The translations under genes were made by a program, and so were the position numbers. A DNA stretch of 64,000 bases from an uncultured delta proteobacterium (GTDB lineage: Bacteria > Desulfobacterota > Desulfomonilia > Desulfomonilales > Desulfomonilaceae), in contig CAWBKB010000003.1 of assembly GCA_963789265.1 (NCBI GenBank), positions 1 through 64,000 of the forward strand, written 5' to 3'. Shown here piece by piece: positions 1 through 64,000 of the stretch. Position 1 is the stretch's first letter. Every line of letters begins with the position of its first letter. Under the pieces are notes generated by a model. It made no database searches and was not told the origin of the DNA. It was given only the letters and a program-made list of their open reading frames with translations.

Positions 1-1197
1 GTATGTTCCCACGTCGGCGGTCGGGTGCTCGAACTGCTCCAAGGTATCATAGCGTTTGTAGCCCACCGCGTCTCCGACCAGGGAGACCTTGCGAAAGAAG
101 CCGCGAAGAATCTCGTGGCCGGCCGTCTCCGCCTCTTGCAAGAGCGCGTCCTCGGCGATCTGTTTTTCGGGCAGGCACTCCTCGATCCAATGCCGTGCCT
201 CGGACTCCAGTGCCGGCTTGGCGGACGCCCCCGGATAGCGATCGAGGATCGCCGCGGCCGCGGCCAGCCGATCACCGAGCTGCGCGGGGAGTTTGCCACG
301 CAACGCGGCCGAGGCTTGCTCCGCCGCGCGGTCCCGATCGTTCGCTTGTTCCTTCTCCTTGAGGGAACGGAGCGTTTGTTCACACCTTGCCAGGACCGCG
401 CGTTCTGCGTCGTCCCAGATGCCCGGATCCGGGTATTTTTCCAGAAAACCGGCCAGTGCCGCGGCCTGCTCGGCGGCCGTCGAAGCAGCCTTGTAGCGTC
501 CCCACGCCTTCTCTCGGTCGGCATGGAACGTGGCGCGAAGCTCGAGCTTCCGCACACGCTCGACGACCTGGGCGTCGAACCGAGCGGCCGTAGTTCGTCA
601 ACCATTGCTGGTATTCGGCAACGCAACGCTCGTATTGCCCGGCGCGGAACGCGGCGGCGATCTCACGCATGCGGGCGACAGCCTCCGATTTCCGCTGGTG
701 CTCGGCGAGCGTGCCCCGCAGCGACCGCGATCCGCTCGTCCAGCAGGGCCGCCAAGGCCGTGTTGCTTTCCTGCCCCGCCGCGCCGACTTTCTCCCGCAG
801 CCGCTCCATCTGGCGGGCGGCCATGGCCAGGCTCTCGGTCTCGTCGCCGGCGGCCAGGTGCTCGGCAGCCAGCGTGTCTTCGATCGCGGCACGCGTTGTG
901 ACCCACCGCGGCCAGCTTTCCTTGAACGGTTGAAAGACGCTTCCCGCCGGCGCCTTTTGCAGTTCCGGCAAGTTCTCGCCCGCAAGAAGATCCGTCTCGA
1001 TCAGGCGATCGGCCAGCGGCTTTTCCATTTGGATCATCGCACGGCACTTTTCTGCCGTTGCGGAGATATCCGGTGCATCGTCGGCCGTTCCGCCCGCCGA
1101 TCGCCCCTTCCTCCGCCGAGCGCAGATCGACGAAGCTCCAAACCGTCAATGCGAGCAGAGGCGTGCAAGCCAGGATGAGGATCAGCACGGATTTCAT
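1..1197 (-). CDS. Hypothetical N-terminally membrane-anchored alpha-helical protein; frameshifted and runs off the window edge
   Basis: Starts MKSVLILILACTPLLALTVWSF (signal/TM). Protein-like segments continue through ORFs 598-1197, 663-1037 and 380-985 and a further frame to nt 1 (..EARHWIEECLPEKQIAEDALLQEAET..). Several indels are needed to join them. Confidence 0.55.
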
Positions 1198-1301
1198 CGT
1201 TGAAAAGGCTCACGATTCTCCGCAGATTCGTGGGCGGGTCCCGCTGCGCTCGGCCCCATACGAACCAACTTTAGCCTCCGGCGGCCAAAGGCCGGTGTTT
1301 G

Positions 1302-1386
1302 GAGCCTGAAAGGCTCGAACGAAATCAGCCCAAGGCAACGCCCTGGGAATCAAAGCCGAATGCAGTTTACGAGCCCTGAAAGGGTG
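1302..1386. repeat. REP-like hairpin cluster
   Basis: GAGCC-TGAAA-GGCTC, AGCCCAAGGCAACGCCCTGGG and GCCCTGAAAGGG hairpins, the widespread GCCCTGAAAGGGC / CCCAGGGCAACGCCCTGGG REP type. Confidence 0.65.
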
Positions 1387-1414
1387 TAACAACGGCGGTG
1401 GAAACATCAAGCTA

Positions 1415-2043
1415 TTGTCCGAATGATGAGAACGATTGGGGGCCAAGAATGGTGCGAGCACAAACCGGCTCCATCCGGCTTGTCCGAATGATGAGAACGA
1501 TTGGGGGCCAGAAAAATGGTGCGAGCACAAACCGGCTCCATCCGGCTTGTCCGGATGGTGAGAACGATTGGAGGCCAGAGCAATGGCGAGAGCGCCAAAC
1601 CGACTCCATCCGGCTTGTCCGAATGATGAGAGCGATTGGGGGCCAGACAACGGCGCAGGCACCAAACCGACTCCATCCGGCTTGTCCGGATGGTGAGAAC
1701 GATTGGGGGCCAGACAATGGCACGGCACCAAACCGACTCCATCCGGCTTGTCCGGATGATGAGAGCGATTGGGGGCCAGACAACGGCGCGGCACCAAACC
1801 GACTCCATCCGGCTTGTCCGGATGGTGAGAACGATTGGGGGCCAGACAACGGCGCAGGCGCCAAACCGGCTCCATCCGGCTTGTCCGGATGGTGAGTACG
1901 ATTGGGGGCCAGACAATGGCCGGGCGCCAAACCGACTCCATCCGGCTTGTCCGGATGGTGAGTACGATTGGGGGCCAGACAATGGCACGGGCGCCAAACC
2001 GACTCCATCCGGCTTGTCCGGATGGTGAGTACGATTGGGGGCC
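1415..2043 (+). repeat. Tandem palindromic array A: 9 full units plus 1 partial, period 66-68 bp
   Basis: Core CCATCCGG-CTTGT-CCG(G/A)ATG starts at 1471, 1538, 1606, 1673, 1739, 1805, 1872, 1938 and 2005, each followed by GAG(AA/AG/TA)CGATTGG(G/A)GGCC. Confidence 0.95.
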
Positions 2044-2078
2044 GGACGGGGTTGCACGCGCCGTCTGGTACTTCCAAC

Positions 2079-2453
2079 CTGGCCGTCAATCCGGTTCACC
2101 ATCCGGGCAAGCTGGATGGGGTCCTGGCACGGGTGTGGCCGAGCACTCTGGCCGTCAATCCGGTTCACCATCCGGGCAAGCCGGATGGGGTCCTGACACG
2201 GGTGTGGCCGAGCACTCTGGCCGTCAATCCGGTTCACCATCCGGGCAAGCCGGATGGAGTCCTGGCGCGGGTGTGGCCGACGCTCTGGCCGTCAATCCGG
2301 TTCACCATCCGGGCAAGCCGGATGGGGTCCTGGCGTGGGTGTGGCCAAGCGCTCTGGCCGTCAATCCGGTTCACCATCCGGGCAAGCCGGATGGGGTCCT
2401 GGCGTGGGTGTGGCCGAGCGCTCTGGCCGTCAATCCGGGCAAGCCGGATGGGG
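2079..2453 (-). repeat. Tandem palindromic array B: 5 full units plus 1 internally deleted unit, period 68-69 bp, an inverted relative of array A
   Basis: Core CCATCCGG-GCAAG-C(C/T)GGATGG at 2099, 2168, 2237, 2305 and 2374. The unit CTGGCCGTCAATCCGGTTCACCATCCGGGCAAGCCGGATGGGGTC aligns with the reverse complement of the A unit. Confidence 0.95.
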
Positions 2454-2531
2454 CCGCCGCGCCGCCTACTACTTCGGACACTGCAAGCGTATGGCTCATT
2501 TTCAATGCAAATATCAATAATTCATGCGCAG

Positions 2532-3534
2532 TCATTCGGCGTCCACCTTGGCCTCCTTTTGGAGCAACTGGACGCCTTTCGGGCCCAGATCGAAGTAGAT
2601 GTCGTATTGGCAGTCCTTCTTGACCAGCAACTCCAGCCAATCCGTTTCGGCAATCGGTCGGTCGTCCCCATCAAGCCTCCGGGGTCGAATCGCAAACATC
2701 GCCTGGATGCGGACCATCTTCAATTTGCCGCGAAGATCCTTCGCCGATATTTCGTGGGCGGCGAATCGTTCGAGTGGAACCTCCGAATTGTTACCAAAAA
2801 CATCGATCCTCCAGCGGACGACGACACGGTCCTTGTAGGACGTTTCCGCCAGCGGCTGGCCGTTGATGCGAATCTGAAGCGGGTCCAGCCGCGCGATCAC
2901 ATTCGGCTTCATCAGCCGGGACTCGCTCGGCGGAGGGAATTTGCCGTCGATCAACGGAAGGCCCGTCGGACCCAGCGCCGGCTTGTCGGACTGGACCGGC
3001 TTGGCTTCCATCTTTGCCACGGGCTTTGCCGGCTCCGCTGCGGGATTCTCCGCAATCCGTTCCTTGGAATGCGGTTGCCGAGGGCCGCCATCGTTTTTTT
3101 CGGGCTTGGGAGGGGAGGATGTTGCCGGATCGGGCGTTTTCTTTTCCGGTGGCGACGGCTGTTGAGCAACGTCATTCGCCGCCTCTATTTTCGGCTCGAC
3201 GCCTAGCGGTTTGGCTGCCGACGGCGGTTTGACGCCCACGGGCTGTTGCTCTCGTCCGGTTCCGCTTTCTGGTTGTTTCAGCTCCTGCCCGACAAAGAAG
3301 GTCAACAAAACAATCGCGCAGGCGGCGGCCCCAAGAAGTGAGAATTGGGTTGGCTTGTCCTGCCACCAGGGTTTTCGTTGCGACGGTCGGATAGACCGCA
3401 CGGGTTGCGTTTGGATTTCCACCGACAGCGGCTCTGGGGCGGGTGGCGGGACGATAACGATTACGGGAGCGGTCTTGTCCCGCAATTTCGCGTCATACGC
3501 GGCTTTCTTCACGGGGTCGAGCAGACAGACCCTC
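2532..3534 (-). CDS. Planctomycete-type membrane protein (J-domain-like tail, Pro-rich linker, TM helix, C-terminal domain), 5'-truncated
   Basis: RVCLLDPVKKAAYDAKLR is the end of a J-domain-like N-terminal module common in Planctomycetes, followed by TM FSLLGAAACAIVLLTFFV. The predicted first 17 aa (to 3587) come from the adjoining DNA. Confidence 0.6.
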
Positions 3535-6500
3535 TGGATGACCTCGCCTACGCTTTCTGGGCGGTATCGGATGGTCACCCGCTCCACTTGTGTTACCTGA
3601 TTGGATCTATTTGCGAAAACAACTTGCCGCCAATCCCGAGCTTAATATGGGATCTTCAGGCCTGCCAGAGTCAAGACATCGACAGTTACTATCGTCGTCT
3701 ATGGGACGGTATAATCCACGAAAGGGGCAGGCAATTACTTCACCTGATGACAGCATGTCCCTTTGAATGGCCTGAATCGGGCTTGCTCGCCTCCCTTGAC
3801 CCCCAAGGATATTACCGAGCGGAGTGTGTCCAAGCGCTGAGAACGGTCAAACATCTAACTAAGAAGACCGCTCTAGGCCTTGTGCCTTTTCATCCCAGCC
3901 TTAGGGAATTTGTGCGCAACGGAACCGACCATTCGTTATATTCGGATCTCTGCCGAAAGCAGGCGTTGGCGTGGCTGGCAGACCCCTGGTTCACCAGAAT
4001 ACTTGCGTTGGTCACAGGAGTGGCACCTCCGAGCGGAACTCGGCGATTCCACGGGATTAATTGACGGACCCTGCCGGTCTTGGGCAATTGACGCAATCAT
4101 CAAACGATACAATGCTAATGATGTCTTGAGATTGTTGTCGCGATCATGTCAAGAAGCTCTAAAGGCCGGCAAGGTACGTGACTACCTTCGAACCGCTCTG
4201 CTGAGAGATTATGTGGACTGGACCTACGAAGGACATGAGGAAGCCTGGACCAAGGTTTTGGAAGCACAGCTCGTTGTATTGAAGAGTGATGGCTCGATTA
4301 CTTCCTAGAATGCGCAAAAGTCTGTGGTATTTCCAGGCAGGAGAGCTAGTCACTCTCGCAAGAAGAGCGCGCCTGGATGGCGACTCCGGGCTGTCGAAAG
4401 AAATCCTAGACCACCTCAGTGACAGGATGAGACGATCCGCTCACCGTGGCCACTCCACCGGCTATCGGGAGGAAATGATTGCCGTGGCGGCTAACTGCGA
4501 TGCTGTGGATCCCAGGAAAGTCATGGAGTACATCGCAGCCCATAAAGAGGCAGGACTTTCCCTTAACCTATTGGAGGTTCACGCATCGGAGCTACGGCGG
4601 GCGAAAAGGCTGGATATTTTTCGGAAGATTCTCACTGGAGACTTTGAGGAAAAGGAAAATCAATTACTGGTAAGAGAAGCGGCGCTCTTGGCCATGGAAC
4701 TGGGAGTAGACACTACACTCTTGCAGAAACTCGGCTCTGTAAAGGAACCAGTCATGGCCGTACTTTTTGCCTTGGTTCCGTGTGAAGAAATCTCGTGTGA
4801 CGGGGTCGATCTTCCGCATTTGGTAATGTACGGCAAGCGTTTGCGGGACATCTACGGTTACGGTAGCGCCATCAGAAAAGGAATTGCCAAAGACCTCCAC
4901 TCGACTTTCTTCAGTCTGTGGGCCAATCATCTCTGGGGAGTTTCCGACAAAAACGAAACTTGGCTAAAAAGTATAGGAACATATGCATATGATGCACGAT
5001 TTCTCAGGGAACTAGACGAAATCGCCCGAGAATTGGTTGGAACAGTCAAGAGCGGCATAGTTCCAGGCATAGGGTTTGTCTTTGAGCGGCTCCGAGACTT
5101 TGAAAAGCCTACGCCGAATTCAGCCGCGGAATCTTGGGATGTAGTGGAAGGAATAAAGCGGGCTATGACGAGAATAGCGCTGGACCTTCTCTGTCTGGGC
5201 GGTCTGAAGGGAGTAAGGCCTCAGATATCGGCCTACGAGATTGATCTGGCATTCGACGGCGGATTCTGCAACTGGGGCATATGGACAGAGGAGTATCTTC
5301 CTCGCGGACGGACATGGATGAACAAAAGAGCAGCCAAAGCTCTGTTGGACCGCACCGAGCCTTTGTTAAAGAACCGCATAGACACCTTCCCAGATCGGGC
5401 CGAGATGTTCAGTGAGATGGCTATCCTGGCGGCTACTCATGGACTTGATCAAGATGCTGCTCGATATGTAGAACAGACAGCGTCAAACCTGCTGGGCTAT
5501 GGATACCGAAAGGACGTCCTGCTCTTCGCTGCTCTTGATTCAGTTCTCGCGTGCCATAATGCTGGGGCCATAAGAGCGAAAGATCATGTCTGCAGGCTCG
5601 CACCGGCGATAGCTCAGGTAACGGAATTCACAGATGGAGCTATGACGTATCGGTTGCCGTTCGAACTGGCGGACACTTTGGCACGTATGGACCGTGACCT
5701 GCTGATGAAATACTACAAGTGGCTACTTCGGGAAGAGCAATATTCGGTCGCGGACCACGCTTTTGGCTCATACCTGAAAGTTTGCGACTTGAGTTCCGAC
5801 GTGAGTAAGAGAGTGGCTGGCACGGCCCTAGATACCGATTCTATAAAGATACTTCAGGAACGCCACACACAAGGCGACCCCGATGTGCCCACTGTCTTGG
5901 CTGAAATCGCAGCTTATCTGGGTGAATTACCTCGATTTCCCGAGGACGTTCCGCCAACCCACACGCCTATGCCTGACAACCATCGTGACAGCGGAGCCAG
6001 GACCACATCCATAGGGCTATCCGCCAGAGCTTTTCACGGATTATTTGAGAGAGCTATGGAATCAAAGAGGCCAAATCCATTGGCATCACTTGCGAATTGA
6101 GCCGTGGCTGACATTTTGGGTCGGTCAAGGGGAAGCGGAAGCGGCTTTCAGAGTTATGGAACGATCAATTCAACGAGGTGAGAAGTTCAGCTTTTCTGAT
6201 GACCTGTTTGAGATCGCGGCTGCATCTGTAGGCGAACCACAGGCTTTCGACTGGCTCGTGAGGTCTCATGCCCAGGAGCACGGATGGCAGCATTATTGGC
6301 AAGATGTTGAGAGGGTGAAACCCCGTTGGCAAATTGTGAAAGATCGTTACCGTGAAAGATGGCTCGAATTCATGATCAAGTCCATTGAGTTAGAGGATCG
6401 AGACCGCCGCGCCCCGTGCGGCAAGGAAAAGATTGAGCGGATGGTGCAGTTCTGCATTTTTATGGAAGAAGTCGGCCTGGCAGAGGCACTGACGGAAACT

Positions 6501-6575
6501 GTGACCCAATTTGTCTCCGAGATTGTGTCGCCTCTAGACTTGAAATTGCCCGAATGGGTGCCGGAACATGTGTGA
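3535..6575 (+). CDS. C-terminal ~1000 aa of a STAND/NACHT (Avs-like) ATPase; 5'-truncated, about 3 frameshifts
   Basis: GxP motif (SDGHPLHLCYL), winged-helix-like FHPSLREFV and a long helical-repeat sensor region (LLGYGYRKD, VTEFTDG). Spread over overlapping ORFs 3345-4064, 3880-4308, 4286-6100 and 6045-6575. No Walker A/B motif present. Confidence 0.7.
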
Positions 6576-8076
6576 CCGCTCGCCCAACCTTGAGTTCTTG
6601 TTAGCGCGTTTGAGCCATCCTTCAGGTATGGTTCGGGAGCGCACCTGCACGGCCATCGCCCGACTTCTGGGGGAGGGAAACGCCCATGAAGACGTGTGGT
6701 GCCATCTTAAGGCTTGGATGGAATCACAAACCTTGGAGAGTGTGGCCACGCATGTGCTGTTGATATGGGTTAGACTCCGTTCGGAAGATCCCTCAGCGAT
6801 TATTCCCGATTCGACAGAGTTGATATCTGCTTTTCCTCGTCACTCGATCTTGTCGTGGCTTCTCATCGAAGAGCTATACGGTACGGAACTACCGCAGCCG
6901 AATTGGAATGATTTTTTCTCCCCAGGACTTGCGAAAACCTTCAAACCTGAAAACTTCTTCCTGGAGCGGGGAAAATACTTTATTCCTCAGATCTATATTA
7001 CCACGGCCAATGAAATATCCCGCAAAACAGGCTGCCCCTTTCTGGATCAATGGGGATGGGAGTGGGAAATACTCTTGCGCACCGAGCAGTTGCATCCGGA
7101 CAAACGCGTCCTGGAATTCCGTGATGGCGCTAATTCTGGACGACATGTCTCCTATGATTTCAAGCTTAGTGAAATATTTCGATCTGCATATCTTCGGACG
7201 TTGGCATGGGCGGCGGCCGAAGGTTTTTTGGACAAAGACTGGGCGCGGATTCATGCTGCAAAATGTTGCCCCATAGATGTGGGACTGTGGAAAGTGAAGA
7301 TGGGGCACCCCCCCGAGTGGTGGCCAAGACTGCCCGATCAGGCTGGAACCTTTGACCAGAGCGTGGAACTGGTCATAGCTCATCTCGGCAACCTCTGGCA
7401 AGAACGAGAGGCCGCTCTTCCAAGGGACTGGCAACTTGCCCAATGCAACGGGCTGATTAGGGGAAAGGGAGTTCACGTCGAACTTGAGATCTACGCTGTT
7501 TTCCAGCGTTGCCTCGGCCCTGTTGCTCCGGACCTCAAGACCATTCTAGAAGACTGTCGGTGGCGAGTATTCGATCCTATCGTCTATGAATCTCTGGTTA
7601 AATTTTCGGGTCGCCTCTTACGCTGGCCTCACGAAAAGAAAGCCAAACGAATGGAAGATTGGGAGCTAACTCCTGCTTTCACAAGAGTCGAAACGCCAAT
7701 TGCGACCGGGTGGGAATGGTGGCGACACTGGCGTCAAGTGTGGGCTCCTGCCCTGACCGTCATGGGCGACGAACTCAGAATTGAAGTTTTGCCCGACGGG
7801 ATAGACTATGTGGCCGGACAATATACCCTTGGGCAATGGAGAGATTGGGCGGCCGGACTTCGAGACGTACGAGATCGAAATTTACCGCCGGAGACTGGGC
7901 AGGTGCTGTTCGTACGCGGAGATGCAGTTGACGCGTACTGTGAAAAAACGAAATCAGCTTTTTGTTGGATCTGGAAGCTCACCGCGTATCATAAGAAATC
8001 AGCTTCGGAGGATTATAAGGAGATATCCTTTGAAGGCATTTTCGGAGCTTCAAATATCATTGTCGATCGAAAATGA
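6568..8076 (+). CDS. Hypothetical 502-aa partner of the STAND ATPase with a HEAT-like N-terminus
   Basis: Intact ORF whose start overlaps the upstream stop (ATGTGTGA). LLARLSHPSGMVRERTCTAIARLL is HEAT-repeat-like; the protein is Trp-rich. Confidence 0.8.
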   Translation: MCDRSPNLEFLLARLSHPSGMVRERTCTAIARLLGEGNAHEDVWCHLKAWMESQTLESVATHVLLIWVRLRSEDPSAIIPDSTELISAFPRHSILSWLLIEELYGTELPQPNWNDFFSPGLAKTFKPENFFLERGKYFIPQIYITTANEISRKTGCPFLDQWGWEWEILLRTEQLHPDKRVLEFRDGANSGRHVSYDFKLSEIFRSAYLRTLAWAAAEGFLDKDWARIHAAKCCPIDVGLWKVKMGHPPEWWPRLPDQAGTFDQSVELVIAHLGNLWQEREAALPRDWQLAQCNGLIRGKGVHVELEIYAVFQRCLGPVAPDLKTILEDCRWRVFDPIVYESLVKFSGRLLRWPHEKKAKRMEDWELTPAFTRVETPIATGWEWWRHWRQVWAPALTVMGDELRIEVLPDGIDYVAGQYTLGQWRDWAAGLRDVRDRNLPPETGQVLFVRGDAVDAYCEKTKSAFCWIWKLTAYHKKSASEDYKEISFEGIFGASNIIVDRK

Positions 8077-8643
8077 TATGGCCCAAAACGAATCAATTTG
8101 CATCATCGGACTGTTTCGTGGATCGGTAGAGTCAGCTCGCCGAGCGAGGACAAGGCTTTCGCCGGTCTTAAGCTCAGATCTATGTTGTTTCCGGATCGAT
8201 TGCGTCACTACGTGTTCTTCATCTCAGGAGTCAGGGCCCAGGAGCCGCTGGGCATTAGGTAACGTATTGGAATCCATGAGTTTCCCTCGGCCTAAAGCCC
8301 ACGGGCGCTGCACTTTTGCCTAAGCCTGGGTCCAGAGCGGCTGGCTGCGTGCTTTACATACTCGAGAAATAGGTGCCACTTGTTATGTCAGAGATATGGT
8401 CCCTTTTTATCGTTGAAGGGTGCAGAACCAGATTCCCGAAGCGGAAAGCCCCATACTGATGAAGTACAGCCCGTAGGATTCGCAGAAGCACATAATGCGA
8501 TATAGCCCGGAAATCACTACCTAAATTGATTGGTCAGCGTTGACCGGCACTGAACAACATGCTATGTTTTTTGTTGACCCTTTTCCAATCCATTCGCGGT
8601 TGCTTGGAAATGCCTCGACACATGTAAGACCGCGAGGCAATTC

Positions 8644-10149
8644 ATGCCTTTGTCCTGGTTCAACAGCTTGCTGGCCTCATTGGCGCTCCTCTTCTTAGTG
8701 TTCGTCTCTGCGCCTTTGAGCGTCCTTTGCGCGGAAGAATCCTCAACACGAGTCCGAGCTGAAAATACCTTCTTTTCGGGGTGTAATCTTCTTGCCCAGG
8801 GCAATGTGTCTCAAGCGATACCAGACCTGGAAAATGCAGTCGAGTCCGACCCTGAAAATAGCAGATACCGTCAGGTACTGGCCGTAGCCTATAACAACCT
8901 GGGCCTCAGGCTGACTCGCCAAGGAAACGTCCGAAACGGCATCCTTTTCCTGGCCAAAGCGTTGAATGTTGTCCCCGACGACAAAGGGATACGGTCCAAT
9001 TTCGTTCAGGCCGTTCGTCAAGCGGTGACAGCGCCGGAAGAAAAGATCACGGTCGAGGATAAGGTGGCTTTTCTGAAGCAGGTGATCGAAGTAGAACCCG
9101 GAAATACGGCCATTCAAAGGGCCTTAGCCATTTTCTTGAACAACTCGGGAGTGGCGAAAGGGAGAACAGGCGATCATGAAGAGGAAATAGTTCAACTGAC
9201 ACAGGCATCGTCTATAGATCCAGAGAATACGAAGATAAAAAAGAACCTTGCCAATGCCTATTACAATCTGGCGCTCACCAAACGCGAGGCGGGTGCTTTT
9301 AATGACCAAGTGAATCTGCTCCGGAAAGCGCTGGTATTATCCCCCAGAGACCAAACCGTCATCAAAAGCTTGGCCGCAGCCCTATCGAATCTGGCTGTAG
9401 TAAAGGGGAAGGAGGGGGACATCTCGGGGCAGATTTCTCTTCTCAAAGAATCTTTTGATCTGTTTTCGGGAGATGCTGTCACGAAGACAAACCTCGCAGC
9501 CGCTTACAACAACTATGCTATGGCTGAAAATCCTGAGATGACCCCGGCTGAACGAATGGCCGATCTGGAAATGTCACTCAAGCTGGACCCCACGAATGAG
9601 ATCTCGAAGAGCAACTATTGCAACGTGGCTATGCAGGAGGCCATGAAGGAAGCCAAAGGCGGTTCGTTCAACAAGACGATTGAAATTCTGAAAAAAGCCG
9701 CAAGGGTGGACCCTGAGAACAAAACTGTCCAAACCAAATTGGTAGAAGTGTACGGCAATCGGACTCTCAAGAAAGGTGGGAAAGACAAGCATCGGGAGAA
9801 GACTCGGAATTCATCCGAAAGTCCCCATACCTGCCGACTGTTGAAGGAGTATCTTAAGCGATTGGTCGCAATTTGCTCTAGCTCCACCGATGCGGCTTTG
9901 GACTCAAAGCTCGCTTTGCTGAAGGCACACTATCAAAGCATGACCGTGCAGATGAAATCTGCCGAATTGAAAGCCGCATTAGCCAAGTACGAGAAAGTCT
10001 GCCGCTGTATTAACAGATCCCGCAATTCAGGAACAAGCCTGAATGTCATCTATTCCAGGAACTTGTGCGGAAGCCCTTCCACCAAACAGATGCGTATAAA
10101 CATGGTGAACAAGTGCCGGGGACGCCGGGCAGCCGGCTTACATAAGTAA
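8644..10149 (+). CDS. Exported tetratricopeptide-repeat protein
   Basis: Hydrophobic signal peptide followed by repeated DPxN..LAxAYNNL(G/A) TPR units. The C-terminus may be frameshifted. Confidence 0.8.
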   Translation: MPLSWFNSLLASLALLFLVFVSAPLSVLCAEESSTRVRAENTFFSGCNLLAQGNVSQAIPDLENAVESDPENSRYRQVLAVAYNNLGLRLTRQGNVRNGILFLAKALNVVPDDKGIRSNFVQAVRQAVTAPEEKITVEDKVAFLKQVIEVEPGNTAIQRALAIFLNNSGVAKGRTGDHEEEIVQLTQASSIDPENTKIKKNLANAYYNLALTKREAGAFNDQVNLLRKALVLSPRDQTVIKSLAAALSNLAVVKGKEGDISGQISLLKESFDLFSGDAVTKTNLAAAYNNYAMAENPEMTPAERMADLEMSLKLDPTNEISKSNYCNVAMQEAMKEAKGGSFNKTIEILKKAARVDPENKTVQTKLVEVYGNRTLKKGGKDKHREKTRNSSESPHTCRLLKEYLKRLVAICSSSTDAALDSKLALLKAHYQSMTVQMKSAELKAALAKYEKVCRCINRSRNSGTSLNVIYSRNLCGSPSTKQMRINMVNKCRGRRAAGLHK

Positions 10150-10240
10150 AATGCCTTTCACGGTTAAACACCTCTGCCAAATAAGCTTGGGACTCTCAAC
10201 CTGTGCGGCCTTTCCTTCTTTTTCAGGCCGATTTTCCCCT

Positions 10241-10519
10241 TTACTTCTTATTCAGCCCTTCCTCAAGGTCTTGCCCAACCTTGAAAAACGGCACCACCTT
10301 TGCCTCGACGACCGTTTTTTCTCCCGTTTTGGGGTTCCGACCCACGTACCCGGCGTACCGCCTTACGGTAAAGGAGCCGAAACCCCGTATTTCTATCCGA
10401 TCCCCGGCCACGAGGGAACGGGCCATGGTATCAAACACCTTGTCCACTATCTCCTCGGCCTTCCGAATCGGGAGGTCCATCTCTTTGCTCAGGGCCTTTG
10501 AGAGATCCGATTTGTTCAT
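10241..10519 (-). CDS. ihfB: Integration host factor beta-like DNA-binding protein
   Basis: MNKSDL..DRIEIRGFGSF..GRNPKTGE..PFFKVG signature. Confidence 0.85.
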   Translation of the reverse strand: MNKSDLSKALSKEMDLPIRKAEEIVDKVFDTMARSLVAGDRIEIRGFGSFTVRRYAGYVGRNPKTGEKTVVEAKVVPFFKVGQDLEEGLNKK

Positions 10520-10542
10520 ATAGAATCAAGTCCTATGCCGGT

Positions 10543-10848
10543 TTACTTCTTCTTCGCACCAGCTTTCTTTGGAGTCGCCTTCACAGCCTCCTTGAGCTCC
10601 TTTGCCGCTCTGAAGGCAGGCGCTTTTGTAGCGGGAATCTTGATCTTCGCCTGGGTCTGAGGATTAACACCTGTCCTCGCCTTCCTTTCCACCACCCTGA
10701 AGGTGCCGAGCCCGGCCAGCCTCACCTGTCCCTCTTTCTTGAGAGCTTGTTGTACGGAACCTGTCAGGGACTTCAGCACTGCCTCTACCCCCTTCTTGGG
10801 TACGTTGGACTCCTTGGTGATTTGGTCAACCAGTTCAGCCTTGGTCAT
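10543..10848 (-). CDS. hup: HU family DNA-binding protein
   Basis: MTKAELV..GLGTF..RKARTGVNPQT..IPA..PAFRA, with a Lys-rich tail. GAGGG RBS precedes the ATG at 10848. Confidence 0.9.
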   Translation of the reverse strand: MTKAELVDQITKESNVPKKGVEAVLKSLTGSVQQALKKEGQVRLAGLGTFRVVERKARTGVNPQTQAKIKIPATKAPAFRAAKELKEAVKATPKKAGAKKK

Positions 10849-11828
10849 GACAATACCCTCCTTGATACTCATGAAATTTGTAACACGCGAAAATCGTGGG
10901 ATTTGTTTTCCCTATATCCACAGCGAAGGGGATAGTCAAGAAAAGATGATGGACGACATCATTAATAACGGAGTGGTTTTGCATGGGGGACAAATCGTCG
11001 GTTGGGGAGATGTCCGGCCGGCGGAACATTGAGACGAGCGGTGGTGTCGAATGTTAACCGCTAGGCCCTAAGCGCCGAATGCGCGTACGTCAAGCCATAC
11101 TAGCGACCCCTACGGCTGCACCCTGCCCGCGGATATACGCCTAAGCCACAAGCTGAACGTTTATCGTACTGGGCGGGGCCAGGCGTTAGCGGAACCCTTG
11201 AGGCCATGCTCAATTTCTTGAATCCACGTCGATAGGCCGCGTTCTTCGGACCGGCAAATCTGTAGCAGGGAACGCCGCCAGTGACCACGGAGACCTTCAC
11301 GATACTGTCGAAGCTATAAGCTCTCGCGCTCCGTCCAGAATCGAGGTACGTAAATAGGTGAAGCGTACGGACCGAGACGGGAAAGCTCGTATCTGACGAG
11401 AAAGAAGATTCCCTCGTGGTTCCTATGGGCTGTTTTGATTTGGTCATTCTCTCACGCCCCTTAAAAGCCCGTATAGCATAGGTGTCACTTTGACAAAGCA
11501 CCTCTTCGCGAGTCCCTCGTTACCGGCTGCTTAAACCAATGACCTCGGCAAAGACTCTTCAAACTCCCCCCTCCTTGTCCAGAAATCATGATTCACCGCC
11601 CCTAAGCTACGCACTAATTGCACTACATTGGCACTTTGCGATACCTTTCGACGCGTCATCACCACTGCTACATCGGATTGATCACACGTAACTCACCTAC
11701 CTTGCCGTAATATTATGCAATTATTGACAAAAAACCACGAAAAGTTTTTGCTTTCTTGACCAATTTGGGGGAAGCTAAGGTTAGCTACAAACACCAATTA
11801 AATAAGGATGTTGACATCAAACAATAAA

Positions 11829-11994
11829 GTGTGTGCCAGGCGAGCAAACGAGGAAGTCGGGCGGTAAGACTCCGTCAACCCCGAAACGCCGACGAGGGAC
11901 AATGATCCCCACGACCCGGTGAGAAGAAGGGGACAGGTCAGGGAGACGCAACCTGGCCGATGCAAGCCAAATACAACCTTCGCCAGATACACAT
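11829..11994 (+). ncRNA. Candidate structured RNA or ssDNA element of unknown family
   Basis: Closing stem GTGTGT..GGCGAG (11829-11844) pairs with TTCGCC..ACACAT (11979-11994) and encloses GGCGG/CCGTC, GTCGG/CCGAC, GGGA/TCCC and GGTCAGG/CCTGGCC helices. Confidence 0.4.
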
Positions 11995-12017
11995 GGGAGC
12001 CGTTCGGCTCCCTTTCT
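11995..12017 (+). terminator. Terminator-like hairpin
   Basis: GGGAGCC-GTTC-GGCTCCC followed by TTTCT. Confidence 0.6.
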
Positions 12018-12036
12018 CATCAGGCAGGACAATACA

Positions 12037-12432
12037 ATGAATGCAGTGAACAAAGCAGCAAAGAAGGTCCTGGAAATACTTACACAGGGACTGAACCATC
12101 CCGGGGATCACAAAAGACTCGACAACTCCTCCGGCTCTTTCATGGCTGTCTCTGTAGAGCACATTGGATGGTGCGGCCATGATCCTCTTTTCAGCGTAGC
12201 ACACTATTACAAGCAGTACGGCGATCTGATGCGAGATCCGGAGATGATATTTCTCCGACAGGCTGGAGAGTACTATCCTGTCTACTTTAGACAGAATGGG
12301 CTTCCCTTTGAGGAGCGTTCAGTCGTTTACGACAATGATGGGGTGATTCGATACTACCCGATGCTACAGAGGGAGCACGCCCGCTTCGCCAATACCTGGA
12401 TGCGTAATATCAAGAACCAACAGGGTTTATAG
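12037..12432 (+). CDS. DUF6908-like mobile-element protein
   Basis: Motif SVAHYYKQYGDLMRDPEM and C-terminal FANTWMRNIKNQQ. Confidence 0.7.
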   Translation: MNAVNKAAKKVLEILTQGLNHPGDHKRLDNSSGSFMAVSVEHIGWCGHDPLFSVAHYYKQYGDLMRDPEMIFLRQAGEYYPVYFRQNGLPFEERSVVYDNDGVIRYYPMLQREHARFANTWMRNIKNQQGL

Positions 12433-12450
12433 AAGAAAGGAAGGCAGATT

Positions 12451-12717
12451 ATGGTCGCGATCTCTCCGAAAGGATTGGATCTTGAGCGTCCCGATTTGGG
12501 GGTCAAACTGCTCGACATCAAAGATCCGTTCCGGAGGAACCGTTCCGGGCGGATATTGTGGTGCGTGGCAGAGTTCATGCCGATATGTATCTGGCCGCGA
12601 CACTCCGTTTCAACGCACTGGGATCGACTGAAGGCAAAGGCTAGGCCGGGAAACTCCGGATTCATCCACAGGGTCTTCGACGACGTCATTTATGTGCGCA
12701 TGGATGACTACATGTAG
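12451..12717 (+). CDS. Hypothetical protein, 88 aa
   Basis: Co-directional ORF with a purine-rich RBS in the element operon. Confidence 0.5.
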   Translation: MVAISPKGLDLERPDLGVKLLDIKDPFRRNRSGRILWCVAEFMPICIWPRHSVSTHWDRLKAKARPGNSGFIHRVFDDVIYVRMDDYM

Positions 12718-12791
12718 GATCACTCCAAAAACCACTCCCATTCAACGCTTGCAAGGACCAAGATCTTAAACCCCAATATTAGGAGGTACTT

Positions 12792-13472
12792 ATGAGGCTT
12801 TGCGGATACACTCGAGTCTCCACCATTGAGCAGGTTAGAGGCGGTGTAAGCCTTCAATTTCAGCGAGCAAAAGTCGAACTCTACGCTAAATTGGAGCCCG
12901 AAATGGACCTTATTGAGGTGATATCAGATCCCGGTTGCTCCGGGTCTTCCATCCAAGGGAGGCCAGGAATACAGAGGGTTCTTGAACTGGTCAAGAGCAA
13001 ACAGATCGATGCAGTGGTGGTCTTCAAACTGGACAGACTTTCCAGGTCCACCATCGACATGCTGGAGATGGCCAAGTTCATGGACCGGCACAAGGTCTCG
13101 TTGCACTCCATCAGCGAGAAGCTCGATACGGCCAGTGCGGTAGGAAAATTCTTTTTCACGCTCCTGAGCGCTCTCGCGGAAATGGAGAGACAAATGACAC
13201 GCGAGCGCATCTTGACCGCTTTCAGCCACAAGCGAGAGCGGGGTGAGCCACTAAATGGAAATCCAGAATACGGTTATGAAATCGTAGACAATAGAGTCAT
13301 TCCCAGCCCGGAAGAGCAGAAGACAATCGGACGTATCCGTAAGCTACGATCCCGAGGGCTCACATTGGACACGATTGGCGAGGTCTTGGCCAAGGAAGGG
13401 AAACTTAACCGCAAGAATAAGCCATTCGCAAGGACCCAAATCTACAACATTCTGAAAAGAAAAGTGGCTTAA
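12792..13472 (+). CDS. Serine recombinase (resolvase domain plus short recombinase-type DNA-binding domain)
   Basis: YTRVST catalytic Ser, RPG, KLDRLSRS and AEMER motifs; AGGAGG RBS. Confidence 0.92.
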   Translation: MRLCGYTRVSTIEQVRGGVSLQFQRAKVELYAKLEPEMDLIEVISDPGCSGSSIQGRPGIQRVLELVKSKQIDAVVVFKLDRLSRSTIDMLEMAKFMDRHKVSLHSISEKLDTASAVGKFFFTLLSALAEMERQMTRERILTAFSHKRERGEPLNGNPEYGYEIVDNRVIPSPEEQKTIGRIRKLRSRGLTLDTIGEVLAKEGKLNRKNKPFARTQIYNILKRKVA

Positions 13473-13592
13473 CGAGGCATTTCAGTCCCACGCACTGTGA
13501 TTTACGCGGACAGGGTAGCTGCCCGCTGCCGAACACTCCCGATCCAATCCCCCCTCAACACCACTACAACTACACCACAGGAGGAAAATATC

Positions 13593-14063
13593 ATGGCCAA
13601 GAATAAGCATAAAGGCGGTTCTACGTCAAAAACCGACTCCATACGAGAGCTTCTCCGCGAACATCCTGGTGGGGAAAATGACATCGAAACCACTCCGGAA
13701 AATCCGGCAACAGATGCCTCTACACCCACCATAAACTCATCAATGCCCTCAGAGTCGAATGAGGCCGCCGCACGACCCGGGACGGTACCACCGCCCATGA
13801 GTCGCCCGCAGTTCAATACTTGGGTTACTGCTTATATTCTCGCCGACTGCGCGGTCCAACATGACTCGGGCGGCGTGTACGATGTCCTGGCCAGGAACTT
13901 CGCTGACTCCGGCGCACTCTCCTGGTTCCTCCACAGAATTGGCCATGTAGATATGACCAAACTCGGCCGGAGAAAAGACCTCTTCGATTATCTCCGCCTG
14001 GTTTCAAATGCTCTGCACCGAGAACTCAAGCGTGACCTGGGCCGGCCCGTGGCCAGAATGTAA
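13593..14063 (+). CDS. Hypothetical protein
   Basis: AGGAGG RBS before the ATG at 13593. Followed by hairpin GTCGGTGGAAGG/CCTTCTACCGAC at about 14070-14099. Confidence 0.65.
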   Translation: MAKNKHKGGSTSKTDSIRELLREHPGGENDIETTPENPATDASTPTINSSMPSESNEAAARPGTVPPPMSRPQFNTWVTAYILADCAVQHDSGGVYDVLARNFADSGALSWFLHRIGHVDMTKLGRRKDLFDYLRLVSNALHRELKRDLGRPVARM

Positions 14064-14145
14064 TCCGGTGTCGGTGGAAGGCCAACACCTTCTACCGACC
14101 TACCCTACCCTGACCATTCTCAATTCCTGTACCAGGAGAGCATCA

Positions 14146-14634
14146 ATGGTTTACGACAGTGACCAACTCAAGGCAGTGGCAATGACCGTCATGCGCATAG
14201 CCAAGGAGAATTTGCAGAAAGATGGCCGCTTGGACGCGTGCGGTTTGATTTTCACCACGTCAGGTCTGGCCAAGACAGTTGAGTTCAAATTCAAAGGCCT
14301 CAAGCAAAAGCGGAAAATCCAGGCCAACTTCGGATTTGAGGTCATGAAACAGGGAGGGGTCGCGGTAATCGTCGTGATGGAGACCTGGTTTGCTTCTCAT
14401 CCACACGTGCCCGCGGATTTCACCAAATCTCTTGCTGACTATCCCTGGCATAAGGAGGCGATTCTCGTCGAAGGATCATCCTTGACCGGTACCAGAGTTC
14501 TCATGCTTCAGCCGTTCCACAGAGAGGGATCAGCAATAGTGTTTGATGAGCTTGTCATTCCGGACGAGACGTTTTCATGGGAGAGTGAGTGGACCTCCGG
14601 CCTTTGGGATCACATCACGGAGGGGAAAGCATGA
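14146..14634 (+). CDS. Hypothetical protein
   Basis: AGGAG RBS; globular alpha/beta composition (VIVVMETW..KEAILV). Confidence 0.7.
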   Translation: MVYDSDQLKAVAMTVMRIAKENLQKDGRLDACGLIFTTSGLAKTVEFKFKGLKQKRKIQANFGFEVMKQGGVAVIVVMETWFASHPHVPADFTKSLADYPWHKEAILVEGSSLTGTRVLMLQPFHREGSAIVFDELVIPDETFSWESEWTSGLWDHITEGKA

Positions 14635-14806
14635 TTCTTTCGCCACCTCAGCCCAGAAACCCCACAGAAATCTATCCAGAAGATAACGAAAAGTAGCTCC
14701 GATTAAACACTTTCTCGCTCGATCTCATTTTTTCAGTACCAGCTTCAAATTTTTCGGAGGGTCTTACGGCCCTGAAACCGTTCTCTCCTAAAACTGGAGA
14801 GATCCT

Positions 14807-15116
14807 ATGAAGCTGCTGTACCTCCTCCCAAGAAGTCTGTGAAATGCTTGGCGTAAACATCAAGGTCATTTACCGGCATATCAAGGAGAAGAAGTTGGGC
14901 TACGTGAAGGTCCACAGCAAAGGATTTCATTTCACCCATGAGCAGATCGAGGACCTCATCAAATTGCTGACAATCCCGGCCAGGGCTTCGGACGTGAAAG
15001 GTGGCGCTGTTCAGTCTGTTCGAGAAAAGGCCCGAAAACCGGTGACAAAGCCGAAAGCCAAACACCCGGCCGTTGACAAGGCGACCCTCAGAAAGGAGAT
15101 GCGAGAATGGCAGTGA
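14807..15116 (+). CDS. Excisionase-like helix-turn-helix protein with a 5' frameshift
   Basis: QEVCEMLGVNIKVIYRHIKEKKL..FHFTHEQIEDL MerR-type HTH; overlaps the integrase start. Confidence 0.75.
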
Positions 15117-16271
15117 GGAGGAGGGGCGATAGAGTACCACATCAGGTTTCGCCACGAAAAGAAGGAGATATGGGTCACAACCTCGGCTACGCTTAAGCGC
15201 GATGCCCAAACCATTGAACTGGCTGTCAAGCGGGCGATCAGACCAAGAGATTTCTCTAACCTGGATATGGAATCTAGAGTGGTCTGCATCCGCCTATTCC
15301 AAAATCAGAACTGGAGAATACCGGAAGCCCTTCTCGACACCGGACTGGGACATTCGATCGGATCCGTCATCAAGGAAGAACTCCTGCTCTGGAAGGCCAT
15401 CGAACTCTGCCTCAAGTATCCCGAAGTCAAGGCGAGCCCGAACCGTGAACGTCATATAGCCGCGTTCGCTAATATTGTTGACAAGTTCGGGAAGAACTAT
15501 CCGGTGAAGAACATCTGGATTCCCCAGATCAAAGAATACCAGATCCATCGGCTTGACCAGGGAGCCAAACCGAGCACCATCAACAAAGAGAAGGCCGCTC
15601 TCTCCAAGATGTTCCAAGTACTGGTCGAACTTCAGTATGTTGATGTCAATCCAGCGCGGCAGGTGAGAGACCTTTCAGAAAAGACCAGCGAGCGCCAAAT
15701 CTATATAAGCTACAAGGACTATTGTCAGATTATTGACCTGGTACCGACATGGTTACGGCCGATCATTCAGACAGCGTACTACACTGGGATGCGCCGCGGA
15801 GAGATTATGAACCTTAAAGGAGGCGATGTTGATCTCTCGCGGAGAATCATCCGCATAGAGGCTGCGATGACCAAGGAACGTCAATGGAAGCGAGTTCCCA
15901 TTCATCGAGACCTGGTTTATATACTCCAAGAAGTGGTCAAGGTACGATCCCTCGCCACGTCGAAGATTTTCTTGCTTGACGGCCGGCCCGTGTCACCAGA
16001 CTCGATAAGGAAGCCTTGGATCGAGGCAGTAACAAAAATCGGTCTCGACCCTGCGCCGACCTTTCATGGCCTGCGGCATACGTGGAAAACTAATGCGAGG
16101 CGCTCCGGTATGGACCCAGACATACGAGAAGCTATCATGGGCCACGGAGACAGGGCTAGAAGCGTGAGCGAGAGATATGGTCATATAAGCGATCAGGAAC
16201 TCATCAAGGCGATAAATCTGATGACCTTTGATCACGGGGAGACAGAAATATGGGTATCAACCCCAAAATAA
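15107..16271 (+). CDS. Tyrosine recombinase / phage-type integrase (1-nt indel near the 5' end)
   Basis: TGMRRGE, TK, FHGLRH, MGH and RY catalytic motifs. The frame is open from 15117 (EYHIRFRH..), and an ATG at 15107 in another frame supplies MAVRRRG. Confidence 0.92.
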
Positions 16272-16326
16272 AGATCCTCGGGAGGAGAAAGCTCCCCAGA
16301 ATCGGTGAAATTAACCCGTTGAAAAG

Positions 16327-16351
16327 AAAACGGGGGCAAAACGGGGGCAAA
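16327..16351 (+). promoter_or_regulatory. Tandem direct repeat, putative integrase arm-type binding sites
   Basis: AAAACGGGGGC x2 between the integrase stop and the tRNA. Confidence 0.55.
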
Positions 16352-16416
16352 CTCAAAGAGAACGAAAAACAGGGCATCAACTATTAGAGATAACGCCCTG
16401 CAATTACATGCTTTAG

Positions 16417-16493
<77 letters not shown>

Positions 16494-16520
16494 GCAGATG
16501 GCTGGCGGATCTGCTGCGTC

Positions 16521-16595
16521 TGGTAGGCGGAACAGGATTTGAACCTGTGACCCCCGGCTTGTAAGGCCGGTGCTCTCCCGCTGAGCTACCCGCCC
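16521..16595 (-). tRNA. tRNA-Val(TAC)
   Basis: GGGCGGGTAGCTCAGCGGGAGAGCACCGGCCT-TAC-AAGCCGGGGGTCACAGGTTCAAATCCTGTTCCGCCTACCA. Confidence 0.98.
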
Positions 16596-16735
16596 CTATC
16601 AGGTTTCAGCAGCTTACAGAGATCCTTTGCAGCACCAGCCTTTCAGAATAGCGAGTGAATGCCGAGGTGTCAAGAGAAATCAAAAAACCAGTGTGTGAGC
16701 CGTTAAATCAAGCTGAAAGGCTAAGAAATCTACCT

Positions 16736-16818
16736 TACCGCAGAGAACGCGGAGGACGCAAAGAGTAGGAAAAGAGTTTATGTAATCTTTCTCAGCGATC
16801 TCTGCGATCTCCGCGGTG
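16736..16818. repeat. Imperfect palindromic element
   Basis: ACCGCAGAGAACGCGGAGGACGCAAAGAG ... CTCAGCGATCTCTGCGATCTCCGCGGT, made of inverted 9-mer iterations. Confidence 0.6.
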
Positions 16819-16834
16819 AGATATCTCTTGATGC

Positions 16835-17197
16835 TCAATCTTCCTTCTCGTCTTCACCAATTTCGGCCAACTGGTGGAGCGCCTCATTTACGAGTATGAA
16901 TAACACCGCCTCACCCTTCCCTTTTACACCCGGCATATCCAAATGCCCGCCCTTCAGAATGTTGTCCACAATCACTTCAATCCCCTCGCGATCAAGGCCG
17001 GGGAGATCAAGCGTGGTAACCAACTCGGCTGCGGTTATCCAATCCATGTTCAGCTCACGGACCGGTTCGTCGGCTCCGGCAACAAGCGCTGTCACCCCGA
17101 AATCCGTCTCGGCCCAGGACACGGAAACCTCGTCCCCTGTTTCCGTTCGTCCGATCCCTTTATAGAAACGAATCGTCATTTGTTGTGGACTGGGCAC
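16835..17197 (-). CDS. Hypothetical acidic protein
   Basis: 120-aa ORF with normal codon use; start uncertain. Confidence 0.6.
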   Translation of the reverse strand: MPSPQQMTIRFYKGIGRTETGDEVSVSWAETDFGVTALVAGADEPVRELNMDWITAAELVTTLDLPGLDREGIEVIVDNILKGGHLDMPGVKGKGEAVLFILVNEALHQLAEIGEDEKED

Positions 17198-17215
17198 AAA
17201 ACGACCGGCAAGATA

Positions 17216-17425
17216 AAACTATCTCAAAACTCATTTGACGCGACAAATCGTGCCACGACTAAGCCTGATTCGGATTTTCGATACCCTCACCCCAGCCCTC
17301 TCCCAGAGGGAGAGGGAGCTGTTACCAGAGCCGCTATTAAAGTGCCCTCGCCCTTCGGGAGAGGGGCAGGGTGAGGGAAATTCGTGTTGCGATTTCGGCT
17401 GGTTCAACGGTTTTGCGACGGGTTC
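17216..17425 (+). mobile_element. MITE copy 1 (most diverged)
   Basis: Ends AAACTATCTCAAAAC ... GTTTTGCGACGGGTT; internal CCCTCACCCCAGCCCTCTCCC..GGGAGAGGGGCAGGGTGAGGG; colinear with the copies at 26622 and 62506. Confidence 0.8.
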
Positions 17426-17518
17426 AGATGCCGGTCCTGGTGTTCTCTCTGAACCGGCAGGATGCCGGTCCTACTCGTGCCAGGGCAGGCATCGAGCCAC
17501 AGGTGGTCGGGTTCAGGG

Positions 17519-18926
17519 CTATTGCACGGCGTGGGCCAGCCCATGCTTCTTTATCTTACTATAAAGAGTGCTTCTGCTTATCCCCATCATTTGGGCCGCC
17601 TTGAACTTGTTCCAGCCGCATCTCTCCAGGACGGACTGCACATGATCCCTTTCCAACCTGTCCAAGTTGGCCGTCTGGTTGGGTGAATCACAAGAAGGAC
17701 CTTCAATGCGCAATTCCGTGGGCAAGTCCTCCGAGCGGATCACGTCCTCTTTTGCCAAAACCATGGAACGCTCAACAGCATTCTCCAATTCTCGCACGTT
17801 GCCCGGCCAGTAATGACCGAACATAAGATCCATGGCATGGGTAGAAAACGACCGGATATTCTTGCCCAGACGCTCATTGTAGTGGTCAATGAAGTTTCCA
17901 ATGAGTTGAGGGATGTCTTCTTTCCTTTCCCTGAGCGGTGGAACCTGGATAGCGATGACGTTGAGCCGCCAGGTACAGATCCTCCCGAAAGACTCCCTGC
18001 ACCATAGCCTTTTTCAAATCCCTATTCGTCGCCGCGATGATTCTTGCGTCGGTCGAAAGCGTCTGCTCTCCGCCCACTCGCTCAAACTTTCTTTCCTGAA
18101 TGACCCGCAACAGAATAACTTGCGTGGGAAGGCTTATTTCTCCGATTTCGTCCAGAAATATGGTTCCGCCGTCCGCCTGCTCGAAACGTCCCGGTTTTCT
18201 GCGGATGGCCCCTGTAAAAGCTCCTTTTTCGTGGCCGAAAAGCTCGGAATGCAGCAACGTTTCCGCGTACGCAGCGCAGTTTATGACCACAAAAGGCCCG
18301 CCGCTCCTCGCGCTTTCTTGATGGATAGTCCTGGCGACAACTTCTTTTCCTGTTCCTGATTCACCCTGTATCAAGACGTGCGAATCAGAAGTGGATATGT
18401 CCAAGATCAGCTCGCAGATTCGTCTCATCTCAGGAGACCGGCCGAGAAGATTGCGAAGATTTTCCAGCCGGTCCAGAGTTCGGGTCAGCTTTCGATTTAC
18501 TTGCCGCTCGTGGCTCAAACTGCGGTAAAGCGATCGTATCCTGAGCATGGCGTTTACCCGAGCGATTAACTCGTCCGGCTCGTACGGTTTTGTGAGATAA
18601 TCGTCGCCGCCCTTGTCGAGGCCTTCAATCTTGGCCGCCAGCGTGTCATGAACCGTGAAGATGATGACAGGTATGTACTGGTATTCAGGATGGGCCTTCA
18701 GTTTACTTGCCAATTCCAAACCGTCCATTCCCGGGAGGTTGACGTCGAGCAGGATCACGTCGGGACAGGCACGGTCTTTTTGCTCGAGTAAGGCAAGCCC
18801 CTCCTCGGAGGAAACTGCCAAATCGGCCTGGAAACCCGCTGATTCTAGAAGTTGCAGGGTGAAAGGGCCATTGTACGGGTCATCTTCGATAATGAGGACA
18901 TGGCCGGCATCATGTGCGCGATCCAT
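17519..18926 (-). CDS. Sigma54-dependent response regulator (REC-AAA+-Fis HTH), frameshift near 17970
   Basis: LLDVNLP receiver domain, [30 protein letters not shown] and GISRSTLY. Confidence 0.92.
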
Positions 18927-18989
18927 CGTGTAAGCCTATATCAAACAAAATGGCAGCCATGCTTGGGGCAGGACCACACCGATTTAGTT

Positions 18990-19889
18990 TCACCAAGGAG
19001 GCTGTTTAGAGCCCACCGGCGATATTTCCTTGTCGGCAGTGCGCGGGTTCACCTTATTTTCCCTGGGTTTCCGCACAAGCTTGTCGTAAGTTTTGGCAAT
19101 GTGAAGAAAATTTTTGAGCAACAGCCCTCCATCAGGCCGGGACTTAAGCCAGTATTCGGTATGCGCTTGGACCCCGTAAGCCGGCTTTGTAGGATGCCTT
19201 ATGATCTGATACTTGCACAGTTCGTTTCCGGCTAATCTAATGAAGCCCGGCGGCATTCTCTTAACCTCGTCGTAATGATTCTCCACTAGATTCAGGGTCT
19301 TTCCCATTCCCTGAAAAAGGGGATCATCCGCCGTCACATTCATGTTGTGACGTCCTCTTTCCGTCGGGTTCTTTCCGTACGGAAAACAGTCATCTTCTCC
19401 GCCACGGATCGGGCCGACCTTTCCCCCGAACGCCAAAGCCAAGGCTTGATGACCGCCGCAGATGCCGATGACCGGGATGTTCATCTCTTCCACTATAATC
19501 TTCAAATCGCGCAAAAAGTTTTCCAACTCGACGCCGTTGCGGCCTTTGTAACGACACCAGGGTATTCCATTGGGGCTCAAAGCGAGAAAAGCCGGCTGCA
19601 GTTTTGCCATGTTCTCCGTCGTGACCTCGCGGTAAGGCAACACAATCCCCTGCCCTTCCGCTCCAAGACGGGCAAAGGTGTCTCGAATCCTGACCGCCTG
19701 CTTGGATGTGCGGCCGGTGAACAGGTTCACCACAACCCACACTTGGGAAGATTTCAGTGAAGCCTCTTGAACAGGCCGTGCCCCGAGAGGATTTCTATCG
19801 TAACCTTTTCTCCTGCACACTCCCTGGTCGATCATGCACATTGACAAGGCGAGGACCGCACAGACGTAGAACCACGAGCGCAAACTCAT
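18990..19889 (-). CDS. Class I glutamine amidotransferase-like protein with a signal-peptide-like N-terminus
   Basis: GICGGHQ nucleophile elbow, HYDEV and GVQAHTE (Cys-His-Glu triad). Confidence 0.8.
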   Translation of the reverse strand: MSLRSWFYVCAVLALSMCMIDQGVCRRKGYDRNPLGARPVQEASLKSSQVWVVVNLFTGRTSKQAVRIRDTFARLGAEGQGIVLPYREVTTENMAKLQPAFLALSPNGIPWCRYKGRNGVELENFLRDLKIIVEEMNIPVIGICGGHQALALAFGGKVGPIRGGEDDCFPYGKNPTERGRHNMNVTADDPLFQGMGKTLNLVENHYDEVKRMPPGFIRLAGNELCKYQIIRHPTKPAYGVQAHTEYWLKSRPDGGLLLKNFLHIAKTYDKLVRKPRENKVNPRTADKEISPVGSKQPPW

Positions 19890-20184
19890 TCCCAATACCC
19901 CTTTACAATTCAAAAACAACTATGTCACACTTCGTATTTGACAACAAAACGGCCGAAAAGTAAAGAACTAAATATCCGAAGATTAGCACAGCTAGTGATA
20001 CATCATCTTATCATAAGCAATCAACATGCCGGAATATAGAAATTATGTCATTTAGTCGACAAACAGGCCCAGGAGGCGAAGTCAGCAATCGTGCCCGGGC
20101 GATACGTAATCACATTACGGCTATGGCTGCAAGCAATACTTCGTCACTTGCAGGTCATGCCGCAGAGCCGGAGTGCTGAAGACG

Positions 20185-21111
20185 TTATTCTTCCTTCCAG
20201 GCGTGAAAGACTTTGACGGGCCGTATGGAGACGTCGGGGCCTCCCGGTTCCGGCCGAACCAGAATCAGGATGCTCCCGTTGCCGGAAACAATCTTAAAAA
20301 GCCGTACCGGTTTGTCGGGAGTCACCCCTGCCAAGGCCAAGCGGCTTCTTGGAACCGCAACGGGGGCCCCTTGCATGAGCTTGCGTATTTCGGTCGGCAA
20401 TGCCGGCAAATCCGGAATATGCGCCAAGGCATCCGGCAAGCTGATAATGTGGTGAGATATTGCATCGGCCCCTCCAGTGGAACACTCGTCAAGTGTCATG
20501 GCGTCTCCCACGTTGAAAGGACCGCTCGCCGTTCTCCGAAGTCTTTCCAGTCTCCCTCCCACACCAATATCGTTGCCGATGTCTCTTGCCAGCGAGCGAG
20601 CATAAGTCCCTTTTGAGCATATCAGGTCAAGTTCCAACAAAGGCGGGTCCCAGCCTGTCACCACAAGGCTGAATACCTCCACGACTCGTGGAGAAAGATC
20701 GGGAAATATCCCCTTGCGGGCTAGCTTGTAAAGCGGTACCCCTTCCTTCTTGATGGCCGAATAGTGTGGCGGTACCTGGTCCAGCACTCCCTGGTATCCT
20801 GAAACTACTTCCTCTATTCTGGCTAGACTTATGCCGGAAGCATCCGCCTCTCGGACGAGGTTTCCATCCCTGTCGCCGGTATCGGTCTCTTCACCCAGCA
20901 AGACCGTCAGTTCATATCTCTTGCGGCTCTCGTCCAGATAATCCAGGGCTCGTGTTCCTGCTCCGATGAGGATCACCATGAGACCGGTGGCGGCAGGGTC
21001 CAGCGTGCCGGTATGCCCTACTTTGGCAGGTCTGATACGGCCCTTGACAATTCTGACCACCTCATTGGAGGTAATCCCTTCGGGTTTGTCGACTAGTAGT
21101 ATTCCGTGCAT
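20185..21111 (-). CDS. truB: tRNA pseudouridine(55) synthase
   Basis: DKPEGITS, KVGHTGTLDP, QVPPHYSAIK and CSKGTYARSL. Confidence 0.97.
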   Translation of the reverse strand: MHGILLVDKPEGITSNEVVRIVKGRIRPAKVGHTGTLDPAATGLMVILIGAGTRALDYLDESRKRYELTVLLGEETDTGDRDGNLVREADASGISLARIEEVVSGYQGVLDQVPPHYSAIKKEGVPLYKLARKGIFPDLSPRVVEVFSLVVTGWDPPLLELDLICSKGTYARSLARDIGNDIGVGGRLERLRRTASGPFNVGDAMTLDECSTGGADAISHHIISLPDALAHIPDLPALPTEIRKLMQGAPVAVPRSRLALAGVTPDKPVRLFKIVSGNGSILILVRPEPGGPDVSIRPVKVFHAWKEE

Positions 21112-21127
21112 CGGATCGGCACATTTT

Positions 21128-22192
21128 TCAGAGAGATTGGAGGCCGGGCCAGTACCCTTGGTGAATAGCCAATACGTCTCTCAACCTGGCCTTGAAGGTT
21201 GGACTTAATTCCTCGATGGAAGGCTGCCCGGGCATGGTTTCCTTGCCGGGATCGTAGGAGGACAGGGCAGCTAAGACCAGTTCTACGGAATTGCGCAAGG
21301 CAGAGAGGTTGTAGCCGCCTTCCAGGGTGAGAATCACGCGCTCAGACGAGTATTTTTTCGCCAAGTGCATGAGTATCTTCACCATATTTTGGTACCCTTG
21401 TTCGGTGAGGTTCATGCCGCCCAGCGGATCGCTCTCATGAGCATCGAAACCTGCCGACACCAGAATCAGTTCAGGCTGGTAAGCCTCGATAATCGGCGTG
21501 ATCACGACATGAAATACTGTTAAGTAGTCGGCATCATTGGCCCCGGCGGACATGGGAACATTCACGGTGTACCCCTCTCCCTTGCCGTGCCCTACGTCTC
21601 TTATGCCTCCCGTACCCGGATAGTGGGGGAACTGATGGGTTGATACAAACAGAACCCGAGGTTCTTCATAGAAACAATCTTGCGTCCCGTTTCCATGATG
21701 GAGGTCCCAATCAACAATAGCGATTCTCTCCATGCCGTATTTGTCAATGGCATAACGCGCCGCAAGCGCTATGTTGTTAAAGAGACAGAACCCCATGGCC
21801 CTACGCCTTTCCGCGTGATGGCCGGGAGGCCTCACAAGCGCAAAGCCGTTGCGAAGCTGTCCCTGGACAACGGCATCCACCAGATTAAAAAGCCCTCCCA
21901 CTGCACGGGACGCCGCGTTCCAGGAATGGGCGCAGGCCGAAGTGTCGGGGTCCAGAAAAGTGTTGTCACAGCCCGCCGTGGCGGCGATCTTGCCAACATA
22001 ACGTGAGTCGTGGGCGGCGCCGATTTCCTCCAGCGTAGCCGGTCTGATGGGGACTTCGACCAGGTTGAGAGCGGGGCCGACTTCGTCGATCATTTGATAA
22101 ATGACTTCAAGACGCTCCGGGCTCTCAGGATGGTAACTACCCATATCGTGCAAGAGGTAAGCAGGATCTCTGACTATTCCGGTCGGTTTCAT
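21128..22192 (-). CDS. Histone deacetylase family (AcuC/AphA) protein
   Basis: HPESPER, RPPGHHA, GFC, DWDLHHGNGTQ, SAGFDAH and LEGGY. Confidence 0.95.
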   Translation of the reverse strand: MKPTGIVRDPAYLLHDMGSYHPESPERLEVIYQMIDEVGPALNLVEVPIRPATLEEIGAAHDSRYVGKIAATAGCDNTFLDPDTSACAHSWNAASRAVGGLFNLVDAVVQGQLRNGFALVRPPGHHAERRRAMGFCLFNNIALAARYAIDKYGMERIAIVDWDLHHGNGTQDCFYEEPRVLFVSTHQFPHYPGTGGIRDVGHGKGEGYTVNVPMSAGANDADYLTVFHVVITPIIEAYQPELILVSAGFDAHESDPLGGMNLTEQGYQNMVKILMHLAKKYSSERVILTLEGGYNLSALRNSVELVLAALSSYDPGKETMPGQPSIEELSPTFKARLRDVLAIHQGYWPGLQSL

Positions 22193-22444
22193 GTTTTGTG
22201 CTGTCTTCTGCCTGAGGTATATCAAGACGAAAATTTACAATCGCTCTGTGTAAGCTTCTTTTGAAAATTAGCATTCCGCTGGTGCCCAGTCAATGGCTTT
22301 GAGCGGTTTCGGCATAACCGAAAATCAAGATCCGAATATTCTTTTCTTGTTGCTGAACGTGACGTATGTTCGGCATATTGGAGAATCTCCGCGACCCTTT
22401 CCGGGGCCGACAGGCAATTCCGGAATTTCAGTCACAATAGGAGG

Positions 22445-23221
22445 ATGTCAATGCTCCTTGCCATAGATGTGGGAAATACGAACACGGTTATCGGGATTTA
22501 TGATGGAACAAAGCGAATCGCTTTTTGGAGAATTCGCACCGTAGAAGATGCCACCGCGGATGAATTTCGGATGATGCTGCAAAGCCTTGCGGCAACCGAG
22601 GAACTCAAATCGCTGCAACTCAACGGAATAATAATTTCATGCGTTGTTCCTCCTTTAATAGGGGCACTCGAAGAATTGTGCAGGGATTTTCTCAAAGTGC
22701 CCCCCCTCTTTGTGGGACCGGGAATCAAGTCCGGTATGCCCATAAGATATGACAATCCCAAGGAAGTAGGGGCCGACCGCATCGTGAACACGGTGGCCGC
22801 GTATGAAAAGTACGGGGGCCATCTCATCGCAGTGGATTTCGGGACGGCCACGACGTTCGATTATGTTAACAAGGCTGGAGAATACGAGGGCGGCTCCATA
22901 GCGCCCGGTGTCAAAATCGCGGCGGAAGCACTGTTTCATCAGGCATCGAAGCTGTTTCGAGTCGAACTTGTGGCACCACCGCGGGTAATAGCGAAAGACA
23001 CGGCATCTGCCATTCAGTCGGGAATTGTCTTCGGTTACGCGTCGCTGGTGGATGGGATCTTGATGAGAATGTTCAATGAACTGGGATCAAGGCCGAAAGT
23101 GATAGCGACAGGGGGGCTCGCTAAGGTCATCTGTGCGGAGACAACCCTCGTGGATGAGATTGATGATGACTTGACCATGGAAGGGTTACGCATCCTGTAC
23201 CAGCGGAAACCGGCCTCCTAA
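22445..23221 (+). CDS. coaX: Type III pantothenate kinase
   Basis: IDVGNT, GADR, DFGTATT and ATGG motifs. Confidence 0.96.
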   Translation: MSMLLAIDVGNTNTVIGIYDGTKRIAFWRIRTVEDATADEFRMMLQSLAATEELKSLQLNGIIISCVVPPLIGALEELCRDFLKVPPLFVGPGIKSGMPIRYDNPKEVGADRIVNTVAAYEKYGGHLIAVDFGTATTFDYVNKAGEYEGGSIAPGVKIAAEALFHQASKLFRVELVAPPRVIAKDTASAIQSGIVFGYASLVDGILMRMFNELGSRPKVIATGGLAKVICAETTLVDEIDDDLTMEGLRILYQRKPAS

Positions 23222-23477
23222 GAGGGCCTGATCTGAAGAAGGGCAAGCCCTTGCCGAGAACATTGAAACTTTTGGTGACGACAAATGTCGAAGCTGTAAA
23301 AAGAGTTTGCCGAGCGAGAATTCCTAAGATTGGTCGGTAAATAGTAAGTAGATGCTGTTTGGTGGGCTCTTCCCGTGATCGCTTGGTAGTCTTCTCACCG
23401 AAACAGTCGGGGACGGCCATTAGGGTCTGGCTGAAGAGGCGGCTCGAACAACTGAATTGTGCACATGGAGGTGAGTC

Positions 23478-23760
23478 ATGAGAAAAGCGTTGATTATCGG
23501 TGCATTGGTACTTTCCGTCGTTGCCCTGACCGCGGCTGTGCCGTCCAGTAGCTCGGCGTGCTTCGGCGGATATGGAGCAGGCTACTACGGTGGATACGGT
23601 GGATACGGTGGATACGGTGGATGCGGATGGGGCTACTCTGGGTACCCGGCGTATTATGGGTACTCTGGCTATGGCTACCCGGGCTACTGGGGCGGATACT
23701 ATGGCCGAGGTTGGAGAGGAGGCTGGGGCCGGGGTTTCAGGGCAGGTCGCCGGGTACTAG
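23478..23760 (+). CDS. Secreted Gly/Tyr-rich low-complexity protein
   Basis: GGAGG RBS, signal peptide and GGYGGY repeats (GGTGGATAC tandem). Probably ends at TAG 23758-23760 if one G is an error; otherwise it extends to 23990. Confidence 0.75.
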
Positions 23761-24144
23761 CAAGGATTAGAGCCGTGACGGCATGCCACGAACTTAGCGG
23801 TTTAGCATGGGCGTGCGGTTCCGGCGCGGAAAAATCTAATTTTCAGGGGAAGAGGTTCGCTGCAAGTGACAGCGGGTTAAGACTACCTTTTAGATCAAAG
23901 TATTCATCCGGCGCACGGACGGGTTTCGGCGGCGCTTTTCGACAAGCGGCACATGCGGCGCTGGAAAGTTGGTGGCGTGCCACACACTGAAATGTAACCA
24001 TAATCTTGACAGCCCCCTGCAAGCTGCGATCCCGCTGAAGAAGCCGAGCAAGATATTGGTCCATTCGGCTGTCCTAATCCATAGAATTCGAAAAGTTGAG
24101 AACGCCGGCGGTCCTTGCCGTCGTTCTCTGCTTACGTGGAAATC

Positions 24145-24191
24145 GTAGGGGCGAATGGCATTCGCCTGGGGCGATCGCCGGTCGCCCCTAC
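24145..24191. repeat. GTAG-type REP doublet
   Basis: GTAGGGGCGAATGGCATTCGCC-T-GGGGCGATCGCCGGTCGCCCCTAC. Confidence 0.7.
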
Positions 24192-24552
24192 CCTGCCCGA
24201 ATCGGAATCCGGGGCAACCCCGCGTTCCGCCGGGCAAATTGTGAATAGAAATTCGGCGATGGCTATAAGTAGTGTGGGGAAATGACGCTCTCGGGCTGGA
24301 TGTGCAGGGAAGAGGACATTTTGATTGCTCGGGCGGCCTCCCACCCATAATCCGCTTGAAATGGCTTGCCCTTGCTCTTATCGAATGAATGACTAAGCTA
24401 GAAGCAGAACCCCTGACGCTCCTCCCCCCGGTGCGAAGGGGGCTCGAACCTCCGGGATGAAGCGATGGGGTCCCGGAGGTTTTGGTTCTTGGGGGCAAAT
24501 TCCGGCCGTAGGGGCTGAGAAGGGATTGTTGCGAAATTAGGTTTCGAAGAAA

Positions 24553-24581
24553 GTAGGGGCAGGTTTCGAACCTGCCCCTAC
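24553..24581 (-). terminator. Hairpin downstream of fhs (GTAG-REP-like, likely terminator)
   Basis: GTAGGGGCAGGT-TTCGA-ACCTGCCCCTAC, followed by a T-rich tail on the minus strand. Confidence 0.7.
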
Positions 24582-24626
24582 CGTAACATCGGCATGAGAC
24601 GTGACTTAGCGAATCCGCCAGAGGTA

Positions 24627-26391
24627 CTAGAATACGCCCTTTACCTTGCCGGTATCAACATCCACGTCAACGCGACGGTATGCGGGGTTCGAGCTTGTTC
24701 CGGGCATCAATGATATTGCCCCGGCAACCGGCACAACAAATCCTGCCCCTTTGTACGTAAGAATGTCCCGTATGGGCAAGGTCCAACCCTTGGGCGTACC
24801 CTTGATGTTGGGATCATGGGAAAGGCTCAGGTGGGTCTTAACCATGCAGGTACCAAGCTTGGTCAATTCCGGATCGGATTCCATCCTTTTGGCTTTGGCC
24901 TCTGCTTCGGCGGTGTAACTGACCCCGTCGGCACCGTAGACTACTTTCGCTATCAGCTCGATCCTCTGCCGCAACGGGAGGCTCAGGTCATAGAGGAGCT
25001 TGAATTCGTTCTTCTCCTCGCAGGCCTCAACCACCGCGTCCGCGAACTCTAGAGCTCCGTCGCCACCTTTGAGCCAGTGCTGGGATATCGCAGCTCTGGC
25101 GCCCGCAGCCTCGGACAAACGCTTGACCACGGCGATCTCGTCTTTGGTGTCGGTGTAAAAGGAGTTTATGCAGACAACCGGGTTGATTCCGGCCCTTTTC
25201 ACCGTTTCGATATGGTGTACGAGGTTTTTGCACCCTTCTTCGACCCAGCCGACGTTTTCGCCTTCATATTCCTTTGGCATAGGCAAGCCGGGTCTGGGCA
25301 CCGGGGCTCCTCCGTGACACTTCAGAGCACGGATTGTGGCCACCACCACCGCGCAGTTTGGTACTAGGCCCGAAAAGCGGCACTTGAGGTTCCAGAACTT
25401 CTCGAAACCGATATCCGCGCCGAATCCCGATTCTGTTACGTGATAGTCTGACAGTTTGAGCCCGATTCTATCCGCAATGATGGAGGACTGGCCGATGGCA
25501 ATATTGGCAAACGGGCCGGCATGCACAAAAACAGGCTGACCTTCGAGGCTCTGCAGAAGATTGGGATTCTGGGCATCCACCATCCAAGCAGTCATCGCAC
25601 CCGCGACCTCCAGGTCTTCGGTAGTGACCGGCTTACCTTTTTTGTTGTAGGCAACCACTATGCGCCCCATACGTTCACGCATGTCCTTCAAATCGGTTGC
25701 CATAGCCAGTATTGCCATGATCTCGGAGGAGACGGCGATTCCGAAGGACGAGCGCATCATGAAGCCGTCCATCTTCCCGCCCTAGGCCGATGATAATGTT
25801 TCTCAGAGCCTGGGCGCAGAAATCGATTATCCAGCCGAATTCCACATTGCGGGGGTCGATGTCGAGCCTCGGTTGGCCCCGCTTTGCCCACTCCTCATCA
25901 TCGTAATTAAACTCGTGCTGCATGCCGCGAAGTAAGGGCCACCATAGCCAGGTTGTGAGCATTCATGATTGCATTGATGTCGCCGGTGAGGCCGGAGAAA
26001 CGGAGTAAGCGGGACACATTGGGATAGACCGCCGCCTGCGGCAGACCCTTTGATGTTCATGGTCGGGCCGCCGGACGGCTGACGGATAGCCGCGCTCACA
26101 CTCTTGCCGCGTTTTCCCAGAACCTTCAACCAACCCCATGCTACTTGTGGATTTGCCTTCGCCCAGAGGTGTGGGGGTTATCGCGGTGACATCAATGTAT
26201 TTTCCGTTGGGTCTGTCGGCCAGGCGCTTGAGGACTTTTTTGAAATCGACTTTTGCCACGTAGTGGCCGTGAGGGAGAAGTTCTTCTTCCTTCAAGCCTA
26301 ATTCATCCCTCAACTGATAGACCGTTTTCATGGTCTTTTCGGCCTCTTCGGCTATCTGCCAATCGGCCATCTTAGTCGGGTCCAGAGCCAT
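24627..26391 (-). CDS. fhs: Formate--tetrahydrofolate ligase with several frameshifts
   Basis: [49 protein letters not shown] and MPG motifs over four overlapping ORFs. Confidence 0.95.
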
Positions 26392-26621
26392 CTATACCTC
26401 CTGTGCAACTATTCGCGTGCAGGTTTCCCTGCTTTGATCCGCCATTCGAGTGGATGAGTTCACAGACATCCGGTGGGAGTACAACTTTTAATTTTAGTTC
26501 AAATTACCGCATGTTGCAACAAAAAAAAGATTGACACTCAGTAACCATTCCTTTCGTGGGGCAGTCCCACGAGGCGCGGGACTGCCTGCTTTTTCTTAAC
26601 TTGGCCGACGGCAGGCTGGAA

Positions 26622-26831
26622 GAGACTGTCTCAAAACTAATTTGATGCCCAGAATCGTGCCACAATTAAGCCTGGTCAGCATTTTCGGTGCCCTCACCCC
26701 AGCCCTCTCCCAGAGGGAGAGGGAGCTGATCCAAGGTCTCTATTAGCGTCCCCTCGCCCTTTGGGAGAGGGTCACGGTGAGGGAATCTCGTGTTACGATT
26801 GCGTCCAGTTCAAGAGTTTTGAGACACTTTC
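26622..26831 (+). mobile_element. MITE copy 2
   Basis: TIRs GAGACTGTCTCAAAACT ... AGTTTTGAGACACTTTC around the same internal palindrome. Confidence 0.85.
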
Positions 26832-26859
26832 GGAAAGCCTGCCCCACAGGTTTAAGGAC

Positions 26860-27669
26860 TCAGGCCCCTCGAAGAAACGTCGCTGCATTTTTGAATATTG
26901 CCAGGCCTTGTCCTTCTTCCGGCAGCTCTTCTCGGGTCCATCGAGGATGGTTGGTCCGGTGCAGAAAACACTCCGGATGGGGCATCAGACCAAATACTCG
27001 ACCCGTGGGATCGCAAAGTCCTGCAATAGAATTTTCAGAACCGTTAGGATTGTACGGGTAAATCATCGTCGGCTCGTTGGCGTCCGCAAGCGCGTACCTC
27101 ACCGGAGCCTGATGCGATTCCAAGAGGGTCGCAGTAAGGTCCGGACGGCGTCCCACTATCTTCCCTTCCCCATGACGTACAGGCAGGTACAGCCGCTGAA
27201 TGCCTCGGGTGAAGATACAAGGGGATTCCTGATCGACCATTAGATAAACCCAGCGGTCTTCAAACCGGCCCCGGTCGTTGCCCGTCAGGCTCAAATCCCG
27301 CCTGGTATAGTCACCATTTGCTGCTGGAAGCATGCCCAACTTCGTCAAGAGCTGAAAGCCGTTGCAGATGCCCAGAATGAGTCCGCCAATTTCCACGAAC
27401 TTGATCAGTCGATCAATCAGCCTTTCACCTTTGACCAGAGAATTCCTGATACGGTTGGCACAAGCCTGCGCGGCTCCAAGGTCGTCACCATCCAAAAAAC
27501 CACCCGGGAAAACGATGATTTGATACGTGAGAGGATCGACTTCCCCTTTGGCAAGAAGATTGAGATGGACAAGGTCTACCACGTCAAATTTGGCCAGCTC
27601 CAGCGCACGGCGAGTTTCGTTCTCGCAGTTGATACCGTGACCGGTTGGAACCAGCGCTCTTAATATCAT
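26860..27669 (-). CDS. purQ: Phosphoribosylformylglycinamidine synthase glutaminase subunit
   Basis: GINCE, PGGF, GICNGFQ, HGEG, NPNGS and MPHPE. Confidence 0.95.
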   Translation of the reverse strand: MILRALVPTGHGINCENETRRALELAKFDVVDLVHLNLLAKGEVDPLTYQIIVFPGGFLDGDDLGAAQACANRIRNSLVKGERLIDRLIKFVEIGGLILGICNGFQLLTKLGMLPAANGDYTRRDLSLTGNDRGRFEDRWVYLMVDQESPCIFTRGIQRLYLPVRHGEGKIVGRRPDLTATLLESHQAPVRYALADANEPTMIYPYNPNGSENSIAGLCDPTGRVFGLMPHPECFLHRTNHPRWTREELPEEGQGLAIFKNAATFLRGA

Positions 27670-27853
27670 GTCAGTTATCTCGCTCGCCGATCGGTCGCCG
27701 CGTAAGCATGAAATCCTGCGGTGACACTTCGTGAGCCTGTCTTTCCGCCGAAAACTTGTCTTACAGCCGTACGCCCGCCGGTTCGTGCCGTTTCAGATCT
27801 TCCGCATTGCTCGGAAGCAGGCGGTTCGATTAATTTCCCAGCGCATAGCGCTC

Positions 27854-29300
27854 TCAAAAAAGCGGCTTTACCGATTCCGTCGCTAAATTGAGATAAGTTG
27901 TCGGGAAGATCCCTATGTAGAGCACAACAGTCGTCGCAACGGTTAGCGCAAGGACCATGGCCGGGCCGAACTGAAGCTTTGTAGGTGCGGTCTCGGGGGA
28001 TTCCATGTACATTTTCATGATCACTCTAAAATAGTAGAACACCGACACGGCACTTGTGAGCACACCTATGATAACGAGCCATATATATCCGGAATTTATC
28101 GCGGCGCCGAAGATGGTGAATTTCGCAACAAATCCTGCCGTGGGGGGGATACCGGCCAAAGAAAAGAGAAAGATCGACATGACCAGCGCCAGCAGTGGAT
28201 GGACTTTTGCCAAGCCCGCGGTAATCCTCGATCATGACATTGGCCTCGCCTTTTCTGCCGACCAAAGCCACTACTCCGAAAGCTCCCACGTTGGTGAAAG
28301 TGTACACCAACAGGTAATAGAGCATGCCTGCTGTTCCGGCCACTGTTCCAGCCACCATTCCGACGAGGATATAGCCTGCGTGGGCAATACTCGAATAAGC
28401 GAGCATCCTTTTGATGTTTTCCTGCATAAGTGCCGCTACGTTGCCAAGAATCATTGTCAGCACTGCAAGAGCCCAGAGTATGTGCGTCCAGTCGACTTGC
28501 AAGGCGCTCAGCGATTCAAAGAATACTCGCGCGAATGCTGCAAACGCAGCAGCCTTGACTCCCACGGACATGAACCCCGTGAAAGGAGTGGGCGCGCCCT
28601 CATACACGTCGGGTGTCCACATGTGGAAGGGGACCGCAGCCACCTTGAAGGCAAAACCGACCAGCAAAAGGCCCATGCCGACAACGGCCATCCGGCTGAT
28701 CTGGCCGGAGTGAAAATACTTCATGAGAGCCGGTAAACTCAGAGACCCTGCGGCGCCGTACATCAAGGCGGCGCCATAAAGGAAGATAGCACTGGAAAAT
28801 GCTCCCAATACTATATACTTGAGGGCCGCTTCTTTGGACTTCAAATTCACGGGCAAAATTCCGGACAATATGTAAATGGAGATGGACAGGGTCTCCAAAC
28901 CCACGAATATGGTGAGGATGTGGTTTCCCGATACCATAAACATCATGCCTATTGCTGCGAATAGGAGCAGCACAAAGTACTCGTAAAACTCCAGGCCGTC
29001 ATCCGTCAAATAGCGTACAGAAGTCAGAACCGTCAGCCCCGCTGCAATAAGAATGAGGAGGTTGAAGAACCAGGAATATGGGTCCAATGAGATCAATCCT
29101 GAAAAAGCGGGCTTGTTCAACGCTCTCAATGGAGAGTTCGCCACAATTGCTATCAGAATGCCAACCAGGCTTAGGATTGCCGATACTGCGACCACCCCTT
29201 TGCGAAGGTACAATCCCACTATCATAACAACCAGGCCGGCAAGGCCCAAAACAACCGCCGGCAGGATGCCTCCAAGATTAACGTCGGGTATTGACATCAT
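27854..29300 (-). CDS. nuoN: NADH-quinone oxidoreductase subunit N, frameshift near 28215
   Basis: EAALKY, FKVAAVPFHMWTPDVYEGAP, KRMLAYSSIAHAGY and SLAGIPPTAGF. Confidence 0.95.
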
Positions 29301-29325
29301 CCCGATTGCTCCTAGTCCTTCTAAA

Positions 29326-30933
29326 TCAACGATCGAGGCCGCGCGCCTGCGCTGAAGACGTAAGCATGTTTTCAGTGCCGAGGTTCCTCGATGCCATTTT
29401 TGCTTTCTCCATGTCTATGACCGCCGCTTTCTTGTTCTCCACCTGTTGGATGAAGTTCTTCACCGACGGCTCTATAGGCCGGAGAAAGGTGTTGGGGTAA
29501 ATACCGATCCACACCACGAAAACAAGGATGGGTAACAGGACGATAACTTCTCGAGCGCTGAGGTCCTTCAATCCAAGGTTCTTGGGATTGGTGACCTGGC
29601 CGAACATTACTCTCTGGAACATCCAGAGCATATAGACAGCGGCAAATATAACGCCGGACGCTGCAATGACAGCGTACCACGGATGAACCTTAAACGTTCC
29701 CAGAAGAATCAAGAATTCTCCTACAAACCCGTTCAGCCCCGGCAACCCGATGGACGAAAGCGTGAAGATCATGAAAAAGACTGCAAATATGGGCATGACC
29801 TTGGACAGGCCGCCGAATTCCGAAATAATGCGAGTATGCCTTCTTTCATAGATCATTCCGACGATAAGGAACAGGGCGCCTGTGCTCAGCCCGTGGTTTA
29901 TCATCTGGATAATGCTGCCCTCCAAGCCCTGGACGCTCAAAGCAAACATACCGAGCATCACGAACCCGAGGTGGCTCACGCTGGAGAATGCCACAAGCCT
30001 CTTTACGTCAACCTGGACCATTGCGACCCAGGCCCCATAAATGATACCGATCACGGCAAGCAAGGATATCCACCACGTAGCATCCATTGCAGCATTGGGG
30101 AACAGGGGGATAGCAAATCTGATGAAGCCATAAGTTCCCATTTTCAAGAGCACCGCGGCCAGCACCACGCTGCCGACGGTCGGGGCTTCGGTATGCGCAT
30201 CGGGCAACCATGTGTGGAAGGGGAACATGGGGACCTTGATGGCAAAAGCGAGGAAAAAGGCGAGAAACATCCAAAATTGTGCGTGCAGCGGAACGGGAAA
30301 GTCGTAGAGCTTCAGGAGATCGAAAGTGTAAACACCGGTGGCCTTGCCCGCCATGAAATAAAGAGCCAGAATAGCGACAAGCATCAGCAGGCTGCCCACC
30401 ATAGTGTATAGAACAAACTTGATAGCCGCATAGAGCCTTCGGGCGGGGTTTCCCCAGACACCGATCAGGAGGTACATAGGGATCAGCATGACTTCCCAAA
30501 AGACATAAAAGAGAAACAGGTCCAGCGAGACAAACACACCTATCATCCCCACCTGAAGGAACAATAGACTGATCAGAAACTCTTTGACTCTTACCTTTAT
30601 GTCCTTCCAGGACGCCAAGACCACTAGGGGACCCAACAGAGTTGTCAGCAGCACCAAGAAAAGGCTGATTCCGTCTATTCCGATCTTATAGGAAATGCCC
30701 CAGTCGCGGACCCAGACATGTTGCTCGACGAGTTGCATACCAGCCATGGACGGATCGAACAAAGAGTACGCAAAAAGGCTCATCACGAAATCGACGAGCA
30801 TGAAAACCAACGCGACCGATCTGAGAAGTTCGTGGGACTTCCTATTAAGAAATAGCAAGACCAGTACACCCACAAATGGGACGAATGTGATCGAAGTCAG
30901 GATGGGGAAGGAAACTTGCTCCATGAACGACAT
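29326..30933 (-). CDS. nuoM: NADH-quinone oxidoreductase subunit M
   Basis: [34 protein letters not shown] and GFVGEF. Confidence 0.97.
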
Positions 30934-30944
30934 TCCTCCGTGTC

Positions 30945-32867
30945 CTATCTCAGGACGAGATAACCTATTACCACCACGGCTCCTACGAGAATTGAAAGGG
31001 CGTAATCCTTGACAAGGCCGGTCTCGATCTCCCGTAGATAAGCGCCTCCACCTCGAACTAAGCGAGCCACGCCGTTAACGATTCCGTCAATGACCGCATC
31101 GTCAAAACCTTTCCAAAGCAGCCGTGAAAAGCTCACGATAGAGTTGACGAAGAGGAAATCGTACAACTCGTCTATCCAATACTTGTTGTACACAAGCCTG
31201 TGCAACCCGCTGAAGCGTTTGACCATTCTGTCCGCAAGAGAAGGCTCGATGAGGTACATTCGACGTGCCAGAATAAGGCCGGCTAAGGCTATGGCGAGCG
31301 CCACCCCCATAAGAACTAACTCCATGGTTACAGGGGAGTGCTCCAGATGGTGAGCCCTATTCAGGATTGTCTGGGCCGGGGCAAATACAGGTGCCAGAAA
31401 ATTCCCGAAACGCTGCCCACCTTCCCAGACAGGAACTCCTATGAATCCTCCCACAAGTGATAGAAAGGCCAGGATCATGAGAGGAATCGTCATAATAGGC
31501 GGGGATTCATGCAAATGGTGCGCGGTCTCGGGATCCACCCTCGATTTTCCCCAGAAAGTCATGCACATCGACCGGAACATATAGAAAGAGGTCATCAGGG
31601 CAGCTACAGCCCCAATAATCCAGAAGCCGACATGCCGATGCAGCGAGTAAAGAAGGATTTCGTCTTTGCTGAAGAAACCTGCGAACGGAACGATGCCGGC
31701 TATGGCCAGAGTACCGAAAAGATAAGTCCAGTGCGTGTGCGGCAATTGCCTTCGGAGGCCGCCCATCTTGCGCATATCCAATTCTCCGGACATGGCATGC
31801 ATGACGCTGCCCGCGGCAAGAAACAAGAGGGCTTTGAAGAATGCGTGGGTCATGAGATGAAAGATGCCCGAGGCAAATGCTCCCACGCCGCACGCCATGA
31901 ACATGTATCCCAATTGGCTGATAGTAGAATAGGCCAGCACGCGCTTGATGTCGAATTGAGTCATGCCTATGGTAGCTGCATAGAATGCCGTAGCCCCTCC
32001 GACGATCGCCACTACTGTCATAGAGGTTGGCGCCAGGGCGAACAACACGCTGCAACGAGCCACCATATAGACGCCCGCGGTCACCATGGTTGCAGCATGG
32101 ATTAAGGCACTAACCGGTGTCGGACCTTCCATCGCGTCGGGAAGCCACGTGTACAGAGGTATTTGCGCGGACTTTCCGGTAGCTCCGACGAAGAGCAATA
32201 ATGTGATGAGTGTTGCCAAAGTCCCGCCCGCGGCGAGTTTCTCCGGAGCAGCGGCAAAGACTTGGGTAAAGTTGAAGGTACCGAAAGTTACAAAAATGAG
32301 GAACATTCCAATGAGAAACCCAAAATCTCCTACCCGGTTTACGACAAACGCTTTCTTACCCGCGTCCGAAGCGGACTGCTTCTCATAGTAATAGCCGATC
32401 AAAAGATACGAGCAGAGACCGACCCCTTCCCAGCCCACGAACATCAAGAGGAAGTTGTTGGCAGTCACAAGGATCAGCATATTGAAGACAAAGAGATTCA
32501 GGTAAGCGAAAAAGCGGCGGAAACCTATCTCTCCGTGCATATATCCAATTGAATAGATGTGGATAATGCACCCCACGCCGCTTACCACCATCATCATCAC
32601 CATACTGAGCGGGTCAACGAGAAAACCTATGGGAACGGTCAAATTGCCCGACAACATCCACGTGTACATTATCTTCTGGAACGATCGAGATGCAGGAGGT
32701 GTCCCGAGAAGCTCAAGAAATATCAGCAGAGCCACAACAAAGGAAGCGCCCACCGAAACGGCCCCAATCCAACCTATGGCCTTCTCTGAAAAGCGTTTTC
32801 CTATAAGCCCGTTGATCAGGAATCCCAGCAGAGGAAACGAGGGTATTAGCCAGACCAGATCAGTCAT
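30945..32867 (-). CDS. nuoL: NADH-quinone oxidoreductase subunit L
   Basis: [33 protein letters not shown] and HAFFKALLF. Confidence 0.97.
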
Positions 32868-33111
32868 TCCAAGCTCCCGATTCGCGTTCGACGATAGAAG
32901 GTTCCGCTTTCACGTAAAGCATCTGACACATCAATCCTTAGTACTCAGTTTCTCAAATTCGGTCACGTATGCCGATTTGCCTAATGCCCGTACCGGAACT
33001 CTCTTCCGGTAGAACCGGCCTCCCCGCGTCCCGCGGGGTGCTTATGATTCGCCGGCAGGGACGCCGGCGCTACTGTGTAAGTGGCACCGTACTTGTGAAA
33101 CGCAGCACCGG

Positions 33112-33414
33112 TTACCATTTCATCAAGTTGATGTCATTGACGTCGACGGTTCCTTTCATCCTGAAGATGGCAACGGCAACGGCCAGTCCTACGGCCACCT
33201 CAGCCGCGGCGATAACCATGACAAACAGGACGAATATCTGCCCTTCGATTGAGCCCAGATAATGGGAGAAGGCCACAAACGTCAGGTTGACAGAGTTCAG
33301 CATCAGTTCCAGAGACATCAGAATGATAATCAGATTTCTACGAAACATCACTCCAATGACTCCCAGGCAGAAAAGAATCGCGGACAAAAACAGATAATGT
33401 TGTAAAGTGACCAT
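33112..33414 (-). CDS. nuoK: NADH-quinone oxidoreductase subunit K
   Basis: [21 protein letters not shown]. Confidence 0.96.
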
Positions 33415-33474
33415 TTGAGAATTCCTGAGAAAGATATAGAGTCTGTACCCGAGGACGAGCTTCTTTCAGTCTCT

Positions 33475-33975
33475 TCAAGACCTCTTCCGTGCCAGGATCA
33501 CCGTGCCGATAATTGCGGCCAGGAGCAAGATCGAGGCTATCTCGAACGGGAGGAGGTACGTGGTGAAGAGTGCCTTGGCAATGATCTGAGTATTGGACAT
33601 TTGGACGGCCTTTTCCGCGGCTGCCTTTCCCGAGGGTACAAAAACTTTCAGAATCGGGACCAGCAGCACCAGCACAACCACGGCCAAAGCAACACCTATC
33701 CACGAACGCAAAGCTCTTGGATCAATAGGCAGCCGCACCTGGTCCAGGTTAAGCAACATGATCACAAAGAGGAAGAGCACCATTACAGCTCCGGCATACA
33801 CGATGAGCTGCACCATGGCCACAAACTCTGCCTGAAGCAGGATGAATAGTCCTGCAAGGCCGATCATCGTTAGGATCATGAAAAGAACATTGTGCATGGG
33901 TCTCCGAAGGAAAACCACAAAGAAGGCTGATGCCACTGTGATGGCGCTTAAGATGTAGAAAATCAGAGCTTCCAT
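33475..33975 (-). CDS. nuoJ: NADH-quinone oxidoreductase subunit J
   Basis: AEFVAMVQLIVYAGAVMVLFLFVIM and YLLPFEIASILLL. Confidence 0.96.
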   Translation of the reverse strand: MEALIFYILSAITVASAFFVVFLRRPMHNVLFMILTMIGLAGLFILLQAEFVAMVQLIVYAGAVMVLFLFVIMLLNLDQVRLPIDPRALRSWIGVALAVVVLVLLVPILKVFVPSGKAAAEKAVQMSNTQIIAKALFTTYLLPFEIASILLLAAIIGTVILARKRS

Positions 33976-34050
33976 GGATGTTCCAAAACCTCCGCCGGTG
34001 AAGTTGGATCTACCGGCAATCACATCTGTTTAGGCTGACACGCCTGTTTT

Positions 34051-34500
34051 TCAGCCCGCCTTCTTCTTGGAGACGTACCTCGGTTCAGGAGGCTCGAGCA
34101 GCATTTCTTTGGTAAAGATGAGATCCTCCCGGCTGTATTCCGACAGCTCGTAAGCTGTGGTCATTTCTATGGCTTCTTTGGGGCAGACTTCCACACAAAA
34201 TCCACAGAATATGCACCGCCCCAGATCGAGGACGTAGCTCTCGGGATATTTTCTGTTATCGGGCTCCGCCGCTGCCTCGATCGTGATGCACTCCGCCGGG
34301 CAGACTGTGGCACAGAGCATGCACGCCACACATCGTATCTTTCCGGAGGGATGTTTGGTCAATACATGGCGGCCTCTCCACCTCGGTGCCACGTTCCATT
34401 TCTCATCCGGATATTGCAGGGTGACCTTCTTGGAGAAAAAGTAACTCAGCGTGAGTTTCAATCCCTGAATCAACGGGAGAATCATCTCGTGCAACCTCAT
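34051..34500 (-). CDS. nuoI: NADH-quinone oxidoreductase subunit I
   Basis: TLQYP, RWRG and two CxxCxxCxxxCP motifs. Confidence 0.96.
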   Translation of the reverse strand: MRLHEMILPLIQGLKLTLSYFFSKKVTLQYPDEKWNVAPRWRGRHVLTKHPSGKIRCVACMLCATVCPAECITIEAAAEPDNRKYPESYVLDLGRCIFCGFCVEVCPKEAIEMTTAYELSEYSREDLIFTKEMLLEPPEPRYVSKKKAG

Positions 34501-34607
34501 CGATTTATCGGGTCTTGAAGGATTCAACTTCAGGGCCTCATTTTCGGATCCGCTTCTTCCACCGACTTGTGCCGGAGCACGGCCTCACTGCACAAAGAGG
34601 CGGACTC

Positions 34608-35642
34608 TCAGTGTGTATACTGGAGCCAGACAGTGTAAATGAACGCAGTTGCCATTACATTGAACAGCCCGGCAGGCAGCAGCACCTTCCATCCAAAGGT
34701 CATTACCCTGTCATAACGAAGTCTCGGATAAGTGCCGCGAATCCAAACGAACACGAACACAAAGAAAAACATTTTAGCCATGAACCAGAAAATGGGGGGC
34801 AGGAATGGACCTTGCCATCCCCCGAAATACAAGGTGGTCATAAGTGCGCTCAAAAAGAGCAAGTGTGCGTATTCGCCCAGGTAAAATAAACCGAACTTCA
34901 TGGAACTATACTCGGTCTGATAACCCGCTACGAGTTCATTTTCACACTCTATGAGGTCAAACGGGGTCCGAGCGATTTCAGCGCTGCCGGCTATCATGAA
35001 CAAGATAAAACCAAGCGGCTGACGGAAGACATACCACTTCAAGATCGTGTCCTGGGCCTGAACGATTTGCACCAGACTGAGTGAACCCGCCAACAGCAGC
35101 ACGCCCACCACGGAAAGGCTGAGTCCTAGTTCGTAACTTATCATCTGAGCACTGGAACGGATTGAACCCAACAGTGAGTATTTGCTGTTTGAAGCCCACC
35201 CGCCGAGCACAACGCCGTAAACGCCCAGCGATGAAATGGCAAAAATATACAGTATCCCTACATTCAGGTCGGAGACTACTCCTTGATTGAGGCCGTACTT
35301 GGAGGCTAGCGGTCCTAGAATGCTTTCCAAGCCCAAGCCTTTGGCAAAGGGGATAACTCCAAAGGGTATCAAAGCGCAGACAACTACGATCAAGGGAGCG
35401 GCGAGGTAGATCATCCTGTTGGCGCCGGATACGGTGATTTCCTCTTTCATGAAGAGCTTGACCCCGTCCGCCAGCGGCTGAAGGAGACCCCAGGGGCCAA
35501 CTCGGTTGGGACCGATCCTAACCTGGATCCAACCGAGGACTTTACGTTCAATCAGCGTCAGGTATGCCACGAAGGTCAAGACTGCTCCGATGACAAGCAG
35601 TACCTTCACGACAACCAGGATGATAGGGAGGGCGGATTCCAT
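34608..35642 (-). CDS. nuoH: NADH-quinone oxidoreductase subunit H
   Basis: ERK..GPNRVG..QPLADGVKL, AQMISYE, RTPFD and PRLRYD. Confidence 0.97.
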   Translation of the reverse strand: MESALPIILVVVKVLLVIGAVLTFVAYLTLIERKVLGWIQVRIGPNRVGPWGLLQPLADGVKLFMKEEITVSGANRMIYLAAPLIVVVCALIPFGVIPFAKGLGLESILGPLASKYGLNQGVVSDLNVGILYIFAISSLGVYGVVLGGWASNSKYSLLGSIRSSAQMISYELGLSLSVVGVLLLAGSLSLVQIVQAQDTILKWYVFRQPLGFILFMIAGSAEIARTPFDLIECENELVAGYQTEYSSMKFGLFYLGEYAHLLFLSALMTTLYFGGWQGPFLPPIFWFMAKMFFFVFVFVWIRGTYPRLRYDRVMTFGWKVLLPAGLFNVMATAFIYTVWLQYTH

Positions 35643-35655
35643 GTACGCAACCTCT

Positions 35656-38300
35656 TCAGCTTGCTATCTTTTCAACTTTGACTTTGACCACCGGCCGATC
35701 CCAACGGGTAATGCTGTTCAGCTTCCACTCGGGAAAATGTTGTGGGACTATGATGGAACCTTCCAACGCTCGGCGGGACGGTTTCACCTTCACTTGTATG
35801 GAGGTCCCGTCGGCATTGGTAATCTTCACGGTGTCCCCGGCCGTCAACCCCAGCGCCTTGAGATCTTTGGGGCTCATCTCCGCATCGCCGTTCGGGCAGA
35901 CTTCCTTCATTGCAGCGCTCCACTGCGACATCGAGCCTGAATGGAACTTGAGTATTCCCGGAATCAAGTACATAGTCGGCTCATCGGCAAGTGGTCCCTG
36001 AATCGCAGCCGCAGGCATAAATCGTGCCTTGCCGGCAGGGAAGCCCCCCTCGTAGAGAAGCTTCTTGCCGGTATCTTCCGCATCTACGCAGGGCCAATGA
36101 ATGCCTCCATCGGCAATCCGGTCGTAGGACACTCCTCGATAGACATTGACAAGGTCGGCGATCTCTTCCATCACCTGTTCCGGGCCGGCATAAGTCATCG
36201 AGGGTTTGCCCATGAGCGCGGCAAGGGCCGTGAAGATTTCCAGATCGCACTTGCCTCCGGTCGTCTTAAGCGCCGGGCGCAGACGTTGTACGAACCTGTC
36301 CGCGCTGGTATAGGTCCCGATCTTCTCGGCAAAGGAGGCCACCGGCAGGACCGCGTGAGCCATTTTGGCAGTAGAAGTGACGAATAGGTCCTGTACGACA
36401 AGGAACTCCAGCTTGGCCAAGGCCCTTTCGACCTGCGCTCTGTCGGGGTAGGTATCAAGCGGGTTCTCGCCCACAACATAAAGGCTTCTAATCTCACCAC
36501 TCTCAGCCTTTGCAAGGATCTCTGCGGCGCTAAGGCCCCTTTCCTGGGCAATTTAGCATCCCATGCCGCTTCGAACTTCGTTCGGGCAGCTTCATCCGTT
36601 ATGCTGTGGAAACCGGGCAGAAGTTCAGGGACCAAACCCATGTCAATGGCGCCCTGAGAGTTTGCCTTCTCACCAAGGACATGTACTCCGCATGCCTCTT
36701 TCCCGATGCGACCGGTTACAAGCGCCAGGTTCGCCGCTGCTTGAGCCGTTTCAATGTTGTTGCCCAGCCGGTTCATCCCCTGAGTAAGGATGATTGTTGC
36801 ACTTGCCGCTTTGGCATATTCCTCGGCTGCCTCCCGAATGAGGGCCGCATCCAGCCCGGTTAGTTTCGCCACGTTCTCCGGGGTGTAATCGGAAAGCGAG
36901 GCGATGAGATCATCCAAGCCTTCCGTTTTAAGATCCAAGGCTGTCCTGTCATAAAGCCCTTGATCAATGATCCACTTGAGCATGGCATTGGCCACAAGGT
37001 GTTGCGATCCGGGCCTGCTCAGCAGATAGAGACCCGGACGATCTGTAAGCTTGGTCCTCACGGAATCAATGACAATTACTCTCGCTCTGTTGCGGGCAGT
37101 AGCGCTGACCACCTCGTTCTTCGCTACGGGATGAGTCTCTGAAAGATCGGCTCCGATAAGGACAATCACCTGAGCCTTTCCGATCTCGCGAATCGAGTTG
37201 GTGCCGGCCGGGTACCCCAGCGACGGACCCAGCGCATCCACGAGCGCTCGGTATCCAAATCCGCCGGCATGGTCTAGGTGCGGGGTTTCCATGACGGTTC
37301 GGACAAACCGGTTGAAGACATAAGCCTCTTCGTTTGTAAGTCGCTCGGATCCTAACGCCGCTAGGCTCGAAGGGCCGGAAGCACTCTTTATTCTGTTCAG
37401 ACTATTCGCCACAAAGCTCAGCGCCTCGTTCCACTCCACCTCCCGCAACGATCCGTCCTTTCGGATCAAGGGCTTGGTGAGCCTTTCTTCGGAATAGATG
37501 TAAGGCCAACCGTACCGGCCTTTCACGCAAAGGTTTCCTTCGTTGGCACTGGTCGCTGGGGAAGTGACGTACACAATGTTTTTGTCTTTGGTTCCGAGAG
37601 TTAACATACAACCAAGGCTACAGAACGAACACGTGGTGTAAGTTTTCTTCAATTCAAACTCACGGCCGGTCCCCACAAGCCACTTGGAAGAGATCGCTCC
37701 CACAGGACAGATAGATGCACACTGGCCGCAGAATTCGCAATTCAAGGGACGGCCGAAATCAGTGGAAACTTCGCACGACATTCCTCTCTCAATGAAGCTC
37801 AACTCGTTTTCACCCTGAATCTCGTCGCAGATGCGCACACACATTCCGCATTTTATGCACAGGTTCATGTTGAACCGGATGAAATGCGATTCATTGTCAA
37901 CGTGGAAGTAGCGAGATTCCCGCGGAAAGGGAAGCTCTGCTATCTCGTATTCATGGACTAGCTCCTGAAGCCGGCAGTTACCCGCAGCGTCACAACTGGG
38001 GCAGAGCAGAGGATGGGACCGCAGGAGCAGTTGGAGCTGCATGCGACGACTTTCGATGAGTTTCGGGGTGTGGGTGGCCACTTCCATTCCGTCACGGGCC
38101 GGGTTGAAACACGCGGGCATGGTACGGGTGCGGCCCCGGGCAGTAACCTCAACTATGCACAACCGACATGCCCCGTACGGCACGAGTCGCTTATCGTGGC
38201 AGAGGGTCGGAACACGGATTCCGGCTTGTTGAGCGGCCTCCAGAATGGACGCACCGCGTTCGACAGTAACTTCAACGCCGTCGATGGTCAGGGTAACCAT
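35656..38300 (-). CDS. nuoG: NuoG / FdhA-like molybdopterin-fold Fe-S subunit, frameshift near 36540
   Basis: [2Fe-2S] (PTLC..GACRLC..PAC), HxxxCxxCxxxxxC, two ferredoxin-type [4Fe-4S] motifs, CSFCSLGC..C, then molybdopterin-oxidoreductase fold. Confidence 0.88.
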
Positions 38301-38380
38301 AGAAACTTACTCACAAAAGTGGTTGTGGACGGTTTAAAGCAGCCGGGGCCGAAGCACCCTCGTTTGCATTGAACCGGGAG

Positions 38381-40177
38381 TTATCTGATCGCTCCGAACC
38401 TGCAATTCATGATGCAGGTACGGCATTTAGTACATTTTTCCGTGTCGATTCGGGCTACCTTCTTCTTTTCCCATATAATGGCCTCGGATGGGCAGTTTCG
38501 ATAGCAGAGGCCGCACATCTTACATTTGTCCTCTATGACCACGAAGTCTATGAGGCTCGGGCAAACCAGCGCGGGACAGTGTTTGTCACGGATATGGGCG
38601 TCGTATTCGTTCCTGAAATAGCGAATCGTAGAGAGAACCGGGTTCGCCGCACTCTTCCCGAGTCCGCAATGCGAAGTGCCGTTGATATGGTGGCCCAGCT
38701 CGATGAGAAACTCCACATCTCCTTCTTGTCCTCTGCCCTCCACTATATCTGTCAGCTTTTCAAGCATCACCTTCAGGCCTTCGCGGCACGGAACGCACTT
38801 TCCGCAGGATTCTTCCACCGAGAAATCGGTAAAAAACCGTGCAGTATCTACCATGCACGTGTGGTCATCCATGACCACGACCCCGCCGGACCCCATCATA
38901 GCTCCCACGCCGGTCAAGGATTCGTAATCAATTTCGACGTCCTCCATGCCCGTGGGGATACAGCCCCCGGATGGTCCGCCTATCTGCGCTGCCTTGAACT
39001 TCCGTTTCTTGGGGATGCCTCCCCCGATATCGAAGATCAGGCTTTTCAATGAGGTCCCCATGGGGACTTCAACCAGGCCAACATTATTGACCGCGCCGGT
39101 GAGCGCAAAGACCTTTGTGCCTTTGCTTCCTTCGGTGCCGATGGACGCGAACCATTCTGCACCATGAAGTATGATGGGGTTGATGTTGGCGAAGGTTTCG
39201 ACATTGTTAAGGTTCGTAGGCTGATTCCACAGGCCCGCTTCCGCGCTGCGTGGAGGTTTGATGCGAGGCATGCCCCGTTTGCCTTCAATGGAGTACATCA
39301 GGGCCGTGGATTCGCCACAGACAAACGCGCCCGCACCGGGGTAGATTTCAATGTCGAAATTGAAGCCCTTGTCGAGGATATCGGTCCCCAGGAGTCCGTA
39401 ACCGCGAGCATCGTTAATGGCCTTCTGGAGCCGCTGAATGGCAAGCGGATACTCGGCCCGCACGTAGATGTATCCTTTTTCCGCTCCGATGGCGTATCCC
39501 GAAATAGCCATTCCTTCCAGCACTGAATGGGGATCGCCTTCCATCACAGAGCGGTCCATAAAGGCTCCCGGGTCTCCTTCGTCGCCATTGCATATCGTGA
39601 ATTTCGGGAAACTTTCGTATCGGCGGCACTCTTCCCATTTCAGCCCGGTGGGGAACCCTCCGCCCCCGCGACCCCTTAGTCCCGACTTTTTGACCTCCTC
39701 GATGACCGCTTCGGGAGTCATTTCTTCGAGGACTTTGGCCAATGCCGCATATCCGTCCCGAGCGATGTATTCGTCAATGTTTTCAGCGTCTATAAGGCCG
39801 CGGTTGCGAAGCACTGTCAATCTTTGCAGGCCAAAGAAGCCTATGTCCTTCATCAGAGGGACGCGGTCTTTGGCCATCTCTTCCTTGAAAAGGAGTTGCT
39901 CTACAATTCTACCTTTGAGCACGTGCTCTTCGACAATAAGAGGCGCGTGTTCCGGCTTAACCTGGTTGTAGAAAATGCCTTCCGGATAAACCACGACCAA
40001 AGGGCCCATTGCGCAAAAGCCGTTGCACCCGGTCATGATTATCTGCACTTCGTCCTGGAGGTTCCTTTTTGCCAATTCTTTTTCAAGCGCTTCTCTCACT
40101 TCCAAAGAACCACTGGCCATGCATCCTGTGCCTGCGCACATCATGAACTGCATTCTATAAAAAGGGCTGGCACTCAT
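38381..40177 (-). CDS. nuoF: Long NuoF (HydB/HndC-type) flavoprotein subunit
   Basis: N-terminal thioredoxin-like [2Fe-2S] domain, SGLRGRGGGGFPTG, DEGDPGAFMDR, GGPSG, SCGKCVPCR..C and C-terminal 2x[4Fe-4S]. Confidence 0.95.
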   Translation of the reverse strand: MSASPFYRMQFMMCAGTGCMASGSLEVREALEKELAKRNLQDEVQIIMTGCNGFCAMGPLVVVYPEGIFYNQVKPEHAPLIVEEHVLKGRIVEQLLFKEEMAKDRVPLMKDIGFFGLQRLTVLRNRGLIDAENIDEYIARDGYAALAKVLEEMTPEAVIEEVKKSGLRGRGGGGFPTGLKWEECRRYESFPKFTICNGDEGDPGAFMDRSVMEGDPHSVLEGMAISGYAIGAEKGYIYVRAEYPLAIQRLQKAINDARGYGLLGTDILDKGFNFDIEIYPGAGAFVCGESTALMYSIEGKRGMPRIKPPRSAEAGLWNQPTNLNNVETFANINPIILHGAEWFASIGTEGSKGTKVFALTGAVNNVGLVEVPMGTSLKSLIFDIGGGIPKKRKFKAAQIGGPSGGCIPTGMEDVEIDYESLTGVGAMMGSGGVVVMDDHTCMVDTARFFTDFSVEESCGKCVPCREGLKVMLEKLTDIVEGRGQEGDVEFLIELGHHINGTSHCGLGKSAANPVLSTIRYFRNEYDAHIRDKHCPALVCPSLIDFVVIEDKCKMCGLCYRNCPSEAIIWEKKKVARIDTEKCTKCRTCIMNCRFGAIR

Positions 40178-40249
40178 TACCGATTCTCCACCGAGTTGCC
40201 TGAAACATATACAGCAACCGAAAAACGTCTCCGATTCATGCTTGTCGCC

Positions 40250-40636
40250 TTAAGTGGCCTGTGTCTCGCTCCCGCGAGCAAGGGCGTAATCCTCAACGGC
40301 CTTGCCTCCAATGACATGCTCGTTGAATATTCGAACGGCCTTCTCTTTGGTGAGGAGGATGTATTTGACCGGCGACTGGTCGGCAACTTCGACAGTTATC
40401 ATCGGCTCTTTGGCGCACAGGCCGGCGCAACCGGAATTGGTCAGAAGAACGTTTGTGATTTCTTTCTGTGCCATGATGTTCCGAAAGGTCGTCAAAATAT
40501 CGCGGGCCCCGGCAGCAATTCCGCACGTCCCCATGTGTACGGTAATTTTTGCCCGGAACTCTCCCTCGCGGAGCACCATTTTGGTTCGTTGCTGCTCTTT
40601 GATCTTCTTGAGGTCCTGTATGGAAATTTTAGCCAT
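40250..40636 (-). CDS. Thioredoxin-like (2Fe-2S) ferredoxin (HndB/HydD-type)
   Basis: ITVHMGTCGIAAGAR..SGCAGLCAKEP..EHVIGG. Confidence 0.9.
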   Translation of the reverse strand: MAKISIQDLKKIKEQQRTKMVLREGEFRAKITVHMGTCGIAAGARDILTTFRNIMAQKEITNVLLTNSGCAGLCAKEPMITVEVADQSPVKYILLTKEKAVRIFNEHVIGGKAVEDYALARGSETQAT

Positions 40637-40704
40637 GATTCTCCCTCCTGGAGGATCAACCGACCTGCTTATCCACGATCCGGCGACGCGTTCACGTCTC
40701 CGGA

Positions 40705-41221
40705 TTATTGATAGCCTTCAAGTATCTTCACCGTGTCTGTCGGATTAATGTTACCGTGGGTATCCTCTCCTATCAGCATGACCGGGGCCAGACCGCAGGC
40801 CCCCAAACACCGTACTGCCTCAAGAGTGAATCTGCCGTCCTCGGAGGTTTCGCCAACATTAATGCCGACCTCTTTTACTATGTTCTCCAGGATCTCTTTC
40901 GAGCCTTTGACATAGCAGGCGGTTCCCAGGCACAGACGGATGGTATGCCTCCCTCTCGGGGTGATAGTAAAGAACGAATAGAAGGTCACAACACCATAAA
41001 TGTGAGATGAAGGAATATGCAAGCCGTCCGCTAACTTTCGCTGGACCTCCATGGGAAGATATCCGTACAAATCCTGAGCCTCTTTGAGAGCAGGGATAAG
41101 ATATCCGGCCCGACCTCCGGTACTTGTCTATGATCCCACCGAGTTTCTCCAGCTCTTCAGGCGGCAGAATCTCAACCTGCGGTTCATCTTTCTTCTTTAG
41201 TATCGAGTCTCGTTCTTGCAC
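40705..41221 (-). CDS. nuoE: NuoE (HydC/HndA-type) [2Fe-2S] subunit, frameshift near 41115
   Basis: YGVVTFYSFF, CLGTAC and CLGACGLAP; GTG start at 41221. Confidence 0.92.
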
Positions 41222-41257
41222 TTTATTTTCGCTCCATAGATATTCGGCCCCCGAACT

Positions 41258-41803
41258 TCACTCGGAAGCGATCTCACGGAGTCCCGAAAGAATATTGTCC
41301 CGGATGAGTCCTATAATCTGGGGGTTGTTAATCGGGATCTCTTCCAGCTCCAAGCGTATCTCCCTTGTATCCAGGGTGTACTCTTTGCCATCTTTCTTAT
41401 GTGTGTAAACCAAATCAACTGCCGGATTGCCCTCAATCAGGGCAAGAAGCGTATCTACCATGTCGCCCATGGGCTTCCGGTCGATATGTTTATGACTCAT
41501 GAAAACCGACACCTTCGTTCCGTGTCCAGGGATGGAATCCACCTTGAGATCGCCCTCGGCTTCTCGTGCGGCCTGTTGAAACAATGACAGCCCGAGTCCC
41601 ACTTTGCGAGTGGTACGCGTCGTGGTGAAAGGATCAAGGACTTTGGCCAAGAATTCCGGGTCCATGCCACGACCGTTATCTTCGATGATTATCGTCAGCC
41701 TGTCGTCTCGCCGATTCTCCTCTATGGTTATGTTGATCAGATCGGCCCCGGCTCTCACCCCGTTTTCGGCCACGTCCAGAATGTGCAGAGAGAGATCCTG
41801 CAT
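41258..41803 (-). CDS. Stand-alone HATPase_c (histidine-kinase-like ATPase)
   Basis: N-box DVAENG, G1 DNGRG, F-box DPF and G2 GLGLS. Confidence 0.9.
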   Translation of the reverse strand: MQDLSLHILDVAENGVRAGADLINITIEENRRDDRLTIIIEDNGRGMDPEFLAKVLDPFTTTRTTRKVGLGLSLFQQAAREAEGDLKVDSIPGHGTKVSVFMSHKHIDRKPMGDMVDTLLALIEGNPAVDLVYTHKKDGKEYTLDTREIRLELEEIPINNPQIIGLIRDNILSGLREIASE

Positions 41804-41842
41804 GCCTAATGTTCAGTATACGGATCGAAATTTCTGAAAGCG

Positions 41843-42661
41843 TTACGGTCCGTCGCCCATTGTTTTCAGTTCCAGTATCCTTCTGCCCCCGCGATTGCCC
41901 AAGGCATTTCTGAACTCGTCAAAACTGGCTTCGGCGAGCATCGCCAAGGTCATCGCGGCACCCACATCTTCGAGGCAATGGGCATCGGACGAAGCGATCA
42001 TCGGGTAATCAGCGCACTGAGGGTATCTTGCCCGGAGCTTCTCGATGCCGGCTCTTTTCGAGATTTCCAGTGCGTCGAGTTGCAGCCCCTCCGGGACAAA
42101 TCCCAATTGGCCGAAGATCCCGAATCCCGCTCTATCCACATGAGATGCGATAGCCAGACCTCGATTATCGTGGACCAAGCGGACGACCTTTTCTGCGCTC
42201 AGAGTCGTGGCCCCTATGAGGAGCCTTTCGTCAAGGTCTTCTACTTGGTCATATTCATCTACTACCGCCTGGCAGCCGAACACGATTTCGTCATTCTGCC
42301 CGAAAAGCCTGGCGTAAACCTCTTCCTGGACGGCTTCGACATCCGAATCGGACGAAAACAGGCCCAAAATGTGAACTTCTTCCGAGGTGGTAATTTCCAT
42401 CCCCGGAAGAACCGTCAACCCGGTCCCTTCTGCTGCCCGCCTGGTGGCGGCCGCATTCCTCGCAGAGTTGTGATCGCAAACAGCGATCATGTCGAGGCTT
42501 TTGTCCAGAGCCGCCCGCACAATAGCCCGCGGTGTCATCTCCGCTATTTCGGTGCAGGGAGACAATACCGTATGAATGTGTAGGTCAAGCTTGTAAAGCT
42601 TAAGATCGACCTGCCAACCTCTTTTGCCTTTGGCCGCAATTCCCGGCTCTTTATCAAACAA
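41843..42661 (-). CDS. PHP-domain metal-dependent phosphoesterase (true start probably about 50 nt downstream)
   Basis: DLHIH, DHN, E..H, SH and SSDAH motifs. Confidence 0.9.
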   Translation of the reverse strand: MFDKEPGIAAKGKRGWQVDLKLYKLDLHIHTVLSPCTEIAEMTPRAIVRAALDKSLDMIAVCDHNSARNAAATRRAAEGTGLTVLPGMEITTSEEVHILGLFSSDSDVEAVQEEVYARLFGQNDEIVFGCQAVVDEYDQVEDLDERLLIGATTLSAEKVVRLVHDNRGLAIASHVDRAGFGIFGQLGFVPEGLQLDALEISKRAGIEKLRARYPQCADYPMIASSDAHCLEDVGAAMTLAMLAEASFDEFRNALGNRGGRRILELKTMGDGP

Positions 42662-42717
42662 GGGCGGGGAAGCCGAGTATTGATTTGCATTCCTGATTCC
42701 ACAGCAATCCTTGCGTC

Positions 42718-43062
42718 TCAGGATATGCGGCGAACCCCCATCTCATATAGTTTGCCTGCCAACTCGTAAGTCGGCATGGAACTTACCAGAATCGGGACAC
42801 CCTGCTCTTCGGCTTTCTTCAGGGTGTCGGGCTCCGGCTCGCGGCCGCCCACAATAACTATCCCTGCCAGGTTGTTCAGGAACGCAACCGCCACGATGTT
42901 CTGATGGAGCTGTAGTGTGATCCAGAGATCACCTTCTCTGGAACCGGCGATCACATCGCTGAGAAGGTCGCTCACATATCCGCCTTCCACAATACGGCCC
43001 ATGTCAAGGCGACCTGTCCTGATTTCCAGCCCCAAAGCATCCGCTACTTCTCCCAGGGTCAT
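42718..43062 (-). CDS. DRTGG-domain protein (HPr kinase N-terminal-like)
   Basis: GGYVSDLLSDV..LWIT..NIVAVA. Confidence 0.85.
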   Translation of the reverse strand: MTLGEVADALGLEIRTGRLDMGRIVEGGYVSDLLSDVIAGSREGDLWITLQLHQNIVAVAFLNNLAGIVIVGGREPEPDTLKKAEEQGVPILVSSMPTYELAGKLYEMGVRRIS

Positions 43063-43084
43063 GAATGGCTCCCCAACCCGTCGG

Positions 43085-44284
43085 CTATCGGTCGACTTCC
43101 GCCAAAACGATATCCACACTGGAGAGTATCGCAATCAAATCGGAAAAAAAGTATCCCTTGCCCATCCGTGGGAGGGATTCAAGATTCACGAACGCAGGTG
43201 CCCGCCATTTGAGTCGATACGGCCTGGGGCCGCCGTCGCTGACTATGTAGCAGCCAAGTTCACCCCGTGGAGATTCAATACATTGGTAAACTTCGCCGAC
43301 AGGCGGCTTCAACCCTTCCACTACGAGCATGAAATGATGGATGAGTGATTCCATCTTGGTGTAAATATCTTCTTGAGGCGGAAAAATCACTCCAGGCTTT
43401 TGCGCCCGCACAGGGCCATAGGGCAGCCTGTCCAAAGTCTGGCGCAGTATGCGATTGCTCTGCCTCATCTCCGCGACCCGGACCAGATATCGTGAGTACA
43501 CGTCGCAGCCGGTCTCGACCGGTACATCGAAGTCGTAATATTCGTACCCACAGTATGGTTCCCGCTTCCTGATGTCCCAGGCCAACCCGGAAGCCCGGAC
43601 CATCGGGCCGCTTGCCCCCAGAGCGATGGCCTCTTCAAGAGGCAGTATCCCGATGCCCTTTGTCCGGTCCATGTAGATAACGTTCTTTGTGAGCAGAGTT
43701 TCGTACTCGTCCACCCTTCGATCGAAGTGCTCGGTGAACGAGCGCAGCCGGTCGACAAATCCTTCTTCCAAATCTCGTATGAGCCCGCCGATCCTCAGAT
43801 AGTTCGGCATGAGGCGGCCACCTGCCGTGAGTTCGAAGAGATTCATAATCTCTTCGCGTTCTCTGAGCATATAGAACATCGGCGTCATTGCGCCGACGTC
43901 GTGCCCATGCGTGCCCAGCCAAAAGAGATGGCTGAAAATGCGGGACAACTCGGCCATCATCACCCGTATGACCTGAGCTCTTTCCGGGACGTCCACGCCG
44001 AGGAGTTTTTCCACAGCCAGGCAATAAGCGAGAGAATTGCTGGATGCTCCCATATAATCGCAACGCTCCGCCAGCGGGATCACCTGGTGGTAGTGTTTGT
44101 TCTCGCAGGTCTTCTCATAACCCCTGTGTAGATATCCCAGGTGCGGCACCACATCTACAACTAGCTCGCCATCGAGCTCGACTACGGCTCGGAACACTCC
44201 GTGAGTGCTGGGATGATGAGGTCCTAGATTTAGTTCCAGGAGTTCGCTACTGAAATTGAGTTTTGGGCTCACTTGTTCGCTCAT
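43085..44284 (-). CDS. nuoD: NADH-quinone oxidoreductase subunit D
   Basis: GPHHPSTHGV, GYLHRG, RCDY, ESPRGE and DIVLAEVDR. No NiFe-binding CxxC pairs. Confidence 0.96.
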   Translation of the reverse strand: MSEQVSPKLNFSSELLELNLGPHHPSTHGVFRAVVELDGELVVDVVPHLGYLHRGYEKTCENKHYHQVIPLAERCDYMGASSNSLAYCLAVEKLLGVDVPERAQVIRVMMAELSRIFSHLFWLGTHGHDVGAMTPMFYMLREREEIMNLFELTAGGRLMPNYLRIGGLIRDLEEGFVDRLRSFTEHFDRRVDEYETLLTKNVIYMDRTKGIGILPLEEAIALGASGPMVRASGLAWDIRKREPYCGYEYYDFDVPVETGCDVYSRYLVRVAEMRQSNRILRQTLDRLPYGPVRAQKPGVIFPPQEDIYTKMESLIHHFMLVVEGLKPPVGEVYQCIESPRGELGCYIVSDGGPRPYRLKWRAPAFVNLESLPRMGKGYFFSDLIAILSSVDIVLAEVDR

Positions 44285-44309
44285 GAGCTGTTTTCCTCGG
44301 GGTCCGCTC

Positions 44310-44807
44310 CTATGCGGGCAAGTCGGGAGTATCTTCTTCGGTTCCGTACAGAGGGAAGTCTTTCCTTAGAGGATGAACGGTCCATCCTTCCGGAAGGAGG
44401 AGCTTCCGTGGATCGGGGTGGTTCTTAAAGGTTATGCCGAACATTTCGGCCGTTTCTCTCTCGTGCCAGTTAGCCGTAGGCCAGATGGGCACCACCGAAT
44501 CAATCGATGGTTCACTTTCAGCCGTATCTTCCAGCAGCGCCTTTATTCGAAATCGGTGATTGTGTTTCAGGGAATGGAGTTGGTAAACAACCTCGAAACG
44601 GGGGGTCTTCGGATACCTGTCCACTGCACCTACAAATGAGAGGAAGTCGAAGGACAGCTCGGGATCTTCTTTCAGATAACGGCAGACATCCAGGATCTTT
44701 TCCATCGTTACCGTCAAGCTGATCTGATCGCGAAATTCGACCGCGGTCTGTATTGTATCCGGTCCAAACTGGGCCAGAACCTTCTCTTTAATGTCTTCCT
44801 GTTTCAT
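44310..44807 (-). CDS. nuoC: NADH-quinone oxidoreductase subunit C
   Basis: [23 protein letters not shown]. Confidence 0.96.
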
Positions 44808-45313
44808 CTAGCGGCTGCCTTGATGCTTGTTACACGGGGATTGTGGATGGACTGCTCCTTCAGGACCTTGGCGTGAAGCTGTAAAATTCCGTCCACCAAT
44901 GCCTCGGGTTTGGGAGGGCAGCCAGGGATGTAGACATCCACCGGGAGGTGGCGGTCGATGCCTTGCACCACGGCGTAATTCTTGTAGATACCGCCGGTAC
45001 ACGCGCAAGCCCCCATGGCAATCACCCAGCGGGGTTCTGCCATTTGCTCATAGATTCTGAGTACCGCGGGGAGCATCTTCTTGGAGGCAGTACCGGAAAC
45101 TATCATCAGATCCGCATGCCGTGGAGAAGGTCGGAACACTTCCATGCCGAACCGGGAGAGATCGTACCGGCTGACAACCGTGGCTATCATCTCGAGAGCG
45201 CAGCATGCTAAGCCGAAACCCAGCGGCCACATGGATGACTTGCGCGCCCAGTTGACGAACCATTCGAGGTTGGTGACGTGAACGGTGTCGTTGAGATGTC
45301 CTTTTATTCCCAT
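44804..45313 (-). CDS. nuoB: NADH-quinone oxidoreductase subunit B
   Basis: [20 protein letters not shown] and IPGCPP; start overlaps the nuoA stop. Confidence 0.96.
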
Positions 45314-45660
45314 TCCAATGCACCTTTTTTCCAAACATAAACGAGGCCCAAGAGGAGAACCACCACGAACACGAACATCTCCGCGAAGCCAAACATCTTC
45401 AACTGGTCGTAAATGGTCGCCCAGGGAAATAGGAAGATCAGTTCGATGTCGAAGACGATGAAGAGCATCCCCATTACAAAGAATCGGACTGAAAATCGTC
45501 GTCTCGCGCTTCCTATGGGATCCATACCGCATTCATACGGCATCAACTTGATCGGTGTAGGGTTTCTCCCGGCCAAAAGCGTGGAAAGCACAATAATAGC
45601 CAGGCCTATGAATGCGGATATCAGCAAAATCACCAGGATGGGAAGGTAGCTGTTGGTCAT
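45304..45660 (-). CDS. nuoA: NADH-quinone oxidoreductase subunit A
   Basis: PYECG, FDIE and KKGALEW. Confidence 0.96.
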
Positions 45661-45812
45661 ACCTCTTCTCCGGCTCCAAGCGCCTGCTTCCTGAAAACAG
45701 GAACCCCGACGCGATATTTATTAGTGACTATGATGGCTGATACGGAGAGGCATCCGATGAAGGGCCTACGTAACCGTAACATGCCCTTGTTACAGCCCGC
45801 CTGGCAAAGTTG

Positions 45813-46775
45813 TCAAGGTTTTTTTCCCGCTCTTCTCGTCGCCCCCGGGAGAGTATCTCCGAAAAGAAAAGCTATGTCAAGCCTGGTTCCGGCTCCGGGT
45901 TCAGACACGAGCCTCATCGTGTCCGAGCATCTTTTAATATTAGCCAAGCCCATGCCGGCACCGAATCCCATGTCTCGAATCCATTCCGGAGCGGTGGAGA
46001 AGCCCGGCTGAAGAACTTGTTGCAGGTTATCTATTCCGGGGCCGTGGTCAACTGCGGACACCATTAGCCGACCCTGACGAATTTCTACAGTTATTTCCCC
46101 GCCCACGTCAGTGTGTATAACGAGATTCATCTCGGCCTCGTATACCGCCACAGCGACTCTTCTCACCAGAGGCGGTAAAAATCCGAGCCGTTGAAGAGAT
46201 TTCTTGATCATGCTGGATGCCTTGCCCGCATTGGCAAAATCTTTGTCATTCACTATGTAACGCAAAGTGACGCTTGTATCGTCGGACTCGATGTCCTCGA
46301 ATATGTGGCTTGCGCGGTATGTTTGCAGCTTCTCGGCTTCCTTCTTCTGAAAGCTCACGTCCATTTCACGCAGAAGCGCCCTAATCACTGTGCCCGTGGT
46401 AAGGATGCCCACCAGTTTCCCGTCTCCGTCCACCACAGGCAATCTCGCGAATCCATGTCCGCCGAGATTGCTCAGGGCCTCCGTCAGGGACGCGTCCTTC
46501 GATACGGTCTTAACCTCCCGCGTCATGTTATCCGCGGCCCGCGTGCTCAGCAGCCCTTTTTCCATCGCGTCGATCACGTCGGTCATGCTCAGGATGCCGA
46601 CGATTCGGTCTCCATCAAGCACCGGCGCACCGGTAATGCGCTTGGCCCGCATCAACTCCTTCACATCGGCCATAGACATGGAGGGGTCGATCACGATGAC
46701 GTTCGGCGCCATGACGCTTTCCACTCTTGTGGTGTAAATCAACTCCTGAACTTTGGTGATTTCCTGGATAGTCAT
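45813..46775 (-). CDS. CBS-pair plus RsbT/RsbW-like Ser/Thr kinase (HATPase) fusion
   Basis: Two CBS domains, then YEAEMN, DHGPGI, GFSTA and GFGAGMGL. Confidence 0.9.
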   Translation of the reverse strand: MTIQEITKVQELIYTTRVESVMAPNVIVIDPSMSMADVKELMRAKRITGAPVLDGDRIVGILSMTDVIDAMEKGLLSTRAADNMTREVKTVSKDASLTEALSNLGGHGFARLPVVDGDGKLVGILTTGTVIRALLREMDVSFQKKEAEKLQTYRASHIFEDIESDDTSVTLRYIVNDKDFANAGKASSMIKKSLQRLGFLPPLVRRVAVAVYEAEMNLVIHTDVGGEITVEIRQGRLMVSAVDHGPGIDNLQQVLQPGFSTAPEWIRDMGFGAGMGLANIKRCSDTMRLVSEPGAGTRLDIAFLFGDTLPGATRRAGKKP

Positions 46776-46776
46776 G

Positions 46777-47148
46777 TCACCACGAGTCGTTTTGTATTTG
46801 TACCTGCCCGAGCCCCGGCAGCCCTGCTTTGAAGAGACGGCCGCAGGCCTCGTACATCGTATAACCTGTGTTGATAATCGTTATATTGGACTCACGCGCC
46901 AGTTCCACAGTTTCGGGAGGCGGAGTCTTGTCCCGCACGAACACGATCACGTTTATGCCCGCCATTTCTGCGGTGCGAACGACTTGGGGGTTGGTCAGAC
47001 CTGTCATGAGCACCATGCCTTCAGTGCCGAACGCGAGAACATCACTCATGAGGTCCGCTGCGCCGCCCCTCGGGACCTCCTCATCCAGACCATGATTTTC
47101 TACGAGGATCCGCCCTGATAGTATCTCCACCAGTTCCCGGATTTTCAT
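46777..47148 (-). CDS. DRTGG-domain protein
   Basis: ADLMSDVLA..TGLTNPQVVRTAEM..YEACGRL. Confidence 0.88.
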   Translation of the reverse strand: MKIRELVEILSGRILVENHGLDEEVPRGGAADLMSDVLAFGTEGMVLMTGLTNPQVVRTAEMAGINVIVFVRDKTPPPETVELARESNITIINTGYTMYEACGRLFKAGLPGLGQVQIQNDSW

Positions 47149-47347
47149 GAACTCTCCAGACCCGGCTATGACGGTCAAGAAAATTATTGGACCACCATCA
47201 TTCTATGTTGTCAAGCTCCAGAGCCTAGACTGGGCGCTTGATTGAGGGGGTTACAGCCACCCTTGCCTTGCCTGGATTCGCAGGTTATACAGGGCCACAG
47301 GTCACTCTTTTCGCAAACACGTTGAAGTTAGGCATTCGGTACGGAAG

Positions 47348-47422
47348 GAGATTGCTTCGCTGCGCTCGCAATGACAGGTGGTGGGAATGTCATTGCGAGG
47401 AGTGAAACGACGAGGCAATCTC
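47348..47422. repeat. Palindromic element (GTCATTGCGAG/GCAATCTC family), copy 1
   Basis: GAGATTGCTTCGCTGCGCTCGCAATGACA .. TGTCATTGCGAGGAGTGAAACGACGAGGCAATCTC. Confidence 0.8.
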
Positions 47423-47521
47423 CACATTGAAAACATGTGACCGAACCTGTGTACATGGCCCTCAAGTCCGGCACCTTGCCTGACTCCGGCAGACCAGTCT
47501 GAAAGAGACGCGCGTAATACG

Positions 47522-49378
47522 GTGAACAACATGCTCTATTCGGGTGACAAACCGAATCCGCACCTTAATTCATTCGTCATGGACCACGCCCGGAGCCGGT
47601 CCTTTGATTCCAACAGCGACAGTTATGTGGTACAGGAGTTTGCCTCTCCTATAAAAACTACGAAGAACTCGCCCATTTACAGCATGCATTCGTACCACCT
47701 GGGGAAAAAGCCGCATGATGCGGTGGAAGCTTACATCAAGCATTACACGTCAGCGGGTGATCTCGTGCTGGACCCATTTTGCGGGTCGGGCAGCACAGCT
47801 TTGGCTGCACTCGTGCAAGGCAGAAAGGCGATAGCCATAGATGCCTCGCCGGCTGCTACGTTCATCACTCGCTTCTACATTTCGCGATCCGATCCGACGG
47901 ACCTGGCCGACCGTTTTCAGCGAATGTGCGCCGCGGTGAGCGAAGAGATGAAATACCTTTACGGAACCGTCTGTCACCACTGCAACTCTTCGGCCACCAT
48001 CCATTATGCGATTTATTCAAACCTGTATGAATGTCCGTCGTGCTCCAGGCGCGTGTCCCTATATGAAGCCGGCCGGCACAATCCCCCGTGCTGCCCGTGG
48101 TGCCTCTCCGAACACGGACTCTTCCAACCTATTTCTCCATTCCTCAGGACTCACGGCTATGAGCCTGTGGCAGTAAATTTTTCATGCCACGGCTCCTGTA
48201 AGCCGAAGCGGATGACCCGCTCGATCTTGGGGTCGGCAAAAGATCGCGAAGCATTTCAAGGTATAGATGTTCCTCGAATTCGAGAAATAGAGGCTGCTCC
48301 TGTTACTTACCCTTATCCGAACCGGTTCATGATGAACGTCGCGGACCCAAACATTCCCTGGGGTGACGAATGGCGCCCCAGTCGAAACTTCAGACGGGTT
48401 GCGGATCTCTTCACCTGCAGAAATCTCAGAGCAGTTGCCGCGTTCATGCAGGCAGCCGGTTCAGATGAAGATCTTCGCGCGATAATCACGTCGGGTATGT
48501 TTGCAGTGAGCCGAAAGGCCCAGCATCTTGATGAAGGCGGCGGATATGTGCCGGGTAACTGGGCTTTGCCCCCCATGTCCAAGCAGCGCAACTGTATGGA
48601 AAGCCTTAGTAGAATCTTCGCTCGCATTTTGACCGCCAAGAAAATCCTCAACACGCGATTACAATCGCAAGACGCGTGCATTTCCACTCAATCCGCAACT
48701 TCATTGGCTCAGATCCCGTCCGATTCGGTGGATTATATTTTCACCGATCCGCCGTACGGTGGAACGGTTCAGTATGGCGAACTGAACTTCATCTGGGAGT
48801 CGTGGTTGGGCTTGAATACGGAGTGGCACGATCAAGAGATCGTTGTGAATCGTACCCGTGGGAAGTCGTTGCAGGACTGGGCGGAAATGATGTTCCTCGC
48901 GATAGGGGAATGCTACCGTGTGCTGAAGCCCGGCCGGTGTCTCTCACTCTGCTGGCACGATGCCTCAGCCTCAACCTGGCGCCACCTGCAAAACATCATG
49001 GCCGGAGTGGGGTTCACTGTGGAGCAATCCGACCGCGCGCTGTACATTGATACCGGTTCCAATACATACAATCAGCGAGTAACCGACAAGGTGGTGAGGC
49101 GCGATCTGGTCATAAATTTTCGGAAGCCGCGGCCTGGGGAATCAGATCGCGATGCCTTGGCAGTCAGAACAACCTCGACCCCTTTTCACGTCAGAGCCCG
49201 CCTCATTATCACAGATTATTTGAAAGCTCATCCGGGATCGCCCAAAGACAGAATATACGATCACCTTATGTGCAAACTCATCAGAACAGGTCCAGTAGAA
49301 GACCACGACTTCGGCAAGCTCCTGTCGCAGATCGCTATAAAAGCCGGTGATGGCAGAAATGCGTGGTTTTTGATGTAA
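47522..49378 (+). CDS. Orphan N6-adenine/N4-cytosine DNA methyltransferase with a Cys-rich insertion
   Basis: Motif I VLDPFCGSG precedes motif IV FTDPPY; RVLKPG; several CxxC pairs lie between the motifs. Confidence 0.9.
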   Translation: MNNMLYSGDKPNPHLNSFVMDHARSRSFDSNSDSYVVQEFASPIKTTKNSPIYSMHSYHLGKKPHDAVEAYIKHYTSAGDLVLDPFCGSGSTALAALVQGRKAIAIDASPAATFITRFYISRSDPTDLADRFQRMCAAVSEEMKYLYGTVCHHCNSSATIHYAIYSNLYECPSCSRRVSLYEAGRHNPPCCPWCLSEHGLFQPISPFLRTHGYEPVAVNFSCHGSCKPKRMTRSILGSAKDREAFQGIDVPRIREIEAAPVTYPYPNRFMMNVADPNIPWGDEWRPSRNFRRVADLFTCRNLRAVAAFMQAAGSDEDLRAIITSGMFAVSRKAQHLDEGGGYVPGNWALPPMSKQRNCMESLSRIFARILTAKKILNTRLQSQDACISTQSATSLAQIPSDSVDYIFTDPPYGGTVQYGELNFIWESWLGLNTEWHDQEIVVNRTRGKSLQDWAEMMFLAIGECYRVLKPGRCLSLCWHDASASTWRHLQNIMAGVGFTVEQSDRALYIDTGSNTYNQRVTDKVVRRDLVINFRKPRPGESDRDALAVRTTSTPFHVRARLIITDYLKAHPGSPKDRIYDHLMCKLIRTGPVEDHDFGKLLSQIAIKAGDGRNAWFLM

Positions 49379-49402
49379 TCCCCGCCACGGCAATGAGCAA
49401 AT

Positions 49403-49750
49403 CTAGGCCGCTACTCGCTTGCCGTCGAGAAGCTTTAGACAGAGAGAATGCAGCTTAGTCAATTCACGCTGAAATTCGCGTTGAGCTTCTTCCGCGGGCA
49501 ACGAGTCAAAGAGGTCCGGCAATTGAACTCCGTGGCTCATGATTTGGTCCGCGATAGTTTTTTTCATGGTTTTCCGAACAAACAGGCAGTTCTCAGCGTG
49601 AAAGAAAATACTGCGCGAGTCCTTTACGCCTATCAATCCGCTCGTGAGTGACTCGATGATACCTAGACACAGCAAGGTAAAAAAAGTGATCTGCTGCTCT
49701 CTATCGCCTGTCTGCAAAAGTAAGCTTTTAAGATTTATAACGTTTCTCAT
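49403..49750 (-). CDS. DUF3969-like small helical protein (putative immunity protein)
   Basis: LLCLGIIESL..IFF..IMSHGVQLPD pattern; start overlaps the stop of an upstream remnant (ATGA). Confidence 0.6.
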   Translation of the reverse strand: MRNVINLKSLLLQTGDREQQITFFTLLCLGIIESLTSGLIGVKDSRSIFFHAENCLFVRKTMKKTIADQIMSHGVQLPDLFDSLPAEEAQREFQRELTKLHSLCLKLLDGKRVAA

Positions 49751-49890
49751 CGGACACCATACTTTGGGAAGAATTTGACTCCAGCGACTTGACCCGACGC
49801 GTGTTCAAAATAATGGACTTCACCCGTAGAACCGAGCTTGATCACCTTCTGCTATTTTCCAGGAGGCGGCGCTTGGAAACCAGGATTTTA
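49747..49890 (-). pseudogene. Remnant of a toxin-tip-like ORF
   Basis: Frame reads NPGFQAPPPGK*QKVIKLGSTGEVHYFEHASGQVAGVKFFPKYGVR*, with an internal TAG and no start. Confidence 0.45.
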
Positions 49891-49940
49891 TAGGGATTCT
49901 CAAAAGTAATCGCGGATTGACCAGACGAGACGCCAAAGAT

Positions 49941-50022
49941 TGTCATTGCGAGGGCGAGGGCCCGAAGCAATCTCGACTGGGGCAAAACTGAGATTGCGTC
50001 GTCGTTCCTCCTCGCAATGACA
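49941..50022. repeat. Palindromic element (GTCATTGCGAG/GCAATCTC family), copy 2
   Basis: TGTCATTGCGAGGGCGAGGGCCCGAAGCAATCTC .. GAGATTGCGTCGTCGTTCCTCCTCGCAATGACA. Confidence 0.8.
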
Positions 50023-50214
50023 CGGTTCAGCCGTTCGAGTTTTTACGAGTAGCAGATCCCAACCCGACGATATTTTCGAGGACTGCTACAAATTCATCCC
50101 CTTTTCAATAGCATGTTGCCTGATCTCTCTTCGCTGCTATAATGAGGTCGGGCGAACACAGAATTGTAAGGCTGACTATCTCAAGTGCGACTTTCTCAGC
50201 ATACTGGAGATGAC

Positions 50215-51054
50215 ATGACTGCTATCAACATGACCAAGGTCAAGGAATTCTTGGAAGTCCTCGGAGTGAAAGAAGACCCCCTGGGCATGCTTTACTCCAA
50301 CGATCAACCTACTGAAGGCATTTCGCCCAAGCCCGGGATGCTCCCGACTAGAGAAGCGGAAGCTGCGCAACAGGTCGATTGGCCTTCAATAAACGCAAAC
50401 TGGAGCTGCGTAATCGGCGCGATCTGGCGCGCTCGCAAGAAAAGAACCACCGCGTATTTCGACAGGGAACATTTTGGATGTTTGGGCGGTGCGTTCTATC
50501 TTGGTTTCTTGAAACAACAACTGGAGACGATCACCTATTATGTATCGACAGGAATTCCGGGCCAATTGGAAGGCGAACATTACCTTGAATCCGCGGAGGT
50601 CACCAAGAACTTCTTCCGAACAGTAGACCCTCGCCCCGCGCCCGCGAAGTTTTGCATTTTCAAGCCCATCAGTCTGTTCCGCGAAGACGAGAGTCCGGAA
50701 CTTGTCATCTTCTTTTCGAGACCTGAGAGTGTCGCGGGGCTCAATCAGTTAGCCACATTCGTAACCAACGACTTTGAAGCAGTCTCTTCCCCTTTCGGAG
50801 CGGGGTGCTCGAACATCGTGACCTGGCCGCTCAGGTATCTTGCGCAAGGAAAACTTAAAGCGGTTCTCGGGGGCTGGGACCCTTCGGACCGCAAGTTTCT
50901 GAAGCCCGACGAAATCACCTTCACGGTTCCGTACGAGATGTTTGTGCGGATGGTCGATCGATGGTCCGATTCGTTTCTCGCCACTGCGACATGGGAAGTC
51001 GTGAAAAAGAAAGCAGAGCGTAGCCGCAAGGCCTGGGGAGAATCGGAGGATTAG
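50215..51054 (+). CDS. DUF169 domain protein
   Basis: CV..AR, GCLGG, PELVIFF, PFGAGC and DPSDR pattern. Confidence 0.75.
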   Translation: MTAINMTKVKEFLEVLGVKEDPLGMLYSNDQPTEGISPKPGMLPTREAEAAQQVDWPSINANWSCVIGAIWRARKKRTTAYFDREHFGCLGGAFYLGFLKQQLETITYYVSTGIPGQLEGEHYLESAEVTKNFFRTVDPRPAPAKFCIFKPISLFREDESPELVIFFSRPESVAGLNQLATFVTNDFEAVSSPFGAGCSNIVTWPLRYLAQGKLKAVLGGWDPSDRKFLKPDEITFTVPYEMFVRMVDRWSDSFLATATWEVVKKKAERSRKAWGESED

Positions 51055-51165
51055 AAGCGGTAGCAAGGCCGCTTGAAATCGCAAGATGCGGTTTCCCCGC
51101 CAGTACCATCGGAGCTACCGCATCCCGCACGAGCCGCAGCACCTACCGATCAAGCGTCAACCTTG

Positions 51166-51567
51166 TCACTGGCTCTTTTCAAGGTTGTTCATCTCTCGGT
51201 CGAACTCACGCCAATACGCTCTATTACAGCCGGAAATGCAGTTGGCATACAGGTAATAACCGGGCTGATAACCGCCGCCACCTCCCCAGCCCTGCTCTTC
51301 CACTTGAGGAGGAGAGTCTTCATCTGAATAGGGAGAAAGGCCGTAACGCTCGCGGCATGACTGTTCACATCCTTCGCGGTCGAACTCGACCAATTTGCCG
51401 TATTGTGCAAGGCCCACACTCGAACACGGAAGAATGACCGCAAATGCCGGATTGATGAATTGCGTGGGCGAAGCCGCAAAGACCTGAGGCGAAAAGCCGC
51501 CGAACGTTAACAATAGTGCAACACCCACCACTGCTGTTCCTGCCGGTAAAAATTGTGACCGTCGCAT
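51166..51567 (-). CDS. Small exported Cys-containing protein
   Basis: GAGGAGG RBS, signal peptide, CEQSC ... CISGC (twin CX3C). Confidence 0.65.
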   Translation of the reverse strand: MRRSQFLPAGTAVVGVALLLTFGGFSPQVFAASPTQFINPAFAVILPCSSVGLAQYGKLVEFDREGCEQSCRERYGLSPYSDEDSPPQVEEQGWGGGGGYQPGYYLYANCISGCNRAYWREFDREMNNLEKSQ

Positions 51568-51674
51568 TGTGCGCCCTCCTCTTGTCATTGAATCATTCCT
51601 AGTCCTCATCCACCACTACAAGAGTTAGATGCAACGGGAAGACTTTTGTTTCATGAAGTGATGGAACTTCGCTG

Positions 51675-52808
51675 TCACCCGGTTAGAGACGCCTTAAGCG
51701 CCTCACAGACCCTGTCCTGCTGCTGATCGGTCAAATGAGAATAGAGAGGAAGGGCAAGCGACTCACGCGAAGCAGTGTAAGTGTTGGGAAGCTCCCCAAC
51801 GATGCGATGCGGTCGATTTTTGAACGCAGTTTGAGCGTGAACCGGTGGGTGGAAGTATCTCTTAGTTTGTATGTTGTGGGACTTCATCTTTTCGTAGACC
51901 GCGTCCCGCTTTAAACGGGCCTCGTCGCCAATCAACACCGTGAAATAGTTCCCGCTGGAGGTCCGATCGTTCGGAAATTCCTGGACCCGGCAGCCCGGAA
52001 ACGTGGCCACACAGGCCCTATATCTCCCAATCAATCTTAGTCTTGCCTTGATCAGACGCTCTGCGTCGCGTAGACTTAGAAGTCCCACAGCCCCATGAAG
52101 CTCACTCATCCTGACCGAAAGTCCGTTATATGCCATGTTTTCGCCGTCAGGCCCCTTGCCGTAATCTCTCATGCTTCGGAGCTTCTCGGCCAAAATACGG
52201 TCGTTCGTGGTAACCAAACCGCCTTCAATCGCCGTGACCACTTTGGTGGGGCTGAGAGAGAATACCTCACAAAGCCCAAATACGCCCGAAGGCTTGTCAC
52301 GAAATCTGGATCCGAGTCCCTGTGCTGAATCGAACAGTAGCGGAATAGAGTACTTGACGGATATGTCGTGCAGACGGTCCATGTCCGGCGGCAAGCCGAA
52401 TATGTTTACAGGGCACACGGCCGCGGTCCTCGGCCCTACCGCCTTGACAACCTCATCCGGATCTATGGTCATTGTCCCGGGCAGGCAATCAACAAAGACC
52501 GGAACAAGCCTGTTCCAAAATATCGCCTCCACCGTCGCGGCAAAGGTGAAAGAGGGCACAACGACTTCGGCCCCGTCCGGAAAGTCCATGGCCGCGAAAG
52601 CCAACATCAGACCCGATGTGCAACTTGAAACCGCGACTGCATGGCTAGCGCCCGTGAGTCGGCAGGCTTCTTGCTCAAAGGCCGCAACGATATGCCCGGA
52701 GGTCACGATACCTGCTTCGGAAGCCTGTCGGAACATCTCCAGGATTTTGCTCATGTCCGGCAAAGTCGGACGAATCAACGGGATCGGCGGTTCGAATTTG
52801 GCACCCAT
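51675..52808 (-). CDS. DegT/DnrJ/EryC1/StrS family PLP-dependent aminotransferase
   Basis: SSCTSGL, PSFTFAAT, DSAQG and SLSPTK..EGG. Confidence 0.93.
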   Translation of the reverse strand: MGAKFEPPIPLIRPTLPDMSKILEMFRQASEAGIVTSGHIVAAFEQEACRLTGASHAVAVSSCTSGLMLAFAAMDFPDGAEVVVPSFTFAATVEAIFWNRLVPVFVDCLPGTMTIDPDEVVKAVGPRTAAVCPVNIFGLPPDMDRLHDISVKYSIPLLFDSAQGLGSRFRDKPSGVFGLCEVFSLSPTKVVTAIEGGLVTTNDRILAEKLRSMRDYGKGPDGENMAYNGLSVRMSELHGAVGLLSLRDAERLIKARLRLIGRYRACVATFPGCRVQEFPNDRTSSGNYFTVLIGDEARLKRDAVYEKMKSHNIQTKRYFHPPVHAQTAFKNRPHRIVGELPNTYTASRESLALPLYSHLTDQQQDRVCEALKASLTG

Positions 52809-53107
52809 TAGACTCCACTGAAACGCATTGAGATTTGCCTGGAGAATCTCTCATACCTTCTTTCCTCCGGCAAGGCGAACGACAGGGAATTCTTGCCCGA
52901 CGGTAGTAGAGTGGAAAGTTAGGCGGCTGAAAAGAACCTATCGCAAATTGAAAAATAGCGCCACTGCAAAGTATTCATCGAGAGGAGCCTGAGGTCATGT
53001 TTGTGCAATGGTGCCCGCTCTTGACGAACCTTCTACCGTGTGTTCCAATACTAAGAGGCGACTTCTAAAGAAGAAAGCATTTTCAAAACAAGCGAAGGGA
53101 CAACATA

Positions 53108-54106
53108 ATGAGTGATCGCTACGTCGAGTTAGCGAAGCGAATCGGACTGGGTCAATCAAAGAGAATTGCAGGTCTCTTTCAGATCATTGCCGACCCGGCC
53201 GAGGCGGACTTACTATTGGCATTGCCCGGGAACACACCGGTTGCGGCCCAAAAACTGGGACGACCCGAAGATGAGGTCGCCGGCATGCTCCACAATCTTT
53301 TTGTAAAGGGCTTAGTTTTTCCTTCATCCAAGACCGATCCTCCGACTTACAAGATGTGTAGGGATCTGGTTCAATTCCACGACGCGTCCATTCTGTGGCC
53401 TGCTGCTCCTCAGGAGTTTCTGGATTTGTGGAGAGACTATATGGAATCTGAATGGCCGGATCTGGCCAAAGCGGTCAGCAAGAGCGTTCCCCGGCCGTTC
53501 ACACGAGTTATACCCGTTGGGATTTCTATTCAGGCTAAAACCCACGTGCTGGCCTTTGAGGACATAAAAGAAATAATTGAGAATTCCCGAAACATCACCG
53601 TGACCAAATGCACGTGCCGTTTGAGCATGCACAAATGCGACAAAAAGCTGGAAGCGTGCTTGCAGATCAATCGAGGAGCCGACTATAACCTGGCACGTGG
53701 AACCGGCAAGCAGCTCACAAAGCAAGAAGCGCTCGATTTGGTGCGGCAGTGCGAACTGGATGGTCTAATCCACGTAGTGATGAACAAACAGGATGTGGAC
53801 CAGTTCATCTGCAACTGTTGCCCTTGTTGTTGTCAAACAATGCCGGTTCTCATCGAACACAATATAAGTGTTATCGAACCCAGCCGCTTTGCGGCGCAAG
53901 TTGACGCCGATCTGTGCAGCTCATGCGGAACCTGCTTGGAGAGATGCTATTTCGGAGCAATAAACCAGGAGGATGACGAGACGGCAAAGGTTAATCCTGA
54001 AAAATGCATGGGGTGCGGGCTGTGCCAGGTCACCTGTCCTACCGAGGCTCTTTCAATGGTTGAGGTCCGCCCGTGGGATTTTGTCCCTGAAAAGCTCTTC
54101 GGATAG
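53108..54106 (+). CDS. 4Fe-4S ferredoxin-domain protein with an N-terminal wHTH-like region
   Basis: CTCR, ICNCCPCCC and two CxxCxxCxxxC motifs. Confidence 0.88.
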   Translation: MSDRYVELAKRIGLGQSKRIAGLFQIIADPAEADLLLALPGNTPVAAQKLGRPEDEVAGMLHNLFVKGLVFPSSKTDPPTYKMCRDLVQFHDASILWPAAPQEFLDLWRDYMESEWPDLAKAVSKSVPRPFTRVIPVGISIQAKTHVLAFEDIKEIIENSRNITVTKCTCRLSMHKCDKKLEACLQINRGADYNLARGTGKQLTKQEALDLVRQCELDGLIHVVMNKQDVDQFICNCCPCCCQTMPVLIEHNISVIEPSRFAAQVDADLCSSCGTCLERCYFGAINQEDDETAKVNPEKCMGCGLCQVTCPTEALSMVEVRPWDFVPEKLFG

Positions 54107-54294
54107 CAAACCGTTTGGACTCCCTGTCTATATAGGCTTCAAGCGAGTTCAATCAGGGAATATGCTTGCCGTCGCCGGCAGGAAAAATGTTCATAACGGC
54201 TGCCGTGTGCGAGGGCCGGAAGCAATCTTGGTTGGTACTGAGGGAACGCGATTGATGCAGCGGACGAATTTGTCGAACGATAGAAGGCTGATTT

Positions 54295-54964
54295 TCACGT
54301 TCGTCGGTGTCGAATAATTTCCCCGGTTACCATGTACACCACGTCCTCGGCAATATTGGTTGCATGGTCGGCAATGCGCTCCAGATGACGAGAAACGAGG
54401 AACAGATGCGTAAAAGCACTGCGATTATCTTGGTCGGTTTTAAGTCTTTCCTCGAAGTCCCTATGTAATTTGTGCTTCTTGAGGTCTATGCGATCGTCCT
54501 CTCTAAGGACCTCAAAAGCCTCGCTGCTGTCCATGTTCACAAACGCGTCCAGCGTCTTGCGCAACATGCTCACCGTTTCTTCGGCCATTACGAAGTAATC
54601 ATCCGGAACATTTATGGGGCGGACTGCATTAAGATCTATGGCGATTCTCGCAATATTCGCCGCCATGTCACCGATGCGCTCCAAGTCCTGATTGATTTTC
54701 AGAACACCGACAATGAACCTCAGATCCGCGGCCACTGGTTGGTGTAGGGCAATAACTTCCAGACATTCCTCGTCGAGGTCGATCTCCAGCCTATCAATTT
54801 CTTGATCGCCCTCGACCACCTTGCGAGCGAGTTCCGTGTCGCGGCTGACCGAGAGCCTTGACCGCGAGCATGACATTTTCTTCCACACGGGTGCCAAGCG
54901 CCAATACAAGGGTCTTCAATTTTTCGATTTTTCGGTGAAGCCTGTGCCGAACTGTAGGGATCAT
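54295..54964 (-). CDS. phoU: Phosphate signalling complex protein PhoU, 5' frameshifts
   Basis: QPVAADLR, DLERIGD and HLERIADHATNIAEDVVY. Confidence 0.92.
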
Positions 54965-55149
54965 TGCTTCCTCGGTTAGCGCAAATTCTGTCTCTGAGCC
55001 AAGTTCAGAGCATACTTCTCTTTTCCCTCTCGGTCAACCGTCATTTGGTTGTGTTAAGAAATCCGAACAACAAGAGAACGAGGAAAATAGAGCCCGTGTG
55101 AATTGCAATCAAAGCCGGACGAGGTATGTGGCTACCCCTCCAAGGTCTA

Positions 55150-55506
55150 TCAGACGCTGAACTTCCTCTCAATATACTCCTTCAGGGCTACGGCATTATT
55201 TAACTTTTCGTTTTTTGCTGCAAAGAGCAAAGTCACAGTCCCCCTTGCCGCAATTTTGGCCAACTGGCTGAGCGCCTCAGATCGACCGTCCAACTCTTGA
55301 AAATACTGGCGTTTGAACTCTTCCCATTTTTCCGGCTCGTGTCCAAACCATTTCCGAAGCTCATCGGTGGGGGCAATTTCCTTAAACCAGCGGTCTATGT
55401 GTGCATCTTCTTTCTTCATGCCACGAGGCCAGAGATGATCCACGAGCGCCCTGTAACCGTCTTCCTTTTCAGGGGCTTCATAAACCCTTTTCACCCGGAT
55501 CGGCAT
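55150..55506 (-). CDS. DUF488 / YeaO family protein
   Basis: KRVYE..DGYR.LVD.LWPRG..KEIAP..ELRKWFGH. Confidence 0.9.
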   Translation of the reverse strand: MPIRVKRVYEAPEKEDGYRALVDHLWPRGMKKEDAHIDRWFKEIAPTDELRKWFGHEPEKWEEFKRQYFQELDGRSEALSQLAKIAARGTVTLLFAAKNEKLNNAVALKEYIERKFSV

Positions 55507-55862
55507 GGATCTCCTCTGCTATAAGCCGTGATCAAAATCGGACCTCTGCCCGTTATTCGGCAAAAGACCTTTCGATTCCGAACCAGAGGGCCGGTGGTGT
55601 CGGCATCACTATCAAACAAGACAGTGCAACGGAACAGGAGTTTCAAAAAAGTTCCGATGTGTCTCTAACTAGCGGCAAATACATCATAATCGTCACGATT
55701 CGCTGCCAGAATCACATCTTTGCTCTCTTTTGTCCAGGCCGCCCCTTATGCGCTTTAAGCACGTTATTTCTGCGAATATGTGTTACACTGGAGTCTATTA
55801 AAGACCAGCGGGTCAATTCGGCTCGTTTTAGCCGAGATAGGTGACATTCTTGGGGAAAATCT

Positions 55863-57161
55863 ATGGCCAATTTCACAAATCGTGATCAGTTGTCGCTATT
55901 TCATGTTGAAACTCCTTCGCATATATTACCTACGAACCTCACCACGACGCGACACCCTTTTCATAGATGGTTTAATTTCGTCGCGGGATTCTCGCCAGAA
56001 TTTGTCGCTGAATGTATATCAGGCGCTGGTTTGAATCACAGAGATCAAGTGCTAGACCCGTTCTCAGGTTGTGGGACCACTCTTGTCGAGGCCAATCTGG
56101 CGGGGATTTCTTCCTTTGGATTTGAAGCCCACCTGTTTCTTTGCCATATGTGTGAATCAAAACTTTTGGTGGATGCGGATCCGAGAATAGTCGAACAAAT
56201 ATTTGAGGAGATAAGTGGATTACACATAGATGTTGCTGCATTTGAACCTTACTCATCAGATGCTCTCATCTATCTGAAAAAGCTTGTGCCAGAGGAGTCC
56301 CTTTCATTTCTTGTTGCAGCCCGGCAGCAAGTTCAATCCTACCAAGGGCCTAAATTGGCTATTGGCAAAATGATGCTTTCAAAAGTGCTTGATCTCTGCT
56401 CTCACTCAAAAACAGACGGTATTTACAAGGCCCCTACGTCAAAGAAGAAGGCAATGAGCTTTATTGAGGCGTTGAAGTCGGTAGCCGAAACTGTTGTCGA
56501 AGACCTGAGATATGCTAAGCACCGAGGTCTGGTGAATAAGTCAAGAGTTGTGTGTCAATCTTCCCAGAACATGTCCTGTCTAGCTACAGATTCTTGCGAT
56601 CTTCTCGTGACTTCGCCCCCTTATCTAAACAACTTTGATTACGCAGAAATGACGCGAATGTATCTTTACTTCTGGCTCGAAGCTGCTAATTGGGGAGAGA
56701 TAACGGACAAGGTAAGAAAGAAATTGATTGTTAATACTACTACTGCGCTTAAAGGACATAAGGACAAGATTGATTTCTATCGCAGCGGAACGCCAGAGTG
56801 TGTCAGAAAAGACCTGGACGGGTACATGCTTGAGTTGATTGAGAAGCGAAGAGTGAAGGCAGGAAAGAAGGAGTACGACTATTTGATATATCCTTACTTT
56901 GCTCAGATGACCGATGTCCTAAGAAGCACAATTCGGGTACTTAAAAGGAATGCGCCAGTTCATCTCATAGTGTCCGATGCCGCTTTATACGGTGTTCACA
57001 TTAGAAGTGAGGTCATCTTGGCTAAAATTATGGAGACTTTGGGTTTCGTAAACGTAAGAATCGTCAAGCTCCGAAGTCGTGGAACGCGTTGGATACTGGA
57101 AAAGAGAGAAGGGTCTGACAAAGGACTTGGAGAATATCATATCTCAGGTTGCGCATCTTAA
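55863..57161 (+). CDS. N4-cytosine-type DNA methyltransferase
   Basis: HRWFNFVAGFS, VLDPFSGCGTT and VTSPPY; AT-richer than the flanking genes. Confidence 0.92.
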   Translation: MANFTNRDQLSLFHVETPSHILPTNLTTTRHPFHRWFNFVAGFSPEFVAECISGAGLNHRDQVLDPFSGCGTTLVEANLAGISSFGFEAHLFLCHMCESKLLVDADPRIVEQIFEEISGLHIDVAAFEPYSSDALIYLKKLVPEESLSFLVAARQQVQSYQGPKLAIGKMMLSKVLDLCSHSKTDGIYKAPTSKKKAMSFIEALKSVAETVVEDLRYAKHRGLVNKSRVVCQSSQNMSCLATDSCDLLVTSPPYLNNFDYAEMTRMYLYFWLEAANWGEITDKVRKKLIVNTTTALKGHKDKIDFYRSGTPECVRKDLDGYMLELIEKRRVKAGKKEYDYLIYPYFAQMTDVLRSTIRVLKRNAPVHLIVSDAALYGVHIRSEVILAKIMETLGFVNVRIVKLRSRGTRWILEKREGSDKGLGEYHISGCAS

Positions 57162-57177
57162 ACACAGAGGTAAGGGG

Positions 57178-58209
57178 ATGCCGGAAGTTAACGACTCCCT
57201 GTACAACGTGGCGAAGGCGGAAATCGAACGGCTTACAAAGGTCTACCTTAGTCTTGTTGAGGATACCCACAACTTCAGCGAGGTTACGACCCAGTCTTTG
57301 TCTTCAAGAGAAGCGATAACCATACTACTCGCCGGTATTGGAAGTCTCTCTGACCCCGTGAAAACCACGGAGAAGGAGGCGGTGAACGAATGGGAGCGAC
57401 GAATTGCTGTGCCTTTTGACATCGAGACCAGTATTACCGCTGGAGTGTATCTCAGGCTTAGAGAAGTGAGCGCTGCATATTATGACCAACTGATTTCTGC
57501 CACTGAGGGATTCACGAAGTTCGAGCCACAATTCATACAGGCATTTCCTCGTTATCTACCTTTGCTGCAGCATATCGGCGGGATTTTTAGTAAGTCTAAG
57601 CTAAAAGAATTGGTTGGATCAGTGTCGGACTCCAAGATATCTCCAAAGGCTGCGGTTAGGCTTGCTTCTCAACTCTCGAAGCGAGTAGATGCGGAAGCCG
57701 TCGAAAAGGCAGGCATATTGGCGCGCATGAGCGGGACTTTAGAAGGAATGGTCCGAGACTTAGTAGGGAAGATACTACTTGAGAGTGTTGTTGCCAGTGC
57801 CTTTGAGGTGGCTGGAGTTCAATTTCAGAGGGAGAAGGATTACGATAAGTTAGCCGGTGTGGTCTATAATTTTAGGGCTGATTTTGTGGTACCAAACGCC
57901 CAGACGCCAAGAGTTTTTGTAGAGGTAAGAAAATCATCGAGTCGTCACGCATCCCTGTATGCGAAAGATAAGATGTTTTCAGCAATCAATTGGAAGGGAA
58001 ATAATAAAGATTTGCTGGGGGTTCTTGTAATCGACGGCAATTGGACTGCAACAACCCTGGATGTTATGGCGAGAGTCTTCGACTATGTGCTCCCAATCCG
58101 AGCCTCCACAAAAGTAGCAGAGATAGTGTCAGCATATGTCAACGGCGATGAGTCAAAATTGAAGTGGCTCATAGACTTTCGTGTTGTCAAGAATACCCCA
58201 AAGCAATAG
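57178..58209 (+). CDS. Putative type II restriction endonuclease, PD-(D/E)XK fold
   Basis: Directly follows the MTase; G..LE helix, ADFVVP and FVEVRKS catalytic-like pattern. Confidence 0.7.
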   Translation: MPEVNDSLYNVAKAEIERLTKVYLSLVEDTHNFSEVTTQSLSSREAITILLAGIGSLSDPVKTTEKEAVNEWERRIAVPFDIETSITAGVYLRLREVSAAYYDQLISATEGFTKFEPQFIQAFPRYLPLLQHIGGIFSKSKLKELVGSVSDSKISPKAAVRLASQLSKRVDAEAVEKAGILARMSGTLEGMVRDLVGKILLESVVASAFEVAGVQFQREKDYDKLAGVVYNFRADFVVPNAQTPRVFVEVRKSSSRHASLYAKDKMFSAINWKGNNKDLLGVLVIDGNWTATTLDVMARVFDYVLPIRASTKVAEIVSAYVNGDESKLKWLIDFRVVKNTPKQ

Positions 58210-58250
58210 GCAGATAGGAGCCACGAAATTCTGGAAGACGAGGGGGTAAA

Positions 58251-58421
58251 ATGGGACGCAAGAAACGCAAGAAGGAACGGCTAAAGCCCATCTCATTTTA
58301 TGGGTACGACGCCAGGGAAGTGAGTAGAGCATACATGCAAATTAGTCCCAAGCGTTTAAGGGAATTGCAACAGGAAGAAAGAGGGCTTGATAAGTTAACT
58401 GATCAGGGTGCCGATAGTTAG
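58251..58421 (+). CDS. Small basic hypothetical protein, 56 aa (not in the ORF track)
   Basis: GAGGGGG RBS, then MGRKKRKKERLKPISFYGYDAREVSRAYMQISP... Confidence 0.5.
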   Translation: MGRKKRKKERLKPISFYGYDAREVSRAYMQISPKRLRELQQEERGLDKLTDQGADS

Positions 58422-58438
58422 GGGGCAGTGAGACTGGG

Positions 58439-59971
58439 GTGAAAGAGATGGATAATTGGAAATTCAAGCCGGGACAAAAGATGTCTAACAATAATCCGTG
58501 TCACTGTGGATCTGGGAAACACTACAAGGACTGCTGCAAATCGAAGGACCGCCAAGAAGCGCATTCATCTATCAAGAGCAGGAATCTAGCATTTGCAAAA
58601 AGCATCGAAAGAATTCGGTGCCAAAGCGGAGCCCCTGGTAATTGGAAGGAAATTGGTGCCTTTCTCTCTTATCATCCTGAATACGTCAAGAAGATACATG
58701 AAGATAACCTGGATCTTTGGCAGAATGTGTCTTTTGATGATATTATGCAAAGTGGTGAAGTATGCATTGCCTCTGAAAATCAACTGGCTACGGTATTTTC
58801 CACTGATCCCCAACCGTATAGTCTCGTCAACAACATCAAACGGCTTTCAATCTATGTGGATAAGATCATAGTCATAGACCCGTTTCATAAGCCATCTTAT
58901 TACAATGAAGATTATAGTCCTCTGAAGTTTCCTGAGAGATGGGTACCCAATGCTCTAAAATTGATGTACTTTATGACTTTCTTGGAGCCTTGGATTCGCA
59001 ACGACACGGTTATCTTGCTCCCGAATCCGGGCGATTTCAACTTGAAGTTTAGAGATGACATGGAAAGACTAGCAGGGGAAAGGGTTGACAGGAATCCGAT
59101 CCGGATTGGTTGGGACGGATTGAAGGGAAACTTTTCAGTCCTCGTCGATATGGCCCGGCAACTGGCTCCTGATAGCGACGATAATATAAAGCGGATATTC
59201 ACCCAGGAGTGGGGTGAAACGTCAGAAAGAAAGACCGCAGAGTTTTTGGACTTCGTGAAGACAGTTCGGCAAACCGACCCGCTGGTGTTCAGGGGAAAAA
59301 TGCCTGAAAGGGGCTGGACTGAATGGGGTTCAGGAGTGGTTGCGGAGATGCACGTCAATCTGGCCCATTACTTTAAAGCATTTCCTTCTACCTTCTATGA
59401 ATTTGAATGGAACGGACTTTTGAGTGTCACAGAAGAATCTCAGATAATAGCAAATGAGTGGCTTCCATTTACGCGGACTCTGCAACATCTTTCCCTTCCC
59501 TTCTTTGATGAAGTAGACAATGAAATCGCCCTTGAGTTAAGAAGCGAGGGTTATCTATCAACCGTCAGAGACTTTATGAGACAAGCCTGGATTGAGTCAG
59601 GCGGCAGTCATAATGAGAATGTCATTTCTGACATGACCAAAGAATTGAAATCAGTCCACGATACCGCTATCAATCAATCAAAAAGCCTGGAGATTGATTT
59701 TTCCAAAGGAAGATGGGGAAAGTTAAAAACTGACGAGTCAGAAATTTTGAATGACCTCGGCTTAGGCATTGTCTACGGTATTATCAAGGGCTCGATACTG
59801 CTCCCCGCTGATCCACAGCAAGCGGCACTTCAAGTCTTGGGGTCTATAGTTTGGGATATAGGCAGATCCATAGCGCATAAAGTCATGTGGCCTCATTGGC
59901 AGTTCAAGAGAGTCATGAAAAATCCCGCCGCTTTATTTTTCATCAGATTAGATAGGACAAAAAGAGTCTGA
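58439..59971 (+). CDS. SEC-C motif protein
   Basis: NNPCHCGSGKHYKDCC zinc motif at the N-terminus; remainder unrecognised; low GC. Confidence 0.8.
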   Translation: MKEMDNWKFKPGQKMSNNNPCHCGSGKHYKDCCKSKDRQEAHSSIKSRNLAFAKSIERIRCQSGAPGNWKEIGAFLSYHPEYVKKIHEDNLDLWQNVSFDDIMQSGEVCIASENQLATVFSTDPQPYSLVNNIKRLSIYVDKIIVIDPFHKPSYYNEDYSPLKFPERWVPNALKLMYFMTFLEPWIRNDTVILLPNPGDFNLKFRDDMERLAGERVDRNPIRIGWDGLKGNFSVLVDMARQLAPDSDDNIKRIFTQEWGETSERKTAEFLDFVKTVRQTDPLVFRGKMPERGWTEWGSGVVAEMHVNLAHYFKAFPSTFYEFEWNGLLSVTEESQIIANEWLPFTRTLQHLSLPFFDEVDNEIALELRSEGYLSTVRDFMRQAWIESGGSHNENVISDMTKELKSVHDTAINQSKSLEIDFSKGRWGKLKTDESEILNDLGLGIVYGIIKGSILLPADPQQAALQVLGSIVWDIGRSIAHKVMWPHWQFKRVMKNPAALFFIRLDRTKRV

Positions 59972-60148
59972 ATCGGCGCCGAGTAGTAGAGTGTGAACCT
60001 TTGCTAAGTGCATAGTTCCGTTATTTTTTATGTCTTTACAAAGGGGTACACCTCATTAAACCGAACAGTGCCTCACGGTGAATGTGCCTGTATACATTGA
60101 TGGATCTGATCCGAACATTTGATTAATTGTGACGGGAGGGAGGTTACG

Positions 60149-61516
60149 ATGACACTAGTTGAACAAATGGCCTCTTTCGTCGTGCGGTCATCCTACGACG
60201 ACATCTCCGAGGGAGCCCGCCAGGACCTCAAAATCAGAGTCCTTGATTCGCTTGGGTGTGCAATTGGCGCTCTCGATGAAGGGCCCGTGAATCTCATCAA
60301 GAATCAGGTCGAAGATTTCGGCGGATCGCCTCTATGCACGCTCATCGGGAGCGGGGAGACCGCGCCGGATCGGGCGGCATTGTTCAACAGCACACTCGTA
60401 CGCTACCTGGACTTCAACGACAGTTATCTTGCCAGACATGAAACCTGCCACCCCAGCGACAACCTGGGATCGGTGCTGGCCGCCGCAGAGTACGCGGACA
60501 CGAGCGGTCGGGAGCTTCTCACCGCATTGGCAGTTGCCTACCAGGTCCAGTGCCGTCTCAGCGATGTTGCTCCGGTCCGAGCCAAAGGCTTCGATCACAC
60601 CACGCAGGGAGCTTACGCTGTTGCCGCGGGAGTGGCCAGGGCCTTGAGACTCGATGAGACAAAGACCGCCAATGCTATCGCAATTAGCGGAACAGCATTC
60701 AATGCCCTGCGAGTCACCCGAACCGGGACGTTGTCCAACTGGAAAGGCCTCGCTTATCCTAATACCGCCTTCGGAGCGACGCATGCTGCTTTTCTCGCAA
60801 TGCGAGGCGTCACAGGTCCTCCGGAGGTCTTCGAGGGCAACAAGGGGTTCATGGATGCAATCGCGGGTCGGTTCGAGATAAACTGGTCCACGGAAAATCT
60901 GGAACGTGTGAGACAAACGATTGTCAAGAAATTTAACGCTGAGATCCACTCTCAGGCGGCTATAGAAGGTATGCTCGCACTGAAGCATGAGCACAGTTTT
61001 ACCGCCTCTGATGTTGAGAAGATAGGCATCGTAATCTTCGACGTGGCTTATCACATTATCGGGGGAGGCGAAGAAGGAGACAAGACCGTTGTACGCACCA
61101 AAGAGCAGGCCGATCATAGTTTACACTATATGATTGCCGCCGCGCTTCTGGATGACCGGGTTATGCCGGAACAATACCGGCCCGAACGCATCCAGAGCTC
61201 CGATATTCAGGCTCTGCTCAGAAAGATTTCGGTCACCCCTTCAGATGAATACAGCCGACGCTTTCCCGACCAGGTCCCATGCCGCATTACGGTTTCGTTG
61301 CAGAACGGCACAGAAATATCGCGAGAAGTAACTGATTACGAAGGATTTCATACACGGCCCATGAGCTGGGAAAGTGCGATAGCGAAGTTTGTGGCACTGG
61401 CTGCCAAGCATTGTAATCAGTCTTTATTGGACGAAATTGTGGAAGCAGTGGCCGATCTTGATGCGATTCAGGTGTCGGACTTAACAAGACTTCTGAAGAA
61501 AATTCGCGAAAAGTGA
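60149..61516 (+). CDS. prpD: MmgE/PrpD family dehydratase (2-methylcitrate dehydratase-like)
   Basis: RYLDFND, HPSDN, SNWKG, AEIHSQ and ADHSL motifs; GGAGG RBS. Confidence 0.88.
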   Translation: MTLVEQMASFVVRSSYDDISEGARQDLKIRVLDSLGCAIGALDEGPVNLIKNQVEDFGGSPLCTLIGSGETAPDRAALFNSTLVRYLDFNDSYLARHETCHPSDNLGSVLAAAEYADTSGRELLTALAVAYQVQCRLSDVAPVRAKGFDHTTQGAYAVAAGVARALRLDETKTANAIAISGTAFNALRVTRTGTLSNWKGLAYPNTAFGATHAAFLAMRGVTGPPEVFEGNKGFMDAIAGRFEINWSTENLERVRQTIVKKFNAEIHSQAAIEGMLALKHEHSFTASDVEKIGIVIFDVAYHIIGGGEEGDKTVVRTKEQADHSLHYMIAAALLDDRVMPEQYRPERIQSSDIQALLRKISVTPSDEYSRRFPDQVPCRITVSLQNGTEISREVTDYEGFHTRPMSWESAIAKFVALAAKHCNQSLLDEIVEAVADLDAIQVSDLTRLLKKIREK

Positions 61517-61570
61517 CGCAGGAATTATTTCGGATCTTTTGATGATAATTTTGTAGAAGGAGGATGAACG

Positions 61571-62413
61571 ATGGTCGAACAGGAAACTCCGAGGGATGAG
61601 CGTGCATTTGCATTTCTGAGAATCAATGAGCGCCAGTCCAAGCCACGCGCACGAGGCATAACTGAAATCCGCGGTCCGTATTACACTCCGATGGGAAAAC
61701 GGTACTTGCAAGACATTTTGGAGACCATGGGGCAGTACGTGGACTCGCTGAAGTTCGCCGGCGGTTCGTTCAGTCTCATGCCCAGAGCGGTTATTAAAGA
61801 ACTCCTTGATATCTGCCACGAGCACAACGTTTTGGTCTCCACAGGAGGCTTCATTGAACATGTGCTGGCCCAAGGCCCTGATGCGGTCACTCGGTATATT
61901 CAGGAATGCAAGGAACTAGGCTTCGACATTGTCGAGATTTCCAGCGGCTTCATAACCATACCGGTTGATGATTGGTTGCGGCTGGTGGAGAAAGTTCAGA
62001 AGGCCGGCCTTAAGGCCAAGCCGGAGGTGGGGATCCAGTTTGGAGCCGGCGGCGCAACCGCTGTTAGCGAACTGCAAGCCGAAGGGACTCGAGATCCTGA
62101 GTGGACGATTATTCAGGCCAAGCGCTTTGTAGATGCCGGCGCGTACATGATCATGATCGAATCGGAAGGGATCACCGAAAACGTCAAAGTGTGGCGGACG
62201 GATGTTGTGGCAAAGATCATTAATGCCCTCGGCCTGGAAATGCCGATGTTTGAAGCCGCGGACCCGGAAGTCTTCGACTGGTACATCAAAAACTATGGGC
62301 CGGAGGTCAATCTCTTTGTAGATCACAGCCAGATCGTGCAGCTCGAATGCCTGCGATCCGGGCTCTGGGGAACCAAAAGCCTCTGGGGTCGTGTTCTGAC
62401 ATACAAGGGCTGA
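61571..62413 (+). CDS. comA: Phosphosulfolactate synthase (ComA) family protein
   Basis: KPR..GITE, LKFAGGS, EISSG, MIESEG, FEA, GPEVNL and LECLR.G. Confidence 0.85.
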   Translation: MVEQETPRDERAFAFLRINERQSKPRARGITEIRGPYYTPMGKRYLQDILETMGQYVDSLKFAGGSFSLMPRAVIKELLDICHEHNVLVSTGGFIEHVLAQGPDAVTRYIQECKELGFDIVEISSGFITIPVDDWLRLVEKVQKAGLKAKPEVGIQFGAGGATAVSELQAEGTRDPEWTIIQAKRFVDAGAYMIMIESEGITENVKVWRTDVVAKIINALGLEMPMFEAADPEVFDWYIKNYGPEVNLFVDHSQIVQLECLRSGLWGTKSLWGRVLTYKG

Positions 62414-62505
62414 GCATGATGAGGGCTTTTTTCACCCAACTGTGCTATTGTATGGGATCCGAAGACATTGGGCGCGGCTGAAATTGTCCGAAAGCTATCT
62501 TGACC

Positions 62506-62713
62506 AAACTGTCTCAAGACTAATTTGATGCCCGGAATCGTGCCACGATTGATCCTGGTGGTCATTTTCGGTGCCATCAGCCCAGCCCACTCTCATAGGG
62601 AGAGGGAGCTGTTCCAAGGTCTCTATTAGCGTCCCCTCGTCCTTCGGGAGAAGGTCAGGGTGAGGGAATGTCGTGTTACGATTGCGTCCGGTTCAAGAGT
62701 TTTGAGTCAGTTT
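62506..62713 (+). mobile_element. MITE copy 3
   Basis: Ends AAACTGTCTCAAGACT ... AGTTTTGAGTCAGTTT; interior closely matches copy 2. Confidence 0.85.
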
Positions 62714-63616
62714 CTGACGCCCAGCTTACCAAAGCTGCCTAGACTGCCGCGTGCTTCGATTTTCCAGATGTTTCCGTGTCCACCGCGTGCTAAGCGCCTG
62801 GGCAACCAGCCTTAGACTGATAGGATGGCCGTTTCTTCTCGTCGATCGTTGAGGGTGGACAATCCCTCGCCTCGCTTGCCGCGCTGCGGTAATTTCTGCC
62901 GGATGTCCGTGTCCACTGGATTATATGCCGCGTGGTTCCTTACTGTTGAGAACCGCCATTTAACACCCTTGCAGGCCTTACATCGGCTTCAAATCGAGAT
63001 AAGGTAGCTTTGACCGGATCCGACACGCTTCCTGAGCCGCGGGGGCAATTTGCACATGTCCGGGCTTTTTTGGCCCAGCCGTTTAAGATAAGCCCTCTGG
63101 TAACTATTTAACACCATTACGTATTCCAAATAATCCCCCAAAAAGCCGGACGTTCTTCGCCCGATGCATCTCACGGCAAACCTGAGGCCAGCGGACCGGC
63201 ATCCACGTAACAACTCAGCGATATCCTACACAATTTCTCACAATTTTTTACCGTTTCTCAGTTGGCATGAATCATGCTTACGATATGCTACGAGGTTGGG
63301 GACATCCTAACAAAGACATTTAGCGCGGAAGGAGGGCTGCTTCCCAGAGTCGGTTGCAAAACCCGGGTAATTACATGCAACTGTAACCCGGGCGACTTCG
63401 CAATTATGTGCCGTCCAATGTTGACTTTTTGGTCGCACTGTCACGGTGAATTGATGGTACTCTGTTCACAAATTGCTATAGGGTGCACCGTGACACGGAC
63501 TTGATGGCTTTGCTGGTTTTGCAACCGACTCTGGAATGACAACCCTCCCCGCAGGGGTCCGAGAGAAGAGCAATTGTTAGTTTGGGAGCCGTGTCCTAAA
63601 AGAAAGGAGAAAAAGT

Positions 63617-63868
63617 GTGTCAGTCGAACAGTTAGTCGATAATTTAATTGAAGCTGGCTGGAATGTAATTGACAGCGATTTTGATACGCGGGCATTCGCT
63701 AACTGGCGAAGGCAAGCGCTGGATTGCATCGGTGCCCTCATGGGACCGGCCCATACATACACGCAGTATTTCAGAGATTTCGTGGATGAGGCGGAAAAGG
63801 GCAGCCTCCTTGCTGGTGCGGGCATTCTTGTTGCCACGAAAGAACAGGTGGCAAAGTCAGGGATTTAA
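63617..63868 (+). CDS. Hypothetical protein, 83 aa
   Basis: AAGGAG RBS, GTG start, helical protein-like sequence. Confidence 0.7.
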   Translation: MSVEQLVDNLIEAGWNVIDSDFDTRAFANWRRQALDCIGALMGPAHTYTQYFRDFVDEAEKGSLLAGAGILVATKEQVAKSGI

Positions 63869-64000
63869 CCGCATTCATCTTCTCCCGCCGGGGTTTGATG
63901 GCCCCTAATCCGGATAAAGTTGCCTGGCCCCTGGTTTTGATTGGCCGGGGGCCCTCTTGCCGGATGTATCAATGCCCGTCCTAACATTCACGGCCTTGTC

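Follow-up and report, generated by a model that had tools for sequence, protein, structure and literature searches.

A class of complex I named Nuo-Bfu, with BfuABC genes in the middle of the nuo cluster, has been predicted from genomes (Schut et al. 2022, Front Microbiol 13:946711; PMC9304861), with examples in Deferribacteres, Proteobacteria including Geobacter sulfurreducens, Planctomycetes and Nitrospirae. In the predicted class, BfuB carries extra cluster domains at both its N- and C-terminus, BfuA has five clusters (Type 3) and menaquinone is the presumed third substrate. These features are common to that class and to the operon described here, and they are predictions in both cases. By drawing on NADH together with ferredoxin, a complex I linked to menaquinone could pump its full complement of protons (Schut et al. 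2022). The name Desulfomonile has 0 occurrences in one text supplement of that paper. The initial annotation of our locus had noted that genome surveys predicted Nuo-linked members of this family and knew of none characterised; a full-text literature search on the term “Nuo-Bfu” agrees, returning only the predicting paper and no biochemical characterisation.

We analysed a 64,000-nucleotide stretch of DNA (the window) from an uncultured delta proteobacterium. The host is a relative of sulfate reducers, from soil. One string of 20 genes occupies 27854-47178 on the minus strand, with intergenic gaps of at most 152 nt; all genes below lie on this strand. By Pfam and NCBIfam the order is DRTGG, CBS-HATPase, nuoA-D, DRTGG, PHP, HATPase, nuoE, an HndB/HydD-like gene, a 598-aa nuoF, nuoG and nuoH-N, so that the BfuABC genes sit within a nuo cluster coding the other 11 core subunits (nuoA-D upstream, nuoH-N downstream). 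The initial annotation had this order from nuoA onward; at the 5' end it overlooked two genes, since 45813-47178 holds a DRTGG and a CBS-CBS-HATPase gene and not nuoA, which lies at 45304-45660. Judged by sequence, the operon is a new example of the predicted Nuo-Bfu class (Type 3 Bfu), not a new kind of system. We lean towards the reading that it encodes a membrane-bound, proton-pumping Nuo-Bfu complex I, with a BfuABC-type module in place of the usual one for NADH input, and that this module would work reversibly in confurcation or bifurcation.

The subunit that best identifies the module is NuoF (38381-40177; 598 amino acids). Its Pfam domains are an N-terminal 2Fe-2S_thioredx domain (residues 4-84), the FMN domain, SLBB, NADH_4Fe-4S and a C-terminal 2x[4Fe-4S] domain (546-597), and the motifs DPGAFMDR, GAGAFVCG and GGPSG stand at residues 202, 281 and 400; the length, two extra domains and three motifs first reported for this protein thus all agree with what we find. 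The FMN/NADH domain and the B1 [4Fe-4S] site equivalent to N3 are recognised by PF01512 (161 bits) and PF10589 (105 bits). Full-length PDB matches are to NiFe-HydB (7t2r_B, 810.8 bits), Acetobacterium woodii HydB (7q4v_B, 802.8 bits) and T. kivui HydB (739 bits), while respiratory subunits score lower (Thermus Nqo1, 394.4 bits; E. coli NuoF, 338.3 bits) and the TIGR01959 nuoF model gives 483.9 bits, under its cut-off of 558.65. Among 25 orthologues of 61-96% identity, invariant residues (25/25) include C14, C19, C51 and C55 of the thioredoxin-like domain (PF01257), the N3/B1 cysteines C458, C461, C464 and C504, and the eight cysteines C552-C592 of the C-terminal domain (Fer4 families; B3/B4). 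The stretch H528...C534-x4-C539 is also invariant, and its two cysteines align with cysteines of 7t2r_B and 7q4v_B, an alignment that does not imply ligand identity. In the Bfu family, the B2 site is Zn held by three Cys and one His, and the B5 site, in the thioredoxin-like domain, is [2Fe-2S] or Zn. T. kivui HydABC cannot bifurcate without its B3/B4 domain (PMC11829005). By sequence, NuoF is a full BfuB/HydB.

Does this architecture imply bifurcation? Three motifs, made up of residues near the NADH/FMN site and GGPSG, separate bifurcating from non-bifurcating beta subunits, and cluster counts by themselves do not discriminate bifurcating enzymes (Losey et al. 2020). NuoF is of the bifurcating type at all three, whereas the host's own compact NuoF (424 amino acids) reads EPATFKDR, AGRYICGE and GGAST. 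The Bfu-type architecture is necessary for bifurcation and is not proven to be sufficient. A somewhat unlikely alternative is that the head is Bfu-derived but its donors are uncoupled: NADH would be oxidised as in ordinary complex I, and the extra clusters would be an independent entry for ferredoxin or structural leftovers. Leftovers are hard to reconcile with the finding that all extra-domain cysteines stay invariant across the 25 orthologues down to 61% identity, and the FMN/NADH-site residues are not those of NADH-only enzymes. In addition, the genome encodes a compact NADH-only NuoF as well, which argues that the 598-aa protein has a different job. An ordinary compact-NuoF complex I (about 420-450 amino acids, FMN and N3 only) is ruled out by the length of NuoF and its two extra cluster domains.

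The other parts of the head point the same way. NuoE (40705-41221) is read in two frames in the window, with PF01257 at 150 bits for 40705-41070, and all four C1 [2Fe-2S] cysteines (C-x4-C ... C-x3-C) lie in the window piece. An intact proxy from a relative (L001) shares 95% identity with the 121-residue C-terminal piece in the window; it scores 153.5 bits against HydC (7t2r_C) and 70.6 against Nqo2, and its top PDB matches are HydC subunits. NuoG (35656-38300), likewise in two frames in the window and a single 880-aa ORF in relatives, was identified by Pfam, NCBIfam and PDB searches. Its closest PDB entries are alpha subunits of NAD-dependent formate dehydrogenases (493.8 and 477 bits, against 168.8 for Nqo3). 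Five cluster motifs are present (C34/C45/C48/C64; H96/C100/C103/C109; C148/C151/C154/C158; C188/C191/C194/C198; C224/C227/C231/C258), and by our assignment these correspond in sequence to BfuA clusters A1-A5.

NuoG has lost the active site of its dehydrogenase relatives. Where these have ...CH... and ...R.QNNVQG, NuoG has HAGGFGYRAL and VLGEKANSQG, with Gly-Tyr in place of the catalytic Cys/Sec-His and Gly in place of the active-site Arg; we take these three aligned positions to be the catalytic residues of formate dehydrogenase. An NAD-dependent formate dehydrogenase of the FdsA type is thereby ruled out. Pfam found no H-cluster domain (PF02906 or PF02256) in either NuoG piece and found both in a relative's true HydA (L079), which rules out an [FeFe] hydrogenase of the HydABC or Hnd kind.

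These losses bear on another reading, that E, the HndB-like protein, F and G make up a soluble Bfu-type enzyme of their own, encoded in one operon with a ferredoxin-dependent Nuo of 11 subunits. Nuo complexes of 11 subunits, lacking EFG, are common among anaerobes, and in related lineages a BfuC-HndB-BfuB cassette serves soluble hydrogenases and formate dehydrogenases. However, because NuoG has neither the formate dehydrogenase Cys/His/Arg nor an H-cluster domain, the module would have no soluble third substrate of its own. NuoG also retains the motif for the His-ligated cluster, which in complex I passes electrons on to NuoI, and NuoD and NuoH flank the module in 42 of 51 relatives with enough flanking sequence, across several phyla. 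We therefore consider a separate soluble enzyme very unlikely. For the Nuo-Bfu complex that we favour, we infer that the module associates with the membrane arm, uses ferredoxin and couples its two donors obligatorily.

Between nuoE and nuoF lies a gene for a 128-aa protein of thioredoxin fold (40250-40636), matched best in the PDB by the N-terminal domain of NfnB (9n5u_B, E = 3.4e-13). The name “HndB-like ferredoxin” given to it at first needs correcting, as it has only three conserved cysteines, against the four of a thioredoxin-like [2Fe-2S] ferredoxin. Among 66 sequences, 64-66 keep C38, C70, C74, H34 and E77, its Atlas neighbours are named “2Fe-2S ferredoxin domain” or “NADP oxidoreductase”, and a separate HndB-like gene is found in 41 of 42 Nuo-linked loci. 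The protein is predicted to bind NuoF: modelled docking scores 0.80 against 0.01 for the best of 3 controls. Of 157 solved complexes 116 attain that mark, as do 2 of 215 mismatched pairs, and three runs share at least 95% of contacts with a partner pLDDT of at least 79. No separate HndB/HydD-like chain occurs among the PDB search matches, so a solved structure known to the model is an unlikely source of the score. NuoF, NuoE and this protein are all closest in sequence to subunits of biochemically bifurcating enzymes, as expected for the HydABC/Hnd-type head proposed in the initial annotation.

The Q and P modules are canonical. NuoA (45304-45660; 118 amino acids) gives 114.9 bits with NF005922 (E = 2.7e-33; under the model cut-off of 155). 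NuoB (44804-45316; about 170 amino acids; PF01058; NF005012, 236 bits), starting at Met73 of an ORF at 44804-45532, has its N2 motifs, a 13-residue motif and GCPP, and is 87% identical to its orthologue in the closed family genome (G045). These are followed by nuoC (44310-44807; PF00329, 156.9 bits) and nuoD (43085-44284), which encodes the quinone-site subunit (TIGR01962, 550.6 bits, above the cut-off of 459). NuoD keeps the quinone-site His (HPSTHG at 24) and Tyr (DY at 76) and has no cysteines at the [NiFe] large-subunit positions, just as first noted. Downstream of the module are nuoH (34608-35642; PF00146, 411 bits), nuoI (34051-34527; Fer4 dicluster families, 85% identity to the G045 orthologue), nuoJ (33475-34023; PF00499, 138 bits), nuoK (33112-33414; PF00420, 115 bits), nuoL (30945-32867; 640 amino acids; PF00361, PF00662, PF01010), nuoM (29326-30933; PF00361, PF01059) and nuoN (27854-29300), the last in two frames in the window, as two PF00361 pieces abutting at profile positions 238-240, and a single 488-aa ORF in G045.

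The initial annotation named nuoE, nuoG and nuoN correctly and overlooked that each is broken over two frames in the window. Such breaks are what an operon decaying in its host would show, but we regard decay as scarcely credible. Compared with a same-genus genome, every break is a single-base difference at a short base run. nuoE has a surplus C at 41120 (placed against L001), nuoG lacks one base at about 36545-36548, and nuoN has a surplus base within a run of A at about 28204 (placed against G026). In contigs from two runs the base needed to restore nuoG is present, and these contigs otherwise equal the window except for a single base change at 41004 in X2; this read-derived proof of assembly error concerns the nuoG break, one of the three. 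All three genes are intact in relatives, and G045 has the same gene order with every gene unbroken. The neighbouring FTHFS gene is also in at least four pieces, which fits an error-rich assembly. The frameshifts thus look like assembly errors.

The operon is widely conserved. The synteny search proposed with the initial annotation places the module inside a nuo cluster in the 42 relatives counted above and in G045. An orthologue of the Bfu-type NuoF at 79% identity or more is found in at least 63 of 70 family genomes, compared with just 47 of the 70 for the compact NuoF. In a quick tree search, with SH-aLRT support only and every sequence biochemically uncharacterised, the Nuo-linked BfuBs form one clade (17 rows, SH-aLRT 100) and the window NuoF lies far from compact respiratory NuoF, in line with the phylogeny that had been suggested as a check. 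The same genome has a canonical nuo operon (with the 424-aa NuoF), an Rnf cluster and an Ech/Mbh-like complex, and the host is therefore not dependent on the Bfu-type enzyme for linking ferredoxin, NADH and quinone.

Five further genes travel with the module. DRTGG-domain protein 1 (46777-47178; PF07085, E = 3.1e-6) is the first of the string; a homologue occurs in 37 of the 42 Nuo-linked relatives whose flanks are long enough. A CBS-CBS-HATPase protein (45813-46775; PF00571, 98.6 bits; PF02518; PF13581; 38/42) has a SpoIIAB/RsbW-like ATPase or kinase domain, with the anti-sigma F factor model TIGR01925 matching at 46 bits over residues 204-301. DRTGG-domain protein 2 (42718-43062; PF07085, 31.3 bits; 40/42) probably starts at Met25 of an ORF at 42718-43134, where the G045 alignment begins. 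A PHP-domain phosphoesterase (41843-42661; PF02811, PF13263; 38/42) and a stand-alone HATPase_c protein (41258-41803; 181 amino acids; PF02518, 65.7 bits; 40/42), whose top PDB matches are ATP-binding domains of histidine kinases (E about 1e-6), complete the set. Going by domain content and co-inheritance only, the five most likely form a set of kinase/phosphatase type that senses nucleotides and controls the Bfu module. It is tempting to go further, in a proposal we hold as tentative and quite unlikely: that the principal complex I of Desulfomonilaceae is a 15-subunit machine that both confurcates and bifurcates, with an HndB/HydD-like metal-binding subunit clamped on the thioredoxin-like domain of NuoF and a head switched by this co-inherited set. 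If so, a respiratory complex I would be under post-translational control by a cassette common to soluble bifurcating hydrogenases and formate dehydrogenases. The modelled docking of the HndB-like protein on NuoF is new here, as is the cassette of kinase/phosphatase-like genes that accompanies this lineage of BfuB.

In the Nuo-Bfu complex as we picture it, NuoE would act as BfuC, the 598-aa NuoF as BfuB and the catalytically dead NuoG as BfuA, with the HndB/HydD-like subunit on NuoF. NADH would be oxidised at the NuoF FMN, and reduced ferredoxin would deliver electrons by way of the C-terminal 2x[4Fe-4S] domain and NuoE's mobile cluster. Both streams would merge by confurcation and pass through the NuoG, NuoI and NuoB clusters to menaquinone at NuoD/NuoH, whose reduction would drive proton translocation by NuoL/M/N. 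Run backwards at the expense of proton-motive force, the enzyme would use menaquinol to reduce NAD+ and ferredoxin jointly. From the sequence of NuoF, its module may bifurcate or confurcate; the role in a syntroph or in reverse electron transport suggested in the initial annotation is hypothetical. From established potentials, oxidation of NADH and of ferredoxin should each be exergonic with menaquinone as acceptor, so thermodynamics does not compel coupling unless the load of the pump is taken into account. That either donor alone could reduce menaquinone favours the uncoupled head discussed above, as do the ability of Rnf with canonical Nuo to balance ferredoxin and NADH and the fact that the full-text search found no assay for any Nuo-Bfu member.

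How does the predicted Nuo-Bfu complex compare with known enzymes? All 14 core subunits of canonical complex I (E. coli NuoA-N, Thermus thermophilus Nqo1-14) are also here, and NuoD, NuoB and L/M/N are alike; NuoF, however, has 598 amino acids against 424-445, with two extra cluster domains and bifurcating-type FMN-site motifs, and both NuoE and NuoF resemble subunits of hydrogenases more closely than they do Nqo2 and Nqo1. HydB and HydC of the bifurcating hydrogenases HydABC and NiFe-HydABCSL (7t2r, 7q4v, 8a6t, 7p5h) are matched full-length by NuoF and NuoE at all cluster sites, whereas the operon has no H-cluster or NiFe subunit and its A subunit is NuoG-like, leading into complex I. A. woodii HydABCD has an extra subunit, HydD, of roughly 15 kDa (PMC6288185); our small protein is a putative counterpart of it and of D. 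fructosivorans HndB. FdsABG and FoDH1 (6tg9, 7vw6) are the best structural relatives of NuoG (residues 4-866) and share its five-cluster N-terminal part and molybdopterin fold, but they have catalytic Cys/Sec-His and Arg where NuoG has Gly-Tyr and Gly; FdsB is without a C-terminal ferredoxin domain (PMC11829005). Finally, the Nuo-Bfu of Schut et al. (2022; PMC9304861) is described as a 14-subunit complex (A-N), to which the window adds the HndB/HydD-like gene and the five DRTGG, CBS-HATPase, PHP and HATPase genes.

In Pfam and NCBIfam scans, the operon (27854-47178, minus strand) is a string of 20 genes, all on the minus strand, with intergenic gaps of 152 nt at most. It opens with a DRTGG protein (46777-47178) and a CBS-CBS-HATPase protein (45813-46775), followed by nuoA (45304-45660), nuoB (44804-45316), nuoC (44310-44807) and nuoD (43085-44284). 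Then come a second DRTGG protein (42718-43062), a PHP phosphoesterase (41843-42661), a stand-alone HATPase_c protein (41258-41803), nuoE (40705-41221), a 128 amino acid thioredoxin-fold protein (40250-40636), nuoF (38381-40177; 598 amino acids), nuoG (35656-38300) and nuoH, I, J, K, L, M and N, whose lower coordinates run from 34608 (nuoH) down to 27854 (nuoN). The initial annotation had the nuo order right but missed the first two genes and put nuoA at the position of a DRTGG gene. Judging from its sequence, the operon is very probably a Nuo-Bfu, i.e., a complex I containing a bifurcating-type (Bfu) module in which NuoE, NuoF and NuoG correspond to BfuC, BfuB and BfuA. Consensus scans of 27700-47600 gave no signal for promoters (7 promoter-like sites vs 13.3 expected) or terminators (26 terminator-like sites vs 19.9 expected), and Rfam found only two tRNAs in the whole window (16420-16595), none within the operon. 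A promoter-like TTGACA-17-GATACT (10/12) lies at 45880-45852 (minus strand), inside the 3' end of the CBS-HATPase gene and approximately 190 nt upstream of nuoA; it is only a lead, since the scan total is below the shuffled controls.

Is the operon decaying? In the window nuoE, nuoG and nuoN are each divided between two frames. Set against a same-genus genome, the window carries one additional C in nuoE (41120) and one additional base in an A run of nuoN (approximately 28204), and it lacks one base of a C run in nuoG (approximately 36548). The contigs of two public runs equal the window sequence over the parts they cover, save for the nuoG base and one base change (41004) in one run (X2); both carry the base missing at 36545, which restores nuoG. 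Moreover, the three genes are single ORFs in relatives, and the whole string is intact, its order unchanged, in a closed family genome (G045; 6.5 Mb, two contigs), so that decay is very unlikely. The adjoining formate-tetrahydrofolate ligase gene (24627-26391, minus strand), which points to a Wood-Ljungdahl context, is spread over at least four frames (PF01268 profile positions 2-87, 81-120, 153-185 and 186-556); the assembly is therefore generally rich in indel errors. Because the nuoG base is restored, the assembly is error-rich and the operon is intact in relatives and in the closed genome, we treat it as functional. Selenocysteine as the origin of the nuoG split is ruled out, the split being a frameshift rather than an in-frame TGA. 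At locus L021, from a Desulfomonilaceae MAG, a TGA codon in NuoG (12702-12704; MNL*IRCG vs MNLCIKCG) stands opposite Cys148, the first Cys of a CxxCxxCxxxC cluster motif; sequencing error, strain mutation and selenocysteine are candidate explanations.

The domains of NuoF place it with bifurcating enzymes. Domain calls by Pfam confirm the extra N- and C-terminal domains proposed for it and give the order thioredoxin-like [2Fe-2S], FMN, SLBB, N3-type cluster domain and 2x[4Fe-4S]. In a search of solved structures, NuoF aligns end to end with NiFe-HydB (7t2r_B; 810.8 bits) and with the HydB of A. woodii (7q4v_B; 802.8 bits), T. kivui (8a6t_B; 739 bits) and T. maritima (7p5h_B; 659 bits), all subunits of enzymes shown to bifurcate; the respiratory subunits Thermus Nqo1 and E. 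coli NuoF score 394.4 and 338.3 bits. The available text of PMC9304861 and PMC11829005 defines the Bfu sites as B1, the B2 zinc, B3 and B4 (C-terminal domain), B5 (N-terminal domain) and C1 in BfuC. The cysteines of these sites are all invariant among 25 NuoF orthologues (61-96% identity); for B2 we infer the ligand residues. Three motif criteria separate bifurcating from non-bifurcating proteins in the accessible part of Losey et al. (2020; PMC7311640), and the motifs DPGAFMDR, GAGAFVCG and GGPSG, already picked out in the initial annotation, fall on the bifurcating side in all three. The compact, canonical respiratory NuoF of the same genome (424 amino acids; G000:C3:918896-920167) has the non-bifurcating EPATFKDR, AGRYICGE and GGAST. 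NuoE, represented by its intact orthologue at the same-genus locus L001 (95% identical across the window's C-terminal NuoE piece), has its closest counterpart in HydC of the bifurcating enzymes above (153.5 bits vs 70.6 for Nqo2).

The small protein between NuoE and NuoF had been called an HndB-like ferredoxin. Its match is to the thioredoxin-like domain at the N-terminus of BfuB proteins (NfnB 9n5u_B, E 3.4e-13). The term ferredoxin fits less well: only three cysteines (C38, C70, C74) are conserved (64-66 of 66 sequences, as for H34 and E77), not the four of a [2Fe-2S] site. A 3Cys+Glu Zn site is described for the N-terminal domain of C. saccharolyticus NfnB (available text of PMC11829005), and the conserved residues of the small protein resemble this site more closely than a four-Cys [2Fe-2S] site. 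Its atlas neighbours (score 0.98) are 127 amino acid proteins that bear the automatic names "2Fe-2S ferredoxin domain" or "NADP oxidoreductase". A. woodii HydABCD includes a HydD of approximately 15 kDa, the cofactor of which is not known according to the portion of PMC6288185 available. A complex model of NuoF with the small protein scores 0.80, against 0.01 for the best of three controls; this mark was attained in 116 cases among 157 solved complexes and in two among 215 mismatches. At least 95% of contacts agree between runs, the partner pLDDT is at least 79, and the contacts fall on NuoF residues 4-12, 43, 64-66, 87-90, 128-151 and 259-269. The model, a prediction, supports binding of the small protein to NuoF.

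Where would the electrons go? With the L001 protein as proxy (93% identity), the best solved relatives of NuoG are alpha subunits of NAD-dependent formate dehydrogenases (493.8 and 477 bits, residues 4-866), ahead of mycobacterial NuoG (232.9 bits), Nqo3 (168.8) and E. coli NuoG (143). A formate dehydrogenase, as this ranking and NCBIfam Fdh-alpha matches would have it, is ruled out by missing catalytic residues: the window NuoG has Gly-Tyr in place of the catalytic Cys-His and Gly in place of the active-site Arg, at positions that we take to be those of the catalytic residues. It keeps five cluster motifs, including the His-ligated one, and no H-cluster domain was found in it by Pfam scan. 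Lacking both catalytic residues and an H-cluster, NuoG offers no soluble third substrate for the module. NuoD has the HPSTHG and DY first seen in the initial annotation and no NiFe cysteines, and scores above the NuoD equivalog cut-off; NuoB carries the N2 motifs, and NuoH, J, K, L, M and N give high-scoring matches to their Pfam families. The Q and P modules are ordinary, and the NuoI-NuoB-quinone chain would be the only plausible outlet for the Bfu module. That NuoE, the HndB-like protein, NuoF and NuoG form a separate soluble module is improbable.

We lean, by a little, towards reversible confurcation as the most likely reading: electrons from NADH and reduced ferredoxin would be merged and passed to menaquinone with proton pumping. 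Schut et al. argue, in the available text of PMC9304861, that the energy from NADH to menaquinone is too small for full pumping and that ferredoxin makes up the shortfall. By our own reasoning, if four protons are pumped for each electron pair, this load would bring the effective acceptor potential down to approximately that of the H+/H2 couple, a regime where coupling by Bfu enzymes is known. A head that accepts both donors uncoupled, or NADH only, seems a weaker though real contender.

How widespread is this arrangement? We fetched 80 loci of relatives around NuoF matches, 51 of them with at least 6.5 kb upstream and at least 4.5 kb downstream of the match. NuoD and NuoH homologues flank the module in 42 of the 51, with the accessory cassette (first DRTGG 37, CBS-HATPase 38, second DRTGG 40, PHP 38, HATPase 40) and, in 41, a separate HndB-like gene. 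Among the other nine loci, each accessory gene taken singly occurs in six and the HndB-like gene in eight; the cassette lies upstream of a selenocysteine formate dehydrogenase in L074, L075 and L077 and of an [FeFe] hydrogenase in L079. Searched against the PDB, the CBS-HATPase and HATPase proteins gave generic CBS and histidine-kinase domains only, and the word DRTGG was not found in the papers listed for DRTGG with hydrogenase, PHP and NuoF. From their domains and their co-inheritance with this BfuB lineage, we read the accessory genes as a putative regulatory set of kinase/phosphatase type. Loci L053 (Desantisbacteria), L056 (Marinifilum) and L057 ("bacterium") have nuo clusters in which the NuoE-NuoF-NuoG set occurs twice in succession, with a second NuoF that is 52-54% identical to the window NuoF; L056 and L057 have neither cassette nor separate HndB-like gene.

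The NuoF phylogeny suggested as a check agrees with the Bfu assignment: in a 39-row maximum-likelihood tree from a quick search, without any biochemically characterised sequence, the compact NuoFs lie across a branch of 1.83 changes/site. Its rows are 31 first and three second copies from the 80 loci and five own-genome paralogues, including the window NuoF, and E. coli NuoF; the selection excluded truncated loci, near-duplicates and an RnfC-like paralogue. A single clade (17 rows, SH-aLRT 100) unites the Nuo-linked BfuBs and adjoins a Nitrospirota E-HndB-F-G group, both within a set whose members serve formate dehydrogenases and hydrogenases as well.

Within the family, 69 of 70 genomes have a NuoF match at E 1e-100 or better. 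The synteny sought in Desulfobacterota relatives is there in the 20-gene order of the closed genome. A Bfu-type NuoF orthologue (at least 79% identity) occurs in at least 63 of the 70 genomes among the matches listed (81 further matches); of these 63, eight are incomplete, with seven that stop at a contig end and one that a TAG breaks. The compact NuoF is present in 47 of 70 genomes (24 of 36 high-quality ones) and was not found in genera g2 (eight genomes), g3 (two) and g19 (three). The family has therefore kept the Bfu-type operon more constantly than the canonical one, and for the family as a whole this design represents the conserved complex I; several genera keep it without a compact NuoF. 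Six genomes (G034, G032, G064, G065, G068, G063) have a second full-length Bfu-type NuoF (68-73% identity) besides the orthologue (85-89%).

The window's own genome (6.06 Mb, nine contigs) has a second, canonical nuo operon (G000:C3:908985-923570), whose compact NuoF is 41.7% identical to the Bfu-type core. A NuoF-NuoG fusion there (1363 amino acid frame) is ruled out by a stop at G000:C3:918893-918895. Four further Bfu-type clusters of NuoE-NuoF(-NuoG N-terminal) lie at C1:986509-989199, C1:2297185-2300490, C1:2312604-2317406 and C3:1002586-1005455 of G000, none of the four with the DRTGG/PHP/HATPase cassette; in one, NuoF is fused to a GltD-like pyridine-nucleotide oxidoreductase domain (1054 amino acid frame). 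The genome also has an Rnf cluster (C1:1782448-1787453) and an Ech/Mbh-like complex (C5). Elsewhere in the window, 4286-16595 looks like an integrated mobile element, with a resolvase (12792-13472), a phage-type integrase (15267-16271), the two tRNA genes and large ORFs without Pfam match (4286-6100, 6568-8076). Two DNA methylase-domain genes lie at 47522-49378 and 55863-57161 (both plus strand), and 56000-60000 has a G+C of 0.45 (vs approximately 0.52) and two ORFs without Pfam match (57079-58209, 58439-59971).

If Nuo-Bfu works as predicted, one reversible machine would tie NADH, ferredoxin and menaquinone, the three chief redox pools of an anaerobe, to the proton-motive force, and the energy accounts of sulfate reducers, dehalorespirers and syntrophs would have to change. 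Views on the origin of NADH-dependent complex I from ferredoxin-dependent ancestors would be touched as well, a link argued in the available text of PMC9304861. With Bfu-type and canonical operons in one cell, direct comparison is possible, and the intact operon of the closed genome opens the question to bench work. One member of the family, Desulfomonile tiedjei, is in culture.

The Nuo-linked members from genome surveys to which the initial annotation referred are the Nuo-Bfu of Schut et al. (2022; PMC9304861), defined, in the text available, from 51 sequences in BfuB clades 38 and 39, with co-expression of the Geobacter sulfurreducens cluster cited. A full-text search for "Nuo-Bfu" returned this paper only, and no account of the window operon turned up in searches that paired Desulfomonile with NuoEFG, Nuo or complex I; Desulfomonile may already be within their set. 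Two modest additions to the 2022 prediction, both absent from the available part of that paper, are the HndB-like subunit and the accessory cassette. By sequence, the window operon is a well-supported example of Nuo-Bfu, a known kind of complex I that has so far been predicted only.

What the first reader, a model, noticed from the sequence alone, without database searches (positions are those of the whole stretch)
39290..39340. NuoF Glu->Ser substitution (CGESTAL) predicts NADP(H) use
Seen: GAGAFVCGESTAL (TCC codon at 39308-39310, minus strand) instead of the near-invariant CGEETAL. Established: the second Glu (E. coli NuoF Glu183) contacts the adenosine ribose and excludes the 2'-phosphate of NADPH, and substituting it raises NADPH activity. 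Inference: this may be a natural NADPH-linked complex I. Ser(TCC) is at least two substitutions from any Glu codon, so a simple sequencing error is unlikely.
Basis: partly seen in the sequence, partly recalled or inferred. Interest (0 to 1): 0.7.

Follow-up and report, generated by a model that had tools for sequence, protein, structure and literature searches.

The report
NADP-type pocket in complex I flavoprotein
The Glu-to-Ser change is real and conserved, and it lies in a hydrogenase-type flavoprotein built into a complex I operon whose nucleotide pocket matches a known NADP-specific enzyme, so this respiratory complex may burn NADPH instead of NADH.

Summary
Window 38381-40177 (-) encodes a 598-aa flavoprotein with GAGAFVCGESTAL, and the Ser codon TCC lies at 39310-39308. 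Ser290 aligns with E. coli NuoF Glu183.

The protein is not a canonical NuoF. It is a HydB/BfuB-type flavoprotein with an N-terminal [2Fe-2S] domain and a C-terminal 2x[4Fe-4S] domain. It sits in a complete nuoA-N operon in place of nuoEFG, which is the predicted, uncharacterised "Nuo-Bfu" of Schut et al. 2022. The host is a Desulfomonilaceae MAG.

The Ser comes with a second change, Arg310 in place of the aromatic residue 20 positions on. NADP+-specific T. kivui HydB has the same Ser/Arg pair. The pair is present in 119 of 119 closest homologues and in 60 of 80 related loci.

The same genome's canonical NuoF independently carries Gly and Arg at these two positions, and 0 of 30 family orthologues keep Glu.

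One caveat matters: A. mobile WorB has Ser at this position yet uses NAD(H). NADP(H) use is therefore well motivated but untested. If it is true, ferredoxin is probably a co-substrate.

The frameshifts in nuoG and probably nuoE are assembly errors.

The parts
38381..40177 (-). bfuB, the 'nuoF-like' gene: a 598-aa HydB/BfuB-type flavoprotein (P0001). It has an N-terminal thioredoxin-like [2Fe-2S] domain, an FMN/NAD(P)H domain, SLBB, an N3-type [4Fe-4S] domain and a C-terminal 2x[4Fe-4S] domain.
   Evidence: The best PDB matches are BfuB subunits aligned end to end (7t2r_B E=7e-243, 7q4v_B 2e-240, 8a6t_B 4e-221). The protein scores below all NCBIfam NuoF cut-offs.
39308..39310 (-). Codon TCC = Ser290, at the position of E. 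coli NuoF Glu183 (the second Glu of CGEE).
39248..39250 (-). Codon for Arg310 (KPPRS), at the position of E. coli NuoF Phe203 and T. kivui HydB Arg340.
   Evidence: alignment (T. kivui ...PPR...). One search gives E. coli F203 = E183+20. The PMC10021017 Fig. 4 legend names Arg340 as stabilising the nucleotide. Covariation is shown.
39584..39586 (-). Codon for Gly198 in NGDEGDPG. This is a weak third marker: G occurs in NADP-type T. kivui HydB, and A in several NAD-type enzymes.
   Evidence: and PMC9431212 passages. It is weak because, among 147 representatives, G also goes with Glu plus F/Y in 34.
40250..40636 (-). A 128-aa small thioredoxin-like ferredoxin-fold protein (HydD/HndB-like; that name is recalled). 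It has only three Cys.
   Evidence: sequence. One search gives weak 2Fe-2S ferredoxin matches below cut-off. It is conserved next to bfuB.
40705..41221 (-). bfuC/nuoE-like [2Fe-2S] subunit, split in this assembly by a 1-base insertion near 41119-41120.
   Evidence: The extra base is unique to the window compared with L001, L003, L004 and L043, and it is absent from contigs of X3 and X5.
35656..38300 (-). bfuA/nuoG-like subunit: N-terminal 2Fe-2S and 4Fe-4S clusters plus a molybdopterin-like domain without the Sec/Cys-His catalytic pair. It is split in this assembly by a missing base near 36545-36549.
   Evidence: All 4 laid runs carry one extra base at 36545, including X1 and X2, which are otherwise identical to the window.
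43085..45660 (-). nuoA (45304-45660), nuoB (about 44804-45322), nuoC (44310-44807), nuoD (43085-44284).
   Evidence: Pfam. NuoD is above the NCBIfam cut-off.
41258..43134 (-). Three genes inserted between nuoD and nuoE: a DRTGG-domain protein (42718-43134), a PHP-domain protein (41843-42661) and a histidine-kinase-like ATPase (41258-41803).
   Evidence: They are conserved in orthologous loci.
45813..47178 (-). Two genes upstream of nuoA: a DRTGG-domain protein (46777-47178) and a CBS-pair plus HATPase protein (45813-46775).
27854..35642 (-). nuoH (34608-35642), nuoI (34051-34527), nuoJ (33475-34023), nuoK (33112-33414), nuoL (30945-32867), nuoM (29326-30933) and nuoN (27854-29300, split by a frameshift near 28200).
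   Evidence: Pfam. NuoH is above the NF004741 cut-off.

Best explanation
The gene encodes the flavoprotein (BfuB, HydB-type 'NuoF') of a Nuo-Bfu complex. This is a complex I in which a BfuABC module of the electron-bifurcating hydrogenase family replaces NuoEFG. 

Its dinucleotide pocket has lost two residues. One is the Glu that hydrogen-bonds the adenosine 2'-OH and repels a 2'-phosphate. The other is the aromatic residue 20 positions downstream. In their places stand Ser290 and Arg310 (followed by Ser311), the same pair as in NADP+-specific T. kivui HydB.

Most likely the pocket binds NADP(H). NADPH would give a hydride to FMN, and reduced ferredoxin would feed the C-terminal 2x[4Fe-4S] domain. 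Electrons would then run through the NuoG-like, NuoI and NuoB clusters to menaquinone while NuoH and NuoL-N pump protons. The reaction may be reversible, making NADPH and reduced ferredoxin from quinol and proton-motive force.

Shown here: the sequence, the architecture, the operon, the conservation, the covariation, and a parallel change in the second complex I of the genome. Inferred: NADP(H) preference, ferredoxin coupling, the quinone type and the direction of the reaction.
For: 1. Architecture. P0001 aligns over residues 6-597 with solved BfuB subunits and has the extra [2Fe-2S] and 2x[4Fe-4S] domains. It lies in nuoABCD-...-nuoE-hndB-[this gene]-nuoG-nuoHIJKLMN with no other nuoEFG. This is the 'Nuo-Bfu' layout described in PMC9304861 (passages).

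2. Synteny. Of the 60 Ser/Arg loci, 45 have nuo genes on both sides and 9 on one side. The other 6 are too short to tell.

3. Pocket residues. Ser290 corresponds to E. coli E183 and Arg310 to E. coli F203. T. kivui HydB (8A6T) has Ser320 and Arg340 at the same places. That enzyme reduces NADP+ at 20.8 U/mg against <0.01 U/mg with NAD+ (PMC8578170 Table 4), and Arg340 is named as a nucleotide contact (PMC10021017 Fig. 4 legend). NAD-type A. woodii and A. mobile HydB have Glu and Phe there.

4. Role of the Glu. This is stated for NfnB Glu-286 (PMC12018979 passage) and for FdsB Glu259. In FdsB, the E259R/G/H/Q variants and also L279R (Glu+20) gained NADP+ activity (PMC10671435 passages).

5. Covariation. 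Among 150 family representatives the pairs are Glu+Tyr 57, Glu+Phe 44, Ser+His 11, Glu+His 5, Ser+Arg 4, Ala+Arg 4 and Gly+Arg 3, with the rest singletons. In 11 phylogenetically independent pairs, the aromatic residue changes the same way in about 8.6, the other way in 1.1 and not at all in 1.4 (median sign-test p 0.02, FastTree).

6. Parallel change. The genome's canonical NuoF (G000 C3:918896-920170; it passes the NuoF equivalog cut-off) has Gly and Arg at the same two positions. Of 30 family orthologues, 0 keep Glu (27 Gly, 3 Ala; Arg 23, Gln 3, His 2, Leu 2). Of its 120 best homologues, 115 have Glu plus F/Y/H. The non-Glu rows form a single split with support 85.

7. Not a genome-wide drift. 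Three other paralogues in the genome keep Glu and Phe.
Against: 1. A. mobile WorB (9MQX_B) has Ser at the Glu position (CGESSAL, with His at +20) and the same GDEGDPG loop. Even so, WorABCSL is assayed with NAD and has NAD(H) bound in the map (PMC12318220 passages). I saw no NADP test in the passages read.

2. Only one biochemically characterised enzyme (T. kivui HydABC) carries the exact Ser/Arg pair.

3. The role of Arg340 rests on a figure legend. The paper's supplement could not be read.

4. No Nuo-Bfu has been purified according to the papers found (one search finds one paper using the term). Its ferredoxin dependence is itself a prediction.

5. L058 sits inside the nuo-embedded clade and has Glu and Phe, so the architecture works with either pocket.

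6. The Gly198 marker is weak.

7. The Morina et al. 2011 paper on E. coli E183 was not held. Its content is known here only through a citing paper and from recall.
Confidence: 0.55

Rival explanations
1. The pocket still uses NADH, alone or together with NADPH. On this view the Ser/Arg pair tunes nucleotide affinity, product release or flavin reactivity and does not switch specificity, as seems to be the case for WorB.
For: WorB has Ser at this position and uses or binds NAD(H) (PMC12318220 passages). Non-Glu variants are common in the family, at roughly 30 of 150 representatives, and most are uncharacterised. In FdsB, single Glu replacements gave added NADP+ activity rather than a clean switch (PMC10671435 passages).
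Against: The exact Ser/Arg pair is that of an enzyme with <0.01 U/mg on NAD+ (PMC8578170 Table 4). Loss of both the 2'-OH-binding Glu and the aromatic residue happened twice in one family, in two distant paralogues (42% identity). Three other paralogues in the genome kept them, which points to directed change in the respiratory enzymes.
Confidence: 0.3
2. The BfuABC-like genes do not form the input module of the Nuo complex. Instead they make a separate soluble enzyme, for example a formate dehydrogenase or another Bfu enzyme, that happens to be encoded inside the operon.
For: Regulator-like genes (DRTGG, PHP, HATPase) are interleaved in the operon. The NuoG-like subunit scores as well on the Fdh-alpha model as on the NuoG model. 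The sister-clade loci L060, L064, L067 and L068 have the BfuABC genes without adjacent same-strand nuo genes.
Against: The operon has no other nuoEFG. The gene order is kept in 54 of the 54 Ser/Arg loci long enough to show flanks. The NuoG-like protein lacks the Sec/Cys-His pair that the genome's true FdhA paralogues have. PMC9304861 reports co-expression of all Nuo-Bfu genes in Geobacter (passage).
Confidence: 0.08
3. The Ser is a sequencing or assembly error, or the gene is a decaying pseudogene, given the three frameshifts in the operon.
For: nuoE, nuoG and nuoN are each split in the window.
Against: All three codon positions differ from Glu codons. The codon is identical in contigs of two runs and conserved in 119 of 119 close homologues. 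The nuoG frameshift is absent from those same run contigs. The nuoE and nuoG indels are unique to this assembly. bfuB itself is intact.
Confidence: 0.01

Closest known systems
[quoted passage not shown]
   Same: It has the same domain architecture and aligns over residues 10-597 (E=4e-221). It has the same CGESTAL, the same Arg at +20 (PPR) and the same GDEGDPG loop.
   Different: Its partner is an [FeFe]-hydrogenase (HydA), not a NuoG-like subunit and membrane arm. P0001 scores higher against the Glu/Phe-type A. mobile and A. woodii HydB (810 and 802 bits against 739), so the shared pair may be convergent.
Nuo-Bfu (Schut et al. 2022, PMC9304861): a predicted 14-subunit complex I with BfuABC in place of NuoEFG, for example in Geobacter sulfurreducens
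   Same: BfuABC-type genes sit in the middle of a nuoA-N cluster, and BfuB has the extra clusters.
   Different: That paper predicts NADH plus reduced ferredoxin as donors. Here the pocket is NADP-type. The Desulfomonilaceae operon also carries DRTGG, PHP, HATPase and a small ferredoxin-like gene. I could not check which residues the Geobacter enzyme has.
E. coli NuoF and its Glu183 variants (Morina et al. 2011; not held here, known from recall and through PMC10671435)
   Same: The FMN/NADH domain is homologous, and Ser290 aligns with Glu183.
   Different: E. coli NuoF is 445 aa without the N- and C-terminal cluster domains, and the variants were engineered single changes. The window's protein is a natural double change in a BfuB.
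Acetomicrobium mobile WorB (PDB 9MQX_B)
   Same: It has BfuB architecture, Ser at the Glu183 position and the GDEGDPG loop.
   Different: It has ...KYIH... (His at +20, no PP). It uses or binds NAD(H) (PMC12318220). It is the main counter-example to reading Ser as NADP.
Rhodobacter capsulatus FdsB variants (PMC10671435)
   Same: It is a NuoF-like subunit. Glu259 and Leu279 (Glu+20) replacements, including L279R, gave NADP+ activity. These are the same two positions as Ser290 and Arg310 by spacing.
   Different: It belongs to a soluble formate dehydrogenase and the variants were engineered. The correspondence of Leu279 to Arg310 is inferred from the +20 spacing and was not aligned here.

Membership tests
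Canonical NuoF (complex I 51-kDa subunit; NCBIfam TIGR01959, NF010120, NF008436) | Score above the curated equivalog cut-off | tested here: not met
   One search gives 483.9 against 558.65, 379.5 against 389, and 366.8 against 749. The genome's other NuoF passes at 575.6.
Canonical NuoF | Single FMN/NADH plus N3 module of about 420-450 aa, without extra Fe-S domains | tested here: not met
   The protein is 598 aa, with an N-terminal 2Fe-2S_thioredx domain and two C-terminal Fer4 domains.
Canonical NuoF | CGEE motif with the second Glu (E. coli Glu183) and an aromatic residue at +20 | tested here: not met
   Ser290 and Arg310 occupy these positions.
BfuB/HydB (flavoprotein of the Bfu family, PMC9304861) | NuoF-like core plus an N-terminal [2Fe-2S] domain, a C-terminal 2x[4Fe-4S] domain and Cys after the N3 domain (B2/Zn site) | tested here: met
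   End-to-end alignments to 7t2r_B, 7q4v_B and 8a6t_B and the Pfam domains. Cys pairs are visible in the sequence: C14/C19/C51/C55, C457/C460/C463/C503, C533/C538, and 2x CxxCxxCxxxC. The assignment of these Cys to clusters follows the cited structures and is inferred.
BfuB/HydB | Adjacent BfuC (NuoE-like) and BfuA (NuoG/HydA-N-terminal-like) genes | tested here: met
Nuo-Bfu | bfuABC genes in the middle of a nuoA-N cluster that has no separate nuoEFG | tested here: met
   The layout is conserved in 54 loci.
Nuo-Bfu | Physical complex; quinone reduction driven by NAD(P)H plus reduced ferredoxin | not testable with these tools
   This is a prediction of PMC9304861. The term 'Nuo-Bfu' occurs in no other paper of the library.
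NADP(H)-specific BfuB (T. kivui HydB type) | Ser at the second-Glu position and Arg at +20 | tested here: met
   alignment.
NADP(H)-specific BfuB (T. kivui HydB type) | Activity with NADP(H) and not NAD(H) | not testable with these tools
   Needs enzyme assays.
Formate dehydrogenase alpha subunit (considered for the NuoG-like gene) | Sec/Cys-His at the Mo/W site | tested here: not met
   the window has ...GGFGYR... where the genome's FdhA paralogues have ...ARL*H... or ...ARI*H... (in-frame TGA). The orthologues likewise lack the pair.

The most novel reading that the evidence does not exclude
Desulfomonilaceae have re-tuned both of their complex I-type enzymes to NADPH. One is the Nuo-Bfu in this window (Ser/Arg). 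The other is a canonical, E. coli-like 14-subunit Nuo (Gly/Arg). This would make them the first natural proton-pumping NADPH:quinone oxidoreductases. In the Nuo-Bfu, NADPH and reduced ferredoxin would be confurcated onto menaquinone, or made from quinol by reverse electron flow. That would tie the NADP-linked Wood-Ljungdahl/C1 metabolism of these anaerobes directly to the membrane.
Probability: 0.4. Interest if true: 0.8.

Novelty: new variant of a known kind. Interest (0 to 1): 0.62.

Why it matters
Complex I is treated as an NADH enzyme throughout biology. NADPH-using versions have been described only as engineered E. coli mutants (recalled, and cited in PMC10671435). My library searches found no natural case and no further work on Nuo-Bfu.

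A whole bacterial family in which two unrelated complex I input modules changed the same two pocket residues gives a precise, cheap test of what sets NADH/NADPH choice in the NuoF fold. A Glu/Phe relative in the same operon type (L058) serves as a natural control.

If the hypothesis is confirmed, it changes how reducing power is budgeted in organohalide-respiring and sulfate-reducing Desulfobacterota. It would also give a template for NADPH-driven or NADPH-producing respiratory modules.

Tried and rejected
- **Sequencing-error or pseudogene reading:** rejected.
- **NuoG-like subunit as a real formate dehydrogenase:** rejected, because it has no Sec/Cys-His.
- **Gly198 in NGDEGDPG as an NADP marker (idea from PMC9431212):** it matches T. 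kivui but is weak, because Gly goes with Glu plus F/Y in 34 of 147 representatives.
- **Expression evidence:** no RNA holder was listed, so nothing can be said.
- **nuoE frameshift in the same strain:** X1 and X2 have no cover at 41119. Only relatives (X3, X5 and four loci) show the base is extra.
- **Morina et al. 2011:** not held.
- **JACS 2023 supplement:** unreadable, so any residue-level account of NADP+ binding there was not seen.
- **Supplement of PMC9304861:** the held text has no 'Desulfomonile', so I cannot say whether this family was in their 51 Nuo-Bfu sequences.
- **Full-length word search with P0001:** timed out and was repeated on residues 140-540.
- **Earlier notes of this scan:** none for this genome.
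- **PntB transhydrogenase:** not found with PF02233 in this 95.6%-complete genome. This is a weak hint only.
- **Geobacter Nuo-Bfu and C. autoethanogenum HytB:** their residues could not be checked because no named sequence was reachable.
- **Structure and complex prediction:** not run, because their outputs would not give ligand geometry.
Full report
**Observation**

The minus strand of window 39200-39440 reads ...ggt gcg ggc gcg ttt gtc tgt ggc gaa tcc acg gcc ctg..., with TCC at 39310-39308. The ORF 38381-40177 (-) translates without stops to 598 aa (P0001) containing GAGAFVCGESTAL, with Ser at residue 290. TCC differs from both Glu codons at all three positions.

Contigs of two public runs that hold this stretch at about 100% cover the codon without any difference (X1 record 6, X2 record 14). 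These runs may be the source sample, so they are a second data set and not a second organism.

All 119 of the 119 best homologues (90%-identity clusters, 88-98% identical over residues 140-540) have CGESTAL followed 13 residues later by KPPR.

**Which residue it is**

I searched the solved structures with the genome's canonical NuoF (see below). E. coli NuoF (7awt_F, 445 aa) aligns without gaps over chain residues 112-213. Counting along that row gives C180-G181-E182-E183 and F203 in ...KPPFP.... P0001 aligns to the same columns.

The role of this Glu is stated in two papers I read in passages. [quoted passage not shown] That Glu is the second Glu of the same motif, as judged by its spacing from Phe-281. 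In R. capsulatus FdsB, Glu259 binds the 2'-OH, and the E259R/G/H/Q variants gained NADP+ activity. So did L279R, 20 residues on. The same paper cites the E. coli work as giving higher NADPH affinity (PMC10671435). The E. coli paper itself (Morina et al. 2011) is not held, and what I say of it beyond that citation is recalled.

**What the protein is**

It is not a canonical NuoF. It falls below the curated cut-offs of all three NCBIfam NuoF models. It carries an N-terminal thioredoxin-like [2Fe-2S] domain and two C-terminal 4Fe-4S domains.

Its best solved relatives, all aligned end to end, are BfuB/HydB subunits of electron-bifurcating enzymes:
- A. mobile NiFe-HydB (7t2r_B, E=7e-243)
- A. woodii HydB (7q4v_B, 2e-240)
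- T. kivui HydB (8a6t_B, 4e-221)
- A. mobile WorB (9mqx_B, 7e-207)

T. thermophilus Nqo1 and E. coli NuoF match only the core (E=9e-117 and 8e-100).

**The surroundings**

Read in the direction of transcription on the minus strand, the region holds:
- a DRTGG gene and a CBS/HATPase gene
- nuoA, nuoB, nuoC, nuoD
- a DRTGG gene, a PHP gene and an HATPase gene
- a nuoE-like gene
- a 128-aa ferredoxin-fold gene
- this gene
- a nuoG-like gene
- nuoH, I, J, K, L, M, N

There is no other nuoEFG in the operon.

The NuoG-like protein has a molybdopterin-like domain but lacks the Sec/Cys-His pair. The genome's true FdhA paralogues show that pair, with an in-frame TGA. It is therefore an electron-transfer subunit and not a formate dehydrogenase.

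This layout is the 'Nuo-Bfu' that Schut et al. 2022 predicted from genomes. They describe 51 sequences in BfuB clades 38 and 39, with BfuABC replacing NuoEFG, and they propose that it reduces menaquinone with NADH plus reduced ferredoxin. They cite co-expression in Geobacter (PMC9304861; abstract, passages and one supplement text). 'Nuo-Bfu' occurs in no other paper of the library.

**Organism and relatives**

The best related records are Desulfomonilaceae MAGs, with L001 at 98% amino-acid identity. The window is C3:1-64000 of a 6.06-Mb, 9-contig genome.

| Pocket pair (E183 / F203 positions) | Loci of 80 |
|---|---|
| Ser + Arg | 60 |
| Ser + Gln | 2 |
| Ala + Arg | 2 |
| Ser + Ser | 1 |
| Glu + Phe/Tyr | 15 |

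Of the 60 Ser/Arg loci, 45 show nuoA-D upstream and nuoH-M downstream on the same strand. Nine show one side before the contig ends, and 6 are too short to tell. They include Desulfarculaceae and Desantisbacteria MAGs.

Only one Glu/Phe locus is nuo-embedded (L058). The other 14 are ordinary Bfu clusters without adjacent same-strand nuo genes.

On a FastTree of 158 core sequences, the nuo-embedded proteins form one clade (12 rows, support 100; 11 Ser/Arg plus L058). The sister group (support 97) is Nitrospirota/Thermodesulfovibrionales with Ser/Gln, Ala/Arg and Ser/Ser. Both are nested among Glu/Phe proteins of Syntrophales and Desulfobacterales. These relatives are kin, so the counts describe one clade and are not independent events.

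**The second residue and covariation**

NAD-type A. woodii and A. mobile HydB have CGEETAL...PPF. NADP+-specific T. kivui HydB has CGESTAL...PPR, that is Ser320 and Arg340.

T. kivui HydABC gave 20.8 U/mg with NADP+ and <0.01 U/mg with NAD+ (PMC8578170, abstract and Table 4). The cryo-EM paper names Arg340 with Phe205 as the contacts that stabilise the nucleotides (PMC10021017, Fig. 4 legend). 8A6T is the T. kivui model according to that paper's Notes. P0001 has the same pair, a Ser after the Arg where T. kivui has Thr, and the same GDEGDPG loop.

Among the best 150 representatives of 26,701 family members in a 1.84-billion-protein library, the pairs are:

| Pair | Count |
|---|---|
| Glu + Tyr | 57 |
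| Glu + Phe | 44 |
| Ser + His | 11 |
| Glu + His | 5 |
| Ser + Arg | 4 |
| Ala + Arg | 4 |
| Gly + Arg | 3 |
| other pairs (a few per type, mostly single; some are poor alignments) | rest |

Eleven phylogenetically independent pairs differ in Glu versus non-Glu. In these, the aromatic residue changes in the same direction in about 8.6, in the opposite direction in 1.1, and not at all in 1.4. The median sign-test p is 0.02. The tree was a quick FastTree, and the two trait columns were not removed from the roughly 390 columns.

**A parallel change in the second complex I**

The genome has six NuoF-type paralogues. One (C3:918896-920170, 425 aa) belongs to a second, canonical nuo operon at about C3:909000-923200. 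It passes the NuoF equivalog cut-off and is most like E. coli NuoF (E=1.4e-155). It has CGEGSAL...KVPRP, that is Gly at Glu183 and Arg at Phe203.

Its orthologues were sought in 61 family genomes, and the 30 loci fetched for the best matches were read. Of these 30, none has Glu. There are 27 Gly and 3 Ala at that position, and at +20 there are Arg 23, Gln 3, His 2 and Leu 2.

Of its 120 best homologues in the protein collection, 115 have Glu with Phe, Tyr or His. Only the four closest (82-89% identical) have Gly/Arg, and one has Gly/His. On a tree of 148 sequences, the 33 non-Glu rows form a single split (support 85, one change).

So the same two pocket positions changed twice, in two input modules that are only 42% identical. 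Three other paralogues in the genome keep NADEGDPG, Glu and Phe. A sixth paralogue (C3:1003033-1004802) has the WorB-like Ser/His pattern.

**What speaks against NADP(H)**

WorB of A. mobile has Ser at this position (CGESSAL...KYIH...), and also the GDEGDPG loop. Yet WorABCSL is described as needing NAD and ferredoxin, and NAD(H) is well resolved on its FMN (PMC12318220, passages). I saw no NADP test in the passages read. Ser alone is therefore not a safe predictor.

The inference rests on the full Ser/Arg pair, for which there is only one characterised enzyme. The loop marker proposed in PMC9431212 (Gly for NADP, Ala for NAD) is weak. L058 shows that the Nuo-Bfu frame also works with Glu/Phe. 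No Nuo-Bfu has been purified in the papers found, and I could not check the residues of Geobacter Nuo-Bfu or of NADP-specific HytB.

**Assembly quality**

nuoE, nuoG and nuoN are each split in the window. The nuoE extra base (about 41120) and the nuoG missing base (a C run at about 36549) are unique to the window when compared with four close loci.

All four laid runs have one more base at 36545, including X1 and X2, which are otherwise identical to the window. X3 and X5 lack the extra base at 41119, and X1 and X2 do not cover it. The nuoG break is therefore an assembly error. The nuoE break probably is too. The nuoN break was not checked. bfuB itself is intact.

**Verdict**

The gene is the BfuB of a Nuo-Bfu complex and not a plain NuoF. 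Its pocket carries the Ser/Arg pair of the one known NADP+-specific relative. A parallel Gly/Arg change in the family's canonical NuoF makes a lineage-wide shift of respiratory input towards NADP(H) the best reading.

I put this reading at about 0.55. Continued or dual NADH use is the main rival at about 0.3. It is a new variant of known kinds and is untested biochemically.

No natural NADPH-type complex I turned up in my searches: one search found 0 papers, and none of the listed titles or abstracts describes one.

Noticed in passing
outside the window: G000 C3:918896-920170 (locus L086:886-2163, minus strand), within a second nuo operon at about C3:909000-923200: The genome's canonical, E. 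coli-like NuoF has Gly at the Glu183 position and Arg at the Phe203 position (CGEGSAL...KVPRP). Of 30 family orthologues, 0 keep Glu, while 115 of 120 homologues outside this clade have Glu plus F/Y/H. This is a second, independent NADP-type change.
   Followed up: yes
window about 41119-41120 (nuoE), about 36545-36549 (nuoG), about 28200 (nuoN): Three single-base frameshifts split nuo genes. The nuoG one is contradicted by contigs of runs that are otherwise identical to the window. The nuoE one is unique to this assembly. The nuoN one was not checked. They look like indel errors in the assembly.
   Followed up: partly
window 24627-25772 (-): A formate-tetrahydrofolate ligase ORF matches only profile positions 186-556 of 556, so its N-terminal third is missing from the frame, perhaps through another frameshift. 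A Wood-Ljungdahl/C1 gene thus lies about 2 kb downstream of the nuo operon.
   Followed up: no
L058 (MAG 'Modern_marine.mb.176'), match 10582-12357: This is the only nuo-embedded BfuB with CGEETAL...PPF. It is nested inside the Ser/Arg clade (72.6% identical to P0001), so it is a natural control or reversion.
   Followed up: partly
outside the window: G000 C3:1003033-1004802: Another BfuB paralogue has CGESSAL...KYIH, the WorB-like Ser/His pattern. Open frames of 645 aa that may be its counterparts recur in many family genomes. Its gene context was not examined.
   Followed up: no
window 41258-43134 and 45813-47178 (-): DRTGG, PHP, HATPase and CBS-HATPase genes are interleaved with the nuo genes. 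They are conserved across the orthologous loci, and also stand next to non-nuo Bfu clusters of Syntrophales and Desulfoluna. Their function in a respiratory operon is unexplained.
   Followed up: partly
window 40250-40636 (-): The 128-aa ferredoxin-fold protein between nuoE and bfuB has only three Cys (38, 70, 74), one short of the usual four-Cys thioredoxin-like [2Fe-2S] site. It has no Pfam hit at E<=0.001.
   Followed up: no
outside the window: G000 C1:2103802-2104890 and C4:138966-140252: Formate dehydrogenase alpha paralogues have an in-frame TGA followed by His at the catalytic position, which fits selenocysteine.
   Followed up: no
window 12792-13472, 15267-16271, 47522-49378, 55863-57161; also 4286-6100, 6568-8076, 57079-58209, 58439-59971: The window holds resolvase and integrase genes, two DNA methylase-domain ORFs, and several ORFs of 376-604 aa with no Pfam match at E<=1e-6. 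These may be mobile or defence-related islands flanking the operon.
   Followed up: no
L061 (Thermodesulfovibrionales MAG): The sister-clade BfuABC cluster (Ser/Gln pocket) lies next to nuoA-D and nuoH homologues on the opposite strand. This is a different, divergent arrangement of the same parts.
   Followed up: no

Follow-up and report, generated by a model that had tools for sequence, protein, structure and literature searches.

The five signalling-type genes that bracket nuoABCD in a Desulfomonilaceae genome are best read, at a probability of roughly 55%, as a conserved cassette, here in its CBS-sensor version, that accompanies the HydBC/Bfu-type electron-input head and may act on that head as an ATP-dependent switch. 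The cassette consists of a DRTGG protein, a SpoIIAB/RsbW-like GHKL kinase, a second DRTGG protein, a PHP phosphoesterase and a small MutL/histidine-kinase-like GHKL ATPase. The comparisons below establish its anatomy, its conservation, its intact ATP- and metal-binding residues and its association with the Bfu-type head, as opposed to complex I generally. It is widespread, accompanying the hydrogenase-like electron-input part in many bacteria and probably switching that part on or off, and no paper describing it was found in the literature searched.

Operon layout

The window, by which we mean the whole stretch of DNA analysed, is 64,000 nt long (positions 1-64,000 of contig CAWBKB010000003.1, GCA_963789265.1; host family Desulfomonilaceae). 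Pfam searches place all five genes on its minus strand within a single 14-gene nuo operon, laid out as follows.

46777-47148, minus: DRTGG1 (Pfam PF07085, E 3.1e-6; 123 aa from Met at 47148)
45813-46775, minus: CBS-CBS-GHKL protein, the CBS-kinase (320 aa; Pfam CBS 2.4e-28, HATPase_c_2 1.9e-8)
43085-45660, minus: nuoA, nuoB, nuoC, nuoD (Pfam Oxidored_q4, Oxidored_q6, Complex1_30kDa, Complex1_49kDa; nuoB start uncertain)
42718-43062, minus: DRTGG2 (Pfam PF07085, E 1.9e-7; ~114 aa from Met at 43062)
41843-42661, minus: predicted PHP-domain phosphoesterase (up to 272 aa, start uncertain; PHP 6.6e-7, PHP_C 5.8e-8)
41258-41803, minus: small two-domain GHKL ATPase (181 aa; Pfam HATPase_c 6.1e-18, HATPase_c_3 5.3e-8)
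40705-41221, minus: nuoE, HydC/BfuC type (Pfam 2Fe-2S_thioredx 5e-44 on a 121-aa ORF; frame broken)
40250-40636, minus: HndB-like small thioredoxin-like ferredoxin (128 aa; NCBIfam 2Fe-2S ferredoxin E 4.3e-7, below cut-off; no Pfam match)
38381-40177, minus: nuoF, HydB/BfuB type (Pfam Complex1_51K, NADH_4Fe-4S, 2Fe-2S_thioredx, Fer4 x2)
35656-38300, minus: nuoG, formate-dehydrogenase-like molybdopterin type (Pfam on two ORFs; frame broken)
28026-35642, minus: nuoH, I, J, K, L, M, N (Pfam)

The five cassette genes, nuoA-D (45660-43085), nuoE, the HndB-like gene, nuoF, nuoG and nuoH-N run in the same direction, to 28026, with nuoA-D sitting between cassette genes 2 and 3. Raw reading frames are separated by 1 nt (DRTGG1 and CBS-kinase), 152 nt (CBS-kinase and nuoA), 56 and 39 nt (within the DRTGG2-PHP-HATPase block) and 187 nt (ahead of the nuoE frame). 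The DRTGG1 frame extends to 47178, its start being put at Met 47148 from relatives; the DRTGG2 frame is 138 aa long, with homology to relatives from residue ~25 onward. With starts corrected to 43062 for DRTGG2 and 41221 for nuoE, the second block begins ~22 nt after nuoD and ends ~36 nt before nuoE. All five co-directional, closely spaced genes that the earlier note had described around nuoABCD are thus present where it placed them, on the minus strand and with tight gaps.

What kind of complex I does this operon encode? Complex I with a BfuABC (HydABC-type) input module has been described as Nuo-Bfu (Schut et al. 2022, PMC9304861), and by the accessible part of that paper the window resembles it in its 14-gene nuo cluster and in a NuoF with HydB-type extra Fe-S domains, namely an N-terminal thioredoxin-like 2Fe-2S domain (residues 4-84) and a C-terminal 2x[4Fe-4S] domain (Fer4, 546-597). 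The window differs in adding two genes before nuoA, three between nuoD and nuoE, and an HndB-like gene. The words 'kinase', 'phosphatase' and 'CBS' do not occur in the accessible text of PMC9304861, and one of its supplementary files does not name Desulfomonile.

Two frames of the operon are broken. A 1-nt insertion near 41119 disrupts nuoE, whose N-terminal part lies in another frame in the window and reads continuously in all 10 relatives checked, and DNA alignment with genomes G001 and G003 places a 1-nt deletion in nuoG near 36548. Because both indels are single bases at short C runs, and several related assemblies (L015 and L017) contain many fragmented hits, they look like assembly error. 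That the operon is decaying here, with an inactive module, is very improbable: the frameshifts relative to close relatives and a nearby split formate-tetrahydrofolate ligase gene would fit, but the five cassette genes are all full length compared with relatives. Function in this very genome is nevertheless not assured, given these frameshifts in the assembly.

Distribution of the cassette and its link to the hydrogenase-type head

The window gene order is kept in 18 of 18 same-family genomes fetched, and nuoBCD adjoins the CBS-kinase in 22 of 80 public CBS-kinase loci, so the arrangement is not chance; those 22 kinases are all 63-97% identical to the window kinase. The split of the cassette around nuoABCD is fixed across Desulfomonilaceae, and every one of the 18 family loci keeps an HndB-like gene between nuoE and nuoF. 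Immediately upstream of the CBS-kinase, DRTGG1 is present in 72 of the 74 loci whose sequence extends far enough to show it. Among the 57 loci with at least 4.5 kb of downstream sequence, the CBS-kinase is followed directly by DRTGG2 in 34, by nuoBCD in 18 and by neither in 5. The cassette is contiguous and away from nuoBCD in 34 of the 57, which contradicts the idea that the CBS version was an invention on complex I. Altogether 39 of the 57 loci place this version outside complex I, and these contain the PHP protein (34), the HATPase (31), NuoE (34), NuoF (34) and a NuoG-like gene (33). An H-cluster protein occurs at none of the 80 loci. Pfam annotation of 29 neighbouring proteins gave formate-dehydrogenase-like molybdopterin subunits, NuoF-GltD fusions, [NiFe]-hydrogenase subunits and Nfn-like proteins, and in Chloroflexota, Planctomycetota and others the contiguous cassette stands beside formate-dehydrogenase-like, [NiFe]-hydrogenase or Nfn-like enzymes.

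The absence of an H-cluster protein from the window, as claimed earlier, extends to the whole 6.06-Mb genome (95.57% complete, 6.07% contaminated), where a search for the H-cluster domain PF02906 that was positive in Thermotoga and Bacteroides controls gave zero matches. The companion claim, that this gene set accompanies sensory-type and bifurcating [FeFe] hydrogenases, was verified in one genome of the phylum (G041), whose gene order is DRTGG, kinase, HydS-like, DRTGG, PHP, HATPase, HndB, NuoE, NuoF, HydA. Here a HydS-like gene fills the slot between kinase and DRTGG2; the window kinase has a fused CBS pair. HydS neighbourhoods beside bifurcating hydrogenases are on record (Zheng et al. 2014 as quoted in PMC5707799; Land et al. 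2020, PMC8163306), and in the accessible parts of these sources a small kinase-like ATPase adjoins the sensor, the full cassette gene set being that seen in G041. The window differs from them in that it and its genome lack an H-cluster protein, its kinase bears a CBS pair and the enzyme served is complex I.

In a 151-genome sample of the phylum, the small ATPase has full-length homologues at 33 places outside the class; 14 of these are within 6 kb of a PF02906 match, and 7 of the other 19, which were fetched, lie between nuoD and nuoE. Two other families have reduced cassettes at that position: f26, with a kinase without CBS, DRTGG, PHP and HATPase, and f39, where DRTGG and HATPase alone remain. 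Sensor-less versions thus occur (f2, f26). In the sister family f2 the cassette lacks NuoE/NuoF nearby and stands beside FdhA-FocA or carbonic anhydrase (3 of 10 loci, Pfam-annotated), and the DRTGG and CBS-kinase pair occurs by itself in G027 and has a [NiFe] hydrogenase as its neighbour in L062. These free-standing cassettes (f2, G027, L062) imply that the target need not be a flavoprotein head. The host genome itself has seven NuoF-like genes and two nuo operons, with the cassette in the window operon only: it is absent from the canonical second nuo operon, and a genome-wide search (E <= 1e-12) found no such ATPase with the five NuoF-type genes outside both operons. Rather than being tied to complex I, as first proposed, the cassette follows HydBC/Bfu-type NuoE-NuoF.

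Features of the cassette proteins

The second cassette gene encodes a kinase-like ATPase domain of SpoIIAB/RsbW type with an N-terminal CBS pair fused to it; the ATPase domain matches the NCBIfam model TIGR01925, anti-sigma F factor (E 4.4e-12, below cut-off). E213, E215, N217, D243-G-P-G-I and GFGAGMGL are invariant across 51 sequences. In CBS1, G60 is invariant and S63 and D66 are at least 90% conserved; we take these residues to fit the canonical CBS ribose-binding motif. The best NCBIfam match of the CBS part is a c-di-AMP binder, below cut-off, and both this part and DRTGG1 match CBS-pyrophosphatase NCBIfam models. The AF2 model of DRTGG1 (pLDDT 94.7) has AF1212 (TM 0.77) and the DRTGG domain of 3L2B/3L31 (TM 0.74) as its top Foldseek matches, and by sequence it matches this CBS-pyrophosphatase regulatory region at E 0.005. 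The same Foldseek comparison ruled out a STAS fold. Ser35, in 'GADLMSDV', is invariant in 49 DRTGG1 sequences, and the paralogue DRTGG2 keeps it too, together with Y29, D32, L34, W47, T49, H53 and N55 (n=50).

Complex prediction for the CBS-kinase with DRTGG1 gave a score of 0.60 against 0.01 for the best control, at least 95% of contacts agreeing between runs and partner pLDDT being at least 87. The mark used is reached by 116 of 157 solved complexes and 2 of 215 mismatched pairs, and scores at or below 0.60 comprise only 18 of the 157, plus both mismatches that passed; the prediction hints that the two proteins may form a complex. Since DRTGG-kinase pairs without CBS exist (f2, G041), the partner of DRTGG1 is more likely the kinase domain.

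The PHP protein keeps H28, H30, D63, H64, E89, H174, D226 and H228 invariant in 44 sequences, and its nearest solved sequences, 7UG9 (a 5'-3' exoribonuclease chain) and 3E0F/3O0F (a putative metal-dependent phosphoesterase), suggest a resemblance to nucleotide phosphoesterases. In the small ATPase, N14, D42, G44, G46, H106 and D108 are invariant (n=50). Both domains of its AF2 model (pLDDT 90.7) align by Foldseek to the N-terminal parts of MutL/PMS2 and topoisomerase VI-B (TMq ~0.5, rmsd 5-9 A), only the first ~110 aa superpose on histidine-kinase CA domains, and no DHp/His-phosphotransfer domain was found in it. As modelled, it appears to resemble MutL-class clamps as much as kinases.

Candidate mechanism and alternatives

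The cassette goes with the NuoE-HndB-NuoF flavoprotein module of hydrogenase type (HydBC/Bfu), regardless of the enzyme to which that module passes electrons. Among Desulfomonilaceae the module forms the electron-input head of an additional complex I, of Nuo-Bfu type, and the cassette probably arrived with it, nuoABCD lying between cassette genes 2 and 3. Post-translational switching of the head by ATP might then use two DRTGG-GHKL pairs reset by the PHP enzyme, with an exchangeable ligand input, the CBS pair in the window and a HydS-like protein elsewhere. Phosphorylation of the DRTGG proteins on the invariant Ser35 is a guess at the chemistry. SpoIIAB-SpoIIAA-SpoIIE and RsbW-RsbV-RsbU are partner-switching modules, and the window shares with them a GHKL Ser-kinase-like domain with intact N, G1 and G2 boxes and, in one gene set, a small partner with an invariant Ser and a phosphoesterase. 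It differs in a partner of DRTGG rather than STAS fold, a PHP rather than PP2C phosphoesterase, a second, MutL-like ATPase and the lack of a sigma factor. As a counterpoint to the switch reading, the PHP protein is unlike the usual partner-switch phosphatase and DRTGG is not a STAS fold.

The earlier note proposed that an H2 sensor had been replaced in this lineage by an adenylate-sensing CBS kinase, giving an energy-charge Ser/Thr phosphorylation switch on complex I that would phosphorylate the DRTGG proteins, NuoE or HndB and use the PHP protein as its protein phosphatase. The sensor exchange between G041 and the window, the putative ribose-binding residues, the SpoIIAB/RsbW-type domain and the invariant Ser35 are all compatible with it, but we consider it rather unlikely: most CBS versions lie outside complex I, no cassette accompanies the canonical complex I of this genome, the CBS part best matches a c-di-AMP binder (below cut-off), and the closest solved relatives of PHP are an exoribonuclease and a putative phosphoesterase. 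Moreover, in a quick tree the window kinase nests among Chloroflexota CBS-kinases, separated by a branch with 96% SH-aLRT from the nuo-linked kinases of f26, so a sensor swap on complex I is not supported. We give similarly low weight to a nucleotide or alarmone sensor without protein phosphorylation, in which DRTGG1 and the CBS pair would be a split CBS-DRTGG pyrophosphatase insert, which in the pyrophosphatase binds AMP, ADP, ATP and diadenosine polyphosphates, the two GHKL domains would be ATP-driven conformational clamps and PHP would degrade the nucleotide ligand. The match of DRTGG1 to 3L2B/3L31, the shared pyrophosphatase models, the phosphoesterase-like PHP protein and the MutL- and topoisomerase VI-B-like ATPase argue for it, as do CBS-pyrophosphatase abstracts that report regulation of the enzyme by adenine nucleotides and diadenosine polyphosphates. 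Like the CBS-DRTGG-CBS insert of the family II pyrophosphatase, the window has a CBS pair and a superposable DRTGG; it differs in carrying them on two polypeptides and in an output domain that is a kinase-like ATPase, ligand binding being putative. Against this sensor stand the DRTGG-kinase pairs without any CBS domain and the family ATP-binding boxes, kept as in a true kinase.

Could the cassette instead build or dock the Bfu-type head, by loading it with FMN or Fe-S or by attaching it to NuoG and the Q-module, without regulation? The small ATPase is always among nuoE, hndB and nuoF, has a fold like clamp/chaperone-class GHKL ATPases, and in f39 persists with DRTGG2 alone, but five other NuoF-type genes manage without a cassette and the sensor domains (CBS pair, HydS-like) suit regulation better, making this a doubtful candidate. 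Less probable still is a transcriptional partner-switch, with the SpoIIAB-like kinase serving as an anti-sigma factor and the cassette acting on operon expression instead of on the enzyme; the resemblance to anti-sigma F factor and the free-standing cassette of f2 speak for it, but no sigma factor or DNA-binding domain adjoins any annotated cassette, and a STAS partner was not found. For the switch on the head that we favour, a further comparison is Rv3143, an orphan response regulator of Mycobacterium tuberculosis whose gene is presumably encoded upstream of nuo. It differs in being a single gene of an unrelated protein family serving a canonical complex I, and the likeness lies in a signalling protein reported, in the accessible part of PMC9274095, to modulate Nuo by protein-protein contact.

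Operon layout and the contrast within one genome

Gene order from Pfam and NCBIfam places a single long operon on the minus strand, from ~47148 to 28026, in which intergenic gaps are small throughout and all 14 nuo genes (nuoA to nuoN, 45660 to 28026) are co-directional in one cluster. The earlier note had described a five-gene module with no hydrogenase, and both the five gene positions and the absence of an H-cluster protein hold as written by Pfam, NCBIfam and a search with PF02906 (the H-cluster domain). That search gave no match in the whole 6.06-Mb genome (95.57% complete, 6.07% contaminated) and was positive in two control genomes.

Genes of the operon, from its upstream end (assigned with Pfam and NCBIfam)
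46777-47148, minus: DRTGG1
45813-46775, minus: CBS-CBS-GHKL protein (CBS-kinase)
45660-43085, minus: nuoA to nuoD
42718-43062, minus: DRTGG2
41843-42661, minus: PHP protein
41258-41803, minus: small HATPase
40705-41221, minus: nuoE, 3' of the small HATPase
128 aa, minus: HndB-like gene, between nuoE and nuoF
minus: nuoF, with an N-terminal thioredoxin-like 2Fe-2S domain and C-terminal 2x[4Fe-4S]
35656-38300, minus: nuoG, formate-dehydrogenase-like
down to 28026, minus: nuoH to nuoN, end of the operon

Two of these genes carry single-nucleotide indels relative to the related genomes G001 and G003, both at short C runs. An insertion near 41119 shifts the frame of the initial ~35 codons in nuoE, a part that all 10 relatives checked read in frame, and a deletion near 36548 leaves nuoG as two overlapping ORFs of 701 and 272 aa, where the G001 gene is in frame. 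Assembly error is a likelier cause of these indels than decay. Formate-tetrahydrofolate ligase is also found in two ORFs (24627-25772 and 25963-26391, minus; Pfam FTHFS positions 186-556 and 2-87), likely through another indel or as a broken gene. The longest nuoB ORF (44804-45532, minus) overlaps nuoA (45304-45660) by 229 nt, and its true start is probably later because the Pfam domain begins only at residue 110; tblastn matches in other families nevertheless start at residue 1. Between 40000 and 47700, promoter-like sites (1 against 5.8 expected) and terminator-like sites (8 against 6.8 expected) are uninformative on transcription units. The Rex operator consensus, allowed up to 3 mismatches, had no match at 28-48 kb and 5 in the window against 2.67 expected, which lends no support to a link with Rex here. 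Two genes with N6/N4 DNA-methylase domains (47522-49378 and 55863-57161, both plus) lie on the opposite strand just upstream of the operon.

Does the cassette accompany complex I itself? The same genome argues otherwise. It holds seven NuoF-like and two NuoD genes. At a distance of ~0.9 Mb, the contig of the window carries another nuoA-N operon, of the canonical type (G000:C3 ~909200-923600, locus L184). The plain NuoF encoded there has a counterpart only for residues 133-539 in the window's NuoF, whose flanking Pfam domains (2Fe-2S_thioredx at residues 4-84, Fer4 at 546-597) are the extra domains of BfuB-type proteins. No cassette gene was found in the canonical operon, and within this genome small DRTGG genes and HATPase homologues (E <= 1e-12) occur only in the window. 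For this reason, the cassette tracks the hydrogenase-type head (the NuoE-HndB-NuoF flavoprotein module) and not complex I as such. A Bfu-type NuoF can also occur without the cassette. Five further NuoF-like genes are present in the genome, and a 1054-aa open frame contains one of these.

Distribution and versions of the cassette

Close relatives of the CBS-kinase are labelled in public records as Desulfomonilaceae, Desulfomonile and 'delta proteobacterium' MAGs. Of 40 related genomes searched, 24 belong to the same family, and most of these have a full-length homologue (65-97% identity), the exceptions being G006 (CBS-only matches), G007 (a fragment) and G024 (split). The window's exact gene order recurs in 18 of the 18 same-family loci fetched, which bears out the conservation of the module with nuo in relatives. 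Among the best 80 CBS-kinase loci, one genome per species, nuoBCD lies directly 3' of the kinase in 22, and these are exactly the loci with 63-97% identity to the window's kinase. On the comparison of nuo with hydrogenase operons suggested in the earlier note, nuoBCD adjoins the kinase at those 22 loci, tblastn found an H-cluster at none of the 80, and 39 of the 57 loci whose sequence extends 4.5 kb or more downstream are not nuo-linked.

The remaining 58 loci (44-54% identity) are mostly from Anaerolineae/Chloroflexota, with some from Planctomycetota, Myxococcales and others. DRTGG1 lies immediately upstream of the CBS-kinase in 72 of the 74 loci with visible room; 3' of the kinase, the 57 loci divide into DRTGG2 (34), nuoBCD (18) and neither (5). 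The 39 non-nuo loci commonly hold PHP (34), the small HATPase (31), NuoE (34), NuoF (34) and a NuoG-like gene (33), usually in the order DRTGG, CBS-kinase, DRTGG, PHP, NuoE, HATPase, HndB, NuoF. Pfam analysis of 29 downstream proteins taken from eight of these loci revealed NuoF-GltD fusions, formate-dehydrogenase-like molybdopterin subunits, Nfn-like proteins, and a NuoG-like subunit followed by a [NiFe]-hydrogenase small subunit; at locus L062, a group-3-type [NiFe] hydrogenase adjoins a bare DRTGG/CBS-kinase pair. These enzyme types are those of the Bfu family as grouped by Schut et al. (PMC9304861). In the Anaerolineae locus L055, a break near the beginning of the molybdopterin domain divides the formate-dehydrogenase-like subunit after the cassette in two (16074-17162, 362 aa; 17175-18800, 541 aa), which could reflect an in-frame selenocysteine codon.

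A version linked to a putative sensory [FeFe] hydrogenase (HydS) occurs in a phylum sample of 151 genomes, 38 of which contain PF02906. One of the phylum's genomes, G041, has the order DRTGG, kinase, HydS-like, DRTGG, PHP, HATPase, HndB-like, NuoE, NuoF, HydA, with a divergent radical-SAM/BATS gene beside the cluster. Its first DRTGG protein has 133 aa, its HATPase_c_2 kinase has 153 aa and lacks CBS domains, and its sensor-type protein (462 aa) combines 2x[4Fe-4S], Fe_hyd_lg_C and an 'FeS' domain. This gene order confirms, in one cluster, that the gene set accompanies a sensory-type beside a bifurcating hydrogenase, as the earlier note had given as established. The sensor gene occupies exactly the slot where the window's kinase has gained its CBS pair.

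Full-length homologues of the small HATPase occur at 33 places outside the class in the 151-genome sample. PF02906 is matched no more than 6 kb away at 14 of them, and one further place (L162) has a weak HydS-like tblastn match. The 19 places with no PF02906 nearby comprise seven between nuoD and nuoE, nine beside NuoE/HndB/NuoF/NuoG-like genes with no nuoBCD, and three that are uninformative or HydS-like. Family f26 has nuoA-D, a kinase lacking CBS, one DRTGG, PHP, HATPase and nuoE onward, with no DRTGG gene 5' of nuoA; family f39 has nuoB-D, DRTGG, HATPase and nuoE onward, and the queries used found neither kinase nor PHP there. Ten loci of f2, a family of the same class, carry a bare cassette (DRTGG, 154-aa kinase, DRTGG, PHP, HATPase) that has neither NuoE nor NuoF in its vicinity; in the three annotated, it follows FdhA-FocA or carbonic anhydrase. 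Since the versions differ by these parts, the cassette looks modular, composed of PHP and two pairs, DRTGG/kinase and DRTGG/HATPase. At L113 and L114 (f2, ~1500-2350), a beta-class carbonic anhydrase gene is directly 5' of the sensor-less cassette, and at L119 (f2) FdhA and a FocA-type formate channel lie upstream and an IcmF-like fused mutase downstream.

The split around nuoABCD may record two acquisitions. A quick maximum-likelihood tree was built from 117 kinase domains (SH-aLRT support only, arbitrary midpoint root, long-branch warnings). In it, the 35 nuo-linked Desulfomonilaceae kinases form one clade (100% SH-aLRT) nested among CBS-bearing kinases, mostly of Chloroflexota, and a branch with 96% SH-aLRT parts this clade from all CBS-less kinases, the nuo-linked ones of f26 included. 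Two rows of the tree are mislabelled: L136 as CBS, though Pfam gives no CBS there, and L167 as lacking CBS because its gene is split. For DRTGG2, PHP and HATPase, the family's nearest outside homologues belong to f26 (57-63%, 51-52% and 51-53% identity), with Chloroflexota at 38-53%, 36-49% and 37-58%. Because the kinase tree and the trio identities point in different directions, they suggest that the DRTGG1/CBS-kinase pair was acquired apart from the DRTGG2-PHP-HATPase trio.

The cassette proteins

Across 51 sequences, the GHKL boxes of the CBS-kinase are invariant (E213/E215/N217, D243-G-P-G-I, GFGAGMGL), and the match to PF13581 (HATPase_c_2) exceeds its cut-off (34.8 versus 27.4 bits). A strongly conserved 'YRASHIF.DI' linker precedes the kinase domain. 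In the first CBS domain of the same 51 sequences, G60 never varies and conservation of S63 and D66 is 90% or higher, in keeping with the CBS ribose-binding motif. DRTGG1 and DRTGG2 are paralogous and share an invariant 'D-L-x-S-D-V' stretch that includes Ser35, located at the beginning of helix 34-40 in the DRTGG1 model (pLDDT 94.7). Foldseek matched this model to AF1212 (TM 0.77) and to the DRTGG domain in the regulatory region of CBS-pyrophosphatase (TM 0.74), with a weaker match to the HPr kinase N-terminal domain; among the matches listed, to rank 50, no entry was titled STAS or anti-sigma antagonist. Complex prediction for the CBS-kinase with DRTGG1 scored 0.60 (best control 0.01), with at least 95% of contacts shared between runs and partner pLDDT of at least 87. 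Of 157 solved complexes, 116 attain the mark applied, and of 215 mismatched pairs, 2 do; scores of 0.60 or less belong to only 18 of the 157 solved complexes and to both mismatches that passed. The prediction thus lends weak support to binding of DRTGG1 by the CBS-kinase and, because it gave no interface, does not distinguish the CBS pair from the kinase domain as the seat of DRTGG1.

The PHP protein has all the PHP metal ligands, and none of them varies. Among proteins of solved structure, those nearest to it in sequence are a 5'-3' exoribonuclease and a putative metal-dependent phosphoesterase, and its best NCBIfam matches, all below cut-off, are TrlF-/Ppl-type PHP domains, 3',5'-bisphosphate nucleotidase and RNase RNM. 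The small HATPase has intact N and G boxes followed by an invariant 'H-x-D-R-x-P-x-G'. Both domains of its two-domain model (pLDDT 90.7) lie on the N-terminal parts of MutL/PMS2 and topoisomerase VI-B (Foldseek, TMq ~0.5, rmsd 5-9 A), and histidine-kinase catalytic domains cover only its first ~110 residues. Since no His-phosphotransfer domain was found in it, the protein is not established as a 'kinase'.

Candidate mechanism and known systems

The cassette recurs by bifurcating-type modules in several phyla, where its sensor is a CBS pair or a HydS-like protein or is missing altogether. We know of no account of how flavin-based electron-bifurcating modules are controlled, or of how 'sensory' hydrogenases would relay a signal; recurrence beside the modules and exchangeable sensors make the cassette the obvious candidate for the missing signalling partners. 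Because it lies inside a complex I operon of organisms lacking [FeFe] hydrogenase, its role is separable from hydrogen metabolism. The analysis establishes the anatomy of the cassette, its conservation and the intactness of its catalytic residues; the most economical inference is that it acts as a switch on the Bfu-type head, ATP-dependent and gated by a ligand, whose sensors can be exchanged.

How might such a switch work? It may act by Ser phosphorylation. Like SpoIIAB/RsbW, the window's kinase has a HATPase_c_2-type GHKL Ser-kinase-like domain with invariant ATP-binding boxes; unlike in those systems, its candidate partner matches DRTGG structures, with no STAS antagonist or substrate among the Foldseek matches listed, the phosphoesterase is PHP and not of the PP2C type, and Pfam found no sigma factor in the operon. 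Alternatively, nucleotide may bind in a split CBS-DRTGG unit and the ligand be degraded by PHP: the fold match (TM 0.74) is to the CBS-pyrophosphatase insert, which binds AMP, ADP, ATP and diadenosine polyphosphates; the window's CBS pair and DRTGG are separate, adjacent genes. The cassette may also act as an assembly aid. A bolder reading, to which we give a probability of roughly one in ten, is a ligand-gated, ATP-driven partner switch that would reversibly attach the bifurcating NuoE-HndB-NuoF head to the remainder of complex I, or silence it. The CBS pair would sense an adenine nucleotide or alarmone, the kinase would mark Ser35 of the DRTGG proteins, PHP would remove the mark, and the DRTGG2/MutL-like ATPase pair would then clamp or free the head. 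If so, one membrane complex could toggle between confurcating input from NAD(P)H and ferredoxin and a head-less state, and such post-translational control of complex I would be of a kind not known from bacteria.

Both the window's cassette and that of G041 have two DRTGG proteins, a SpoIIAB-like kinase, PHP and a small HATPase by NuoE/HndB/NuoF, but the window's lacks the sensory H-cluster protein. The idea of kinases beside sensory hydrogenases is already in print. An hfsABCD operon was rejected as the same cluster, being a different one with a serine-phosphatase homologue. We found no literature description of a DRTGG/PHP/GHKL cassette, alone or in nuo operons, and subscription journals and supplements may hold more. 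'Nuo-Bfu', a complex I of 14 subunits whose head is BfuABC and to which electron con/bifurcation between NAD(P)H, ferredoxin and quinone is ascribed, is already published (Schut et al. 2022, PMC9304861); the window likewise has its 14 nuo genes in one co-directional cluster and a NuoF with the BfuB-type terminal domains, and differs in its accessory genes. The text of that paper names no kinase, phosphatase or CBS. Four points are new here: the cassette occurs in a CBS version with nuoABCD between its two parts, this arrangement is fixed throughout a family, a canonical complex I in the same genome provides a contrast, and there is a hint that the cassette is mosaic in origin. Since cultured Desulfomonile exist, the Desulfomonilaceae version is a testable case, with the canonical complex I of the same genome as an internal control.
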